Of a stretch of 64,000 nt of DNA, positions 1-64,000 are shown piece after piece (positions within the stretch are counted from its first letter, which is position 1; each line of letters opens with the position of its first letter). The stretch covers positions 15,758 through 79,757 of the forward strand of contig CAVTOM010000001.1 of the NCBI GenBank assembly GCA_963736365.1. Direction: 5' to 3'. The notes beneath the pieces are model-generated. The model was not told the DNA's origin, did not search any database, and saw nothing but the letters and a program-made list of their open reading frames with translations. Origin of the DNA: an uncultured bacterium. GTDB lineage: Bacteria > Actinomycetota > Actinomycetes > S36-B12. The position numbers and the translations under genes are program-made.

Positions 1-1
1 C

Positions 2-250
2 CCGCCCGTCAAGGGAGCCAGCATCGGGTGGGACGGCACGAAGGCGATCGTCGGCGGCCTGGCCGTCGGGGGCCCTGCTGACAAGGCTGGACTCAAGCTC
101 GGCGACGTCGTGACCGCCGTCGACGGCACACCCGTCACCACACGCGACGAGTTCTGCGCCTCCACGACGGGGCCGGATCCCAAGACGATCACCACCGCCG
201 CAGGAACGTTCGACGCCGCGCTCATCGACAACTTCTTCACCAAGCAGTAG
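2..250 (+). CDS. PDZ domain-containing protein, C-terminal fragment (5' end outside window)
   Basis: Frame 2 is open from the window edge to TAG 248-250. The translation ...GGLAVGGPADKAGLKLGDVVTAVDGTPVTTRDEF... has the GLxxGDV(V/I)xxV(D/N)G pattern typical of PDZ domains. Confidence 0.6.
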   Translation, partial: PPVKGASIGWDGTKAIVGGLAVGGPADKAGLKLGDVVTAVDGTPVTTRDEFCASTTGPDPKTITTAAGTFDAALIDNFFTKQ

Positions 251-462
251 TCAGGGCTCACCCGATGGTGGGTACACGCCGTGCGCCGCGGTTCCAGGGG
301 GCGCCGATGCGGCATCGTCACTAGGGTGAATGACGACTCGGTGAACGAAGAGGCCGCACGAACCGAATGAGGAAGCCCAGGGATGCCAGCCCACCCTGAC
401 CATGCGTTGCCGAACTAGCTCGACGCCCTGGACGACCCATCACCACCTCAAAGGAGAACACC

Positions 463-681
463 GTGGATCCGAAGATCGAGGACGCAGCAGGACGCATGAA
501 GGAAGCGGCAGGCACGCTCACGGGCAACGACGACCTCAAGGCCGAGGGCGCTGCCGATCAAGCCTCTGCCCAGGCGCACGAGGCCATCAATGAGGCGGCC
601 GACAAGGCCAAGGGCCTGGTCGAGGGTGTCACCAACGCCGCGGAGGGCGCCATCGACGCCGTCAAGGACAAGCTGTCGTAG
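463..681 (+). CDS. CsbD family general stress protein
   Basis: ORF-track 72 aa. GTG start at 463 is preceded by AAAGGAG. The sequence KEAAGTLTGNDDLKAEGAADQA...ADKAKG is the CsbD-like pattern. Confidence 0.85.
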   Translation: MDPKIEDAAGRMKEAAGTLTGNDDLKAEGAADQASAQAHEAINEAADKAKGLVEGVTNAAEGAIDAVKDKLS

Positions 682-771
682 GCAGCAGGGCTGCGGAGGC
701 CTCGTCCATGGCTCCGCCTCGTGGGATGGCCTCCCCGCGACGCCTCAGTCGACCATGAGAGGGGTGCCGGC

Positions 772-1884
772 ATGAGCGCCACGTTGCCGAGCCGAACGAC
801 TATCGGCGCCGGGATCGTCGGGTTCACGGCGGGCCTGAGCTGGGCCGCCCGCGCGCACGTCCCGGCGTTGACCGCCCTGCCTGGCTACGAGGTGGTCGGG
901 GTGGCGAACAGCACGGCCGACTCCTCGGCTGCTGCCTCGCGGGAGCTGGGGATCGCCACCGTCCACGAGTCCGTGCAGGACCTCGTGCGCGATCCCTCGG
1001 TCGACCTGGTGGCCGTCACCGTCAAGGTGCCGCACCATCGCGGACTGGTCGCCGCGGCCCTCGAGGCGGGCACGATGGTCTACTGCGAGTGGCCGCTGGG
1101 CACCGGGCTCGCGGAAGCCGAGGACATGGCCACGCAGGCGCGCGCGGCCGGTGTACGGACGGCGGTCGGGCTGCAGGCCCGGTCCGCGCCGACCATCCGC
1201 TTCGTCCGCGACCTCGTGCGCGACGGCTACGTGGGCGAGGTGCTCTCCACGACGCTGGTCGGCGCGAGCGGCAGCATGGGTGCGGCCGAGCGTGAGCACC
1301 TCGTGTACCTGAACGACGCCGCCAGCGGTGCGAACGTGCTCACGATCCCGTTCGGCCACGCGATCGACGCCCTGTGCTGGGTGCTGGGCGAGTTCGTCGA
1401 GGTCTCGGCCACGGTGGCGACCCGTCGACCCACCTACGTCGTCATCGAGACGCAGGAGGTGCGCACCCGCACCATCGCCGACCAGGTCGTCGTGAGCGGG
1501 GTCCTGACCAGCGGAGTCGTGGTGTCCGCGCACTACCGCGGCGGGTCCACACGTGGCACGCACCTGCGGTGGGAGATCAACGGCACCGAGGGCGACCTCG
1601 AGATCACCGCGCCGTCGGGGAACCTGCAGGCGGCGGAGCTCACCCTGCGAGGCGGACGAGGGGACCAGACGTCGCTGTCCGTCCTGCCCGTGCCCGCCGG
1701 GTACCGAACGGTCCCGGATGTCGTGAGCGGCGTGGCGCTCAACGTGGCCGAGGCCTACGCCCGCTTCGCCGAGGGTCCCTCGGCTCTCGACCCGGTGCCG
1801 GACTTCGACGACGCCGTCGTCAGGCACCGGCTCCTCGATGCCATCGAGCGCAGCGCCGCATCGGGCATGCGCGTCCTGCTGTAG
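772..1884 (+). CDS. Gfo/Idh/MocA family oxidoreductase
   Basis: ORF 721-1884 with an in-frame ATG at 772. It has an N-terminal Rossmann-like IGAGIVGF and the DLVAVTVKVPHH...EWPLG motifs of the family. Confidence 0.85.
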   Translation: MSATLPSRTTIGAGIVGFTAGLSWAARAHVPALTALPGYEVVGVANSTADSSAAASRELGIATVHESVQDLVRDPSVDLVAVTVKVPHHRGLVAAALEAGTMVYCEWPLGTGLAEAEDMATQARAAGVRTAVGLQARSAPTIRFVRDLVRDGYVGEVLSTTLVGASGSMGAAEREHLVYLNDAASGANVLTIPFGHAIDALCWVLGEFVEVSATVATRRPTYVVIETQEVRTRTIADQVVVSGVLTSGVVVSAHYRGGSTRGTHLRWEINGTEGDLEITAPSGNLQAAELTLRGGRGDQTSLSVLPVPAGYRTVPDVVSGVALNVAEAYARFAEGPSALDPVPDFDDAVVRHRLLDAIERSAASGMRVLL

Positions 1885-1960
1885 GCGGGGCACGCCGCCT
1901 CCGCCCGCGAGAGTCAGCGTGGCGACGCGGCTATCGTGAGGTGGATCGAGCGGAGTCGAC

Positions 1961-3374
1961 ATGAGGCGCCTGGGCGCTGTTGCGGTAGCGGTGCTTCTTC
2001 TGGTGTCGTCCGCGCCCACCGCGCACGCTGACGCAGGGCCGTCGGCCGACTACGAGAGCGCCTACCGGATCGGTCGGCAGGCCTACCTGTACGGCCTGCC
2101 GCTGCTGACGACGAACCAGACCTTCCTGACCATGACCAGCACGAACGTCCCCCAGGGCGCGTACGGACCGGTCAACCACGTCAACAGCGTGCGCAGCGCC
2201 AACACCGCGTCGAGCACGGCCGTGGTGGCGCCCGGGGCCAGCAGCCTGTCGTCGATCGCGTGGCTCGACCTGACCGCAGGAGCCCAGGTCCTGCACGTGC
2301 CGAAGGTCACGGACCGTGCCTTCGTGCTCGCCCTGCTCGACCCGTACACGACGAACCTCGTCAACCTCGGCTCGGCGTCCGGCACCGCGCCCGGTGACTA
2401 CGTCATCCGCTACGGCGGGCAGCGCTCCGTCGCCGATCCCGAGGGGCACGCACGCCGTCAACGTCGACTACAGCCGCATCTGGATGATCGGCTCGACCCA
2501 GCTCAAGGGGCCCGGCGACGTCGCCGCCGTCAACGCGGTCCAGGACGGCTACACCCTCACGCCACTCTCGGACTTCGTGGCCGGCACCACACCATCGCTG
2601 CCGGCGCCGACACAGCCGACGATCACCCCGTCCGCGATGCCCTCCGGTGTCGCCTTCTTCGACACCCTGGGCCAGCTCCTCGCGCAGTTCCCTCCGCCGG
2701 CTCGCGATGCTCCCGCCCTGCGCTCCTTCGCCACGGTCGGCGTCGGCCCGGGAATGGCGCCGTCGAGCGATCCACTTCTCAGTGCCGACACGCTGCAGGG
2801 CCTGGCAGACGCTGTGGCCGATGGACCGGCGCTTGTGAAGGAGGCGACGGCAGCGCTCCTGCGGACCGACTACCCCCACCACAACGGCTACCTCCTCGGC
2901 GGGTTCGGGCGCTACGGCACCGACTACACGGAGCGCGCGGTGATCTCACAGATCGGGCTCGGGGCCTTCACTCCAGGTCAGGCCATCTACGCGATGACGT
3001 GGATCGACCACGCGAAGGCGGCACTGGATGGGTCGCAGCGCTACGTACTGCACCTGCCGAAGGCGCCGCCCTCTCGCGAGGGCTGGTCACTGACGCTGTA
3101 CAGCCTCCGTGGTGGCCTGATGGCGAACCCGATCAACCGGTACGCGTTCACCGATACGTCCCTGCTGACCCGCAACCGCGATGGCTCGGTGGACATCTAC
3201 CTCCAGGCGACGGCTCCCGCGAGGGCCTCACAGCGGCGCAACTGGCTGCCCGTGACGGCCGGCCAGGGCTTCGAGGTGACCTGGCGCCTCTTCGCGCCCG
3301 ACCGCACCGACATCCCCGGCATCCTGTCCGGCTCGGGCTGGCAGCCACCGGTCGTCACCCGCGTCGGTCCCTGA
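1961..3374 (+). pseudogene. Secreted DUF1254/DUF1214 domain protein, frameshifted
   Basis: A signal peptide (MRRLGAVAVAVLLLVSSAPTAHA) and YLYGLPLL... lie in ORF 1961-. The homologous sequence continues in the ORF 2316-3374 frame (..VDYSRIWMIGSTQLKG.. ..NWLPV..). The frames join only with a 1-nt shift near 2420-2445. Confidence 0.75.
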
Positions 3375-3377
3375 GCG

Positions 3378-3917
3378 TCAGCGGGGGCTGACCAGGACAT
3401 ACAGGCCTGGCCCGGGCCAGTAGTCCGCCAGGGCGACGGTGCGTCCGTCCTCGTCGGTGATGGCGCACGGCGGGCCCTCCCGATCGGGCGTCGTCAGGCA
3501 GTCAGGGATGTCGATGGTCCAGCCGGCCCTGGCGACGTTGTCCGCGACGATCGGCGTGTACTCGCGATCGACCTCGAAACTCAGGTACGGGCAGACGTCC
3601 ATGCACAGGACGCTTCCGCCGGAGTTGTAGAACGGCAACGTCTCGATCGGGGCATCGGCGTACGGCGTCCCCGACACGAGGAGCTGAGCGGTCTCCTGCA
3701 TGTGGCTGATCGACCGCGCGGTTGCCACGTTCAGGGCAAGCTGGCAGCCGCCGAAGAGCAGCAGCGGCAGGCCGATCAGCACGGCCACGACCACGAGCGG
3801 GCGCACCCACCGGCGAGGGGGTCGACGCTCCGATCGAGGGAACGACCACTCACTGGATGCCGGCGGCCGACTCGCGGGTCTGCCGGGGATCGGGGTGGAA
3901 TCCGAGGACGATGCCAT
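3378..3917 (-). CDS. Hypothetical membrane-anchored protein
   Basis: ORF-track 179 aa. It has one hydrophobic segment (VVVAVLIGLPLLLFGG) followed by a Cys-containing extracytoplasmic region. I recognise no family. Confidence 0.5.
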   Translation of the reverse strand: MASSSDSTPIPGRPASRPPASSEWSFPRSERRPPRRWVRPLVVVAVLIGLPLLLFGGCQLALNVATARSISHMQETAQLLVSGTPYADAPIETLPFYNSGGSVLCMDVCPYLSFEVDREYTPIVADNVARAGWTIDIPDCLTTPDREGPPCAITDEDGRTVALADYWPGPGLYVLVSPR

Positions 3918-4021
3918 GGCAACCCCCTTGCCTCACTGCCAGTGTCGCACCGGGACGCGGGGGAGTCGACGCGCGAGGACGGGCGTCCGGGTAGCCGGGC
4001 GCGAGTCGGCAGCAGGAGCCG

Positions 4022-4783
4022 TCAGGCCACCCTGCGGCGAAAGGCCATCATCGCGAGGACGTAGGCGACGGCGAGGATCGCCAGGCACCAGGCGAGGGCG
4101 ATCCAGATGTCCGTGCTCACCGGCTGCTGGGTCACGAGGGCGCGGATCGCGTTGACGATCGGGGTGACCGGCTGGTTCTCGGCGAAGGCGCGCACCGGCC
4201 CGGGCATGGTCGCGGTCAGCACGAAGGCTGAGCTGATGAACGGCAGCAGGATCAGCGGGTACGAGAAGGCACTGGCGCCGTCCACCGTACGCGCCGAGAG
4301 CCCGGCGACCACAGCGAGCCAGGTCAGCGCCAGCGTCAGCAGCAGCAGGATGCCGACGATCGCCAGCCATGTGAGCGGACCGGCACTCGACCGGAAGCCC
4401 ATGAGGACGGCGACGATGATCACGAGCGCCAGTGAGATCGAGGTGGCGACGAGGGACGTCAGCACGTGCGCCCAGAGCACCGACGAGCGCGCGATGGGCA
4501 TCGACCGCAGGCGCCCGACGATCCCGCTCGACATGTCCTGGAACAGGCGGAACGCGGTGTACGAGATGCTCGAGGCGATCGTGATGATCAGGATGCCGGG
4601 CAGCAGGTAGGTGACGTACGGCTCCGGACCGGCGTTGATGGACCCGCCGAACACGTAGACGAACAGCAGCATGAAGGCGATCGGCATCAGGGTCGTGGTG
4701 ATGATCGTGTCGGGGCTGCGGACGATGTGCCGCAGGGACCGACCCGTCAGCAGGGCGGTGTCCTCGAGGGCGTGCGTGCTCAT
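4022..4783 (-). CDS. ABC-2 type transporter permease (DrrB-like)
   Basis: ORF-track 253 aa with about 6 hydrophobic segments. The N-terminus ...LTGRSLRHIVRSPDTIITTTLMPIAFMLLFVYVFGG is typical of ABC-2 exporters. It lies directly downstream of an ABC ATPase. Confidence 0.85.
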   Translation of the reverse strand: MSTHALEDTALLTGRSLRHIVRSPDTIITTTLMPIAFMLLFVYVFGGSINAGPEPYVTYLLPGILIITIASSISYTAFRLFQDMSSGIVGRLRSMPIARSSVLWAHVLTSLVATSISLALVIIVAVLMGFRSSAGPLTWLAIVGILLLLTLALTWLAVVAGLSARTVDGASAFSYPLILLPFISSAFVLTATMPGPVRAFAENQPVTPIVNAIRALVTQQPVSTDIWIALAWCLAILAVAYVLAMMAFRRRVA

Positions 4784-4793
4784 GGCGTTCTCC

Positions 4794-5601
4794 TCAGTGG
4801 TGCGCGGGGTCGACTGCAGGCGTGGCGGGGCCGGCGTGGGCGCCGATGATCGCGAGGAAGACCTCCTCGAGGGTCGGCTGCCGCTCGACGTACTCCACGG
4901 TGGCCGGGGGCAGCAGCGCCTTCAGCTCGGCGAGGGTGCCGTTCGCGATGATCCGACCCTCGTGCAGGATCGCGATCCTGTCGGCGAGCTGCTCGGCCTC
5001 GTCCAGGTACTGCGTGGTCAGCAGCACGGTCGTGCCCTGCCCGGCCAGCTGCCGGATGCTGCTCCAGACCTCGAGGCGCGACTGCGGGTCGAGCCCGGTG
5101 GTGGGCTCGTCCAGGAAGATGACCTCGGGGTCCCCGATGAGGCTCATCGCGATGTCGAGCCGGCGACGCATCCCACCGGAGTAGGTGGCCACCCGTCGAT
5201 CGGCCGCGTCGGCCAGCTGGAACCGGGCCAGCAGATCGGCCGCCACGTCGCGCTGGACCCACCACGTGGCGCAGTCGCGCCATGAGGACGAGGTTCTCGC
5301 GTCCCGTGAGGATCTCATCGACGGCTGCGAACTGCCCGGTGAGGCTGATGGCCTCGCGCACGCGTGCCGGCTGGGTGCCGACGTCGAGGCCCACGACGCT
5401 GGCGGTCCCGGCATCGGCCCGCAGCAGCGTCGACAGGATGTTGACGACCGTCGTCTTGCCGGCGCCGTTCGAGCCCAGGAGCGCAAACACGCTGCCGCGC
5501 TCGACGTCGAAGTCGACACCGCGCAGGACGTCCACGTCCTTGAACGACTTCTCCAGGTCCCGAACGTGCAGGGCCGGGGACGTGAGCGTGTGAGCCGTCA
5601 T
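4794..5601 (-). pseudogene. ABC transporter ATP-binding protein (DrrA-like), frameshifted
   Basis: Walker A (GSNGAGKTT) is in the ORF 4780-5601 frame. The signature and Walker B ([12 protein letters not shown]...[12 protein letters not shown]) are in the ORF 4794-5519 frame. The junction is near 5255-5265. The start ATG shares an ATGA overlap with the upstream gene's stop. Confidence 0.85.
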
Positions 5602-5975
5602 GAGCCCGACTCCTGTACCCGTTCAGCAGTGTCGATCGCGGCGCTGAGGCGGGACTTCTCCTTGTCGATCCACCTCTTGCCGGCATATGCCTGCACGAAC
5701 GCATCCGCGAACTCGACCGGATCCTCTCCGACGATCGTGCGCACGGGCGTGCCATCCGTCACGGCCCGCTCCCACAGGTCCACGAAGTCGCCCATCATCG
5801 TGACAGCGACATCCCCGTCCATCACGGCGCCGCCGTTGTACATGAAGTACCGGTACAACGCCTTCGCCGCAGAGCCGTACGGCTCAGGCAAGGCGTCAAT
5901 GCGAGACTTGTACTGCCGGTATTGCCTCTTCTGCTCGAGCGAGCCGGTCACCAGTTCGATCCACTTTGCGGCCAT
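5598..5975 (-). CDS. DUF1048 domain protein (PadR-associated)
   Basis: ORF-track 125 aa (..KRQYRQYKSRIDALPEPYGSAAKAL..). It occupies the usual position between PadR and the ABC exporter genes. Confidence 0.8.
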   Translation of the reverse strand: MAAKWIELVTGSLEQKRQYRQYKSRIDALPEPYGSAAKALYRYFMYNGGAVMDGDVAVTMMGDFVDLWERAVTDGTPVRTIVGEDPVEFADAFVQAYAGKRWIDKEKSRLSAAIDTAERVQESGS

Positions 5976-5976
5976 G

Positions 5977-6306
5977 TCAGTTCCCTTCGTGGCGGAGCGT
6001 GTCCAGTTGCTCTGAGAGGAAGCTCCACGTCCTCCAGAACTCGTCCAGGTAGTCGCGTCCCGTGTCGTTCAGGGAGTAGACCTTGCGCGGCGGGCCCTTC
6101 TCGGACGCGACCTTCTCGACGTCGACGAGGCCGCGCTGCTCGATGCGGATGAGCAGGGCGTAGACGGTGCCCTCGGCGATGTCGGAGAAGCCGCGCTCGC
6201 GCAGCCACGCGGTGATCTCGTATCCGTATGCGGACCGGCCGGCCAGGATCGCCAGCACGATGCCCTCGAGCGTGCCCTTGAGCATCTCGGTCTCCTGCTT
6301 GCCCAC
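5977..6306 (-). CDS. PadR family transcriptional regulator
   Basis: ORF-track 109 aa. LKGTLEGIVLAILA...YGYEI...GTVYALLIRIEQRGLV...RKVYSLNDTG is the PadR winged-helix pattern. Confidence 0.9.
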   Translation of the reverse strand: MGKQETEMLKGTLEGIVLAILAGRSAYGYEITAWLRERGFSDIAEGTVYALLIRIEQRGLVDVEKVASEKGPPRKVYSLNDTGRDYLDEFWRTWSFLSEQLDTLRHEGN

Positions 6307-6317
6307 GGGGCCCTCCC

Positions 6318-6372
6318 ATCACTACTCAGTGTTACTGACTACAGGTACACAGTAGCACTAAGTACTGACGAC
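6318..6372. promoter_or_regulatory. Candidate PadR/OsmC divergent promoter-operator segment (locally AT-rich, repeated TACTGAC)
   Basis: A 55-nt stretch of clearly lower GC sits 12 nt upstream of the padR start. TACTGAC occurs at 6333-6339 and 6363-6369, spaced 30 nt apart, with several GTAC cores. Confidence 0.3.
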
Positions 6373-6451
6373 GCAAGCACCCCTCCTTGCCGTGGCGGCG
6401 CCGTGACACGTAGCGTCGGTCCGACCCGACACGGCGACCAAGGAGTGGACG

Positions 6452-6874
6452 ATGGCGACAACGCGACGCGCGCAGGCCCAGTGGAACGGCAGTCTCATGG
6501 AGGGCTCGGGTCAGGTGACCTTCCAGTCGTCCGACCTCGGGACCTTCCCCGTGACGTGGGCGGCTCGCTCCGCCGAGCCGAACGGGGTGACCAGCCCCGA
6601 GGAGCTGATCGCGGCGGCCCACTCGACCTGCTTCTCGATGGCGCTGTCCAACGGCCTGGCGAAGGCCGGGACCCCGCCGACCAGCCTCGAGACCAGCGCC
6701 GAGGTCGACTTCCAGCCGGGCACCGGCATCACCGAGATCCGCATCTCCGTCCGCGGTGACGTCCCCGGACTCGACGCCGACGGCTTCCGCGCCGCCGCCG
6801 AGGCGGCCAAGGAGGGCTGCCCGGTCAGCCAGGCGCTCAAGGCGGTGCCGATCGTCCTCACCGTGCTCGACTGA
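6452..6874 (+). CDS. OsmC family peroxiredoxin
   Basis: ORF-track 140 aa. ATG 6452 follows AAGGAG. ...SPEELIAAAHSTCFSMAL...EGCPVSQAL carries the two conserved Cys motifs of OsmC/Ohr. Confidence 0.9.
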   Translation: MATTRRAQAQWNGSLMEGSGQVTFQSSDLGTFPVTWAARSAEPNGVTSPEELIAAAHSTCFSMALSNGLAKAGTPPTSLETSAEVDFQPGTGITEIRISVRGDVPGLDADGFRAAAEAAKEGCPVSQALKAVPIVLTVLD

Positions 6875-7021
6875 TCGTCCTGCTCGCCCGTTCGTCGAGA
6901 CTCAACGACCACCGGAGCGACTGACCGCGATCGCCACCTCCAGCGGATGCATCAGCCCCGCCGTCGGACGACACTGGCAGGGAGCCGCCCGCGCGGCGGC
7001 CACCGACAAGGAGGTCCCACC

Positions 7022-7183
7022 ATGACGTACCACGAGGAACTGATGGTCCACCCGCCGAAGATGGCGGAGATGGCCGGTGGGGTCGTCGAGGCGGAGGGGC
7101 ACGGCACTCCCGTCACGTCGCAGGACGGCATCGGCACGGTCCCGGCCGGCCTCGCGGCGCTGGAGGCCGAGACCGAGGAGTAG
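7022..7183 (+). CDS. Small acidic hypothetical protein (53 aa)
   Basis: ATG 7022 is preceded by a strong AAGGAGG at about 7-nt spacing. Third codon positions are almost all G/C, as in real genes here. I recognise no family. Confidence 0.45.
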   Translation: MTYHEELMVHPPKMAEMAGGVVEAEGHGTPVTSQDGIGTVPAGLAALEAETEE

Positions 7184-7221
7184 CGACGAGCCTCGGGGGA
7201 GCGGCGCGTCGGCGGGGGAGT

Positions 7222-9606
<2,385 letters not shown>

Positions 9607-9646
9607 GGCGCCTCCTCGTGGACCGGCGGGTGCTGGGGCGTGCAGG

Positions 9647-10045
9647 CTACGCCTGCGCGACGCGCACGAGGTTGCCCGAGGGGTCGCGCACCGCGCAGTC
9701 GCGGGCTCCCCACGGCTGGCTGGCGGGCTCCTGCAGCACCTCGACTCCGGAGGCGCGCAGTGTCTCGAAGGTGGCGTCGAGGTCGTCGGTGCGGAAGATC
9801 GCCGCCTGCAGCGACCCCTGCGTCACGAGAGCCAGCAGGGCATCGCCCTCAGCCTGGGAGCGGCCTCCGTGGGGCTGGAACAGGACGATGTCGACGTCCT
9901 GGCCGGGCGTCCCGACGGTGACCCACCGGAAGCCGCCGGAGGCCACGTCGTTGCGGACCTCGAGCCCGAGGGCGTCGCGGTAGAAGCCGAGCGCGGCGTC
10001 GGGGTCGTGGACGGGGATGAACATGTGGGAGACGGAAGTGGTCAT
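9647..10045 (-). CDS. VOC (glyoxalase/bleomycin-resistance) family protein
   Basis: ORF-track 132 aa. ...HMFIPVHDPDAALGFYRDALGLEV... and ...RDCAVRDPSGNLVRV are typical VOC beta-alpha-beta-beta-beta modules. Confidence 0.85.
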   Translation of the reverse strand: MTTSVSHMFIPVHDPDAALGFYRDALGLEVRNDVASGGFRWVTVGTPGQDVDIVLFQPHGGRSQAEGDALLALVTQGSLQAAIFRTDDLDATFETLRASGVEVLQEPASQPWGARDCAVRDPSGNLVRVAQA

Positions 10046-10133
10046 GGCAGGACAGTAGGGCGCAGCTGGCCCGGCGTGCTTCTTCGATCCTGCTCGGTCC
10101 GTCAGTCCTGCCGAGGAGTCGTCTGGGCCTCGC

Positions 10134-10547
10134 CTACGTGGCGGGTACGCGGTCGCGGCGCGGACGGGAGGCGACCTGGCTGACGCACGCGGGGACGGCC
10201 TCGTGATCGCGATGGTCGCGCGCCCGGTACTGCGATGGGGTCTCGCCGACGATCTCGGTGAAGCGGGAGCTGAACGAGCCGAGCGACGTGCAGCCGACCG
10301 CGACGCAGGTGTCCGTCACGGACATCCCCTGGCGCAGGAGGGCCTGCGCGCGCTCGATCCGCCGCGTCATGAGGTAGGCGTACGGGGTCTCACCGTAGGC
10401 GGCGCGGAACTTGCGCGAGAAGTGGGCCGGCGACATGAGCGCGGCCCGTGCCATCGCGGGGACGTCGAGCGGCTGTGCGTACTCGCGGTCCATGAAGTCG
10501 CGCGCCCGGCGCACGTGCGCGAGGTTGGCCAGGTCCTCAGGCGACAT
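10134..10547 (-). CDS. AraC family transcriptional regulator (HTH-only type)
   Basis: ORF-track 137 aa. ...LMSPAHFSRKFRAAYGETPYAYLMTRRIERAQALL...SVTDTCVAVGCTSLGSFSSRF is the double-HTH AraC signature. Confidence 0.85.
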   Translation of the reverse strand: MSPEDLANLAHVRRARDFMDREYAQPLDVPAMARAALMSPAHFSRKFRAAYGETPYAYLMTRRIERAQALLRQGMSVTDTCVAVGCTSLGSFSSRFTEIVGETPSQYRARDHRDHEAVPACVSQVASRPRRDRVPAT

Positions 10548-10580
10548 GCGTCGAGGCTACACAGGCGCGGGGACGGTGCG

Positions 10581-10976
10581 TCAAGGTCGGGCGGCCTCGG
10601 GCGCGCGGCCCGCGACGTCGTCGACATCCGCGAACCGGAGGGCGAGTTCGGTCTGGATCTCGGCGTGCCTCAGCAGGAAGGATCGCTCGTCTAGGCGCTT
10701 GCGGCGCATCCATGCGGTGACCTCGTCATTGGACTTGCTGGCGTTGCAGGACGCGCACGCGGGCGCGATGTTGTCGAGCGTGTACCTGCCTCCGCGCGAG
10801 ATCGCCATGACGCAGTCGCGCTGCAGCGCCGCGTCGGGGTCCCCGCAGTAGGCGCAGCCGCCCCACGCCTCCTGCAGCGCGCGCCACTGCTCGGGGCTCA
10901 GGTCGTGCTCCACGCGGGCCATGCGTCGCTTGCGCCTGCGTGCGGCACGCGCCCTGCGGCTCCGGTCGACGGCCAT
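10581..10976 (-). CDS. HNH endonuclease
   Basis: The ORF 10581-11006 frame has CAYCG...ISRGGRYTLDNIAPACASCNASKSN, an HNH/Cys-box pattern. The start is chosen at MAVDRS (10976), but MARVEH (10922) is equally possible. Confidence 0.75.
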   Translation of the reverse strand: MAVDRSRRARAARRRKRRMARVEHDLSPEQWRALQEAWGGCAYCGDPDAALQRDCVMAISRGGRYTLDNIAPACASCNASKSNDEVTAWMRRKRLDERSFLLRHAEIQTELALRFADVDDVAGRAPEAARP

Positions 10977-11081
10977 GCGCCCACAGTACGAAGCGTCAGG
11001 CGGCAAACCCGGCTGCCACGCGCCGGTGAGTCGACTGGAACTGCGGGCTCCGGGGATGAGACGCGGCCGGCTCGCCGACGG

Positions 11082-12522
11082 TCACGGTTCGGGTGTCGGT
11101 GTCCCCACGGCAGGGTTCGCGGCCAGGTACGCGACGAGCAGGCCGTGGTCATGCTCGGTGATGCCGGCGTAGGCGAGGGCGAAGTCGGCAACGGCGTCGT
11201 CGAAGGCGTCGTCGTCGCCCAGGTAGCCGGCCACCAGGGACGAGTCGCCCACCCGCGCGTGCGCCCGGGCCAGCAGGGCACCGCAGACGGCCGCGTAGTC
11301 CACGAGGGCGTCGCCGTCCAGCAGCGCGACGTCGATCGAGCCCTTGAGGTCGCGCAGCTGCCGGACGTAGAAGTCGACGGGGAGCTGCTGGCCCCCGCTC
11401 ATCCACCCGAGGAACGGGTCGCCGGCGGCCTGCATGACGCGCTGCCCGACCACGACTCGCTTCCCGGCGTTCCGGAACCGACTGGCCCCCAGGTACGGCT
11501 CGAGCACGGAGGCGTTGGCCTGCTTGATCTGCAGGATGAGCGGCTCCCCATCGCCGCTCTCGAGCAGCAGGACCAGGGCGAGGGTGCCCACGCTGCCGAC
11601 CCCGACCACCTTGTGGGCGAGGTCGATGAAGGAGTAGTGAGCCAGGAGGGCGAGCCGGTCGGGGGCGAGCGTCCGCAGGTAGGCCTCGTAGCGCGGAGCA
11701 AGCCCGGCGATGACGGCGTCGCGCTGGTCCGCGGGGACGGGGATGAGCAGGGGCGGCTGCGACCGGAATCGGCGGGTGCCGTCGACCACCTCGGTCAGCT
11801 TGTTCACCGCGGTGTCGCCCGTGCTGCGCCGCGACTTGGCCGTTGCCTTCTCCATGACGTCCTTGAGGTGGGACTTCCCGAGCTGCGCGAGGAGGAAGTC
11901 GGCATCCACCTTGACGTTCCACGCGTCCATGCGGCGCATGCCGCTCATGTACGCCGTCACCGAGCGATAGGCACCGGCGGCGGCGCGCGCCGTGCGTCGT
12001 GCCCGCTTGTCGGACGCGCCGCGCACGCGCGCGGCCACCGCGGCGCTCGCGGCGAGGCGGCGCACGTCCCAGTCGAAGGGCCCGGGAAGCGTCTCGTCGA
12101 AGTCGTTCACGTCGAAGACGAGCGTCCGCTCCGCCGAGGCGAACATGCCGAAGTTCGAGAGGTGGGCGTCCCCGCACAGCTGCACGGCGATTCCGCTCGT
12201 CGGAAGGCGGCTGAGGTCGGAGGCCATGATCGCGGCGGCACCTCGCAGGAATGCGAAGGGGTCGGCGGCCATCCGCTCGTAGCGCAGCGGCACGAGGAAC
12301 GGCTCGCGGACGGACTCCTGCGTCCGCAGGATCGCGATCGGGTCGGGGCGATCCGCCAGCGTCTGGCGGCGTGGCGAGCGCGGCCCGCGGCACCTGCTCG
12401 CGTCGCGCGCGGCCCTCGGCGGCCCGCCGGTCCCGCGTGGGCCGTCGCTGCGACAGGAAGGTCGCTGAGTCGACCCGGAACTCGGGTCCTTCCATCGGGT
12501 CCACGGATTCTGTGGCGCTCAT
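11082..12522 (-). pseudogene. DUF2252 domain protein, frameshifted
   Basis: The C-terminal 403 aa (LVPLRYERMAADPFAFLRGAA...CGDAHLSNFG...) is in ORF 11082-12293. The N-terminus (MSATESVD...GRARREQVPRAALA) is in another frame starting at 12522. ...DRPDPIAILRTQESVREPF reads in the C-terminal frame. The junction is near 12340-12360. Confidence 0.8.
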
Positions 12523-12651
12523 GGGGGCGACTGTAGGGGCAGGCAAGCGGCGTACGCTCGTCGCTCGCGTCGGCACGGGCTCCGTGCTTGACTGGCGGCA
12601 CGCTGGCCCTCGCCAGCGCCTCGAGAACGCATGTGAATGGAGCGATTCCCC

Positions 12652-13179
12652 ATGACCGACCGCAATCTCATCCTCTTCGTCGCCTCGTACTCCGACGCCG
12701 CAGCCGCGGAGGCGGACTACCACGCGCTCAAGGACGCCCAGGTGGCCGAGGACTTCGCCGTGGTCCAGTCCGTCGTGCTGAGCCGCGCCGAGGACGGCGC
12801 CGTCACGGTCGACGAGCACGGTGCCACCGCCGTCGGCGGCGGCGCGCTCATCGGCGCGGGCGCCGGCCTCGTCATCGGCCTGTTCGCCCCGCCCCTGCTC
12901 CTGGCCACCGCCGTCGGCGCGGGCATCGGCGCGATCGTCGGTGAGTTCGTCAAGAAGCACGAGGAGAAGAAGCTGGGCGTCGACCTGGAGGAGTACCTGC
13001 CGGTCGGGTCCTCGGCCCTCGTGGCGATCGTCGACGACATGTACGCCGACCGAGTCGACAAGGCCGTGACGAAGGCGACCAAGCGCGTCGCCAAGGCGAT
13101 CGACAGCGGCGACTACGAGAAGATCCAGAAGGCGATCGACGAGGGCACCGACAAGATCGCGGACGCCGTCGAGTCGTAG
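12652..13179 (+). CDS. DUF1269-like membrane protein
   Basis: ORF 12637-13179. ATG 12652 follows GGAG. It has a Gly-rich membrane segment (GGGALIGAGAGLVIGLF...GAGIGAIVG) flanked by soluble halves, as in DUF1269 proteins. Confidence 0.7.
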   Translation: MTDRNLILFVASYSDAAAAEADYHALKDAQVAEDFAVVQSVVLSRAEDGAVTVDEHGATAVGGGALIGAGAGLVIGLFAPPLLLATAVGAGIGAIVGEFVKKHEEKKLGVDLEEYLPVGSSALVAIVDDMYADRVDKAVTKATKRVAKAIDSGDYEKIQKAIDEGTDKIADAVES

Positions 13180-13207
13180 GCCGGTCGGCCGGTCGCGTGG
13201 CTCGTCG

Positions 13208-13579
13208 CTAGCCGGCGAGCCACGCGACGGCTCGCGCTCGATCCGCGAACGTGCGCGACTGCAGTCCCCGATTGACCGCGGCCGTCTCCCAGAACCGCAC
13301 CGACTCCGCTGCGACGGGATCGACCGGCCGGACGATCGCCTCGCGGTACCGGGGGAGCGCCTCGAGGTGCGCGAGCACCTCCACGAGCGAGTACAGGTCC
13401 AGGACGGCCGGTCCGCTGATGAGGGCGGCGCAGTCCGTCAGGACGGCCCAGGTGTCGTGCTCGACGGCCAGCTCCAGGGCGCGCCGGACGGCGACCGCCA
13501 TCTCCGGCGCGCTGACCACGCCCCCGTAGGTCATGTCCAGGAACTGCCCCGAGGCGTCCAGTGCGACGGAACAGCCCAT
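13208..13579 (-). CDS. Hypothetical protein (123 aa)
   Basis: This is the C-terminal part of ORF 13208-13903, taken from ATG 13579. It has high GC3 and non-repetitive composition. The upstream part of the long ORF is Arg/Pro-rich and looks non-coding. I recognise no family. Confidence 0.45.
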   Translation of the reverse strand: MGCSVALDASGQFLDMTYGGVVSAPEMAVAVRRALELAVEHDTWAVLTDCAALISGPAVLDLYSLVEVLAHLEALPRYREAIVRPVDPVAAESVRFWETAAVNRGLQSRTFADRARAVAWLAG

Positions 13580-13809
13580 GGCCACCCTTTCGTCGCATTC
13601 GATGGGGATGATCGCGTGCTCGCGACCGTCGACAGGGCGCTGGGGCCTCACCGTATCGGAGAGCCCGCGATGGGGCGCTCCGGCTCGAGAGGCGTGATCG
13701 CCGCTCCCGTCGTATCTTGGTCGGCAGCCCGGACGCCGCGGGGGACGTCGCAGCCTCAGCCCAGCCACCGGAACCACTCCGCCCTCGGGCGGACGACGAA
13801 AGGACATCC

Positions 13810-14529
13810 ATGATCGGACGACGCATCCTGCGCGGGGCAGCCGTCGCTGTCGCCGTGCTCCTGCCTGTGGGCCTCGTGGCAGCCAGCCCGGCCACGGCGG
13901 CACCCGCCAAGCCGAAGACCGCCACGGTCTCGGTCCTGCACGGCATCCCTGGCCTGACGGTCGACGTCTACGCCAACGACGCCCTGCTCATCGATGACTT
14001 CACCCCGGGTCCCTGAAGACGGTCAAGGTGCCGGGCGGCACCTACAACCTGGAGATCTTCCCGGCGACCTCGACTGACTCCAGCGGGACGCCGGTGCTGC
14101 AGGGCTCGGCGACCGTGGCGAACGGCAAGAACTACACCGTGACCGCGAACCTCACCGCCACGGGAACCCCGGCCCTGAACGTGTTCGTCAACAACATGGC
14201 CCCGATCGCCAAGGGTGCGAAGAAGGGCCGCGTGACCGTGCGTCACATTGCCGCGGCTCCCGCCGTCGACGTCTTCGTCAACGGCAACGTGGCCTTCTCC
14301 GGCCTGACGAACCCGAACCAGGTCCAGACCGTGCTCCCGCGCGGCGTCTACCAGACGGCGGCAGGCCTCGCCGGCGCCGGAACCGCCGGCATCGCGCTCG
14401 GCCCGGTGCCGCTGCCGGTCAAGGCCGGCTTCAACGTCGATCGTGTACGCGTGGGGCGTCCCGCAGGCCGCGGGCGGCGCCGGCGTGCAGGTGGCGGTGC
14501 AGTACGTGAAGCTGGCGATGCCGAAGTAG
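13810..14529 (+). pseudogene. Secreted DUF4397 domain protein, frameshifted twice
   Basis: Signal peptide MIGRRILRGAAVAVAVLLPVGLVAASPATA. ..VSVLHGIPGLTVDVYAN.. continues after a shift near 14012 (..LKTVKVPGGTYNLEIFPA..). After a second shift near 14448 it continues as ..IVYAWGVPQAAGGAGVQVAVQYVKLAMPK, ending at TAG 14527-14529. Confidence 0.7.
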
Positions 14530-14619
14530 TCCACGCGATCGGTCGACGGCGGCCGCGTCACCCGGATCATCCGGGGTGGCGCGGCCGTTCGGCGTCCGTG
14601 CCCCCTCTGCGCCGGTCGC

Positions 14620-16114
14620 TCAGCCGCGCGTCGGCGCCCGCCACCGTGGCCGCAGCGCGTCGGACGCCGCCAGGCCGAGGGCCGACTCGAGCGCCCGCCC
14701 GACGGCGAGCAGGGTCGGCTCCGAGCCTGCGGGTCCGACGATCGACAGGCCGACGGGCAGCCCGTCCACCAGGCCCATCGGCACCGTCAGGATCGGCCAG
14801 CCCAGGATGGCGGCCGGCGTGCAGACGGCCCCGCCTCCGTCGAGGAGGTCGCCGAGCGTGAGGTCCGACTTCCATGACGGCTGGTACGCGGGTGCGAGGA
14901 GCACGTCGGTCTCGGCGAGCGCCGGGCCGAGGCACGCGTCGCGGGCGAACGCGAGGTTGGCGGCACGCGCCTCCTGGTACCGGGTGCGAGGCGCGACCGC
15001 CGGCGAGCGAGTGCCTGCTCGAAGAACTCCTGTCCGAAGGCGGCAAGCTCGATCTCTGCGTGCGCGGCGTTGAAGGCGACCACGTCGGCCAGGCACGCGC
15101 ACGCCCGCGCCCGTCCCGGGCCGCGAGGTAGGCGTCCAGGTCGTCGAGGACGTCGCCGAGCAGGACGTCGACCTGGTCGGCGTGAACCTGGCCAGGCGTG
15201 AACGGCACCGGGGACGACCGGACCGAGGCCAGCAGCGGGGTCACCGCGGCCACCGCGCGCTCGAACAGCGCGTCGGTCGCGGGCGTGGCCGGTGAGCCAC
15301 GCCTCCACCACGCCCGCGCGCACCGTCCCCGCGGCCCCGGGGCGCAGGCGGGCAGGCAGTCCGTGCGCCCGGAGATCGCCTCGTAGACGACGGCCGCATC
15401 TGGGACCGAGCGGGCCAGCGGCCCGGCCACGTCCTGCGTCAGGCTGACCGGCACGATGCCCGACGAGGGAACCGAGCCGACCGTCGGCTTCAGGCCCACC
15501 ACCCCGTTGAGCGCGGCCGGGCAGGTGATCGAGCCGTTGGTCTCCGTGCCGACGGCGGCGAAGGCCAGGCCGGCCGCGACCGCCGCTCCGGAGCCCGACG
15601 AGGAGCCGCCCGCGCTGCGGTCGAGTGCCCAGGGGTTGCCCGTCAGCCCACCGACCCCCGACCAGCCGCTCGTCGAGTGCGGTGAGCGGAAGTTGGCCCA
15701 CTCCGACAGGTTCGTGGAGCCGAGGATCACGGCTCCGGCCGCCCGAAGCCGAGCCGCCACGGGGGAGTCCTGTCGCACCGTGCGGCCGGCGAGGGCCGTC
15801 GACCCGGCGGTGGCGGGCAGCCCGATCGCCTCGATGTTGTCCTTCACGAGCACCGGCACCCCGTGCAGGGGGCCGAGCGTGCCGCCGGACCGCTGCTCTG
15901 CGTCTCGTGCCGCCGCCTCGGCGCGGGCGTCAGGAGCGAGGGCGAGGACGGCGCGCAGGGCTGTGGGCGTCCCGGGGGCGTCCACGGCGTCGATGCGCTC
16001 GAGCAGGAGCGCGGTGACTGCTCGACTGCTCTGGTGCCCGGCGCGCAGCTCGTGTGCGATGCCGGTCAACGTGCCGGCGGCGTGTCCGGAGGACGGGGGG
16101 TGCGGGTCGGTCAT
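14620..16114 (-). pseudogene. Amidase (amidase signature family), multiply frameshifted
   Basis: The N-terminal half is intact (..VKDNI..GGSSSGSGAAVAAGLA..GTETNGSITCPA..). The C-terminal half is recoverable only by hopping between three frames (..VRAGVVEAWLTGH.. / ..DVVAFNAAHAEIELAAFGQEFFEQA.. / ..LTVPMGLVDGLPVGLSIVGPAGSEPTLL..). There are at least 3-4 junctions between about 15330 and 15000. Confidence 0.85.
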
Positions 16115-16268
16115 GGCCCCACCCTTGCGCATCCCCCTGCCGGGCGCTGGCACTCGCAGTGCTGCACCGAGGCGCGCCGCACGAGGCGACGAGCCTGCGC
16201 CTGCCCCTACGCTCGGGACGTGCTCATGTCGTCGTCGGACCCGGGCGACCTCGCGGAGGCCGAGGCGC

Positions 16269-18286
16269 GTGCAGGCGACCGAGCGTCGGCTGGCTCTCGA
16301 GCTGGCCGAGGAGCTCGGTGACGTCGTCTTCGCCCTGGAGGTGGCGCCGGAGCTGCGCTACCTCTACGTGTCCCCGTCGGCGCTGGCCTTGGTCGGCTAC
16401 AGCCCCGAGGAGCACTACGCCGACGCCGAGCTGGCGATGAGCCTGCTGGACCCCGACGACCGCCAGACGTTGATGGAGGCGCTGTCGGCCGACACCGACG
16501 ATGTCATCTCGGTGACCGTCCGCTACCGCACGCGGTCGGGAGAGCGACTGTGGCTGGACAACCGCTGCCGGCGGGTGATCCACCCGGACGGCCGCGTCGT
16601 GGTCTACGGCGCGGCGCGCGACGTCACCGCCTTCCGGCTGGCCCAGGAGCGCCTGATGGAGGAGCGCGAGCGCTACAAGCTGCTGGCGGAGAACAGCCGA
16701 GACGTCGTCTACCGCACGGACGTCACCGGGGTCATCACGTGGATCTCCCCCTCGGTCACGGCGGCGCTCGGCTGGCAGTCCGGAGGACCTCGTCGGCCGG
16801 CGCGTGTCCGACTTCGTGCATCCGGACGACCTCGTCCACGTGCGGGCTCAGCAGCAGGCCATCCGGGCCCGCGGCGACGTCCGGGGCGAGGTCGAGCTGA
16901 GGTTCCGCACCGCGGTGGAAGGGTGGCGGTGGATGCGCGTGACCGGCCGGCTCCTGCTCGACGAGGAGGGGCGGCCCGTCGGCGGTATCGACGAGCTGCG
17001 GGACATCCAGACGGAGATGGAGACCCGCGCGCTGCTGCAGCGCGAGGTGGACCATGACGCCCTGACCGGCCTGGCCAAGCGCTCGCTCACGCTGGCCCGA
17101 CTGCAGGAGCACATCGACGCTCGCCCGCCGGGCGGCGTGGTGCTCCTGTGCGCGGGGGTCGACGGCCTCACGTCGGTCAACCAGACGTACATGCACACCG
17201 CCGGCGACCGCGTCCTGGCCGAGGTCGCCGAGCGGCTGGCCGCGCGTGGCCGGCGCCGCCGATCGCGTCGGGCGGGTGGCAGGTGACGAGTTCGCCATCC
17301 TGCTCCCGGACGTCGTGTCCGCGGAGGATGCCGCGACCGCGGCCGAGGCGGTCCTCGCCGCAGCCCGCGGTCCGGTGTCGATCGGTCCCCACGAGCTCGA
17401 CGTGTCGGTCTGCGTCGGCGTCGCGGTCTCGGACGGGACCGACGCCGAGGAGCTGCTCCGCGACGCCACGACGGCGCTGCGCCAGGCCGCCTCGCGCGGC
17501 AACGACCGCTGGGAGTTCCTCGACACCCGGCTCGCGACGGCGGCCCGGGCGCGCATGGCCGTGCAGGGACCGCTGCGCGAGGCCATCGCCGACGATGGCA
17601 TCCGGCCATGGTTCCAGCCGATCGTCACGCTCCAGGACGGCCGGATCTGCGGGTATGAGGCGCTGGCCCGGTGGGTGCTGCCGGACGGCTCGCTCGCCGA
17701 CACGGAGGACTTCCTGACCGGGGCCGAGCGCAGTGGCGTCATCGTCATGCTGGACGACGCCATGCTCCGGCACGCCCTCGCGGCCGCTGCCGGCATGAGC
17801 GAGGACCTGTCCATGGCCGTCAACGTGTCGGCGCAGACGCTCGAGGCGCGCGACCTCGCGCAGCGCGTCTCCCGGCACCTGCAGGACAGCGGCGTGGCGC
17901 CCGAGCGCCTCCACCTCGAGGTCACCGAGACCTCCCTGCTCCACGTCACCCGCGAGATGACGGACGTCATGCGGGCGGTGGCCGAGCTCGGCGTGGGCTG
18001 GTGGGTCGACGACTTCGGGACCGGATTCTCCTCGGTCACCCACCTGCGCGACCTCCCCGTCGCCGGGCTCAAACTCGACCGGTCCTTCACGGCCGACCTG
18101 CAGACCGACGAGCATCGGGCCCGCCAGCTGGCGCTCGGCCTCGTCGGGCTCGCGCGGGGACTCGACCTCGACACCGTGGCCGAGGGCATCGAGACGCAGG
18201 CCGACGCCGACCTGCTGGCCGGACAGGGTTGGGCCAAGGGCCAGGGGTGGCTGTTCGGGCGTGCCGCACCGGACCTGCGCGCCTGA
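16269..18286 (+). pseudogene. PAS-PAS-GGDEF-EAL c-di-GMP protein, frameshifted
   Basis: Two PAS domains are present (..YKLLAENSRDVVYRTD..WISPSV..). The GGDEF domain carries AGDEF (..GRVAGDEFAILL..). The EAL domain has EALARW, DDFGTG and EGIET. Junctions are near 16779 and 17245. The start is GTG 16269, or ATG 16226 if a further shift is assumed. Confidence 0.85.
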
Positions 18287-18342
18287 CCGGACGGCTCGCC
18301 GGCAGTCCGGCAACGCCCGGTGACCGGCGCTACCATCGCTAC

Positions 18343-18483
18343 GTGTCGTACCTGCTGGCCGCCGTCGCGGTCGCGCTGCCGACCGTGCTCGTCGTGTCGG
18401 TCCTTCGCGGCCGGACGCGGGTGAGGTGCTGCTCGGTGGCGCCGGAGCATGATCTGCGCATGCGTGACGCCATGCGCGAGTGA
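18343..18483 (+). CDS. Candidate small membrane protein (46 aa) with a CC motif
   Basis: GTG 18343 gives [46 protein letters not shown]. About 90% of third positions are G/C. Its stop overlaps the CDF start (GTGATG). There is no homology support. Confidence 0.3.
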
Positions 18484-19432
18484 TGACGGCGCACTCGGGG
18501 GTCAGCCCCCGGCTCATGCAGTGGGCGTGGCTGTCGATCGCCGCCGCCGTCGTCACCATCGGGCTGAAGTCGGCCGCCTACCTCGCGACCGGATCGGTCG
18601 GCCTGCTGTCCGACGCCCTGGAGTCGGTCGTCAACCTCGTCGCCGCCGTGCTGGCCCTGATGGCGATCCGCATCGCGGCCCGGCCCGCGGACGACTCGCA
18701 CCACTTCGGCCACGGCAAGGTGGAGTACTTCTCTGCCGGTGCCGAGGGCCTCATGATCCTCGTGGCCGCCGCTCCTCATCCTCGTGTCCGCGGTCTCCCG
18801 CCTGGTCGAATCCCCAGCCGCTGGAGGCGCTCGGAGTCGGTATCGCCATCACCCTCGTCGCTACCGCGGTCAACGCGGTCGTCGGCACGCTCGTCCTGCG
18901 GGCAGGCCAGCGGCACCGGTCGATCACCCTGGTGGCCGACGGCCGGCACCTGCTCACCGACGTGTGGACGTCGGTCGGCGTCGTCGTCGGGGTGGGGCTG
19001 GTGGCCCTGACCGGGTGGCAGCCGCTGGACTCGCTCGTGGCCATCGCGGTGGCCCTCAACATCCTGTGGACGGGGTTCACGCTCGTGCGGCACGCGATGA
19101 ACGGCCTCATGGACCACGCCCTGCCGGCCGCGGACGTCAGTCGCCTTCGCGCCGCGCTCGGGGCGCTCGCCGCCGCCCATCCGGCGGGCGAGGTCGAGTT
19201 CCACGCCGTCCAGACGCGCGAGTCGGGCCGCGACCGCTTCGTGTCGATGCACGTGCTCGTACCGGGCTCGTGGACCGTGGCCCAGGGGCACGACCTGCTC
19301 GAGCAGGTCGAGTCGGCCGTGCACGACGTGCTCGAGGACGCGGTGGTCCACACGCACCTGGAGCCGCGCGAGGACCCGCGCTCCTACGGCGACGCGCGCG
19401 GCGGGTTCGCGGTGGGGGAGCGTCATGGCTGA
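18480..19432 (+). pseudogene. Cation diffusion facilitator (CDF) family transporter, frameshifted
   Basis: ..[30 protein letters not shown].. continues after junctions near 18772 and 18815 as ..[14 protein letters not shown] / [27 protein letters not shown].. Confidence 0.85.
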
Positions 19433-21481
19433 TCCGTACCCAGGGCCCGCCCGACCGGCTGCGCGCGACCCTCGACTCGCTTCTGGACCCGCACGTGTAC
19501 TTCGAGGCCGTCCGCGACGAGTCCGGCGCGATCGTGGACTTCGTCTATGTCGACGCCAACGACGCGGCCTGCGCGTACAACCACTCGACCCGTGAGGAGA
19601 TGATCGGGCGCACCCTGCTCGAGGTGCTCCCCGGTCACGCCGGCTCCGGCATCCTCGCGACGTACGCGCACGTGGTCGACAGCGGCGAGCCGCTCATCGT
19701 GGACGGGCAGGCGTACTACAACGAGCTGCTGGCGACGGAGCGCCGCTCGGACGTCCGCGGGATCCGCGTCGGCGACGGGCTGAGCCTGACCTGGCGCGAC
19801 GTCACCGAGCGCTACGAGGAGGCCGCACGGCTCGAGGCCGCGCTCTCGCGGTTCCAGCTGCTGGCGGAGAACGCCTCCGACGTGGTGGTCCTCACCGACC
19901 GCACGCGCCGGATCACCTGGATCTCGCCGTCGGTGCTGCGGGTCCTCGGGTATCGGCCCGAGGACGTGGGCGGCGCCAGCCTGACGGACTTCACCCATCC
20001 CGATGACCACGCGAAGGTCGATGCCTGGCGGGCTCGGCTCGCCGATCGGGGTCAGATCACTGCCGAGGCAGGTGAGCCCGTGCGGTTCCGCACCGCCACC
20101 GGCGCCTACCGGTGGTTCACCGCGTCGGCGTCCGAGCTCATCGACGACTCGGGGCAGTTCGTCGGCGTCGTGGGCGCACTCAACGATGTCGACGAGCTCG
20201 TGCGCGCCCGCACCGCTGCCGACGCGCAGCGGCGACTGCTGCAGTCGACGGTGGACTCGCTGCTCGACCCGCACGCATTCATGGAGCCCGTGATCGAGTG
20301 CGGTCGCGTGGTCGATTTCGTGTTCGTCGACGTCAACCCGGCGACCGCGCGGTACCTCGGGCTGTCGCGCTCCGAGGTCGTGGGGTCGCGGCTGTTCCGG
20401 GTCCTGCCCGACGCCCAGGGGATGCTCGCACAGTTCGTGGAGGTCCTCGAGACCGGAGCGCCGCTCGTGCTCGACGGCCTGGGCTATCGCAACCCCGCCA
20501 TGCACATCGAGCACCGGTACGACGTCCGCGTGGTCCCCGTCGACCGCGGCATGAGCGTCACGGTCCGCGACGTGACCCCTCGGTACCGGGCCGAGCAGGC
20601 GCTGCAGGAGAGCGAGACCCGGTTCCGGCTGCTCGCCGAGAACTCCACCGACATCGTCGTGCACCTGCGAGAGGGTCGCGTCGAGTGGGCCTCTCCGTCG
20701 ATCCGACACGCGCTGGGCTGGACACCAGACGAGGTGGTCGGCGACTTCGCCCTGACGATGATCCACCCCGACGACCTCGACCACGTGGCGCGGTCGCTGG
20801 CGGCCAGCGACGCCGGCGCCGTCACGCGCGACCGCTTCCGGCTGCGCGATCGGCTGGGCGTGTTCCACTGGGTCGACAGCAACACCGGCCCCTTCCACAG
20901 CAGCACCGGCGAGCAGGACGGCGTCGTGGTGTCGCTGCGGATCGTCGACAGTGAGGTGAGCGCCCAGGAGGAGCTCGAGCTGCGCGCCCGGCTGGACCCG
21001 GTCACCGGGCTGGCCAACCGTCAGGAGCTCTTCCGCCACTTCGCCGGCCAGCTGAACGCCACGCAGCGCAGCGGTCATCGCACCGGGGTCGTCTTCGTCG
21101 ACCTCGACGACTTCAAGGACATCAACGACTCCTACGGGCACGCGGCCGGCGATGCCTTCCTGCGCGTCACGGCGCGACGCATCGCGGCAGGCGTGCGCCA
21201 CGGCGACTTCGTCGCGCGCATCGGCGGCGATGAGCTCCTCGTCGTGCTCGACGGCGTGCACGACGAGTCCGAGGCGGCGGCGATCGCCGACAAGCTCCGG
21301 CTGGCCGTCGGCCCAGCCGGTCGAGTACGCCCAGCAGGCGATGCGATCGACTGCGAGCCTGGGAGTCACGCTGGCCGAGACGGACGAGCGGCTCGATGAC
21401 GTCGTGGCGCGCGCCGACGCAGCGATGTACGCCGCGAAGGCGGCCGGGCGCAACCGCGTGGTCGTGCGCATGCCCAGGTGA
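19425..21481 (+). pseudogene. Multi-PAS diguanylate cyclase (4 PAS + GGDEF with GGDEL motif), frameshifted
   Basis: ORF 18784-21399 carries alternating PAS types (LDSLLDPH..DFVYVDAN.. and LLAENASDVV..WISPSV..) and the GGDEF domain (..LDDFKDINDSYGHAAGD..RHGDFVARIGGDELLVVL). The C-terminal end (..ADAAMYAAKAAGRNRVV) is in another frame, with the junction near 21310. ATG 19425 overlaps the CDF stop, but reaching the PAS frame needs another shift within about 10 nt. Confidence 0.85.
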
Positions 21482-22143
21482 GGGCGACCCTCGAGGCCCA
21501 ACCGGACGGTCGTCCGCAGGGGACGGCAGTGCTCCTGCACGGCTTCACCCGGTCGCCGGAGGACCTCGCCGACCTGTCGGCTGGGTGCGTCACGCTCGGG
21601 GCACGCACGCTCCGACCGGCCCTCGGCGCCCTGTGGTGGCCGACGAGCACGAACAACGCGGGCTTCCTGACGCGCGTGGCCGACGAGGTCGCCGACCGGG
21701 CCGCGGACGGACCGGTCGTGGTGGTCGGGCACTCGGCTGGGGCGTCCGCCGGCGCGTGGGTGGCGGCACGGCTGCGCCAGCGCGGGGTCGACGTCACGAC
21801 GCTCGTGCTCGTCGACGGAGTGGAGAGCCCGACGCATCTGATCGAGCGGGCCTGGCCGGGGCTGTCCGGGGTGCGCGTCCTCGCGGCGTGCGCGCCGCCG
21901 AGCCGCTGCAATCGAGGCGGGGCACTGGCGCGCTGGCTGGCCGGGCGCGTGGCGCCTGACCACGTGGTCGTGGTCCCGGACGCCGGGCACGGTGACATCG
22001 AGGGACCGTCGCGCGCGGTGTACCGCTGGGCGTGCGGCGACGATCCGCGACGGCCGGCCGGGACGGCCGTCCTCGACATCGTTCTCGGATGGGTGGGCGA
22101 GGGACTGCGCGGTGCCCGCGCTGGTGCTACTCCGGATCCGTGA
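21478..22143 (+). CDS. Alpha/beta hydrolase family protein
   Basis: ORF-track 221 aa with ..VLLHGF.. and the nucleophile elbow VVGHSAGA. Its GTG start shares a GTGA overlap with the preceding gene's stop. Confidence 0.7.
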   Translation: MRATLEAQPDGRPQGTAVLLHGFTRSPEDLADLSAGCVTLGARTLRPALGALWWPTSTNNAGFLTRVADEVADRAADGPVVVVGHSAGASAGAWVAARLRQRGVDVTTLVLVDGVESPTHLIERAWPGLSGVRVLAACAPPSRCNRGGALARWLAGRVAPDHVVVVPDAGHGDIEGPSRAVYRWACGDDPRRPAGTAVLDIVLGWVGEGLRGARAGATPDP

Positions 22144-22609
22144 TGTCGGCCACCGTGGCGGACAGGGCCTGCAGTGCGGTGTCGGCGTCGACGACGGCCG
22201 CGACCCCGTGGGCGCCGGCCCCGAGGGAGATCTCGCGCCCGGCCAGGCGGTGGTCGGCCACCACGGGCCAGGTCGGCCGCGACCCGAACGGCGTGATCGT
22301 GCCACGCTCGTAGCCGGTGGCCGCGAGTGCCGTCGCGGCGTCTGGCATCGACATCCGGCTGACACCGAGCAGGTCGCGCAGGCGCGGCCACGCGATCGTG
22401 CGGTCCCCGGGCACCAGCACGAGCAGGAAGTCGTCGTCGCCGCGCCGGACGACCAGGGTCTTGACTACGTCGCGCGGCTCGACGCCGCGGGCCTCGGCGG
22501 CCTCGAGCAGACTGGACACGCGGCCGTGGCGGACGAGCCGGAACGGGACGCCGGCCGCCTCGAGGGCGCTGATGGCGCGCTCCTCGCCGCTGGGCGCTGC
22601 CGGGTCCAT
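22127..22609 (-). CDS. YbaK/EbsC family aminoacyl-tRNA deacylase
   Basis: ORF-track 160 aa. ..[43 protein letters not shown].. is the YbaK-type pattern. Confidence 0.85.
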
Positions 22610-22698
22610 GGCGCCAGTGTGCCGGACGACCCGCGCGGCGCGGACCGCCCGCGGCCCCGATCTGGCGATGCACCCGCTGTAGTGGAAGGATCAACCAC

Positions 22699-23633
22699 AT
22701 GCGAATCGCGAACGACATCACCGAGCTGGTCGGCAACACCCCGCTGGTGCGGATCCGGGAGGTGACCGACGGTGCCGGCGCGCAGGTGGTGGCGAAGCTG
22801 GAGTTCTTCAACCCGGCGGGGTCGGTGAAGGACCGGATCGGCGTGGCGATGATCGATGCCGCTCAGGAGGCGGGGCTGATCGGCCCGGACACGATCGTGG
22901 TCGAGCCGACGAGCGGGAACACGGGGATCGCGCTGGCGATGGTGTGCGCGGCGCGGGGGATCAAGATCGTGCTGACGATGCCGGAGACGATGAGCCTGGA
23001 GCGGCGCGCGCTGCTGCGCGGCTACGGCGCGGACCTGATCCTGACGCCCGGGCCCGGAGGGCATGGGCGGGGCGATCGCGAAGGCGACGGAGCTGGCGGC
23101 CAGTGACCCGAAGTACTTCATGCCGCAGCAGTTCATGAACGCGGCGAACCCGGAGGTCCACCGGCGCACGACGGCCGAGGAGATCTGGCGCGACACCGAC
23201 GGCGAGGTCGACATCCTGATCTCGGGCGTGGGCACCGGTGGCACCATCACCGGGGTCGGTCAGGTGCTCAAGGAGCGCAAGCCCGGGGTGCAGGTGATCG
23301 CGGTCGAGCCGGCCGCGTCGCCCGTGCTGGCCGGCGGTGCGAAGGGCCCGCACCCGATCCAGGGCATCGGCGCCGGGTTCGTTCCGGCGATCCTGGACAC
23401 CACCGTGTACGACGAGGTGCATCGGGGTCCAGGCCGACGACGCGCTGGCGATGGCCCGGCGGGCCGCGGTCGAGGAGGGCCTGCTGGTCGGCATCTCCTC
23501 CGGCGCCGCCCTGTGGGCCGCCCGCGAGGTCGCCCAGCGGCCCGAGAACGCCGGCAAGCTGATCGTGGTGATCATCCCCTCCTTCGGCGAGCGCTACCTG
23601 TCCACCGCGCTGTTCGCCGGCCTGGGCGAATGA
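22699..23633 (+). pseudogene. cysK: Cysteine synthase A (O-acetylserine sulfhydrylase), frameshifted twice
   Basis: ..[35 protein letters not shown].. continues after a junction near 23055 as ..[10 protein letters not shown].. After a second junction near 23421 it continues as ..[23 protein letters not shown]. Confidence 0.9.
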
Positions 23634-24397
23634 CGCCTGCCGCCGGACTGCTGCATGGGCTGCGCCGGCGCGGGCGCGGCGTGGTGGCGTCGATGCGGAG
23701 CGATATCGCCTCCGTCGTCGAGCGCGATCCAGCGGCCCGAACGCCCTTCGAGGTGGCGCTGCTGTACCCGGGCGTGCACGCGGTCTGGGCGCACCGTGCC
23801 AGCCATGCGCTGTGGCGACGGGGCGCCTACCTGCCGGCCCGGACCATCTCGCAGGCGGCGCGCTTCGTCACGGGGATCGAGATCCACCCCGGGGCCACGC
23901 TCGGGCCGCGCCTGTTCATCGACCACGGCGCCGGCGTCGTCATCGGCGAGACCGCCGAGGTCGGCCGCGACGTCACGATCTACCACGGCGTGACGCTGGG
24001 CGGCACGAGCCTGGCCCACGGCAAGCGCCATCCGACGATCGGCGATCGCGTCACCATCGGCGCCGGTGCCAAGGTGCTCGGCAACCTGACCGTCGGCGAC
24101 GACTCGCGGATCGGCGCCAACGCCGTGCTCGTGCGCTCGGTCGACGATCACTCCGTCGTGGTCGGCGTCCCCGGGCAGGTCATCGCGCACGGCACCGCCC
24201 CCGGTGTCGACACCCGGCCCAAGCAGGACAGCCCGACCGCACCGGACCCCATGGGGCTGGCGGTCTCGACCCTGCTCATGCGCGTGCAGCAGCTGGAGAC
24301 GCATGTGCTGGGGGAGGAGCACCACCACCACTCGCCGCAGCGCCGCGCCAGCGGGGAGTGGGAGCTCGAACTGGACGCCGTCGACTTCTCGATCTGA
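23630..24397 (+). CDS. cysE: Serine O-acetyltransferase
   Basis: Its start shares an ATGA overlap with the cysK stop. ..RDPAA...[38 protein letters not shown].. is followed by hexapeptide repeats ([31 protein letters not shown]). Confidence 0.9.
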
Positions 24398-24415
24398 CTC
24401 CACCCACCGTCCCCT

Positions 24416-24488
24416 CCCTTGTTGAGTGGCGGCTTGTGTACGCGACACGCCGTGCTCAGGCGTGCAGGACCCGCCACTCAACGAAGGG
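24416..24488. repeat. Palindromic intergenic repeat, copy A (REP/MITE-like hairpin)
   Basis: CCCTTGTTGAGTGGCGG...CCGCCACTCAACGAAGGG arms enclose a core containing GCGACACGCCG. The element fills the gap up to the convergent transporter's stop. It is about 85% identical to the reverse complement of the element at 39954-40021. Confidence 0.7.
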
Positions 24489-26120
24489 TCAGAAGCGTCC
24501 GAGCAGGGGTGCCACGACGACCTTGACGATCATCGCGGCCGGGTACACCAGCGCGTAGCCGAGGTTGACCCGCGGGTCGTCCTTCGTCGTCTCGTTGGCG
24601 TACGCGAGGACCGCCGGCTGGGTCTGCATGCCGGCCAGGACGCCGCCCATGCGCGGTCCGTACATGCCCGCGAGGATGCGGCCGCCCAGGATGGCGGTGG
24701 CGGCGGTGACGACGGTGACGACGACGCCGACGGCCAGGAGGCGCGGACCGGTGGGACTGGACAGCGCATCGGCGAGCGCGGATCCGGAGTTGGAGCCGGC
24801 GTACGCCAGGAACAGCATCATCCCGAGCTGGGAGAGCGTCGAGGCCACGCCGTGCGGCATCGACCAGTTGATCGGTCCCGTGCGTCCGGCGCGCCCGACG
24901 ACGAGGCCGACGAGGAGCGGGCCGCCCGCGAGGCCGAGTGCGAACTGGCTGCCGCCGGGGAGCGGGAACTGCAGTTCGCCGAGCAGCACGCCCAGGGCCA
25001 GGCCGAGGGACAGGCTGGTGATGGAGTACGCGGAGGCGCCCTTCTCGGAGTCGCCGAGGTACGCGGTGATCTCGGCCATGCGGTGGCGCTCCGCCACGAT
25101 GCGGACGCGGTCGCCGATCTGCAGCGTGAGGTCGTCGGCGGCGAGCAGGTCGACGTCGCCGCGGCGCACGCGGGTGGCCACGGCGCCGAACCGACGGCGC
25201 AGGCGCAGCTCACCGAGCGTCTTGCCCGCGACCTGGGGGTTCGAGACGGCCACGCGGCGGTAGTCGACCGCCGATCGGTCCAGTGACAGCGCGACTGAGG
25301 ACGGATGCCCGACCGCCTCGACGAAGGCATCCACGACGGCCTGCTCGCCGATGACCGTGAGGATGTCGCCAGGCATCGGGACGGCGTCGTCGGTGGCCAC
25401 GTCCACGTCGCCGGGGTGTCCGGGTGCGTCGCCCCGCATGATCCGCGAGAACACGATGTGGTGGTCGTACTGCTCCGACAAGGTGCCCAGGTCCGGAAGC
25501 CCCGGCTTCTCGATCCGGACCGTCGTGCCGTCCAGCCGCGGGGGCAGCGGGTCCTCGACGATGGGGGCCAGGGCCTTGCTGGGAGCGGCTGCCTTGATGC
25601 TGATGGCAGCGGCGAGCAGCATGCCGAGCACGCCGAACAGGTAGGTCACCGAGTAGCCGACCGTGGGCAGGTCGGACGCCCACGCCTCGCTCGCGGCCGC
25701 CAGCGCCGGGGTGTTCGTCAGGGCTCCTGCGTAGACGCCGGACAGGATCGGGCCGGTCAACCCCAGCGCGTTGCCCGCAAGCACGGTGGCGAGGGCTCCC
25801 ACGAGGAGGGCGCCGACGATCACGCCGAGCGCGCGGCCGCCGGTCTTGAGAGCCGCGAAGAACGACGGCCCCGCCCCGACGCCGATGACGTAGGCGAACA
25901 GGGCGAGGCCGAACACGCCCAGGATCTGGGGCAGCTTGAGCCGGTCGTCGTACGCGGAGAAGGCCAGCGCGGTGAACAGCACCGCGGCCGGCCCGAGGGA
26001 GAAGCTCTTGATCTTGATCGCTCCGATGGCCCCGCCGATGGCCATGATGACCGTCAGCAGCAGGAGCGGCTGCTCGGCCGCCAGATCGGCGTAGCCCTGG
26101 AGGATCTCGCTGACGTCCAC
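24489..26120 (-). CDS. Aspartate:alanine exchanger (AAE/YidE-type) family transporter with two TrkA-C domains
   Basis: Intact ORF 24489-26144 (TTG), with a GTG at 26120 more likely as the start. Two membrane halves flank a central soluble pair of TrkA-C-like domains (..GKTLGELRLRRRFGAVATRVRRGD..). Confidence 0.85.
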   Translation of the reverse strand: MDVSEILQGYADLAAEQPLLLLTVIMAIGGAIGAIKIKSFSLGPAAVLFTALAFSAYDDRLKLPQILGVFGLALFAYVIGVGAGPSFFAALKTGGRALGVIVGALLVGALATVLAGNALGLTGPILSGVYAGALTNTPALAAASEAWASDLPTVGYSVTYLFGVLGMLLAAAISIKAAAPSKALAPIVEDPLPPRLDGTTVRIEKPGLPDLGTLSEQYDHHIVFSRIMRGDAPGHPGDVDVATDDAVPMPGDILTVIGEQAVVDAFVEAVGHPSSVALSLDRSAVDYRRVAVSNPQVAGKTLGELRLRRRFGAVATRVRRGDVDLLAADDLTLQIGDRVRIVAERHRMAEITAYLGDSEKGASAYSITSLSLGLALGVLLGELQFPLPGGSQFALGLAGGPLLVGLVVGRAGRTGPINWSMPHGVASTLSQLGMMLFLAYAGSNSGSALADALSSPTGPRLLAVGVVVTVVTAATAILGGRILAGMYGPRMGGVLAGMQTQPAVLAYANETTKDDPRVNLGYALVYPAAMIVKVVVAPLLGRF

Positions 26121-26192
26121 GTGACGAGTATCCCGCGTGCGCAATGCAAACGCTTACCTCAGCCGGGTGAGGTAGGTCACCCGTCGCTAAGT

Positions 26193-26233
26193 AGTTGAAA
26201 CCGCAACCATCGAATATAGTTGCATTCTCAACT
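26193..26233. promoter_or_regulatory. Candidate operator: imperfect inverted repeat overlapping a TATAGT -10-like box
   Basis: AGTTGAAACCGCAAC (26193-26207) and GTTGCATTCTCAACT (26219-26233) match at 12 of 15 complementary positions, with an 11-nt spacer containing TATAGT (26215-26220). The repeat lies in a locally AT-rich divergent intergenic region. Confidence 0.35.
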
Positions 26234-26251
26234 AGTGCGCGAGGAGCAGCC

Positions 26252-26903
26252 ATGACGACACAGGCAATGGGGATCGACAACCTGCGCACCGACGATCCGC
26301 TGCTGTACCCGACGCGTCCGCCCATGGACGCCGCAGCCCTCGACCGCGTCTTCCGGAGCGCGCATACGGCACACGACTTCACCGACGAGCCGGTTACCGA
26401 CGATCGAGCTCGAGCTGATCCATGACCTCATGCGGTTCCCGCCCACGGCGATGAACACCCAGCCCCTGCGGGTCGTCCTCGTGACCACGCCCGCGGCGAA
26501 GGCGCGGCTGCAGCCTCTGCTCGCCGAGGGCAATCGCACCAAGACCGCCTCGGCTCCGGTGACCGCCATCCTGGCCGCCGACACGGACTTCCACGACCAC
26601 CTCGATCGGCTCGTGCCGCACCTGCCGGGGGCACGCGATCGCTTCCTCGACGATGCCGCGCGCGAGAAGACGGCTCGATTCAACGCGACGCTGCAGGCCG
26701 GGTACTTCATCCTCGCCGTACGCGCGGCCGGGCTCGACGCCGGGCCGATGGGCGGATTCGACGCGGCGGGCGTCGACGCGGAGTTTCTCGCTGGCACCGG
26801 GATGAGGTCGTTCCTCGCCGTGAACATCGGGCACGCCACGGCCGACGGCGTGCGTCCGCGCGCCCCGCGTCTGGAGCGCCACGAGGTCGTCACCGTCATC
26901 TGA
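26252..26903 (+). pseudogene. Nitroreductase family protein (RutE/malonic semialdehyde reductase-like), frameshifted
   Basis: ATG 26252 follows GAGGAG. ..RSAHTAHDFTDEPVTD continues after a junction near 26403 as IELELIHDLMRFPPTAMNTQPLRVVLV...AGLDAGPMGGFD.. Confidence 0.8.
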
Positions 26904-26943
26904 CGACGGGGCGTCGCGGGCCGCGGATCACTACTGTCGAGGC

Positions 26944-27906
26944 ATGGCGCCAGACACCGCCGACCACCACGCACCGCCACCGTCGTCGTGGGCCGATCTC
27001 GAGGGCCCTGTCCACTTCGTCGACCATGGCGGTCCGGAGCATGCACCCCTGCTGGTGTGCGTCCACGGCCTCGGCGGATCGCTGGTCAACTGGGCCGCCC
27101 TGGCACCCCTGCTCGCCGGCGACGCACGGGTGGTCGCGCTGGACCTGGCCGGCTTCGGCCACACCGTCGGCGGGTCGCGGTCGACCTCGGTCCGGGCCAA
27201 CCAGCGCCTCCTGCGGCGGTTCCTCGATGAGGTCTCCGGGACGCCGGTGATCCTCGTGGGCAACTCCATGGGCGGGCTGATCTCGATCCTGCAGGCAGCT
27301 GACAGCCCGCGGACGGTGGCGGGCCTCGTGCTGATCGACCCGGCCCTCCCGGTGGGGCTGCGGGTGCGTCCGGACGCCCGGGTACTCGCCACCTTCGCGG
27401 CCTTCACTGTGCCCGCCGTCGGCAGGACGGCGCTCGCGCTTCGTCGGAGCCGGACCTCAGCCGGGCAGGCCGCACACGACCTCCTCGAGCTGTGCTGCGC
27501 TGATCCGGCGCGGGTGCCGACAGCCGTCGTGGATCAGCACGTGGCGCTGGCATCCGAGCGTCGACGGTATCCAGACGCCGACGCCGAGCTCGTCGCGGCC
27601 GCGCAGTCGCTCGTGTGGGTGCTGGCAGACCGGCGCGCGTACTCGCGCATGCAGCACGCGATCGACGTGCCCGTCCTCCTCCTCCACGGAGACCAGGACC
27701 GCCTGGTGCCTATTGCCGCCGCACGAGAGGCCGCTCGGGCCAACCCCGCGTGGGAGTTCCACGAAGCGGCAGGGATCGGTCACGTCCCCCAGCTGGAGGA
27801 CCCCGGCTGGACGTCCGACCGCATCCGCGGCTGGCTGGCCTCGCATCCGGACATGTGTGCGGCCGCGGCCAGCGCCTCCGGGCCGCCGCGTCGGGAGGCC
27901 ACGTGA
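26944..27906 (+). CDS. Alpha/beta hydrolase
   Basis: Intact 320 aa with ..LLVCVHGLGGS..VALDLAGFGHT..LVGNSMGG..GHVPQLEDP. Confidence 0.8.
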   Translation: MAPDTADHHAPPPSSWADLEGPVHFVDHGGPEHAPLLVCVHGLGGSLVNWAALAPLLAGDARVVALDLAGFGHTVGGSRSTSVRANQRLLRRFLDEVSGTPVILVGNSMGGLISILQAADSPRTVAGLVLIDPALPVGLRVRPDARVLATFAAFTVPAVGRTALALRRSRTSAGQAAHDLLELCCADPARVPTAVVDQHVALASERRRYPDADAELVAAAQSLVWVLADRRAYSRMQHAIDVPVLLLHGDQDRLVPIAAAREAARANPAWEFHEAAGIGHVPQLEDPGWTSDRIRGWLASHPDMCAAAASASGPPRREAT

Positions 27907-29285
27907 CCGGGGCGATCGACTGGCTGAGCTCCCTCGACACGAGCTTCCTGCAACTGGAGAACGACACGCAGCAGATGCACGTCGGCAGCCTCCTGGTGAT
28001 CGACGGCCCCGGTCCGAGCTACGCCGACTTCGGGGCGCATGTCGCCTCGCGCCTCTCGGCTGTCCCGCGCTACCGACAGCGCGTGCGGCGCACGGCGCTC
28101 GACGTTGCGCGCCCGTACTGGGCAGACGACCCCCACTTCTCGCTGGGCTACCACCTGCGGCACACCGCGATCCCGAGTCCCGGCAGCGACGCGCAGCTGC
28201 GGGCGCTGGCCGGTCGCATCATGTCCCAGCGACTGGACCTCGATCGCCCGCTGTGGGAGATGTGGCTCGTGGAGGGACTCCCGGACGGCCGATGGGCCGT
28301 CATCAGCAAGGTGCACCACGCCATGATCGACGGCGTCGCCGGGCACGACATCCTCGAGACGCTGCTCGACCGCGACCCGGCCGCGCCTGCGTGGCCGAGC
28401 CGGCCCTGGCAGCCGGAGCCGGCGCCCTCGCGCGCCGACCTGGTGACCGCCGCCGGCCGGTGGGCGGCGTCCGCGCCGGGCCGGCTCGGCTCGCTGGCCC
28501 GCCGCTCGGCCGCCCAGCCCGATGCGGTGCTGCGGGCTGCTGCGGTGCGCGCGCAGGGGCTGGCCGCCGTCACCCGCCGCGCGGCACGACCGACCTCCGT
28601 CCTGAACGGCCCGCTCGGACCGCACCGGATCTGGTCGTGGGCGCGCGCCGACCTCGGCGAGGCGAAGGCGGTGAAGGACGCGTGGGGCGGCACCATCAAC
28701 GATGTCGTCCTCGCCGCCGTGGCCGGAGGGTTCCGGCACTACCTGAGCGAGCGCGGCGAGTCGGTCGAGGACGATCTGGTGCGGTCGCTCGTGCCGGTGT
28801 CGGTGCGGCGGCCGGACCAGCACGGGCGCCTGGGCAACCAGGTCAGCGCGATGTTCGCCGACCTGCCCGTGGGCATCGCGGACCCGCGCGAGCGGCTGGT
28901 CGCGGTCACCCGGCAGATGGAGCACCTCAAGTCCTCGGGCATGACCGTCGGCGTCCAGTCCATGGTGTCGGCCGCGGACTTCGTCCCGCCCACCCTCCTG
29001 ACCCTCGGTGCACGCGTCGCGACGTCCGTCGGCCAGCGGGTCGTCAACACCGTCACGACGAACATCCCCGGGCCTCAGTACCCGCTCTTCCTCGCCGGGT
29101 GCCGGATGCGGGAGATGTTCCCGTACATCCCGATCGGACAGGCGATCCGGATCAGCATCGGGATCGTGTCCTACGACGGAGCGCTGGACTTCGCGGCCAC
29201 GGGCGACGCCGACGCAGTGCCCGACCTCGACGTCCTGTGCGCCGGCATCGAGGCATCCATGGCGGAACTCGTCGCCGCCACCTAG
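27903..29285 (+). CDS. Wax ester synthase/diacylglycerol acyltransferase (WS/DGAT)
   Basis: GTG 27903 shares a GTGA overlap with the upstream stop. The active-site motif HHAMIDGVAG (HHxxxDG) is present, along with ..NDVVLAAVAGG.. and ..TNIPGPQ.PL...G. Intact, about 460 aa. Confidence 0.9.
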   Translation: MTGAIDWLSSLDTSFLQLENDTQQMHVGSLLVIDGPGPSYADFGAHVASRLSAVPRYRQRVRRTALDVARPYWADDPHFSLGYHLRHTAIPSPGSDAQLRALAGRIMSQRLDLDRPLWEMWLVEGLPDGRWAVISKVHHAMIDGVAGHDILETLLDRDPAAPAWPSRPWQPEPAPSRADLVTAAGRWAASAPGRLGSLARRSAAQPDAVLRAAAVRAQGLAAVTRRAARPTSVLNGPLGPHRIWSWARADLGEAKAVKDAWGGTINDVVLAAVAGGFRHYLSERGESVEDDLVRSLVPVSVRRPDQHGRLGNQVSAMFADLPVGIADPRERLVAVTRQMEHLKSSGMTVGVQSMVSAADFVPPTLLTLGARVATSVGQRVVNTVTTNIPGPQYPLFLAGCRMREMFPYIPIGQAIRISIGIVSYDGALDFAATGDADAVPDLDVLCAGIEASMAELVAAT

Positions 29286-29316
29286 GCTCCGCCCACCACC
29301 AACGAAGGAGATCGTC

Positions 29317-29997
29317 ATGCGCGTCGAAGTCCGTCACCAGCCGTCGTTCGCCGTCGCCCGTCTCTTCCTGGGCGCGGGGGAGACCGTCAAGGCCGAGTCC
29401 GGGGCGATGGCGGCCATGAGCGCCGGCATCACCATCGAGGCGAAGATGGAGGGCGGCTTCATGAAGGCGCTCAAGCGCAGCGCGCTGGGCGGCGAGTCGT
29501 TCTTCGTCACGACGTACTCGTCATCGTCGGCGGAGGGCTGGGTCGATGTGGCCGCGTACCTGCCCGGGGACATCCAGGTCATCCCGGTCACGTCCGACCG
29601 CGGCATCGCCGTGACCAAGGGCGGATGGCTCGCGAACGAGACGTCACTGGCGATGGACACCAAGTGGGGCGGTGCCAAGAACCTGTTCGGCGGGGAGGGT
29701 GGCTTCATCGCCCACATGACCGGCGACGGGCAGGTCGTGGTCGGCTCCTACGGCGCCATGGATCTCCACGAGCTCCAGGCGGGCGAGATGTTCACGGTGG
29801 ACTCCGGGCACCTGGTCGCCTACGACGACGGGATCGGCATGACGACCCGGACCGTCTCGGGACTCATGACGTCGATGAAGTCGGGCGAGGGCATCGTCGT
29901 CGACATGACCGGCCCGGGCCGGGTCTGGACCCAGTCGCGCAACCCCGGCGCCCTCGTCTCGTGGCTGACCGAGGTGCTGCCCTTCACGCGGGGCTGA
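29317..29997 (+). CDS. TIGR00266/AIM24 family protein
   Basis: ATG 29317 follows GAAGGAG. ..GETVKAESGAMAAMS..GGESFFVTTY..GGFIAHMTGDGQVVVGSYGA..GEGIVVDMTGPGRVW.QSRN.. matches my recollection of this family. Confidence 0.8.
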   Translation: MRVEVRHQPSFAVARLFLGAGETVKAESGAMAAMSAGITIEAKMEGGFMKALKRSALGGESFFVTTYSSSSAEGWVDVAAYLPGDIQVIPVTSDRGIAVTKGGWLANETSLAMDTKWGGAKNLFGGEGGFIAHMTGDGQVVVGSYGAMDLHELQAGEMFTVDSGHLVAYDDGIGMTTRTVSGLMTSMKSGEGIVVDMTGPGRVWTQSRNPGALVSWLTEVLPFTRG

Positions 29998-31183
29998 TCA
30001 GGCCACCGGGCCGTTGGGCGTCATGACGACCTTCAGGCTCTCCGGCGACATGCTCATGCGCATCGCGGCGTCCACGTCCGCGAGGGCGTACTCGTGGCTG
30101 ACCATGTCCTCCAGCGGGTAGCGGTCGGCGTAGCGCTCCATCAGCGCGAGCGCCGGGCCGTACCCGGTGGACGGGTGGTTGGTGAGACCGATGAGCCGGA
30201 TGTTCTTGCTGCACACGTGACGATGGATGTTCATGGCCACCTCGCCGGTGTCAGCGAAGTTGCCCATCTCGAGCATCATGCCGCCGCGCTTGAGCATCTC
30301 GATGCCCTCGACGAAGCTCACCGGGGTGTTGGCCATGTGGAGGACGACGTCGGCTCCGCGACCGCGCGTCAGCCGCCGGATCTCATCGATGCGCTCCTCG
30401 GCCGACGTGGTGCTGACGTTGATGGTGATGTCGGCGCCCATCTTCTTCGCGAAGGCGAGGCGCGACTCGCTGAGGTCGGTCGCGATGATCTGGCCCGCGC
30501 CCATCATGTCCGCCTTGGCGATGTGCAGGAGCCCGAGCGGACCGGACCCGATGACGACGACGGTGTCACCGGAGTTGAAGCCCTCGTGCGACATCGACGA
30601 GAACTCCTTCAGCTTGTCCAGCGATGCCGCGCAGGCCATCAGCTCGGCCAGCACGGCGACGCGGGGGCTGAGGCCGCTGGGCACCTTGTAGACGGACGTG
30701 TCGGGACGGATGTACATCTGCTCGGCCCACCCGCCCATGAGGTGCGGCCAGGCGTCCGCCGTGTACGAGTTGCCGTAGCACTGGCTGTTCTCGCACCAGA
30801 CGTAGCCCATGACGTGCCGGCACTCGTAGCAGTGACCGCAGACGACGTCGGGGCACATCGTGATGCGGTCGCCCGACCTTGAGCTCACGGCCGTAGAACT
30901 CCAGGCCGGCGGCTGCCCCGGGCGTGATCTCGGACACGATCCCGACGTTCTCGTGACCCTGGATGATCGGGAAGGGCGTGTCGCACTCGGCCGGGGTCCC
31001 GACGTACTGCTTCGTCTCGCCGAGGTAGGTGTGCTTGTCCGTGCCGCAGATGCCGGACATCTCCATCTCCATGAGGAGGGCGCCGTCCGGAAGGTCGGGT
31101 CGCGGGTAGTCGACCTGCTCGTAGCGGCCGGGGGCGACGAGGACGGCGGCCCGGACTGATCCCGACGTTGACGGTGTGCTCAT
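29998..31183 (-). pseudogene. Zinc-dependent alcohol dehydrogenase family protein, frameshifted
   Basis: ..GICGTDKH..GHENVG.. lies in the ORF 30566-31393 frame, starting at MSTPSTSG (31183). ..GDRITMCPDVVCGHCYEC.. and ..VIGSGPLGLL.. lie in ORF 29998-30888. The junction is near 30870. Confidence 0.85.
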
Positions 31184-31316
31184 GACCGGCCTCGCTCTCG
31201 TGTGCGTCGCCCCTGCCGAAGTATCGCGCCATTCGGCTCGTTTCGGTGGGACGAATGACCCTTGTGACCCCCGAGGGGGTCGCCTAGCGTCGTCCTGAGA
31301 CCTGTGGAGGTGGCCT

Positions 31317-34300
31317 GTGACATCGTGGCGATGTCTGGACGGCAACGAGGCGGTGGCGCTGGTGGCCCACCGCCTCAGTGATGTGTGCGCCATCTACCCG
31401 ATCACACCGGCCTCGCCCATGGGCGAGTTCGCGGACGCGTGGAGTGCTGCGGGCCGGGTGAACCTGTGGGGCTCGGTCCCGCGGGTGATCGAGATGCAGT
31501 CGGAGGCCGGCGCGGCCGGTGCCCTGCACGGTGCCCTGCAGAAGGGCACCCTGGCCACGACCTTCACGGCGTCCCAGGGGCTGCTGCTCATGCTGCCCAA
31601 CATGTACAAGATCGCGGGCGAGCTGACCCCGGCGGTCGTGCACGTGGCGGCCCGCGCACTCGCGACGCACGCCCTGTCGATCTTCGGCGACCACTCCGAC
31701 GTCATGGCAGCCCGTGGAACGGGCTGGGCGATGCTGTGCGCGTCCAGCGTGCAGGAGGCGCACGACTTCGCGCTGGTGTCCCACGCCGCAACGCTGCGCA
31801 GCCGCGTGCCCTTCCTGCACTTCTTCGACGGGTTCCGCACCTCGCACGAGGTCGGCAAGATCGCGCTCCTGCCCGACGCGGACCTGCGCGCCCTCGTGCT
31901 CCCCGCGGACGTGCTGGCGCACCGCGAGCGCGGGCTCACCCCGGAGCGGCCCGTCCTGCGTGGCACCGCGCAGAACCCGGACGTCTTCTTCCAGGCCCGC
32001 GAGGCCGCCAACCCGTTCTACGACGCGGTTCCCGCGACGGTCGCGCAGGTGCTCGACGAGCTCGCGGCGCGCACCGGCCGCCGTTACGGACTCGTGGACT
32101 ACCACGGGTCGCCGGACGCCGAGCGCGTCGTCGTCGTGATGGGCTCGGGTGCGGGTGCCGTCCGGGAGGCCGTGGACGTCCTCGTGGCGGCCGGCGAGCG
32201 GGTGGGGATGCTCACCGTTCGGCTCTACCGCCCGTTCCCCACGCAGGCGCTCCTCGACGCCCTCCCGGCCAGCGTCCGCCGGGTGGCCGTCCTCGATCGC
32301 TCCAAGGAGCCGGGGGCGCCGGCCGAGCCGCTGCACCTGGACGTGAGCCTCGCCGTGCAGGAGTCCGGTCGCGCGATCACCGTCATCGGCGGCCGGTACG
32401 GACTGGGATCCAAGGAGTTCACCCCACGGGATGCCGCTGCCGTCTTCACGGAGCTGACGTCCCCTAGCCCCCGTCCGCGCTTCACTGTCGGCATCGTCGA
32501 CGACGTCACTCGGCTGTCGCTCACGCGCGATCCGGACTTCTCCGTTCCGTCGTCCGCGCGCAGTGCCGTCTTCTTCGGCCTGGGCAGCGACGGCACCGTC
32601 GGCGCCAACAAGTCCAGCATCAAGATCATCGGCGAGAACACGGACCTGTGGGCCCAGGGATACTTCGTCTACGACTCGAAGAAGTCCGGCTCGGTGACCG
32701 TGTCACACCTGCGCTTCGGTCCGGATCCGATCCACTCCACCTACCTGGTGGAGCAGGCGGACTTCGTCGCCTGCCACCAGTTCGGCCTGCTCGAGCGCCT
32801 TCCGGTCCTCGACAGCGCCCGACCCGGTGGCACGGTGCTCCTCAACGCGCCGTATCCGGTCGAGGAGGTATGGGACCGCCTCCCGCGGGAGGTCCAGGAG
32901 ACCGTCATCGACCGGCACCTGGAGGTGTGGGCCGTCGACGCCGGCCGCATCGCCCGCGACGTCGGCCTGGGATCGCGGATCAACACAGTGATGCAGCCCT
33001 GCTTCTTCGCGCTCTCCGGAGTGCTGGAGGAGTCGACCGCCGTCGACCTCATCAAGCAGAGCGTGGAGAAGACGTACGGACGCCGCGGTCGCACCGTCGT
33101 GGAGCGCAACCACGCGGCCATCGACAGCGCGCTGGCCGGGATGCACCGGCTCGAGGTGCCGGCAGCGGCGTCCTCGACGCACCGCAGGCTCGCGGTCGTG
33201 GCAGCGGACGCCCCGGACTTCGTGCGCGACGTGACCGCGCGCATGCTGGCCGGCGAGGGCGATCTCCTCCCGGTGAGCGCCCTTCCCGTCGACGGCACGT
33301 TCCCCACGGGGACGGCACGCTGGGAGAAGCGCAGCCTCGCGGAGGCCATCCCGGTCTGGGACGCCTCGCTGTGCATCGACTGCGGCAAGTGCGCGATCGT
33401 CTGCCCGCACGCCGCGATCCGCATGAAGGCCTTCCCCGAGGCGGACCTCGACGGCGCTCCCGACGGCTTCAAGAGCAAGGCGTACGGCGGCAAGGAGCTG
33501 CCTGCGGGGACGCGCCTGACCATCCAGGTGGCCCCGGACGACTGCACCGGCTGCGGCATCTGCGTGGACGTGTGCCCGGCTCGCGACAAGTCCGAGGTGA
33601 AGCACAAGTCGATCGACCTGCTGCCCGCGGCCGAGCACCGCGAGGCGGAGCGAACGCGGTTCGAGTACTTCCTGTCCATCCCCGAGATCGACCGCGCGGC
33701 GGTGCGTCAGGACACCGTGAAGGGCTCCCAGCTCCTGCAGCCGCTGTTCGAGTTCTCCGGTGCCTGCTCCGGCTGCGGCGAGACGCCGTACGTGAAGCTG
33801 CTGTCCCAGCAGTTCGGCGATCGCATGGTGGTCGCGAACGCGACCGGCTGCTCGTCCATCTACGGCGGCAACCTGCCCACCACCCCGTGGGCGACCAACG
33901 CGGCCGGGCGCGGCCCCGCGTGGAGCAACTCGCTGTTCGAGGACAACGCCGAGTTCGGCCTGGGCCTGCGGCTCGGCGCGGACGCACAGCACGACGACGC
34001 ACGACGGCTCCTCGCGTCGCTGGCGCCGCAGGTCGGCGAGGACCTGGCCCGCGCCCTCCTGGACGACGAGCCCGCGCCGGACGACGAGGCCGGGATCGTC
34101 CGTCAGCGCGAGCGCGTCGGCCAGCTCCGTGAGCGGCTGGCGGGCCTCGACATCCCTGCCGCCGTCGACCTGGCGAGCCTGGCGGATGCACTGGTGCCCG
34201 TCGCGGTGTGGATCATCGGCGGCGACGGCTGGGCGTACGACATCGGCTTCGGCGGGCTCGACCACGTCCTGTCGAGCGGTCGCAACGTCAACGTCCTGGT

Positions 34301-34931
34301 CCTCGACACCGAGGTGTACTCCAACACCGGCGGCCAGGCGTCCAAGTCCACCCCGCGTGCCGCCACCGCCAAGTTCGCGAGCGATGGCAAGGGGACGCGC
34401 AAGAAGGACCTCGGGCTCCTGGCGCAGGCGTACGGCGACGTGTACGTGGCGCAGATCGCCGTCGGCGCCAACGAGACGCAGACGGTGCGCGCGCTGCGCG
34501 AGGCGGTGGCGCACGACGGCCCCAGCCTCGTCATCGCGTACTCCACCTGCATCGCGCACGGCATCGACATGGGAACCTCCATGTCGCACCAGAAGCAGGC
34601 GGTCGCGTCGGGGTACTGGCCGCTGTACCGCTACCACCCGAGCCCCGAGGTGGGCACCCATCCGTTCAGCCTCGATTCCAAGAAGCCGACTGTCCCGCTG
34701 CGCGAGTTCATGGAGGCGGAGACCCGCTTCGCTGTCCTCGAGCGATCCGATCCGCTGCGCGCCGAGCACCTTCAGGTGCTCGCCCAGGCCGACATCGACG
34801 AGCGGTGGCACTACTACGAGCAGCTCGCCGGGGTGGAGCGCAGCATCCCCGTCGACGACCATGAGCTGGACCGCGGCGTCGAGGACGCCGTCGCCGAGCA
34901 GGACCGCGAGAGCGAGGGGGACGAGCGATGA
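31317..34931 (+). CDS. nifJ: Pyruvate:ferredoxin (flavodoxin) oxidoreductase, single-polypeptide NifJ type
   Basis: Intact 1204 aa. ..DGNEAVA..AIYPITPASPM.. is present, with two ferredoxin-type clusters (CIDCGKCAIVCPHAAIR, CTGCGICVDVCPARDK) and the TPP region ..GGDGWAYDIGFGGLDHV.. Confidence 0.95.
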   Translation: MTSWRCLDGNEAVALVAHRLSDVCAIYPITPASPMGEFADAWSAAGRVNLWGSVPRVIEMQSEAGAAGALHGALQKGTLATTFTASQGLLLMLPNMYKIAGELTPAVVHVAARALATHALSIFGDHSDVMAARGTGWAMLCASSVQEAHDFALVSHAATLRSRVPFLHFFDGFRTSHEVGKIALLPDADLRALVLPADVLAHRERGLTPERPVLRGTAQNPDVFFQAREAANPFYDAVPATVAQVLDELAARTGRRYGLVDYHGSPDAERVVVVMGSGAGAVREAVDVLVAAGERVGMLTVRLYRPFPTQALLDALPASVRRVAVLDRSKEPGAPAEPLHLDVSLAVQESGRAITVIGGRYGLGSKEFTPRDAAAVFTELTSPSPRPRFTVGIVDDVTRLSLTRDPDFSVPSSARSAVFFGLGSDGTVGANKSSIKIIGENTDLWAQGYFVYDSKKSGSVTVSHLRFGPDPIHSTYLVEQADFVACHQFGLLERLPVLDSARPGGTVLLNAPYPVEEVWDRLPREVQETVIDRHLEVWAVDAGRIARDVGLGSRINTVMQPCFFALSGVLEESTAVDLIKQSVEKTYGRRGRTVVERNHAAIDSALAGMHRLEVPAAASSTHRRLAVVAADAPDFVRDVTARMLAGEGDLLPVSALPVDGTFPTGTARWEKRSLAEAIPVWDASLCIDCGKCAIVCPHAAIRMKAFPEADLDGAPDGFKSKAYGGKELPAGTRLTIQVAPDDCTGCGICVDVCPARDKSEVKHKSIDLLPAAEHREAERTRFEYFLSIPEIDRAAVRQDTVKGSQLLQPLFEFSGACSGCGETPYVKLLSQQFGDRMVVANATGCSSIYGGNLPTTPWATNAAGRGPAWSNSLFEDNAEFGLGLRLGADAQHDDARRLLASLAPQVGEDLARALLDDEPAPDDEAGIVRQRERVGQLRERLAGLDIPAAVDLASLADALVPVAVWIIGGDGWAYDIGFGGLDHVLSSGRNVNVLVLDTEVYSNTGGQASKSTPRAATAKFASDGKGTRKKDLGLLAQAYGDVYVAQIAVGANETQTVRALREAVAHDGPSLVIAYSTCIAHGIDMGTSMSHQKQAVASGYWPLYRYHPSPEVGTHPFSLDSKKPTVPLREFMEAETRFAVLERSDPLRAEHLQVLAQADIDERWHYYEQLAGVERSIPVDDHELDRGVEDAVAEQDRESEGDER

Positions 34932-35929
34932 CGAACCCGCTGGAGACGAGATACCTCGGGCTCACACTTCGTGCGCCATTGGTGGCTTCTCCCTCGCCGG
35001 CGACGGGGCGACTGGACTCCCTCCTGCGGCTGGAGGAGGCGGGGGTCGGCGCGGTCGTGCTGCCGTCGCTGTTCGAGGAGGAGGTCGAGGCTGAGGCCAT
35101 CACCTTCCACGAGCGCATGGAGACCGGCGCGGGGGCGTTCAGCGAGGCGACCGGGTTCTTCCCGGACGTGGACCTCGACCACCTCGGGCTCGAGCGGCAC
35201 ATCCTGCTGGTCCAGGAGGCGGCCGAGCGACTCTCGGTTCCGGTCGTGGCCAGTGTCAACGGGCGCTCGGCCGGCGGATGGGTCCGTTACGCACGCGACC
35301 TCGTGTCGGCAGGGGCTCAGGCGATCGAGCTGAACATGTACGACGTGGCCGTCGATCCGCAGCATTCGGCACTCGACGTCGAGACGGCCTACCTCGCGCT
35401 CGTCGAGGCGGTCTGCCAGTCGGTGGACGTGCCGGTGGCGGTCAAGCTGTCGCCCTACTTCTCCTCCTTCGCGCACTTCGCGACCCAGGTGGTCGAGGCC
35501 GGGGCCGACGGACTGGTGCTCTTCAACCGCTTCTACCAGCCGGACCTCGACCTCGAGACCCTCGACGTCACCCCGCGGCTCGAGCTCTCCCGGCCCGGGG
35601 AGCTCAGGCTTCCCCTGCGGTGGATCGCGATCCTGCGTCCCCGCCTGCCTGACACGTCGTTCGCGCTGACCTCCGGCGTGGCATCCGGGGCCGACATCGC
35701 CAAGGGCCTCCTCGCGGGCGCCGACGTCGTCATGACCGCGTCCGAGGTCCTGCGCCAAGGCCCGCATCGCGCCGGCGCCATGCTCGACGAGCTGAGGGAG
35801 TGGATGCTCCTGAACGACTACTCGTCCGTGGACCAGCTGCGCGGCAGCGTCGCCCAGCACGCCGTGTCCGACCCGGGCGCCTACGAGCGGGCCCAGTACC
35901 AGCGCGTGCTGAAGTCGTGGCATCGCTGA
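34928..35929 (+). CDS. Dihydroorotate dehydrogenase-like protein (PFOR-associated)
   Basis: Its start shares an ATGA overlap with the nifJ stop. It has a TIM-barrel DHOD-like sequence (..LGLTLRAPLVASPSP..AIELNMYDV..PVAVKLSPYF..). The position of the class 1/2 DHOD ..N(L/I)S(C/S)PN.. catalytic motif reads ELNMYDVAV. Confidence 0.85.
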   Translation: MTNPLETRYLGLTLRAPLVASPSPATGRLDSLLRLEEAGVGAVVLPSLFEEEVEAEAITFHERMETGAGAFSEATGFFPDVDLDHLGLERHILLVQEAAERLSVPVVASVNGRSAGGWVRYARDLVSAGAQAIELNMYDVAVDPQHSALDVETAYLALVEAVCQSVDVPVAVKLSPYFSSFAHFATQVVEAGADGLVLFNRFYQPDLDLETLDVTPRLELSRPGELRLPLRWIAILRPRLPDTSFALTSGVASGADIAKGLLAGADVVMTASEVLRQGPHRAGAMLDELREWMLLNDYSSVDQLRGSVAQHAVSDPGAYERAQYQRVLKSWHR

Positions 35930-35955
35930 CGACCGCGCGGTGACAGAATCGGGCC

Positions 35956-36995
<1,040 letters not shown>

Positions 36996-36999
<4 letters not shown>

Positions 37000-37601
37000 G
37001 GGCGGCGCGGGCCTGGGCGCCGCTGGTCGTCGCGGTCGCCGTGGTACTCGCCGGCTGCGGCTCCGAGGAGGCGGCGGTTCCTTCACCGTCCCCGACGCCC
37101 ACCCCGACTCCGCCGTCGGTCGTGTGGGCCGGCGAGGTGTGCGTCGCCCGTGACGGCCTCACCGCCGCGGTCGGGGCGCTCGGCCGCAACCTGTCCTACG
37201 ACATCACCTCGGACCGCTCCGCGCTGGAGCAGATCGACCGCCAGCTGCGCATCCAGGTGCTGGCGGTGGCCGACAACGCCGACCGCCTGGGCCAGGCGCT
37301 GGCCGGGGTGCCGGTCGACTTCCAGGCGGCCAACGACCTCGTGGTGTCCGTCACCAAGGCGAAGGACGACACGCGCGAGGCCGTCGACCAGGTGACGACG
37401 AGTCTGGATGCGATGGTCAACGCGAACAACATCGTCACCGGGGTCGCGCAGGCCGGCGCGGCGCTCGTTGCGGCCAAGGCGGCCTTCGAGGCCGGCAGCG
37501 CGCTGGTGTCCTCGGTGGCCGACTCGACCTCCACCGCCAACGCCGAGCTGCAGGAGGCGTTCGACGCGGCGCCGCAGTGCCAGTCATCGGAGGGGTCCTA
37601 G
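36996..37601 (+). CDS. Lipoprotein, unknown function
   Basis: Its start shares a GTGA overlap with the upstream stop. The signal peptide has a lipobox (VVLAGC) followed by a Pro/Thr/Ser linker. The remainder is predicted helical, and I recognise no family. Confidence 0.65.
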
Positions 37602-37669
37602 CCGCGAGCGTGTCCGGCTTCCGCGCGCGGACTTGACCCTCACGCCGCGTCAGGCCCTACCGTCGAGGG

Positions 37670-38443
37670 ATGGACGAGATCGTCAGTCACAGCGTCGGCG
37701 AGGTGGCCCGCATGAGCGGCGTCACCATCCGCACGCTGCACCACTACGACGAGATCGGGCTGCTGCGACCGTCGCACCGCACGGCGGCTGGATATCGCCA
37801 GTACGGGCAGGAGGACGTCGAACGGCTCGCCCGGATCCTCGTCTACCGGGCCTGCGGGCTCTCGCTGCCCGAGATCGCGTCGGTCATCGATGCGTCGGGC
37901 ACGGACCGGGCGGAGCACCTGCGTCGGCAGCTCGGGCTGCTCGACGCGGCAGCGGAGCGGCTGCAGCAGCAGCGAGCGCTCCTGATCACGGCATGGGAGG
38001 CACAGCAGATGGGAATCAACCTCACTCCGGAGGAGTACTTCGAGGTGTTCGGGGACTCGGACCCGCGTCAGCACGCCGACGAGGCGCAGGAACGCTGGGG
38101 CGAGACCGACGCCTACCGCGAGTCGAACCGGCGAACGTCGTCGTACACGAAGGAGGACTGGGCTCGCCTCGGCGAGCAGTCCGGCGCGATCGAGGCCGAG
38201 CTGGCCGCCTGCCTGAGGGCGGGGGAGCCTGCGGACGGTCCGCGCGCGAGGGCGGCGGCGGAGGCGCATCGCCGGCACATCGACCGGTGGTTCTACCCGT
38301 GCTCGTACGACATGCACGTGGGACTCGCGGAGATGTACGTGGCGGATCCGCGGTTCACCGCGCACTACGACGACGTCGAGGCCGGGCTCGCGGCCTACGT
38401 GCATGAGGCGATCCTCGCGAACGCGGTGGACCGGATCGCCTAG
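37670..38443 (+). CDS. MerR family transcriptional regulator with TipAS-like C-terminal domain
   Basis: ..VGEVARMSGVTIRTLHHYDEIGLL.P..R...GYR.Y.. is the MerR HTH. The C-terminal ..ERWGETDAYRES...YPCSYDMHVGLAEMYVADPRF..YD.. is the TipAS antibiotic-recognition domain pattern. Confidence 0.9.
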   Translation: MDEIVSHSVGEVARMSGVTIRTLHHYDEIGLLRPSHRTAAGYRQYGQEDVERLARILVYRACGLSLPEIASVIDASGTDRAEHLRRQLGLLDAAAERLQQQRALLITAWEAQQMGINLTPEEYFEVFGDSDPRQHADEAQERWGETDAYRESNRRTSSYTKEDWARLGEQSGAIEAELAACLRAGEPADGPRARAAAEAHRRHIDRWFYPCSYDMHVGLAEMYVADPRFTAHYDDVEAGLAAYVHEAILANAVDRIA

Positions 38444-38452
38444 GGTCGACGG

Positions 38453-39388
38453 GTGGCCGCTGGAGATGTCCCGGACGACGGGCTGGCGCGACCCATCGCC
38501 ATGGCGGCGAGGAGTGGTGCCGGCCTGGACGACGCACTGGTACTCGGCGGTGGTGGGCTGTACTTCGTCGCGTGGCAGGTGGGATACCTGCACGCGGCAG
38601 CGCAGGCCGGCGTGGACCTGGACCGGGCGCAGCGGGTGGTGGGCACGTCTGCGGGGTCGCTCGTCGGGACGGTGCTGTGCCACGGCCGGCTCGGCTGGCT
38701 CCATCGACAGGTGGGGGCCCTGGGCCGGTTCCCCGCGCTCCTGAGCGTCATGGCTCCGGCCACGGGCCTGCGGCCCAGTCAGGAGCGCGCCCTCGCGGCC
38801 TTCGGGGCGGCCGGGGACGCCAGCATCCCGACCGTCGAGTCGATCGGCCGGGCCGCCATGGCGGCCGTGACACTCGACCCGGCGCGCGTGCGCGGGAACC
38901 TCCGGCTCGTCGTCGCCGCCCGCACCTGGCCCCGCGACACCCTCCACATCACGTGCGTCGACGCGTACACCGCGGAGCGGTGCGTGCTGACGGCGACGTC
39001 CGGCGTGCATCCCGTGCGAGCAGTGGCGGCCAGCAGCGCGGTGCCCGGGATCTTCCCGCCCCAGCCGATCGGCGACCGCCGGTGCATGGACGGCGGGGTC
39101 AGCGGCACCGGCCTGCACCTCGACCTCGTCGGCGGTGCTCGCCGGGTGGTGGTGCTCGCGCTGTCGGACGGGACGGGCGTCACCGAGCCGCGGATGACAG
39201 CGCATCCCGGGAGCATCGAGGCCGAGCTGGCGGCGCTGCGCGGGACCGGGAGCGAGGTGTTCCTCCGGACCCCGGGGCCGGTCGGGATCGAGGACCTGAT
39301 GTCTCCAGCTGCCGTGCCCGGCGCCCTGGAGTCGGGGGCGCAGCAGGCGCGCGACGACCTCGACGAGCTGCGGGCGTTCTGGGCATGA
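38453..39388 (+). CDS. Patatin-like phospholipase family protein
   Basis: It has an oxyanion Gly-rich loop (LGGGGLYF), the nucleophile GTSAG and the catalytic DGG (CMDGGV). ATG 38501 is an alternative start. Confidence 0.8.
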   Translation: MAAGDVPDDGLARPIAMAARSGAGLDDALVLGGGGLYFVAWQVGYLHAAAQAGVDLDRAQRVVGTSAGSLVGTVLCHGRLGWLHRQVGALGRFPALLSVMAPATGLRPSQERALAAFGAAGDASIPTVESIGRAAMAAVTLDPARVRGNLRLVVAARTWPRDTLHITCVDAYTAERCVLTATSGVHPVRAVAASSAVPGIFPPQPIGDRRCMDGGVSGTGLHLDLVGGARRVVVLALSDGTGVTEPRMTAHPGSIEAELAALRGTGSEVFLRTPGPVGIEDLMSPAAVPGALESGAQQARDDLDELRAFWA

Positions 39389-39961
39389 GCGGTGCACGCG
39401 TGGGGGCCGACGGCGTGGCGCGGTGCCCCTGGGGGGACTCCACCGAGGACTACCGGGCGTACCACGACACCGAGTGGGGGCGGCCGGTCCACGGCGACGA
39501 GGCGCTGTTCGAGCGGGTGACGCTCGAGGCGTTCCAGTCCGGGCTGTCGTGGCTGACGATCCTGCGCAAGCGGCCGGGGTTCCGGTCCGCCTTCGCCGGG
39601 TTCGACGCGGCCACCGTCGCACGGTTCGACCGACGATGACGTCGAGCGGCTCATGGGCGATGCGTCGATCGTGCGCAACCGACGCAAGATCGAGGCGACG
39701 GTCACGAACGCGCGTGCGCTGCTCGACCTGCAGGCGGCCGGCGGCTCGCTGGACGAGGTGGTGTGGTCGTTCGCCCCGCCGCCCCGGCCCCGGCCGATGA
39801 CCCTCGACGAGGTGCCGTCCGCCACGCCGGAGTCGACCGCCCTGAGCAGGGCCCTGAAGTCGCACGGCTTCGTCTTCGTCGGCCCGACGACGATGTACGC
39901 CGCGATGCAGGCGTGCGGCCTCGTCGACGACCACCTCGCGGACTGTCACGTCCCTCGTTGA
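39385..39961 (+). pseudogene. tag: DNA-3-methyladenine glycosylase I, frameshifted
   Basis: Its start shares an ATGA overlap with the patatin stop. ..RCPWG.....Y.AYHDTEWGRPVHGDEALFERVTLEAFQSGLSWLTILRKR.. continues after a junction near 39630 as ..DVERLMGDASIVRNRRKIEA....GPTTMYAAMQACGLVDDH...C. Confidence 0.9.
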
Positions 39962-40021
39962 GTGGCGGGTTGTGCACCCGTCCGCCCGGCGTGTCGCGTG
40001 CACAACCCGCCATTCAACGAG
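39954..40021. repeat. Palindromic intergenic repeat, copy B (inverted relative to copy A)
   Basis: CTCGTTGAGTGGCGGGTTGTGCAC, a 20-nt loop and GTGCACAACCCGCCATTCAACGAG form a 24-bp stem with 1 mismatch. The tag stop codon (39959-39961) lies inside the left arm. The element sits between convergent genes. Confidence 0.7.
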
Positions 40022-40036
40022 CTGGGGAGGGGCCGA

Positions 40037-41177
40037 TCAGGTGGCGGGGGCGGGCTCGGGTGAGGCGAGCGCATCGGCGGCCGGTCCGGGGTCCGGGTAC
40101 GGGTGCTCGGGGTCGCGACCGGTCAGGTACTTGGCCACCTTGTAGACCGCGCCGGCGATGGGCACCGCGATCAGCGCCCCGACGATGCCGAGGGCGATGC
40201 TGCCCGCGGCGATCGCGAACACGATGGCCAGCGGGTGCAGGCTGACCGCCTTGCCCATCACCAGCGGCTGGAGCACGTCGCCGTCGAAGGAGCCGACGAC
40301 GACGGTCAGGGCGATCACGAGGAGCGGCGGTGAGGGGACCCTTCTCCGCCAGGGCGACGACCGCTGCGAAGAACGTGGCGATCGGGGCTCCGATGACGGG
40401 GATGAAGGCGCCGATGAAGACCAGGGCCGAGAGTGCCGGCGCGAGGGGCACCTGCAGGATCGTCAGGCCGATGAAGACGAGGAGCGCATCGGCGAAGGCC
40501 ACCACGACGATGCCCTTCGTGTAGCCGGAGATCGCATCCCATGCCATGTGCCCGGACACGTCGATCGGCGTCTGGATCCGACCCGGCATCCAGCTGATCA
40601 GCCAGGCCCAGATCGTCGTGGGCGTCAGGAGGAAGAAGACGACGGCGTAGAAGAACACCGAGGCTGCGACGACCAGGGTGCCCACGGAGCCCAAGGCCCC
40701 CACCACGTCGCCGATCAGCCCCCCGGCGATCGTCTTGGCATAGTTCTGCGCCTCGGAGAGCAGCGAGCTGATGTTCGCATCGGTCAGCTGCAGCGGCCCG
40801 GTCTTCAGCCAGTCCTCGATCTGCGAGATGCCGCCCTGCACCGAGTCGACCAGCTTGGGTCCCTCGGAGATGGTCGAGCGGACGACGAGGCCGACCACCG
40901 CGAGGACGGCCGCGCCGATCACCAGCAGCGCGATGACCATGGAGACGACCTTGGGCAGGAACCGGTGGAGCAGGTTCATCAGCGGCTGGCTCCAGGCCGT
41001 CATGAGCAGCGCGAAGAACAGGGCGAACACCACGGGGAAGATGATGTTGAGGACGTAGCCCGCGACCACCACGCCCGCGATGACGATGAGCAGCCGCCAG
41101 GTGATGCCGGAGAGCAGCTTGAGGGTGCCGGGGACTCCGTCGGCGATCGGTTCGGGACCGGGTGCGGCGCTGCTCAT
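40037..41177 (-). pseudogene. AI-2E family transporter (PerM-like), frameshifted
   Basis: ORF 40014-41177 has multiple TM segments (..IPVIGAPIATFFAAVVALAEKGPLTAA). It then continues in the ORF 40037-40318 frame (..IALTVVVGSFDGDVLQPLVMGKAVSLHPLAIVFA..). The junction is near 40325. Confidence 0.85.
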
Positions 41178-41190
41178 GCGCCGAGACTAC

Positions 41191-41552
41191 TCAGGCGTCG
41201 AGGTGGTGGGCCGCGCGCTCGCCGATGTCGGGCATGGTGATCTCGTCGTCACTGGCCCGGGCCACGACGTAGGTCGCGTCCTCGAGGAACTTCACGCTGA
41301 AGTAGCCGCCCGGGGCAGCGTAGGTGCCGGCGTCGCCCGCGCCCGAGCACGGCGTCGTCCACCTGGATGCGTCCGGACACCACGTAGGTCACCGAGCCCT
41401 TGCTGTAGCCGTGGGCCGGCACGACGTCGCCCGCTGCGGCCGTGCACGACGGTGAGCATGGCGCCATCGGTTCGCAGGCGGGTGACCTCCGAGCCGAGGA
41501 CGTTCTTCTCCCAGGCGAGGTCATCGCCGGGGACAGGGGTGAAGGCCGACAT
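41191..41552 (-). pseudogene. Small cupin-like protein, frameshifted twice
   Basis: ATG 41552 gives MSAFTPVPGDDLAWEKNVLGSEVTRLRTDGAMLTVVHG. A second frame gives ..AAGDVVPAHGYSKGSVTYVVSGRIQVDDAVLG. A third gives ..AGDAGTYAAPGGYFSVKFLEDATYVV... ending at TGA 41191-41193. The family call is tentative. Confidence 0.55.
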
Positions 41553-41592
41553 CGGGGTCTCCTCGGTGGTGTCGGTCGGTGCGGTGCGGTCG

Positions 41593-42228
41593 TCAGTCGA
41601 TGCGGATCGAGCCGTGCGGGGTGGAGAACCAGACGGCCACGAGGCCGGGATCCTCGTCGTCCACCCAGTCGACGGTGATGGCATCCAGCGGCACATCGTG
41701 CCCGGTGCCCAGCCAGTCGGCAATCGCAGCGGGGTCGCCGCACATCTCGACCCGGTCGATGCCGACGGCGCCGCCGCCGGCCGACGGATGGTCCGAGGCC
41801 GGGCTCGACCACTGCACGAAGAACGGCAGCTGCGGGTCGTCCATGACGTCGAGCACGCCGATCTGGCGCCAGCACAGGTCATGGCCGTCAGGGCGGATCC
41901 GATGGCCGGGCCGCGCCTCGCGGCCGAGCCGGGTCTCCATCGGCACCAGGTCGTCGACTGCCACGGCCCAGCTCATCCACCCGCCGCCGTCCGCGGCGCG
42001 CTGCGCGACGGCGCGACCGAAGGGCGCCTTCTCCGCTGCCGGGTGGTCGAGCGCCGAGACGACCTCGACGTAGCAGCCGTTGGCGAGCGGCAGGATGAAG
42101 TTGCGGGTGCCGAAGGACGGGTGCCGCCCTCCGTCGACGAAGGTGGCGCCGAGGTCTCCGCCGATGCGCTGGACGACGTCGGGGAGCTCGGAGGTGGTGC
42201 AGGCATACGAGATGTGGTCGAGCCGCAT
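41593..42228 (-). CDS. VOC/glyoxalase-like domain protein
   Basis: Intact 211 aa. MRLDHISYAC......NFILPLANGCYVEVVS... is a glyoxalase-like fold pattern. Confidence 0.7.
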   Translation of the reverse strand: MRLDHISYACTTSELPDVVQRIGGDLGATFVDGGRHPSFGTRNFILPLANGCYVEVVSALDHPAAEKAPFGRAVAQRAADGGGWMSWAVAVDDLVPMETRLGREARPGHRIRPDGHDLCWRQIGVLDVMDDPQLPFFVQWSSPASDHPSAGGGAVGIDRVEMCGDPAAIADWLGTGHDVPLDAITVDWVDDEDPGLVAVWFSTPHGSIRID

Positions 42229-42305
42229 AGTCGCATCCTGCCCAATGCCTTCGCGGCCCCCGCAGTTGCCCCCCTCCTGCCGGGTTGTGTGGCAGGCTCT
42301 GCGCC

Positions 42306-43423
42306 ATGTCCGAACCCGATGTCCCCGTCACCGCATCCGTCACGGCGAAGCTCGACAAGAAGAAGTCGATCATCCTCGGCCTCATCGGACTGGCGGTGAT
42401 CGTCCTGATCTTCTGGAAGGTCATCCCGCAGATCGGCAGCTACGAGGACGCGGTGGTCGCCCTGGAGGACATGGGCGTCGCGGCGATGATCGTGATCGTC
42501 GTCTCCGTGGTCGATGTACCTGATCGCGTACGGCTTCCCCTTCATGGCCGCGACCCCCGGCCTGCGGTTCTGGCGATCGGAGCAGCTCAACCAGGCGGCG
42601 TTCGCCATCAGCAACGGCGTCCCCGCTGGCGGCGCCTTCGGCCTCGCGGTCCAGTACGCGATGCTCGCGACGTACAAGATCCCGGGAACGGTCGCGACGG
42701 CGGCGATCACTGCCGTGGGCCTGTGGAGCATCTTCGTCAGCCTCGGGCTGCCGATCCTCGGCGTCGCCGCGCTCGCGGTGGCCGGTGGCGACACCCAGTA
42801 CGCGCTGGGCGGCCGTCCTCGGCCTGGTGGTCCTCGTCGTCGCGATCGTGCGTCTTCGTGCTGGTCATGCGCTCGGAGCCGCTCGCCATCAAGGTGGGCC
42901 ACCTCGGGCAACCGCCTCGTCAAGCCCGCTGCGCCCGCGGATCAAGGCTCTGGGCGACCTCGACCTCGTGGCGCCGATCACCAAGTTCCGCGCCGACATG
43001 TACGGGCTGCTCAAGCGCCGCTGGCTCGTCATCACCCTCGCGCAGCTCGGCGTGATCATGACGCAGTTCCTGATCTTCTACGTCTCGCTGCGCGGGGTCG
43101 AGGGCTGGGGCAACGACGGCACGTCCGCGATCGCCGCCTTCGGGGCCTTCGCGACCGCGCAGATCATGCTGATGGTCCCGATCACTCCCGGCGGTCTCGG
43201 CACGGTCGACGCGGTGATCATCGCGCTGCTGCAGAGCGTGGGGACGAGCGCTGGCGACGCGACCGCGGCGGACCTGGTGTGGCGCGCGGCGTCGTACGTG
43301 CCGCAGATCATCATCGGCATCATCGCCCTGATCACCTGGTTCAAGAAGGCCAACGAGGCCTTCGCGTCGGTCGGACCGACGGCGCCGGACGCGCCGCCGG
43401 CGACAGGTGCCGCGAGTTCCTGA
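42306..43423 (+). pseudogene. Flippase-like (lysylphosphatidylglycerol synthase TM region/UPF0104) membrane protein, about 5 frameshifts
   Basis: A coherent membrane protein is obtained only by joining segments from all three + frames. The segments are ..ILGLIGLAVIVLIFWKVIPQIG.. / MYLIAYGFPF..NGVPAGGAFGLAVQYAML.. / ..FVLVMRSEPLAIKVGHLG / NRLVKP / ..LVITLAQLGVIMTQ..VPITPGGLGTVDAV.. Junctions are near 42510, 42805, 42845, 42908 and 42925. Confidence 0.7.
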
Positions 43424-43538
43424 CGACCCCCGGCGTGTCGCGCCGCGTCGCCGCGCGGCGGTCCCTAGGGTTGCACCGACCTGGTCGTCGCGGGAGGGGA
43501 AGCCTTCGACGACCAGGTCATCTTTCTATCCTGTGCCC

Positions 43539-44385
43539 GTGACTCCTTCGGCCATCGCGACGCCAGCCCCGCCCCTGGCGCCGGTTCGCCGCCCTCGGTG
43601 ACAGTTTCACCGAGGGCATGATGGACGAGACCCGGCCGGACGGACGGCATCTCGGCTGGGCTGATCGCGTCGCCCAGGTCCTGGCCGATCGTGCGGGCGC
43701 GCGGGGCGAGGGCGGCATCGAGTACGCGAACCTGGCGGTGCGCGGACGCCTGGTGCGCCAGGTGGTGGCCGAGCAGGTGCCGGCGGCCGTCAGCCTGCGT
43801 CCGGACCTTACGAGCATCGCCGTGGGCGTCAACGACACCCTGCGCCGGCGCTTCGACCTCGACCCGCTGGCGACGGCCCTGGAGAGCGCCGTGCGCGACC
43901 TGCGCGCCACCGGGTCCGACGTGCTGGTGTTCGCCTTCGGCGACCCGGCACGCCGCTCGCTGACGATGTCGCGGATCCGCGGTCGGATCGCTGCCTACAA
44001 CTCCGCGGTCGAGGCGATCGCCGAGCGCTACGGCTGCTATCGCGTCAGCTTCTGGGAGGTGGCGGCCTTCGACGACGACCGATTCTGGGACGAGGATCGC
44101 CTGCACCTGTCACCTCGCGGACACGAGCTCGCTGCCGCGTGCGCCCTGTCGGCCCTCGGCCTGGCGGACGACGGCTGGCGGACCCCGGTGGAACCGAGCC
44201 CGCGCCCCACCCTCGCCGCGCGCGGGATGGGTCACGCCCGCTGGACGCGCCGGCACCTGGCGCCCTGGGTCGTGCGCCGGATACGGGGGGAGTCGTCGGG
44301 TGACCGTATCGTGGCCGAAGCACGCGGACTGGGTACGCCTCGAAGGCCACGACGGGCGTTTGCCGCTCCCGAAAGCATGAAATAG
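43539..44385 (+). pseudogene. SGNH/GDSL hydrolase family protein, frameshifted near the 5' end
   Basis: Block I (FAALGDSFTEG), ..IAVGVNDTL.. and block V (EDRLHLS) are present. The main frame has no start codon after its upstream stop (43540). GTG 43539 in another frame would supply the start if there is a shift near 43580. The 3' end is uncertain. Confidence 0.75.
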
Positions 44386-44418
44386 ACTGCAGGTATCAGG
44401 CCACGACCGGAGGAATCC

Positions 44419-44925
44419 ATGCCACGTACCACCGCCCGACCGGACCGACCAGGCGAACGAGGCGGTCGGCCCCAGCTGACGCGTGAGGGCTACGGCCGCC
44501 TCGAGGAGCGGGCCGAGGACATCCGCGACCGGCGCCTGCCTGACATGGCCCCGCTGCTGGTCGAGACGGAGCGCGACGAGCGGGTCGTCGCGGAGTTCGA
44601 GCGCCTCATCGAGGAGGCCGACACCATCGACAGCCTGCTGGCGCACGCCGAGGTCATCGCCATCGACCCGGTGGCGGTCGACGGGCGGGTCGCGCTCGGC
44701 ATGCGCGTTCAGGTCGTGCTCGAGGACGGGTCGTCGGCGTGGGTCCGACCTGTGCACCCGGACGAGGCCTTCCTGGACGACGAGCGCATCTCGGCCACGT
44801 CGCCGCTGGCGATCGCCCTCGTGGGCGCGCGCACCGGGCACACGGTCTGGGTCGACGCCCCCACCGGTGCGTGGCCGTGCCAGGTGCTCGCCATCGGCCT
44901 CGACGGCGTGTCCTCGACGGCCTAG
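44419..44925 (+). CDS. GreA/GreB family elongation factor-like protein (Rnk-like)
   Basis: Intact 168 aa. It has an N-terminal coiled-coil-like region and a C-terminal ..V.LG..V......G.......V.P.EA........S..SPLA.AL.G...G..V.. FKBP-like GreA C-domain pattern. Confidence 0.7.
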
Positions 44926-44928
44926 CCG

Positions 44929-45225
44929 GTGGCCCTCCGCGGCGACGGCGACCACGAGCGTCACTGGACGTTCCTGAGCAATCACGGCCACGTGCTCGTC
45001 GCCATCCACGAGGCGCCGGACGCTCGCGTGCGCGACATCGCCGACCGCGTGGGGATCAGCGAGCGCGCCGTGCAACTGATCATCGCCGACCTCGAGCGGT
45101 CGGGCTACGTGGTGCGGTCGCGCACCGGGCGCCGCACGCACTACGCGGTCACCGCAGGTGGCCACCTGCGCCATCCGGCGGAGCGCGAGTCCTCGGTGGA
45201 CGACCTGCTGTCCGTCTTCCGCTGA
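44929..45225 (+). CDS. Winged helix-turn-helix transcriptional regulator
   Basis: 98 aa. ..[41 protein letters not shown].. is a wHTH pattern. It starts 4 nt after the preceding gene's stop. Confidence 0.7.
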
Positions 45226-45318
45226 CGCCGAATCCACAGGACCCCGATCGCCGGGCAGCCATGCCCAGCACGACGGGCGCGGACGCCACGTCGTCGGCCG
45301 TTCGCGCAGTCTGCGCGC

Positions 45319-46436
45319 ATGACATCCGCCCGCCACGACGCCACCTGCCTCGACACCCTCACGCTGCGGAGCCCGGACGCCCTCGTGTCCGCGGTTCCCT
45401 ACCTCCTCGGCTTCACCCCGACCGAGAGCGCCGTCGTCGTGTGGCTGAGGCAGCGCCGGATCCTGCTGACCCAGCGCCTGGACCTGCCTTCCGTCGCCCA
45501 GCAGCACGCGGCGTGGCTGCGCGTGCCTGTGGTCCCACGACGCGGCCCGCCGTGCCGACGAACTCGTCCTCGTCGTGGTGTCGGCCGCCCCGGCGAACGG
45601 CGCGTTGCTCGAGGCGTTCGTCGACCGGGCGGACTCAGCGGGTGTCGCCGTTCGCGACCTGCTGCGTGTGGACGCGGGCCGGTGGTGGAGCCTGCTGTGC
45701 TCCGACCCGGACTGCTGCCCGGACGACGGACGCCCGGTGGCACCCGATGTCGCCGAGATGATCGCGGCCGAGTTCACGGTCCTCGGCCGCGCGCCGCTGC
45801 CCGACCGCGAGTCGGTCGTCGCGGCACTGGCGGAGGACCCGCAGCGCGCCGCAGCGGTGCACGCGGTCGGCCGCGAGGCACCCCGGCACGGCGCAGCCCT
45901 CGAGCGTTGGCGCACCGATCGCCTGGCGCTGGTCTCCGGGGTCGTCCTGGGGCATGACTCGCGCGCGACTCGACCGGCCGTCGCGTCTGGCGCGCATGCT
46001 CGACGGGCTGGCCGACATCCGGGTGCGCGACACGCTCCTGTGGGACGTCGCGCACCGCGAGCCCGAGTCCCTGCCTGCGGTCTTCGACGCGCTGGCCGGA
46101 CTGCTGCGCGCGGCTCCGACCGGTCGCGTGGCACCGGTGGCCACGTGCTGCGCCGTCGTCGCGTGGCTGCAGGGGGACGGAGCCCGCGCGCTGATGGCCA
46201 TCGAGCGCGCCCTGGCCGACGATCCGGACTACTCGTTGGCCCAGCTCGTCGGAGCGTCCCTGCAGTCGGGCCTGCCTCCTGCGACGTGGCGCGAGGCGAT
46301 GGCGGGGCTCGCACGCGACGACTGCCGGCACGGGCCGATCGGGGCCACGCGAGTGAGGCGGGCCACCGGAGGGGCGAGTTGTCCAACTCCGGGCCGGTCG
46401 CTATATTCGCGCACGGTCAAGAGTTCCAGCGCTTAG
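45319..46436 (+). pseudogene. DUF4192 domain protein, frameshifted
   Basis: ..LRSPDALVSAVPYLLGFTPTESAVVVWL.. is the DUF4192 N-terminus. After a junction near 45520 it continues as ..LWSHDAARRADELVLVVVSAAP..CCPDDGRP.. After a second junction near 45960 it continues as ..LDGLADIRVRDTLLWD..AWLQGDGA.. The last roughly 30 codons run into the riboswitch and may not be genuine. Confidence 0.7.
46379..46407 (+). promoter_or_regulatory. Candidate promoter of the SAM-IV/metY leader (TTGTCC-N17-TATATT)
   Basis: The -10-like TATATT (46402-46407) ends 7 nt before the first G of the riboswitch. TTGTCC (46379-46384) lies 17 nt upstream of it. Confidence 0.4.
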
Positions 46437-46519
46437 CTCCGGCTAGCTGGACGGCAACCCTCCACCGCGGTGGGGTGCTCCGGATGAAGACCAGGCCCGG
46501 CAACGGGCAAGCGCGGGTC
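46415..46519 (+). promoter_or_regulatory. SAM-IV riboswitch
   Basis: GGTCAAGAGTTCCAGCG..AGCTCCGGCTAGCTGGACGGCAACCCTCCACCGCGGTGGGGTGCTCCGGATGAAGACCAGG...GCAAGCGCGGGTC matches, almost block for block, my recollection of the SAM-IV consensus and the crystallised mycobacterial aptamer. It lies upstream of metY-metX, the usual genomic context. Confidence 0.9.
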
Positions 46520-46742
46520 TTGCACAGGGCAAGGCCCCGGAGATGGTGCGAGGTCTTACATGTGCTGTTGCTGTCGAATGACGAACCGCTGACCGCCGTC
46601 GCCTGAGGCGACGTCGCAGCGGACCCCGGCTCGCTGGTCGAGCCCCTGCCTGCCCTGCGCAGGCGTCGTGGCATATCCCTATCCGATCCCCTTTCCGCAT
46701 ACCCAGACCCGCCGCCACCGCGCGGCCTCCCAAGGAGATTCC

Positions 46743-48056
46743 ATGAGCAACGCCTGGTCCTTCGAGACGAAGCAGATCCACGCCGGCCAGTCCCCGGACG
46801 GCACGACCAACGCTCGCGCCCTGCCGATCTACCAGACCACGTCGTACACGTTCAACGACACCACGCACGCCGCGAACCTGTTCGGGCTCAAGGAGCTCGG
46901 CAACATCTACACCCGCATCATGAACCCGACCCAGGCCGTGGTCGAGGACCGCATCGCCGCCCTCGAGGGCGGCGTGGCCGCACTGCTGGTGGCCAGCGGC
47001 CAGGCGGCGGAGACGCTGGCCTTCCTCAACATCGCCGAGGCCGGCGACCACATCGTGTCGAGCCCGAGCCTGTACGGCGGCACCTACAACCTGCTCCACT
47101 ACACGCTGCCCAAGCTGGGCATCACGACGACGTTCGTCGAGAACCCCGACGACCCGGAGTCCTGGCGGGCCGCGGTGCAGCCCAACACGAAGCTGTTCTT
47201 CGGCGAGTCCATCGCGAACCCCAAGAACGACGTGCTCGACATCGAGTCCGTGGCGCGGGTCGCCCACGAGGTCGGTGTCCCGCTGATCATCGACAACACC
47301 GTCGCCACGCCGTTCCTCATCCGTCCGCTCGAGTGGGGCGCCGACATCGTGGTCCATTCGGCCACCAAGTACCTGGGCGGGCACGGCACCTCGGTGGCGG
47401 GCGTGATCGTCGACGGCGGCACGTTCGACTACGCGCAGTACCCGGAGCGGTTCCCCAACTACAACCAGCCCGACCCGAGCTACCACGGCCTGGTGTACGC
47501 CCGCGACCTCGGCGTCGGCTCCGCCTTCGGCGCGAACCTGTCCTTCATCCTCAAGGCCCGTGTCCAGCTGCTGCGCGACCTCGGCGCGGCGGTGTCGCCG
47601 TTCAACGCCTTCCTCATCTCCCAGGGCATCGAGACGCTGTCGCTGCGCATCGAGCGGCACGTGCAGAACGCGAAGGCCGTCGCCACCTGGCTCGAGGGGC
47701 GTGACGAGGTCGAGTCGGTGAACTACGCCGGCCTGACCAGCAGCCCCTGGTACGCCCTGGGCCAGAAGTACGCGCCGCTCGGCACGGGCGCGGTGCTCGC
47801 CTTCGAGATCAAGGGCGGCGTCGAGGCGGGCCAGAAGTTCGTGGAGGCCCTCGAGCTGCACAGCCACGTCGCGAACATCGGTGACGTGCGCAGCCTCGTG
47901 ATCCACCCGGCATCGACGACGCACTCCCAGCTGAGCCCGGAGGAGCAGGTGGCCGCCGGCGTCACGCCGGGCCTGGTGCGCCTGGCCGTGGGCATCGAGA
48001 ACATCGACGACATCCTCGCCGACCTCGATGCGGGCTTCCGGGCCGCCAAGGCCTGA
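46743..48056 (+). CDS. metY: O-acetylhomoserine aminocarboxypropyltransferase/sulfhydrylase
   Basis: ATG 46743 follows AAGGAG. Intact 437 aa with ..ETKQIHAGQ..YQTTSY.F..SATKYLGGHG (PLP lysine)..LVRLAVGIE.. Confidence 0.95.
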   Translation: MSNAWSFETKQIHAGQSPDGTTNARALPIYQTTSYTFNDTTHAANLFGLKELGNIYTRIMNPTQAVVEDRIAALEGGVAALLVASGQAAETLAFLNIAEAGDHIVSSPSLYGGTYNLLHYTLPKLGITTTFVENPDDPESWRAAVQPNTKLFFGESIANPKNDVLDIESVARVAHEVGVPLIIDNTVATPFLIRPLEWGADIVVHSATKYLGGHGTSVAGVIVDGGTFDYAQYPERFPNYNQPDPSYHGLVYARDLGVGSAFGANLSFILKARVQLLRDLGAAVSPFNAFLISQGIETLSLRIERHVQNAKAVATWLEGRDEVESVNYAGLTSSPWYALGQKYAPLGTGAVLAFEIKGGVEAGQKFVEALELHSHVANIGDVRSLVIHPASTTHSQLSPEEQVAAGVTPGLVRLAVGIENIDDILADLDAGFRAAKA

Positions 48057-48059
48057 GCG

Positions 48060-49228
48060 ATGGCCGACTACGGACCGCTGTCCTACGACGGACCCCCTCC
48101 CGCCAGCGCCGCCTGGCGGGAGGGGGATCCCGTCGGCAGCGCGGCGATTCGCCGAGGTCGGTGACCTCATCACGGAGTCCGGGACCCGGATTCCGTCGGT
48201 CCGAGTCGCATACGAGACGTGGGGGACCCTGTCCGCCGACGGCACCAACGCCGTCTACATCTGCCATGCGCTGACCGGCGACGCCCACGTCACCGGGCCG
48301 GCCGGGGTCGGGCACGCGACGGGCGGCTGGTGGGACGGGCTGGTCGGTCCCGGCCGGGCCATCGACACCGACGAGTGGTTCGTCGTGTGCGCCAACGTGC
48401 TGGGCGGGTGCCAGGGGACGACCGGCCCCTCCTCGCTGGCCCCGGACGGACAGCCGTGGGGGAGCCGCTTCCCCGTCGTCACGATCCCCGACATGGTCGA
48501 GGTCGAGCGCCGCCTCACCGACGTGCTGGGCATCGACTCGTGGGCGCTCATGCTGGGCCCGTCCCTCGGGGGAATGCGCGTCCTCGAATGGATGGTGCGC
48601 CACCCCGATCGGGTGCGTGGCGGCCTGGTCCTCGGCACGACGGCGGCCGTGACTGCGGACCAGATCGGCACCCAGGAGACGCAGATCGCCGCGATCGAGG
48701 CCGATCCCGCCTTCCGCGGCGGGGACTACTACTCGGCGGGCAGGGGTGGTGGCCCGCACGTCGGCATGGGCATCGCCCGACGCATCGCGCACCTGACCTA
48801 CCGCAGCGAGACCGAGCTCGACCTGAGGTTCGGACGCGACCCGCAGGAGGGAGAGGATCCCCTGGCCGGCGGTCGGTTCGCAGTCCAGTCCTACCTCGAC
48901 CACCATGCCGACAAGCTCGCGCGCCGCTTCGACGCCAACACCTACATCGCACTCACCCGCGCGATGAGCCTGTTCGACGTGGGCAGCGGCCGCGGCGGCG
49001 TCGCCGCCGCGCTCGGAACCGTGCACGCCCCGCTGACCGTCGTGGGCATCGACTCCGACCGCCTGTTCCCGGTGCGGCTGCAGGCGGAGCTGGTCGAGCT
49101 CACCCCGGGAGCCGACCGCCTGCACATCGTGCAGCTCCCCATACGGGCATGACGGCTTCCTGGTCGAGGACGAGCAGGTCGGGGCCTTCGTCGCGCACGC
49201 CCTCGATCGGGTCCGCGACCCGCGCTGA
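48060..49228 (+). pseudogene. metX: Homoserine O-acetyltransferase, frameshifted twice
   Basis: ATG 48060 gives MADYGPLSYDGPPPASAAWREGDPVG. After a junction near 48145 it continues as ..RRFAEVGDLITESG...AYETWG..HALTGD..GPSLGGMRVLEW.. After a junction near 49137, in a CCCC run, it continues as ..YGHDGFLVEDEQV.. ending at TGA 49226-49228. Confidence 0.9.
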
Positions 49229-49298
49229 GATCCGCCGTCATCCACAGGCGCCCGTTCGCGAGGTGCGGCCGCTGGTCGGGGGCGCCTACCGTCGGGGC

Positions 49299-50171
49299 GT
49301 GGGAATCCTCGGATGGACGCCCGACGGCCGCAGGCGCCGGCTCACGCGAGAGACGGGCGGTGCGGCGCGTCTCCTCGCGGCCGTCGTCGTCGGGTGCGTC
49401 GTGGCTGCCGGCGGGGGCGCCGCGCAGGCGGCCGACGTGCACGGGGATGACGAAACCGACGCCTACGTCGGCACCGGGGGCCTGATCCTGCCCGCCGGGG
49501 TCGACGCGGCCACCCGCACCATCGTCGCGTCCTGTGCAGGCTGTCACTGGCGCCTGTCCACCCCGTGCGTACGGTCAGACCTGGGACATCCGTTCGACGG
49601 GCAGTCGCCGTGCATGAGCGTGGTCCGAGGCTGCCCCGACGGTCGCCGGCTGCTGCGGACGTGGTTCCAGCCCGCCGACGGGGCCTGGCGGCAGGTCGGC
49701 CTGGTCTGCCTCGACCCGTCGGGACCGGTGACGGTCCGCGACATGGGCCAGGCCGCCCACGACCGGGCGGTGCGGGGAATACCCCCGCTGCGACCGGCGT
49801 TCCAGCCACGTCGAGGTGTCGTGACACAGCTGCCGGTGCTGTTCACGGCCGGTCAGCCGGCCGGCCCGCAGTCGTGGGAGGTCGACCTCCTCGGTCAGCG
49901 GGTGCACCTGGTCGCGACCCCGAGGTGGACGTGGACCTTCGGGGACGGGGCCTCCCTGAGCACCGACGACCCGGGTGGCGGGTATCCCAACGACGCCGTG
50001 GCACACGTCTACCGACGATCGGGAGGCCGTCATGTGACGCTCACCGCACGATGGTCGGCGTCCTTCACGGTCGACGGCCTCGGCCCGTTCCCGGTGCCGG
50101 AGCCGGTGGTGCAGGAGGTGTCGTCCGACCTCGACGTGGGGGAGGGACGGGCGCTCCTGGCGGCACCCTGA
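49299..50171 (+). CDS. Hypothetical secreted Cys-rich protein with a C-terminal PKD-like domain
   Basis: This is the in-frame part of ORF 48219-50171, starting at GTG 49299. It has a hydrophobic signal-like segment ([20 protein letters not shown]), a Cys-rich middle region and ..[18 protein letters not shown]...AHVYRRSG...VTLTARW.. (PKD-like). Confidence 0.55.
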
Positions 50172-50327
50172 CGCCGGCGGACACGATCGTCGGCCCCCGG
50201 GCGGGAATACCCCGCCGCGCATGGCACAATGGGGTCAATCTCGGCCCGTCTCCAAGCCCGCAGGTCCGTCGCAGGCTTGACACGGGCCCTTGTCGTGGGT
50301 CAACGCGAGGAAGGCACCCCCAACTCG

Positions 50328-51983
<1,656 letters not shown>

Positions 51984-51991
<8 letters not shown>

Positions 51992-52802
51992 GCCGGCTGC
52001 GGACGCGGTCGTCCGGGTCGCCGACGCCGGCGAACCGGGTGCGGAGTCGAGCGTGGTCGAGGTCACCATGGCCAACGCGCCCCGTCGCAACTCCTTCGAC
52101 GCGCGGATGCTCGCCGAGCTGGCGGCTGCCCTGGACACCGCTCGCGCCCAGGAGGCGCGAGCCGTCATCATCCGGGCCGAGCAGGGCGTCAGCACGTGGT
52201 CGGCCGGGTACGACATCACCGCACTCCCGGTCGACGGCTCGGATCCGCTCACGTGGACCAACCCGCTCGAGGCGTTCCTGCACGAGGTGCGGTCGGCGCC
52301 CTTCCCCGTGATCGCCGCGGTGGAGGGTGGCGTCTGGGGTGGCGCCTGCGAGCTGGTCATGACATGCGACCTCGTGGTGGCCGTGCGGACGGCCACCTTC
52401 GCCATCACGCCGGCGCGGCTCGGGGTCCCGTACAACACCTCCGGCGTCGCCCACTTCCTGGGCGCCCTGCCGCTGAACGTGGCCAAGGAGATGTTCTTCA
52501 CCGCGGATCCGATCACCGCCGACGACGCCGCTCGCTACGGAGTGGTCAACCGGGTCGTCGACGACGGGCCGCAGATGGCGGAGGCTGCCACCGGGCTCGC
52601 GCGCCGGATCGCCACGCGGGCGCCGCTGGCGATCCGGGCGATCAAGGGCGAGATGGCGGCCCTCACGGACGCGCGATCGCTGACCAGCGACGACTTCGAG
52701 CGGCTGACGGAGCTTCGGCGCACCGCCTGGACGAGCGAGGACTACCAGGAGGGCGTGCGCGCGTTCCGCGAGAAGCGCGCGCCGAGGTTCACCGGGCGAT
52801 GA
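51984..52802 (+). CDS. Enoyl-CoA hydratase/isomerase (crotonase) family protein, methylmalonyl-CoA decarboxylase-like
   Basis: Intact ORF of 272 aa with a TTG start overlapping the rpoD stop; a later GTG is possible. ..[15 protein letters not shown]......[29 protein letters not shown].. Confidence 0.8.
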
Positions 52803-53104
52803 CCGCCTCGGAGCCCCGGGACGCGCGCGTGCGCCGCGTGCTGGTGGGCTTCGGTGCTGCGGGTGCCTGGCTGGTGACGGCGGTCTTCGTGCTCGTGGGC
52901 GATGGCGTCGAGCCCACGGGCGACGGGCCGACGCGGCTGATCCTGGAGTACGCCCACCAGTCGGCCTGGCTGCTGCTGGCACTGGCGCTCACGTGGGCCG
53001 CGATCCGGCGCGGCTGGCGGCGCGCCTCGAGCATCCTCGCGCTAACGGCCCTGGGCCTCTACGTCGTCTTCGTGCTGGCCCTACTCAGTGCCGGTGTCGA
53101 GTGA
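52799..53104 (+). CDS. Small membrane protein (101 aa)
   Basis: Its start shares an ATGA overlap with the upstream stop. It has three hydrophobic segments. Its 3' end overlaps the convergent GT87 gene by 24 nt. I recognise no family. Confidence 0.5.
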   Translation: MTASEPRDARVRRVLVGFGAAGAWLVTAVFVLVGDGVEPTGDGPTRLILEYAHQSAWLLLALALTWAAIRRGWRRASSILALTALGLYVVFVLALLSAGVE

Positions 53105-54306
53105 CGCCCGCCGGGAGGGCACGCCTCCGGCCGGCCTGATCCGCCACAGCGCCAGGCCCGTGGCCATGAGCAGGCCGAGGATCCGGGCGGTCTGGGCCGC
53201 GACGGCCGGCAGGTCCCCGTCGACCAGCTCGGTGACCGACCACGGGTACACGACCTGCGTGACGAGCGAGACGCCCACCACCAGGACGACCACGGCGGTG
53301 AGGCGCGTGGCTCCGACGAGCAGGGCGACGGCTGCCAGGCCGACGAGCCAGACGTTGAACTGGGGCGAGTAGACCCGGCTCGACGCGACGCTCACCAGCA
53401 TCACCGTCAGGGCCAGATCGGCCGGGGCGACGTCGTCGATCCGCCCCGAGAGCCGCCACCAGGCGACGACCAGCAGCACGACCAGGCCAGCGACGGTCAG
53501 CGCCGTCCCGACCCACGTCGCCCCGCTCACCCCGACCTGCACCGATCCGTACTCGTAGGGGAAGCGACCCGTGTCGGAGAAGGCCGAGTAGACGACGAAC
53601 GGCAGGGCCCCCACCGATTCGACCTGCAGGCCCCGCGCGCCCTGGTTGCCGATGAAGGACAGGGCGCCTGCGAATCCCGAGCCCGAGAACGCCGCGGTGA
53701 GCGCCAGGCCCAGCGCGATGACCGTCAGCGCGAAGCCCAGGGCCCCCCGCCCGATCGCACGGCGCGGCAGTGAGATCAGGATGAGCGCCGGCCAGAGCTT
53801 GACCAGAGCCCCGAGGCCGGCGCTGATGCCAGACCACACCGGCCGGCCGGCCAGCAGCACCGCGAGGACGGCGAAGAGCGTGGGCACGAGGTCGAACCGC
53901 GTGAGCAGGATCGGGCCCAGCACCACGCCGGCCGCAGCCCACAGCACCGGCCCGCGCCACTGGGCCCCCGGGGAGTTGGCATGGACGACCAGGAGTGCAA
54001 CCAGCAGCGCCAGGTCGACCAGCAGCATGAGGGCCACGAACGACTGGGCGTAGGTCCCCGGCAGGGCAGCGGCGGCCATGACGACCGGCCCGGCGGCGGG
54101 CGGGTACTGCCACATGGGGTCGTCGCTGGGGAAGGACCCCTGCCGCAGGACACCGATCCACACGTCGTAGATCGACAGGTCCCCGAGGATCCACGGACTC
54201 AGATGGATGCTCGAGACGGCGACCGCACGAGTGATGATCCAGAGCGCGACGACACCGAGGTACGAGGTCCACGGGATCGGCGCACGACGGGTGGCACCTG
54301 CGTCAT
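53081..54306 (-). pseudogene. Glycosyltransferase family 87 (DUF2029) membrane protein, frameshifted near the 5' end
   Basis: ORF 53081-54163 is polytopic (..VKLWPALILISLP..VYSPQFNVWL..). Its frame stays open upstream (..IPWTSYLGVVALWIITRAVAV..) but contains no start codon. ATG 54306 (MTQVPPVVRR) lies in another frame, which implies a junction near 54275. Confidence 0.75.
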
Positions 54307-54367
54307 CGCCCTCGATGGTGGTTCCAGTCCTGCGTGGTCAGTGGGCGGATCGACGCAGGTGCTCGCC

Positions 54368-54583
54368 TCAGGCCTCGGGTACGGGGGTCGCCGACAGGCG
54401 ATGCGTCTCGTCGACGACCTCGATGGCCTGCGGACGAAGGGCGTCCTCGTGCCGGCTCCAGTGATGCCCGCAGAAGAGCAGGTCGACGCCACCGGGCAGG
54501 ACGACGCGAACGTACGCCTGCGCGTTGCAGCGATCGCAGCGATCGGTCACGCTCAGTGCTGGCGCGGTCAGTGTCGTGGCCAT
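54368..54583 (-). CDS. Small zinc-ribbon-like actinobacterial protein (71 aa)
   Basis: ATG follows GGGAGG. ..CDRCNAQAYVRVVLPGG.DLLFCGHHW.. is a CxxC...CxHH metal-binding pattern. It is divergent from the topoisomerase gene. Confidence 0.7.
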   Translation of the reverse strand: MATTLTAPALSVTDRCDRCNAQAYVRVVLPGGVDLLFCGHHWSRHEDALRPQAIEVVDETHRLSATPVPEA

Positions 54584-54790
54584 GAGCCCGGTACCTCCCT
54601 GTGTCCGGCGGATGTTCCGTCGATCGGGATAACAGTCTTACATGCCTGGGTTGTTCCCGATGCGCCACGCCGGGGCGGTTCGCCCAGAGCGCAGCGGCAA
54701 GCGACGAAGATCACAAGCGCACATGACGCGAACCGGACACGCGCGTGGCGGCGTCAGTGCTGCGTCGGTGAGCGTCGGTAGGTTGGGGCA

Positions 54791-56871
54791 ATGGCCACCA
54801 GGACAGCCGCAGCCGCGGGGTACTCCGCCAAGGACCTCGCGGTGCTCGAGGGGCTCGAGGCGGTCCGCAAGCGCCCCGGCATGTACATCGGCTCCAACGA
54901 CGGCCGCGGCCTCATGCACTGCCTCTGGGAGATCCTGGACAACGGCATCGACGAGGCGCTCGCCGGTCACTGCAGCCGCATCCAGGTGATCCTGCGCGCC
55001 GACGGGTCCGCGGAGGTCCTCGACGACGGCCGGGGGATCCCCGTCGATGTCGAGCCGAAGACCAAGCTCACCGGCGTCGAGGTCGTGCTGACCAAGCTGC
55101 ACGCCGGCGGCAAGTTCGGCGGCGGCTCGTACGGCGCGTCGGGCGGACTGCACGGCGTCGGCGCGTCGGTGGTCAACGCCCTGTCCGCCCGGCTCGACGT
55201 CGAGGTCGACCGGGGCGGGAAGATCCACATGATGTCCTTCCGGCGCGGAGTTCCCGGGCTCTTCGACGGTGCCCGACGAGAATGCGTCGTTCACGCGCAA
55301 GGGCGGGCTGCAGATCGTCGGGAAGTGCCCCCGGGCGAAGACGGGCACCCGCGTGCGGTGGTGGGTCGACCGCCAGGTGTTCACGAAGGACGCGGACTAC
55401 GACCGCGAGGCCCTTCGTGAGCGCGCCATGCAGAGCACGTACCTCGTCCCCGGCCTGACGATCGCGCTGCGCGACGAGCGCGATCCAGCGGACGTCTGGG
55501 AGGAGTCGTACCAGCACAAGGGCGGCATCGCCGAGTACGTCGAGTACCTGTCGCCGGGGGAGGGGGTGACCTCCATCGTCCGGCTCACCGGGCAGGGGCA
55601 CTTCCAGGAGACGGTGCCCGTCCTCGACGCCAAGGGCCACATGTCACCGCAGGAGGTGCAGCGCGACCTCCACGTCGACATCGCCATGCGCTGGGACACC
55701 GGCTACGACACCTCGCTTCGCTCCTTCGTCAACGTCATCGCCACGCCCAAGGGCGGCACCCACGTGGCCGGCTTCGAGCGCGCCATGGTGAAGGTCCTGA
55801 ACGACCAGCTGCGCGCGGCCAAGGTGCTGCGAGCCACCGAGGACAACATCGCCAAGGACGACGTCATGGAGGGCCTGACCGCCGTCGTCGCGGTGCGGCT
55901 GGCCGAACCGCAGTTCGAGGGGCAGACCAAGGAGGTGCTGGGCACGCCGGCCGCGTCCCGCATCGTCGGCAACGTCGTCACCAAGGAGCTCACGTCCTGG
56001 CTGGTGTCGCCGCCGCGCGGGGAGAAGGCGGCCGCCAAGGCGGTGCTCGAGAAGACGGCCAACGCCATGCGGGCGCGCGTGGCCGCTCGCGCCCACCGCG
56101 ACACGCAGCGGCGCAAGACGGCCCTGGAGTCCTCGGCGCTGCCCGGCCAAGCTGGTCGACTGCCGAAGCGACGACGTCGAGCGCACCGAGCTGTTCATCG
56201 TCGAGGGCGACAGCGCCCTCGGGACGGCGAAGACGGCGCGCAACTCCGACCACCAGGCGCTGCTGCCGATCCGCGGCAAGATCCTCAACGTCCAGAAGTC
56301 CTCGCTGGCGGACATGCTGAAGAACGCCGAGTGCGCCTCGATCATCCAGGTCATCGGGGCCGGCTCGGGGCGCACGTTCGACCTGGCCCAGGCTCGCTAC
56401 GGCAAGGTCATCCTGATGTCCGACGCCGACGTGGACGGCGCGCACATCCGGTGCCTGCTCCTGACCTTGATCCACCGCTACCTGCGGCCGCTGCTGGACG
56501 ACGGCCGGGTGTTCGCGGCCGTGCCGCCCCTGCACCGCGTCGAGATCATCTCGCCGGGCTCGAAGGCGAACGAGGTGATCTACACCTACTCCGACGCCGA
56601 GATGCACACCGTCCTGAAGGACGCCGAGAAGCGCGGCCGACGGGTCAAGGAGCCGGTCCAGCGCTACAAGGGTCTCGGCGAGATGGACGCGTCCCAGCTG
56701 CGCGAGACCACGATGGACCCGGCGCACCGCACGCTGCGCCGCATCACGATGTCCGACGCCGAGGCGGCCGACGCGGTGTTCGACCTGCTCATGGGCAGCG
56801 ACGTCGCCCCTCGCAAGGACTTCATCGTCGAGGGGGCCGCGTCCCTCGACCGCGACCGCATCGACGCCTGA
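54791..56871 (+). pseudogene. parE: DNA topoisomerase (ATP-hydrolysing) subunit B, topo IV ParE/GyrB-like, frameshifted twice
   Basis: ..[45 protein letters not shown].. continues after a junction near 55270 as ..the transducer region.. After a junction near 56143 it continues as ..ELFIVEGDSA..PIRGKILNV..LMSDADVDGAHI..QRYKGLGEM.. Confidence 0.9.
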
Positions 56872-56965
56872 GGCTGGGGCGCACCGGCCGCCGTCCGCGC
56901 ATCGCGGACGCCGCCGTGTCAGGCTGGAGGCACGGAGGCGGGGTCGCGGCCGGCACACGTCGGGG

Positions 56966-59056
56966 GTGGCGCCGAAGGCCATGGAGTCCGCAGCGCGACC
57001 CGGTGACGCAGGCGAGGGGGAGTACCGCGCTGTCGCCGAGGGCTACCTCGACCCGCTGTTCCACGCCAGCGACGGCGTGGTGCGGTGGATCGGGCCGTCC
57101 GTGGAGGCGGCGCTGGGCTGGTCACCGGACGAGCTGACCGCGACGTCCCTGGTCAGCCTGTGCCACCCCGACGATGCCGCCGACCTGGCCGCCCTGCTCG
57201 CGCGCGTCGATGCCGGGCACCCGGCTCGGGGGGTCGTGCGCCTGCGCTCGAAGTCGGGCGTGCACGCGTGGGTCCTGCTCTCTGTGGCGGCGGGCGTCGT
57301 CGTCGAGGGGCAGGTGGGGGCGGTGGGGTCCATCCGCGAGATCAACCGCCGCATCCATGCCGAGCAGCAGCTGCGTGGTGATCGCCGAGCACGCCTCCAA
57401 CGTGGTGTTCACCGCAGGACCCGATCACCGCGTGATGTGGGTCTCGCCCAACATCACCCGGATCCTGGGATGGCCGGCAGGCGATCTCGTCGGCCACGAG
57501 GTCGAGGAGCTCGCCCACCCCGATGACGTCGCCGGCCTGAGCGCGCTGCTGCAGCCCTGCTACGAAGGCTCGGATCCGTCGGCGCCGGCCGAACCGCTCG
57601 CGGTCCGGGTCCGTGCCCGCACCGGGGCCCTGCGCTGGGTGGAGGTCGCCGCGGCGACGCTGAGGGACGTGGACGGGACGCCCGGCCGGGGTCGTCGGAA
57701 GCCTGCTGGACGTCGACGACCTCGTCCGCGCGCGTGACCGCATCCGGGACGACGCCATCCGACTGCGGACCGTGCTCGACACGATGCTGGACGCGCACGC
57801 CGTCCTCATCCCCGTGCGCGGCGAGTCCGGCATCGAGGACTTCGTCTTCGCCGACGTGAACCAGACGGCGTGCCGGTACCTCGGCCTGTCGGCCGAGGAG
57901 ATCGTCGGGACGCGGATCACCGACCGGATGCCTGGGAACAGGGCCGTCGGCCTCGTGGCGCTGTACGCGCAGGCGATGGAGACCGGCGAGCCCCTCGTCA
58001 TCGACGACCTGCTCTACCCGGCCTTCGAGCTGTCAGGCACGGACCGCCACTTCGAGGTCCGCGCGGTCCGGTTCGACGATGCCCTGAGCCTCATCTGGCG
58101 GGATGTGACCGACCAGCGCGAGACCGTCGCTGCGCTGGCCGCGTCCGAGGAGCAGTACCGCCTGCTGGCGGAGAACTCCTCGGACGTCGTGCTCCGACGA
58201 CAGGCCGGCGTCGTCCAGTGGGCGTCGCCGTCGCTGACGACGATGCTCGGCTGGGATCCGGCAGGACTGGGTGGGCATGCGGTTCGAGGACGTGGTCCAC
58301 CCGGACGACGCCGTCGGGCTGACGGTCGACGACCTGCAGATCGGGGGAGGAGCGCACCTGGTGCGCCGATTCCGGGTGCGGGACCGCGAGGGCTCCTACC
58401 ACTGGGTGGAGTCCCACGGCGCGCCCTACCGGGACGGGCAGGGGCGCATCGACGGGATCGTGGCGAGCTTCCGCACGGTGGACGACGACGTCGCCCGTCA
58501 GGAGGAGCTCGACCACCGCGCCCGCTTCGACGAGCTAACCGGACTGCTCAACCGCAAGGAGATCCTCGATCGCATGGTCGGGCTCGGTGAGCACGCGCGA
58601 CGCACCGGAGCGGAGTCCGCAGTCCTGTTCTGCGATGTCGACCACTTCAAGTCGGTCAACGACGAGTACGGGCATGCCGCCGGCGACGCGGTGCTGCGTG
58701 AGATCGCGAGCCGCGTTGGGGGCTGCATCCGTCGTCGGGATCTGGCGGCGCGGGTCGGCGGAGACGAGCTGGTGGTCGTCCTGGACGGCGTGCACGGGCT
58801 GCCGGACGCACTCATGATCGCCGAGAAGATCCGGGCGGAGGTCGCGCGCCCGATCGACGTCGAGGGCCGTTCCGTGACGACCAGCGTGAGTATCGGCGTC
58901 TGCCTCGCGATCGCGGGGCAGTCCATCGATGCCCTGATGGTCCGGGCGGACGACGCGATGTTCCAGGCCAAGGCCCGGGGCCGGGACCGGGTCGTCGCGA
59001 TCGGGGATCCGCAGGCCGATGCACACGCGGGTGCGCCCCCGGAGGGCGCTGGCTAG
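56966..59056 (+). pseudogene. Multi-PAS diguanylate cyclase (GGDEF with GGDEL motif), about 3 frameshifts
   Basis: Four PAS-like modules are spread over four ORF-track frames: ..RWIGPSVEAALGWSPDEL.. / ..VWVSPNITRILGWPAGDL.. / ..LDTMLDAHAV..DFVFADVN.. / ..LLAENSSDVV..WASPSL.. The GGDEF domain follows (..VDHFKSVNDEYGHAAGD..RRRDLAARVGGDELVVVL). Junctions are near 57385, 57690 and 58265. Confidence 0.85.
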
Positions 59057-59065
59057 GCTGGATGC

Positions 59066-59602
59066 ATGTCGCTGTCTCGTACTGCCGACCGCCAGCCCTT
59101 CCCTGCCGGGGAGTTCCAGGACGTGCTGTCCGCCAACGAGCGCTACGCCGAGCAGTTCAGCACGTCGGACCTCAGCGGGTGGGCGGCCAAGGGGCTCGCC
59201 GTGGTGACCTGCATGGACTCGCGCATCGACCCGCTCAACGTGCTCGGCATGAAGCCGGGCGACGTGAAGATCCTGCGCAACGCCGGGGCCCGCGTGACCG
59301 AGGACGTCCTGCGCACGCTCGTGCTGGCCAGCTACCTGCTCGGCGTGCAGCGGGTGCTCGTGATGCCGCACACCGAGTGCAAGATGGCCAGCGGCGAGGA
59401 GGCCGACATCCACGCACTGATCGCGGAGAAGTCCGGGGTCGACACGCGCAGCATGGAGTTCCGGACCGTGACCGACCAGGTCGACGCACTCGTGACCGAC
59501 GTGGTGCGCGTGCGCGCCTACCCCCTGCTCCCGCCCGAGCTCGTGGTCGCGGGCGCCATCTTCGACGTGCGCACCGGGCGGCTCCAGCCCATGGACGTCT
59601 GA
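59066..59602 (+). CDS. Beta-class carbonic anhydrase
   Basis: Intact 178 aa. The zinc ligand motifs CMDSR (CxDxR) and HTEC (HxxC) are present. Confidence 0.9.
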   Translation: MSLSRTADRQPFPAGEFQDVLSANERYAEQFSTSDLSGWAAKGLAVVTCMDSRIDPLNVLGMKPGDVKILRNAGARVTEDVLRTLVLASYLLGVQRVLVMPHTECKMASGEEADIHALIAEKSGVDTRSMEFRTVTDQVDALVTDVVRVRAYPLLPPELVVAGAIFDVRTGRLQPMDV

Positions 59603-59606
59603 CGTC

Positions 59607-59990
59607 CTAGGCCACGGTGTCGACGTCCTCGCCGCGAGCGTGGGCGAGGAGCGTCTCGCGCAGCGAGCGCACCGGTGCCGCGGCCGGCACCTCCACCTCG
59701 ACCCACCCATCGGCGGTGAGGCGAGTGGGGTAGACCAGCAACGCGACCTCGGGCATGCCCTGCCGCCGGCCGTCGCGCAGGCTGAAGCGCCACAGGTGCG
59801 AGGGGCAGGTCACGCATCCAGCCCGGATGATGCCCTCCGAGAGCGAGGCTCCGTTGTGCGGGCACACGTCGGTGACGGCGAGTGGCTCCCCGTCGATCTT
59901 GGTGAGCAGGATCGCGCGCCCGTCGAGGACCACTCGGTGCGCGCGTGACTCGGACAGGTCGTCGAGGTGCAGGACGCGGTGGACCTCCAT
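59607..59990 (-). CDS. Rieske (2Fe-2S) domain protein (NirD/ferredoxin-subunit-like)
   Basis: Intact 127 aa. The Rieske ligands CPH (..VCPHNG..) and CxxH (..TCPSHLW..) are present. Confidence 0.85.
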   Translation of the reverse strand: MEVHRVLHLDDLSESRAHRVVLDGRAILLTKIDGEPLAVTDVCPHNGASLSEGIIRAGCVTCPSHLWRFSLRDGRRQGMPEVALLVYPTRLTADGWVEVEVPAAAPVRSLRETLLAHARGEDVDTVA

Positions 59991-59999
59991 GCGCGGCGG

Positions 60000-60197
60000 T
60001 CAGCCGTTGGGGCGCAGGACGGAGACGGGCACGCCGCCGATGGCCCACTCGTCGCCGCTGACCTCGTAGATGGCGACACGGATGCGGCCGGGATCGCCGC
60101 CGAGGGCCTCGGCGGTCGCGTCGGTGAGCCGCCGCATGAGCTCGTGCTTCTGCTCGGTCGTGCGGCCCTCGAGCAGGGTGACCTGGATGAACGGCAT
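60000..60197 (-). CDS. 4-oxalocrotonate tautomerase family enzyme
   Basis: 65 aa. MPFIQVTLLEGRT.EQK has the catalytic Pro-1 after Met and the typical beta-alpha-beta length. Confidence 0.9.
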   Translation of the reverse strand: MPFIQVTLLEGRTTEQKHELMRRLTDATAEALGGDPGRIRVAIYEVSGDEWAIGGVPVSVLRPNG

Positions 60198-60231
60198 GCG
60201 AGCTCCTTCGGGGTCTGGTGGCGGCGGGGGA

Positions 60232-61011
60232 CTAGCGGCAGCCGAGCTCGACGGTCCCGAGCCGGTCGAATCGGGCGACGACGGTGTCGCCGGGGGAGAC
60301 CGCCACGGCCTCGGTGAGTGCCCCGGCCATGACGACCTGGCCGGCGGCGAGGCCGCGTCCGCGGGCGGCCATGCGTCGGACCATCCAGGCGACGCTCGCC
60401 GCCGGGTGGCCCAGGACGGCGGCCCCGGAGGCGGTTGCCAGGAGCACGCCGTTCTTCTCGAAGGCGCACCCGGTCAGGCGCAGGTCGAAGCCGCGGGGCT
60501 CCACCCCCTGCCCGCCGAACACGAAGCCGGCGCAGGAGGAGTTGTCCGCGATGACGTCGGCGCCGGTGAACTTGTACCCGGCGAAGCGGGAGTCGAGCAC
60601 GTCGATGGCGGGGAAGACCAGGGCCGTGGCCGCCAGGACGTGGGCGGCGAGGACGTGGGGTCCGGCGAGGTCGTCCTTCAGCAGGAAGGCGACCTCGGGC
60701 TCGCAGCGCGGCTGGATGTAGTCAGCGCAGGTCAGGGTCTGCCCGGTGTCGAGCTGCATGTCGTCGGTGAGCCAGCCGTAGAGCGGTTCAGAGACGTTCA
60801 TCTGCCGCTGCTTCGCGACGCTGGTGAGTCCGAGCTTGGCGCCGATGACGACGGCACCGGCCTCGACGCGGGCCTGCACCACGGCGTCCTGCACCGTGTA
60901 GGCGGTGTCGGGGTCGAGGTCGGGGTAGGTGTTCGTCAACGGCTCGATCGCGGTCCGGCGCTCGGCGGCCTCGATCAGCCGCGCGGCGATCTGGTCCGTG
61001 GGCAGGCTCAT
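60232..61011 (-). CDS. 4-oxalocrotonate decarboxylase/2-keto-4-pentenoate hydratase family protein (dmpH position)
   Basis: This is the in-frame part of ORF 60232-62070 starting at ATG 61011 (MSLPTDQIAARL..). ..YTVQDAVV......GAKLGLTSVAKQRQMNV.EP.YG.L.. is the MhpD/DmpE/DmpH family pattern. Assignment as decarboxylase rests only on gene order. Confidence 0.8.
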   Translation of the reverse strand: MSLPTDQIAARLIEAAERRTAIEPLTNTYPDLDPDTAYTVQDAVVQARVEAGAVVIGAKLGLTSVAKQRQMNVSEPLYGWLTDDMQLDTGQTLTCADYIQPRCEPEVAFLLKDDLAGPHVLAAHVLAATALVFPAIDVLDSRFAGYKFTGADVIADNSSCAGFVFGGQGVEPRGFDLRLTGCAFEKNGVLLATASGAAVLGHPAASVAWMVRRMAARGRGLAAGQVVMAGALTEAVAVSPGDTVVARFDRLGTVELGCR

Positions 61012-62070
61012 GCGCGGTCCTCTGCTTCCGTGGTGGTGCCCTGCTCGGCGTGCTTGCGGGCCAGTTCGAGGGCGACGTCGATGATCATGTCCTCCTGGCC
61101 GCCGACGACCTGGCGCCGGCCGAGTTCGAGGAGGATCTCGGCCTGGCTCACGTTGTAGCGCTCGGCGGCGCGCTGGGCGTGCAGGAGGAACGAGCCGTAG
61201 ACGCCGGCGTAGCCGAGGATCAGGCCGGCGCGGTCGATGACCTGCTGGCGTGGCATGAGGGGCCGGACGACCTCCTCCGCGAGGTCCATGAGCTTGAGCG
61301 CGTCTACTCCGGTGCTGATGCCGTACTTGTCGCTCACCGCCGCGAGGATCTCGGTGGGGCAGTTGCCGGCCCCGGCCCCTAGGCCGGCCGAGGTGCCGTC
61401 CAGGTTCCTGGCGCCCTCCTGGAAGGCGGCGATGGAGTTGGACACGGCCATGGCGAGGTTGTTGTGGGCGTGGACTCCCAGCGGCACGTCGAGGGCCTGG
61501 ACGAGTGCGTTGACGCGGACCTTGACGTCCTCGGTCGTCATGGCGCCGGCGGAGTCGGCGATGTAGATGGTGTCGGCTCCGTAGGACTGCATGAGCAGGG
61601 CCTGCTCGACGAGGCCCTCGGGGGTGTTCATGTGGGCCATCATGAGGAAGCCGATGGCCTCCATGCCCAGTCCCTTGGCGACCTTGATGTGCTGCTCGGT
61701 GATGTCGGCCTCGGTGCAGTGCACCGCGATGCGGGCGACCTGCACGCCCATCTCGTTGACCTCGCGCAGGTCGTCGGCCAGGCCGATGCCCGGCAGCAGC
61801 AGGCAGGCGATCTTGGCGTTCGTGGTGACCTCGCAGGCCTTCGCGATGAGCTCCTTCTCCGGCACCGCGGAGAAGCCGTAGTTGAAGCAGGAGCCGCCGA
61901 GACCGTCGCCGTGCGCGATCTCGATGACCTGCACGCCGGCGGCGTCCAGGCCCTTGACGATCGCTGATGACGTCCTCGTCGTGGTACTGGTGGCTGATGG
62001 CGTGCGACCCGTCGCGGAGCGTCGAGTCGATGAGCCGGTAGTCGGGCTGCGCTGCGGTCGTGCTCGTCAT
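61008..62070 (-). pseudogene. dmpG: 4-hydroxy-2-oxovalerate aldolase, frameshifted
   Basis: ATG 62070 gives ..LIDSTLRDGSHAISHQY. After a junction near 61960 it continues as ..AIVKGLDAAGVQVIEIAHGDGLGGS..HAHNNL.. Confidence 0.9.
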
Positions 62071-63015
62071 GCCGACGCTCCTGCCTGCTGGGCGGACGTG
62101 TGGGACGCGATGGCCTCGCCGACCCGCTGCGCGGCGGCGGTCATGATGTCGAGGTTGCCCGCGTAGGGCGGGAGGTAGTCGCCGGCGCCCTCGACCTCGA
62201 GCAGCACGACGACGCGATGCGGGACGACGCCGCCGGGGGTGTGGAACGGACCCTCCTCGACAACCGGCTGGTTCTTCAGCCGGTAGCCCGGCACGTAGGC
62301 CTGCACGTCCTTCTCCATCGCGTACACGGATTCGATCACCGCGTCATGGTCGGTGCCCTCCGGCAGCGCGCCGAAGACGGTGTTGCGCATCATGATCGGG
62401 GGCTCGGCCGGGTTCAGGATGATGATCGCCTTGCTCAGCTCCGCCCCGCCGATCTCCCGCAGCGCCGTCGACGTGGTCTTGGTGAACTCGTCGATGTTCT
62501 GCCGCGTGCCCGGCCCCGCCGACTTGCGACGACACCGTCGACACCATCTCCGCATACGGCAGCGCCTCGACCGCGCGGCGGATCGCGTAGACCATCGGCG
62601 TGGTCGCCTGGCCGCCGCAGGTGACCATGTTGATGTTCGGCGCATCGAGGTGCTCGGTCAGGTTCACCGCGGCGATCACCTTGGGCCCGCGCGCCGCAGG
62701 CGTCAGGTCGACCGCCACGATCCCGGCGTCGGCGTACTGCTTGTAGTGCCGCACGTGCACGTACGCGCTCGTCGCGTCGAACACCAGGTCGATGTCGTCC
62801 GCGTGGTCCAGGATCCACTGAGGACCCTCATGCGGACCGTCGATGCCCAGGGCCTTCGCCCGGGCCAGGCCGTCGGACGCCGGGTCGATCCCCACCAGCG
62901 CCACCAGCTCCAGCGGCGTCGTGCCGATGCCGGACGCGTCCGTGCCCTTCAGCAGCTTCATCATCAGGTCCGTGCCGATGTTGCCCGACCCCAGGATCGC
63001 GCACCGCATGCTCAC
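62067..63015 (-). pseudogene. dmpF: Acetaldehyde dehydrogenase (acetylating), frameshifted
   Basis: ..[28 protein letters not shown].. continues after a junction near 62530 as ..[30 protein letters not shown].. It shares ATGA/GTGA overlaps with both neighbours. Confidence 0.9.
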
Positions 63016-63845
63016 TCACCCGCCATCTCTTGGCCGACTGCTCGTTCGCCATTCGGATCGTGATGGGACCGAGCCGGTCGAAGTCGGCGCGGAACACATC
63101 GCCCGGTGCCACCGGCACCATCGCGTGCAGCGCGCCGGTCATGATCACGCTGCCCGCCGGCAGCGTCGACGCCCATCGGCGCGAGCGTGTTGGCCAGCCA
63201 GGCCACCGCCGCCAGCGGATCGCCCAGCGCCGCCGCCCCTGCACCGGTGGCGACCACGTCGCCGTTGCGCGTGAACACCATTCCGAGCAGCCGCGGGTCG
63301 AAGCCCTCGATCGGGACCACCAGGCGAGCTCAGCGCGATGGCGCCGTTGCTCGCGAGGTCGGCCACCGTGTCGGCGAGCTTGATCCGCCAGTCCCGGCGA
63401 TGCGCGAGTCGACGATCTCCAGGGCAGCCACCAGCCCGGCCGTCGCGCGCAGCGCGTCCGAGGGCGTGCAGTGCGGACCGGCGAGGTCCGCCGAGAGCAC
63501 GACGCCGATCTCCGCCTCGATCCGCGGCGCGATGAACCGGTCCACCGGGATCTCCACGCCGTCGCGGAACACGCCGGACGCGAACACCGGACCGAAGTCA
63601 GGCTGAGTCCACTCCCAGCAGCTGCTGCATCGGCGGTGGACGTCAGCCCCAGCTTGTAGCCGGCCACCGTCTCGCCGTCGGCGAGCAGCAGCTGACACCA
63701 GATGCTGCTGGATGGCGTACCCGTCCTCCATGCCCAGTTCCGGAACAGCGTCCGTGAACGGCTCGATGGGGATCCCCGTGCGACGGGCGTCGTAGAGCGC
63801 CCGGCCCCACTCGCGCGCCTGCTCGGCGGTGACGATCGCGGTCAT
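63012..63845 (-). pseudogene. 2-keto-4-pentenoate hydratase (dmpE/mhpD position), at least 6 frameshifts
   Basis: ATG 63845 follows GGAAGGAG. The family sequence is recoverable only as short runs in alternating frames. The runs are ..GYAIQQHLV / QLLLADGETVAGYKLGLTS / PPMQQLLGVD / QPDFGPVFASGVF..EIVDSRIA / DWRIKLADTVADLASNGAIALS / LVVPIEGFDPRLLGMVFTRNG.. / ..LPAGSVIMTGALHAMVPVAPGD.. Confidence 0.8.
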
Positions 63846-64000
63846 GAACCGCTCCTTCCGGTGGAGGCATCTCGGTACCCGAGTCTGCGACTGATGGCAA
63901 GGCCGGCTTCGACAGTCGGCCGGGCGAAGCGCTTGAGCGAGTCGTTGGTGATGCGCTGGAGGGGCCCGGCCACCGAGACCGACGCCACGACCTCGTTGAG
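63842..64000 (-). CDS. IclR family transcriptional regulator, C-terminal fragment (5' end outside window)
   Basis: The reverse-strand frame reads ...LNEVVASVSVAGPLQRITNDSLKRFARPTVEAGLAISRRLGY..., the usual IclR effector-domain C-terminus. Its stop shares an ATGA overlap with the hydratase start. Confidence 0.7.
   Translation of the reverse strand, partial: LNEVVASVSVAGPLQRITNDSLKRFARPTVEAGLAISRRLGYRDASTGRSGS

Follow-up and report, generated by a model that had tools for sequence, protein, structure and literature searches.

Introduction

The stretch of DNA analysed here (64,000 nt, hereafter the window) comes from a high-GC actinobacterium (71% GC) whose kin are uncultured Actinomycetota and 'Candidatus Nanopelagicales' MAGs, and it raises a simple question: are the many genes that can be read only by switching frame broken in the organism, or only in the record? 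An earlier note, made from the letters alone, had counted 45-50 breaks in about 25 genes. Its count was borne out by four independent methods, which together place ~51 frame-breaking indels in ~24 of ~65 genes, with ~12 further indels in intergenic DNA. On the comparisons given below, we are highly confident that the frame breaks are an ordinary artefact, namely consensus-sequence errors of metagenome assembly, and that the organism itself is not mutated at these sites. Noisy long reads probably underlie the assembly.

Location of the frame breaks

Breaks were located by a Viterbi frame path based on codon usage, by Pfam domain matches that continue through a frame junction, by aligning the window, with frameshifts allowed, to intact orthologues in four related MAGs, and by base-level alignment of the window to same-species contigs. 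Frameshift-aware alignment, which the earlier note had proposed as a check, located the junctions and confirmed that the frame switches are needed. Two ENA contigs (ERZ25039527) provide the main same-species reference: contig_130046 (L146, L152, L155) matches window 837-30000 at 94.6-97.4%, and contig_68473 (L081, L148) matches 34412-63652 at 96.6-96.7%; by their 'contig_N' naming, these appear to belong to a long-read assembly. Illumina contigs that MEGAHIT assembled from different samples (L153, L154, L149, L150) are 96.4-97.2% identical to the window. Within the 56.6 kb that have a same-species reference (this is missing for 1-836, 30000-34412 and 63653-64000), 49 events are securely polarised to the window. 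Of these, 48 were called against the ENA contigs by frame or short-read evidence, and the shared break at ~2435 stands outside the set.

The broken genes in the first 30 kb are the following.

1961..3374, plus strand: DUF1254/DUF1214 gene; break at ~2435 (GCC[G]ATC), frame +1 to +2; Pfam DUF1254 uninterrupted over the junction
4794..5601, minus strand: ABC transporter ATPase gene; extra C 5253; ABC_tran over the junction; gap against L152, which has an intact gene (266 aa)
11082..12522, minus strand: DUF2252 gene; extra C 12360, severing ~55 N-terminal codons; extra base not in L152, L153 or L154, where the gene has 479 aa
13810..14529, plus strand: DUF4397 gene; missing C 14010 and a single extra base within 14437-14439; Pfam over the junction; intact (239 aa) in L146, L153 and L154
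14620..16114, minus strand: amidase gene; seven indels (extra at 14613-14617, 14987, 15009, 15096, 15113 and 15279; missing C 15343); Pfam Amidase profile positions 3-445 matched over the junctions; all indel sites contradicted by L146 and by the Illumina contigs L153 and L154
16226..18286, plus strand: PAS-GGDEF-EAL gene; extra bases 16273, 16781 and 17243; PAS_3 and GGDEF over the junctions; intact (685 aa) in L146
18483..19432, plus strand: CDF cation-efflux transporter gene; extra G 18771 and extra T 18811; Cation_efflux over the junction; intact (315 aa) in L146
19425..21481, plus strand: PAS-GGDEF gene; extra G 19445 and extra C 21309; GGDEF over the junction; intact (684 aa) in L146
22699..23633, plus strand: cysK (cysteine synthase); extra C 23049 and extra C 23420; three frames needed; PALP over both junctions (profile positions 1-294 matched)
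26252..26903, plus strand: nitroreductase gene; extra T 26404; Pfam over the junction; intact (216 aa) in L146
29998..31154, minus strand: zinc alcohol dehydrogenase gene; break at ~30875, outside same-species reference cover and placed by ADH_N over the junction and a Viterbi frame change

Those between 39 and 64 kb are listed next.

39385..39961, plus strand: tag (3-methyladenine glycosylase I); extra C 39631; Pfam; alignment to L001 and L003; gap against L148
40037..41183, minus strand: AI-2E family transporter gene; extra C 40325, a position given by four orthologues; Pfam; gap against L148
41191..41552, minus strand: small cupin-like gene; extra C 41344 and extra T 41435; three orthologues concordant; intact (119 aa) in L148
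42306..43423, plus strand: LPG_synthase_TM membrane protein gene; five extra bases (42514, 42804, 42850, 42905, 42928); Pfam and frameshift-aware alignment; intact (370 aa) in L148
43621..44380, plus strand: GDSL lipase gene; extra G 44317, near the C-terminus; not in L148, L149 or L150 (the latter two Illumina)
45319..46356, plus strand: DUF4192 gene; extra G 45525 and extra A 45968, possibly an additional C at 46346 on the stop codon; Pfam and frameshift-aware alignment; intact (343 aa) in L081; the 45525 insertion also missing from Illumina L149 and L150
48057..49228, plus strand: metX (homoserine O-acetyltransferase); extra G 48141 and extra C 49132; three orthologues; gaps against L081
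50328..51991, plus strand: rpoD/hrdB principal sigma factor; eight extra bases CCCGCAAG at 50580-50587; intact (551 aa) in L081
54791..56871, plus strand: type IIA topoisomerase B subunit (GyrB-family/topo IV B); extra T 55270 and extra C 56142; Pfam; gaps against L081; three orthologues concordant
56972..59062, plus strand: PAS-GGDEF gene; extra C 57374, extra G 57680 and extra C 58262; gaps against L081; a further extra T (56875) precedes the gene
61008..62050, minus strand: dmpG-like 4-hydroxy-2-oxovalerate aldolase gene; extra CG 61962-61963; HMGL-like over the junction; gap against L081
62067..63009, minus strand: dmpF-like acetaldehyde dehydrogenase gene; extra C 62527; AcetDehyd-dimer over the junction; intact (314 aa) in L081
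63030..63860, minus strand: 2-oxopent-4-enoate hydratase-like (FAA_hydrolase) gene; at least five breaks (63168, 63323, 63397-63398, 63603, 63635); FAA_hydrolase domain over three junctions; gaps against L081; more frame changes at ~63694 and ~63858 from the Viterbi path only

All genes that the earlier note had named as broken (rpoD, the topoisomerase B subunit, cysK, metX and the CDF transporter) were confirmed as such by alignment. In rpoD, three-frame translation reads from the ATG start at 50328 in frame +2 and then in frame +1, with which the frameshift-aware alignment agrees; the insertion lies within a Lys/Ala/Pro/Thr-rich N-terminal repeat and is probably a 9-nt repeat unit minus one base. 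Removal of the extra bases from the PAS-GGDEF gene at 56972..59062 yields a single clean ORF of ~700 aa, and full-length homologues of this protein have 683-706 aa. The breaks are clustered along the window (variance/mean of 2.2 in 2-kb bins, p=5e-4), and from 26404 to 39631 there are no securely called ones, a span that includes the segment 30000-34412 without reference and, in it, the Pfam-inferred break at ~30875.

Intact genes in other assemblies

Wherever the window shifts frame, with ~2435 as the exception, the ENA contigs are without the extra base and the genes there are called intact. The same-species Illumina contigs are clean at all 14-15 window indel sites that they cover, and neither cysK insertion occurs in L146 (97% identical over this gene) or in L147, a more distant Illumina contig (85% identical). 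Orthologues of the broken genes are single ORFs in the four related MAGs, all 120 cysK homologues listed are intact and full length (310-323 aa), and the same holds for the full length of 120 of 120 topoisomerase homologues listed, P0001 being an intact 692-aa protein that is 99% identical. Five more Illumina contigs, 99.4-99.7% identical to the window, align with zero gaps over 58607-60504, where the window itself is unbroken. All references derive from samples other than the window's and are 3-4% divergent; these comparisons demonstrate intact genes for the species, not for this template. In public samples, strains at 96-99.7% identity are found together.

At least 45 indels, most of them +1, are peculiar to the ENA contigs and differ from the window's set. 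They form clusters of single-base insertions and affect a uvrA-like gene, an aldo-keto reductase, metY and metX, and the window is intact at those places. In these alignments, the indels of the window prove private to the record. The single break common to both, ~2435 in the DUF1254/DUF1214 gene, has an identical sequence in contig_130046 and would be a true mutation or else an artefact that arises repeatedly.

Character of the insertions and origin of the extra bases

Insertions and deletions both occur, as the earlier note had stated, but not as a balanced mix: the 49 polarised events comprise 46 insertions and 3 deletions (p=7e-11), i.e. ~94% insertions, mainly of single bases. The same note had ascribed the breaks to uncorrected indels from long-read or homopolymer-prone sequencing. 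That they are uncorrected indel errors is strongly supported, given that same-species assemblies are clean and the broken genes show no decay; the homopolymer-prone cause is not supported, as just 7 of the 45 inserted bases have the same letter next to them, with 24.5±3.2 expected for random insertion, and 38 of the 45 lie in runs of length 1. Homopolymer contexts are significantly depleted at the junctions, and the two homopolymer examples that had been offered fail on inspection of the bases. The extra base near 49137 is a C at 49132, flanked by G and A and lying 5 nt ahead of the CCCC, and the one near 18815 is a T at 18811 immediately before the C run.

The position within codons is equally distinctive. 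Among 33 within-gene insertions, 30 adjoin the third codon position and 3 fall between positions 1 and 2 (binomial p=0.0013). When the inserted base is read as an alternative third-position allele, 27 of 29 cases are synonymous, where the null expectation is 0.70 (p=0.0028), and all six A or T insertions adjoining the third position are among these 27. The base pairs concerned are C/G in 76%, compared to 51% of real third-position SNPs. At 14437-14439, the window has GTCG where three references all have GCC, which fits a merger of GTC and GCC; the GTC allele was not seen among these three references.

The adjacency to third positions, together with the synonymous nature of the alleles, suggests that the consensus kept the alleles of both strains. 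We therefore favour, with moderate confidence, an origin of most extra bases at sites where two co-assembled strains differ and where consensus or polishing retained both variants. Such strains would differ at one site, usually a synonymous third-codon position and here usually C vs G; instead of choosing one allele, the consensus or polishing step would write both next to each other, and a harmless SNP would become a +1 frameshift. Clusters of errors would then be stretches in which polishing failed because strains were mixed or depth was low, and clean stretches would be those where polishing was successful. The stricter claim that every +1 insertion, far from being random noise, preserves the other allele of a genuine and mostly synonymous strain SNP is one to which we incline only slightly.

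Graph-consensus tools can render a mismatch as an adjacent insertion and deletion, and consensus and polishing tools may misrender heterozygous or strain SNPs. The window resembles such collapsed-haplotype or strain-mixture artefacts in that the inserted base behaves as a second allele (synonymous, mostly C/G, at the third position), in the regional clustering of errors and in its origin from a metagenome with several strains at 96-99.7%. Against this likeness, the second assembly shows the signature only weakly: 11 of 39 of the ENA contigs' own insertions fall between codon positions 1 and 2, i.e. are not depleted there, and 22 of 25 are synonymous (p=0.03). A literature search found no paper describing insertion beside the third position as a consensus artefact.

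The same weak codon-position bias of the second assembly speaks for an alternative artefact, not far from the reading of the earlier note, in which random insertion errors of the reads, independent of strain polymorphism, were left behind by low depth or missing polishing. Errors would cluster as local depth does, and residual indels are known in long-read assemblies (PMC12007338, PMC8302730). Random noise, however, does not predict that identical neighbours are shunned, nor the preference for third positions, nor the excess of synonymous alternative alleles, and we regard this source as possible but rather unlikely. Gene-fragmenting indels are well documented for long-read assemblies (Kastor, PMC12007338; Polypolish, PMC8812927; Homopolish, PMC8011154; Strainberry, PMC8302730), and the window shares with them single-base events that split well-conserved genes, are private to one assembly, are missing from short-read assemblies and inflate pseudogene counts. 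The classic long-read signature, however, consists of homopolymer deletions (PMC12007338, PMC8812927), and published residual errors are mainly changes of homopolymer length with prominent deletions, the opposite of the insertion-dominated, homopolymer-averse and third-position-adjacent events found here; this, too, is at odds with random noise.

Test for gene decay

Reductive decay, as in Mycobacterium leprae and recently host-restricted bacteria, leaves stops, deletions and relaxed constraint, and spares essential genes. The window is like such genomes in that many genes are interrupted by frameshifts, but unlike them it has no premature stops, no larger deletions and no relaxed constraint, and rpoD and the topoisomerase subunit are among the genes struck. 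The earlier note had seen no in-frame stops or substitutional decay, and this was upheld: with gaps removed, 22 of 22 genes tested have a terminal stop only and premature stops are absent. Mismatches fall on codon position 3 at 77-80%, equally in broken and intact genes, and synonymous changes far exceed non-synonymous ones (282:73 codon changes in broken genes vs 175:63 in intact genes). Judged by these substitutions, the broken genes prove to be under purifying selection like the intact ones.

Massive recent pseudogenisation, be it in a mutator, a dying or host-restricted strain, or a non-viable DNA template, would make the indels real. They are, after all, present in the deposited sequence, and the ~2435 break recurs in an independent assembly. 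However, real indels would have inactivated rpoD, a type IIA topoisomerase subunit, cysK, metX and ~20 more genes simultaneously, and would have struck the amidase gene alone 7 times in 1.5 kb. They came with no premature stops or larger deletions and under a large excess of synonymous change; the second same-species assembly has a different set of ~45 in other genes; every short-read contig covering a site is clean; and real mutations have no reason to imitate synonymous alternative alleles. With in-frame stops lacking and both essential rpoD and the topoisomerase B subunit struck, pseudogenisation is close to refuted, and we consider it very improbable. That the cell decodes the breaks by programmed ribosomal frameshifting or transcriptional slippage has nothing in its favour except that the protein sequence resumes in another frame, would require ~50 sites in 24 unrelated genes with up to 7 per gene, finds neither slippery heptamer nor homopolymer tract at the sites, where inserted bases are mostly unrepeated, and is refuted by the missing positional conservation, as the frame runs on unbroken in relatives and within the same species wherever tested, so that its probability is vanishingly small.

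Assembly error is thus the reading that we retain, because same-species assemblies lack the indels, because the errors of the second assembly do not overlap with those of the window and because purifying selection is unchanged. The organism itself almost certainly carries intact copies of all affected genes, rpoD, the topoisomerase, cysK and metX included.

Implications

The consequences are largely for annotation, where about a third of the record's genes will turn into pseudogene calls or split ORFs. MAG completeness and metabolic inferences will be wrong, and the fragments will contaminate protein databases. Polishers focused on homopolymers would miss such errors; a correction that works from codon frame or from homologues would catch them. 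If each insertion is indeed a strain allele, the signature (adjacent to the third position, unlike its neighbours and synonymous) would be recognisable without reads, and could serve for read-free repair of such MAGs and for the recovery of strain SNPs. For the biology of this actinobacterium, the breaks are of little consequence, and the affected genes are almost certainly normal in the organism.

Frame breaks and their detection

The GC content is uniform at 70-73% along the 64-kb window, and long spurious ORFs occur in all six frames. Because high GC gives such ORFs, the coding frame was traced with a codon-usage Viterbi model and its segments were joined. This path alone missed breaks in the amidase gene and the start of rpoD and mis-stated the breaks in LPG_synthase, which was fixed by alignments to orthologues and same-species contigs. 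The final tally of ~51 frame-breaking indels in ~24 genes, plus ~12 intergenic ones, bears out the earlier note, where 45-50 breaks in about 25 genes had been read from the sequence alone; all five genes named there (the principal sigma factor rpoD, the type II topoisomerase B subunit, cysK, metX and a CDF transporter) were found to be broken. The Pfam domains PALP (1-294) in cysK and Amidase (3-445) each continue uninterrupted over two frame junctions, and junctions are also spanned by ABC_tran, DUF4397, Cation_efflux, GGDEF, Nitroreductase, ADH_N, Adenine_glyco, AI-2E_transport, LPG_synthase_TM, DUF4192, FAA_hydrolase, AcetDehyd-dimer and HMGL-like. Frameshift-aware protein-to-DNA alignment, which had been proposed as a check, placed the window shifts at equal coordinates whichever orthologue was aligned, and the same genes are intact single ORFs at the loci of four related MAGs (L001, L002, L003, L005). 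The frame breaks as such are thus confirmed.

The breaks are clustered (variance/mean ratio 2.2, p=5e-4). No secure call falls between 26404 and 39631, an interval that includes window 30000-34412, where same-species cover is absent; the break at about 30875, in this uncovered stretch, is based on Pfam and the frame path. The DUF1048 region (5584-5980) showed many gaps of 2-9 nt against a same-species contig within 400 nt; from this alignment it appears to have truly diverged or been replaced, rather than to hold a set of errors, and it was excluded from the error counts. In rpoD, translation starts at ATG 50328 in frame +2, and eight extra bases (50580-50587) shift it to frame +1. They lie inside a low-complexity repeat rich in Lys, Ala, Pro and Thr that forms the N-terminus (50328-50760), over long stretches of which all three forward frames are open. 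The number of repeat units appears to differ between strains, and the extra bases are probably a 9-nt unit minus one base.

Gene content and relatives

The window has a typical actinobacterial gene complement, with rpoD/hrdB, a GyrB-family topoisomerase IV B subunit, cysK-cysE, metY-metX preceded by a SAM-IV riboswitch, pyruvate:ferredoxin oxidoreductase, a uvrA paralogue, three PAS-GGDEF(-EAL) genes and a dmpFG meta-cleavage cluster; no tRNA genes were found in the 64 kb. A scan of GTDB species genomes returned uncultured Actinomycetota and 'Candidatus Nanopelagicales' MAGs as the nearest genomes, with gene order kept and metY identities of up to 94%. A GT87-family membrane protein gene (52800-54390) and the third PAS-GGDEF gene (56870-59060) are missing from the syntenic L001 and L003 loci and found in the contigs of the same species. 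Within an otherwise conserved neighbourhood, both are accessory genes that vary. The UvrA-like ATPase listed below probably belongs to the class II UvrA paralogues.

Intact features of the window
7222-9606, minus strand: UvrA-like ABC ATPase, 794 aa, uvrB/uvrC not found nearby
46415-46519, plus strand: SAM-IV riboswitch upstream of metY-metX (Rfam RF00634; score 103 bits, gathering score 38)

Comparison with same-species assemblies

The repaired topoisomerase, used as a query, retrieved an intact 692-aa protein at 99% identity, and repaired cysK retrieved intact 310-aa proteins at 96-98%. The contigs of these matches, with further ones reached via window proteins identical in both, belong to ENA assembly ERZ25039527. 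The 'contig_N' names suggest a long-read assembly. No paper turned up in literature searches for PRJEB19935 or ERZ25039527. Together, contig_130046 and contig_68473 cover window 837-30000 and 34412-63652 at a DNA identity of 94.6-97.4%, so that 1-836 and 63653-64000 also lack same-species cover. A concatenated query of the repaired PAS-GGDEF and DUF4192 proteins gave homologues of ~680-710 aa, dominated by distant PAS/GGDEF proteins, and no same-species match was found. For three intact proteins of the window (uvrA-like, metY, Glyoxalase_3) an exact-sequence look-up found no record, and a scan of metagenome contigs with Glyoxalase_3 gave relatives of at most 85% identity and no same-species contig.

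At the window frame shifts the ENA contigs lack the extra base and have intact gene calls, with one exception at about 2435. Short-read MEGAHIT contigs from other samples, spanning 10905-15807 (L153 and L154) and 43625-45666 (L149 and L150), contradict the window at all of the 14-15 indel sites spanned, including all seven in the amidase gene, and both cysK insertions are absent from the more distant Illumina contig L147. Five further Illumina contigs align to 58607-60504, where the window is unbroken, with no gap. Their identity there is 99.4-99.7% vs 96.4-97.2% for Illumina contigs at 10905-15807 and 43625-45666, partly from the same ENA samples. Such differences by locus suggest that several strains co-exist or that the window's consensus is a mosaic.

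The ENA contigs carry at least 45 single-base indels of their own, at other places than the window's, and their gene calls are fragments within their own insertion clusters. Further indels of the ENA contig lie just outside the SAM-IV riboswitch, at 46411 and 46628-46688.

Insertion clusters of the ENA contigs where the window is intact
L152 4546-6957 (window 7.2-9.6 kb): uvrA-like gene
L148 1687-2123 (window 36.1-36.5 kb): aldo-keto reductase
L081 2466-4065 (window 47.2-48.9 kb): metY and metX

Two assemblies of one species thus have non-overlapping sets of frameshifts at ~1 per kilobase. Because the sets differ and the short-read contigs have none, the frameshifts behave as errors and not as mutations. 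The references come from other samples and are 3-4% divergent; they establish intact genes for the species rather than the content of this particular template.

Nature and origin of the indels

Programmed recoding was rejected, as the shift sites are not conserved. There is no sign of gene decay: once gaps are removed, 22 of 22 genes have a terminal stop only, and 77-80% of mismatches to same-species references fall on codon position 3, in keeping with the earlier observation that in-frame stops and decay are lacking. Synonymous to non-synonymous codon differences number 282:73 in broken and 175:63 in intact genes, a similar pattern from which purifying selection looks alike in both. With the independent same-species contigs lacking the indels, this supports the assembly artefact that had been proposed.

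The exception is the DUF1254/DUF1214 gene, whose break at about 2435 (GCC[G]ATC, 2429-2444) has the same insertion signature, has no short-read cover and is the only one of the ~51 common to the ENA contig, recurring base for base in the independent contig_130046. It is either a true species mutation, and hence a real pseudogene, or the same artefact produced twice from the same allele pair.

The type of artefact differs from what had been described. The reported mix of insertions and deletions is far from balanced, as 46 insertions stand against 3 deletions among the 49 events that could be ascribed to the window with certainty (p=7e-11). Of the inserted single bases, 38/45 stand alone. A link to homopolymers was likewise rejected: only 7/45 touch an identical neighbour vs 24.5±3.2 expected under random insertion, and both examples cited for it lie beside C runs, outside them. 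According to published work (PMC12007338, PMC8812927), the errors left in long-read assemblies are mostly deletions and wrong homopolymer lengths, a picture that the window's insertions outside homopolymers do not fit.

The insertions are instead tied to codon position, with 30/33 in-gene cases abutting the third position and 3/33 lying between positions 1 and 2 (p=0.0013). Read as an alternative third-position allele, the inserted base is synonymous in 27/29 cases vs an expected fraction of 0.70 (p=0.0028), and all six A or T insertions abutting the third position fit (GAC/GAT twice, GCG/GCA twice, CGC/CGA, GGG/GGT). C/G makes up 76% of pairs and is also the commonest real third-position SNP (51%). 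At 14437-14439 the window has GTCG vs GCC in all three references, which is consistent with a merger of GTC and GCC, although GTC occurs in none of the three. The simplest reading, of moderate confidence, is a consensus drawn from the reads of at least two strains, which would have emitted both alleles in tandem at SNP sites; on that reading strain mixing would also account for the clustering of breaks. Judged by per-gene mismatch counts, indel density did not obviously follow local strain divergence, the allele-doubling signature is weak in the ENA contigs' own errors, and literature searches found nothing specific describing SNP-to-insertion consensus artefacts. Doubling of strain SNPs is a likely origin of the indels. 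The finding is ordinary in biological terms, and its value is that of a data-quality flag only.
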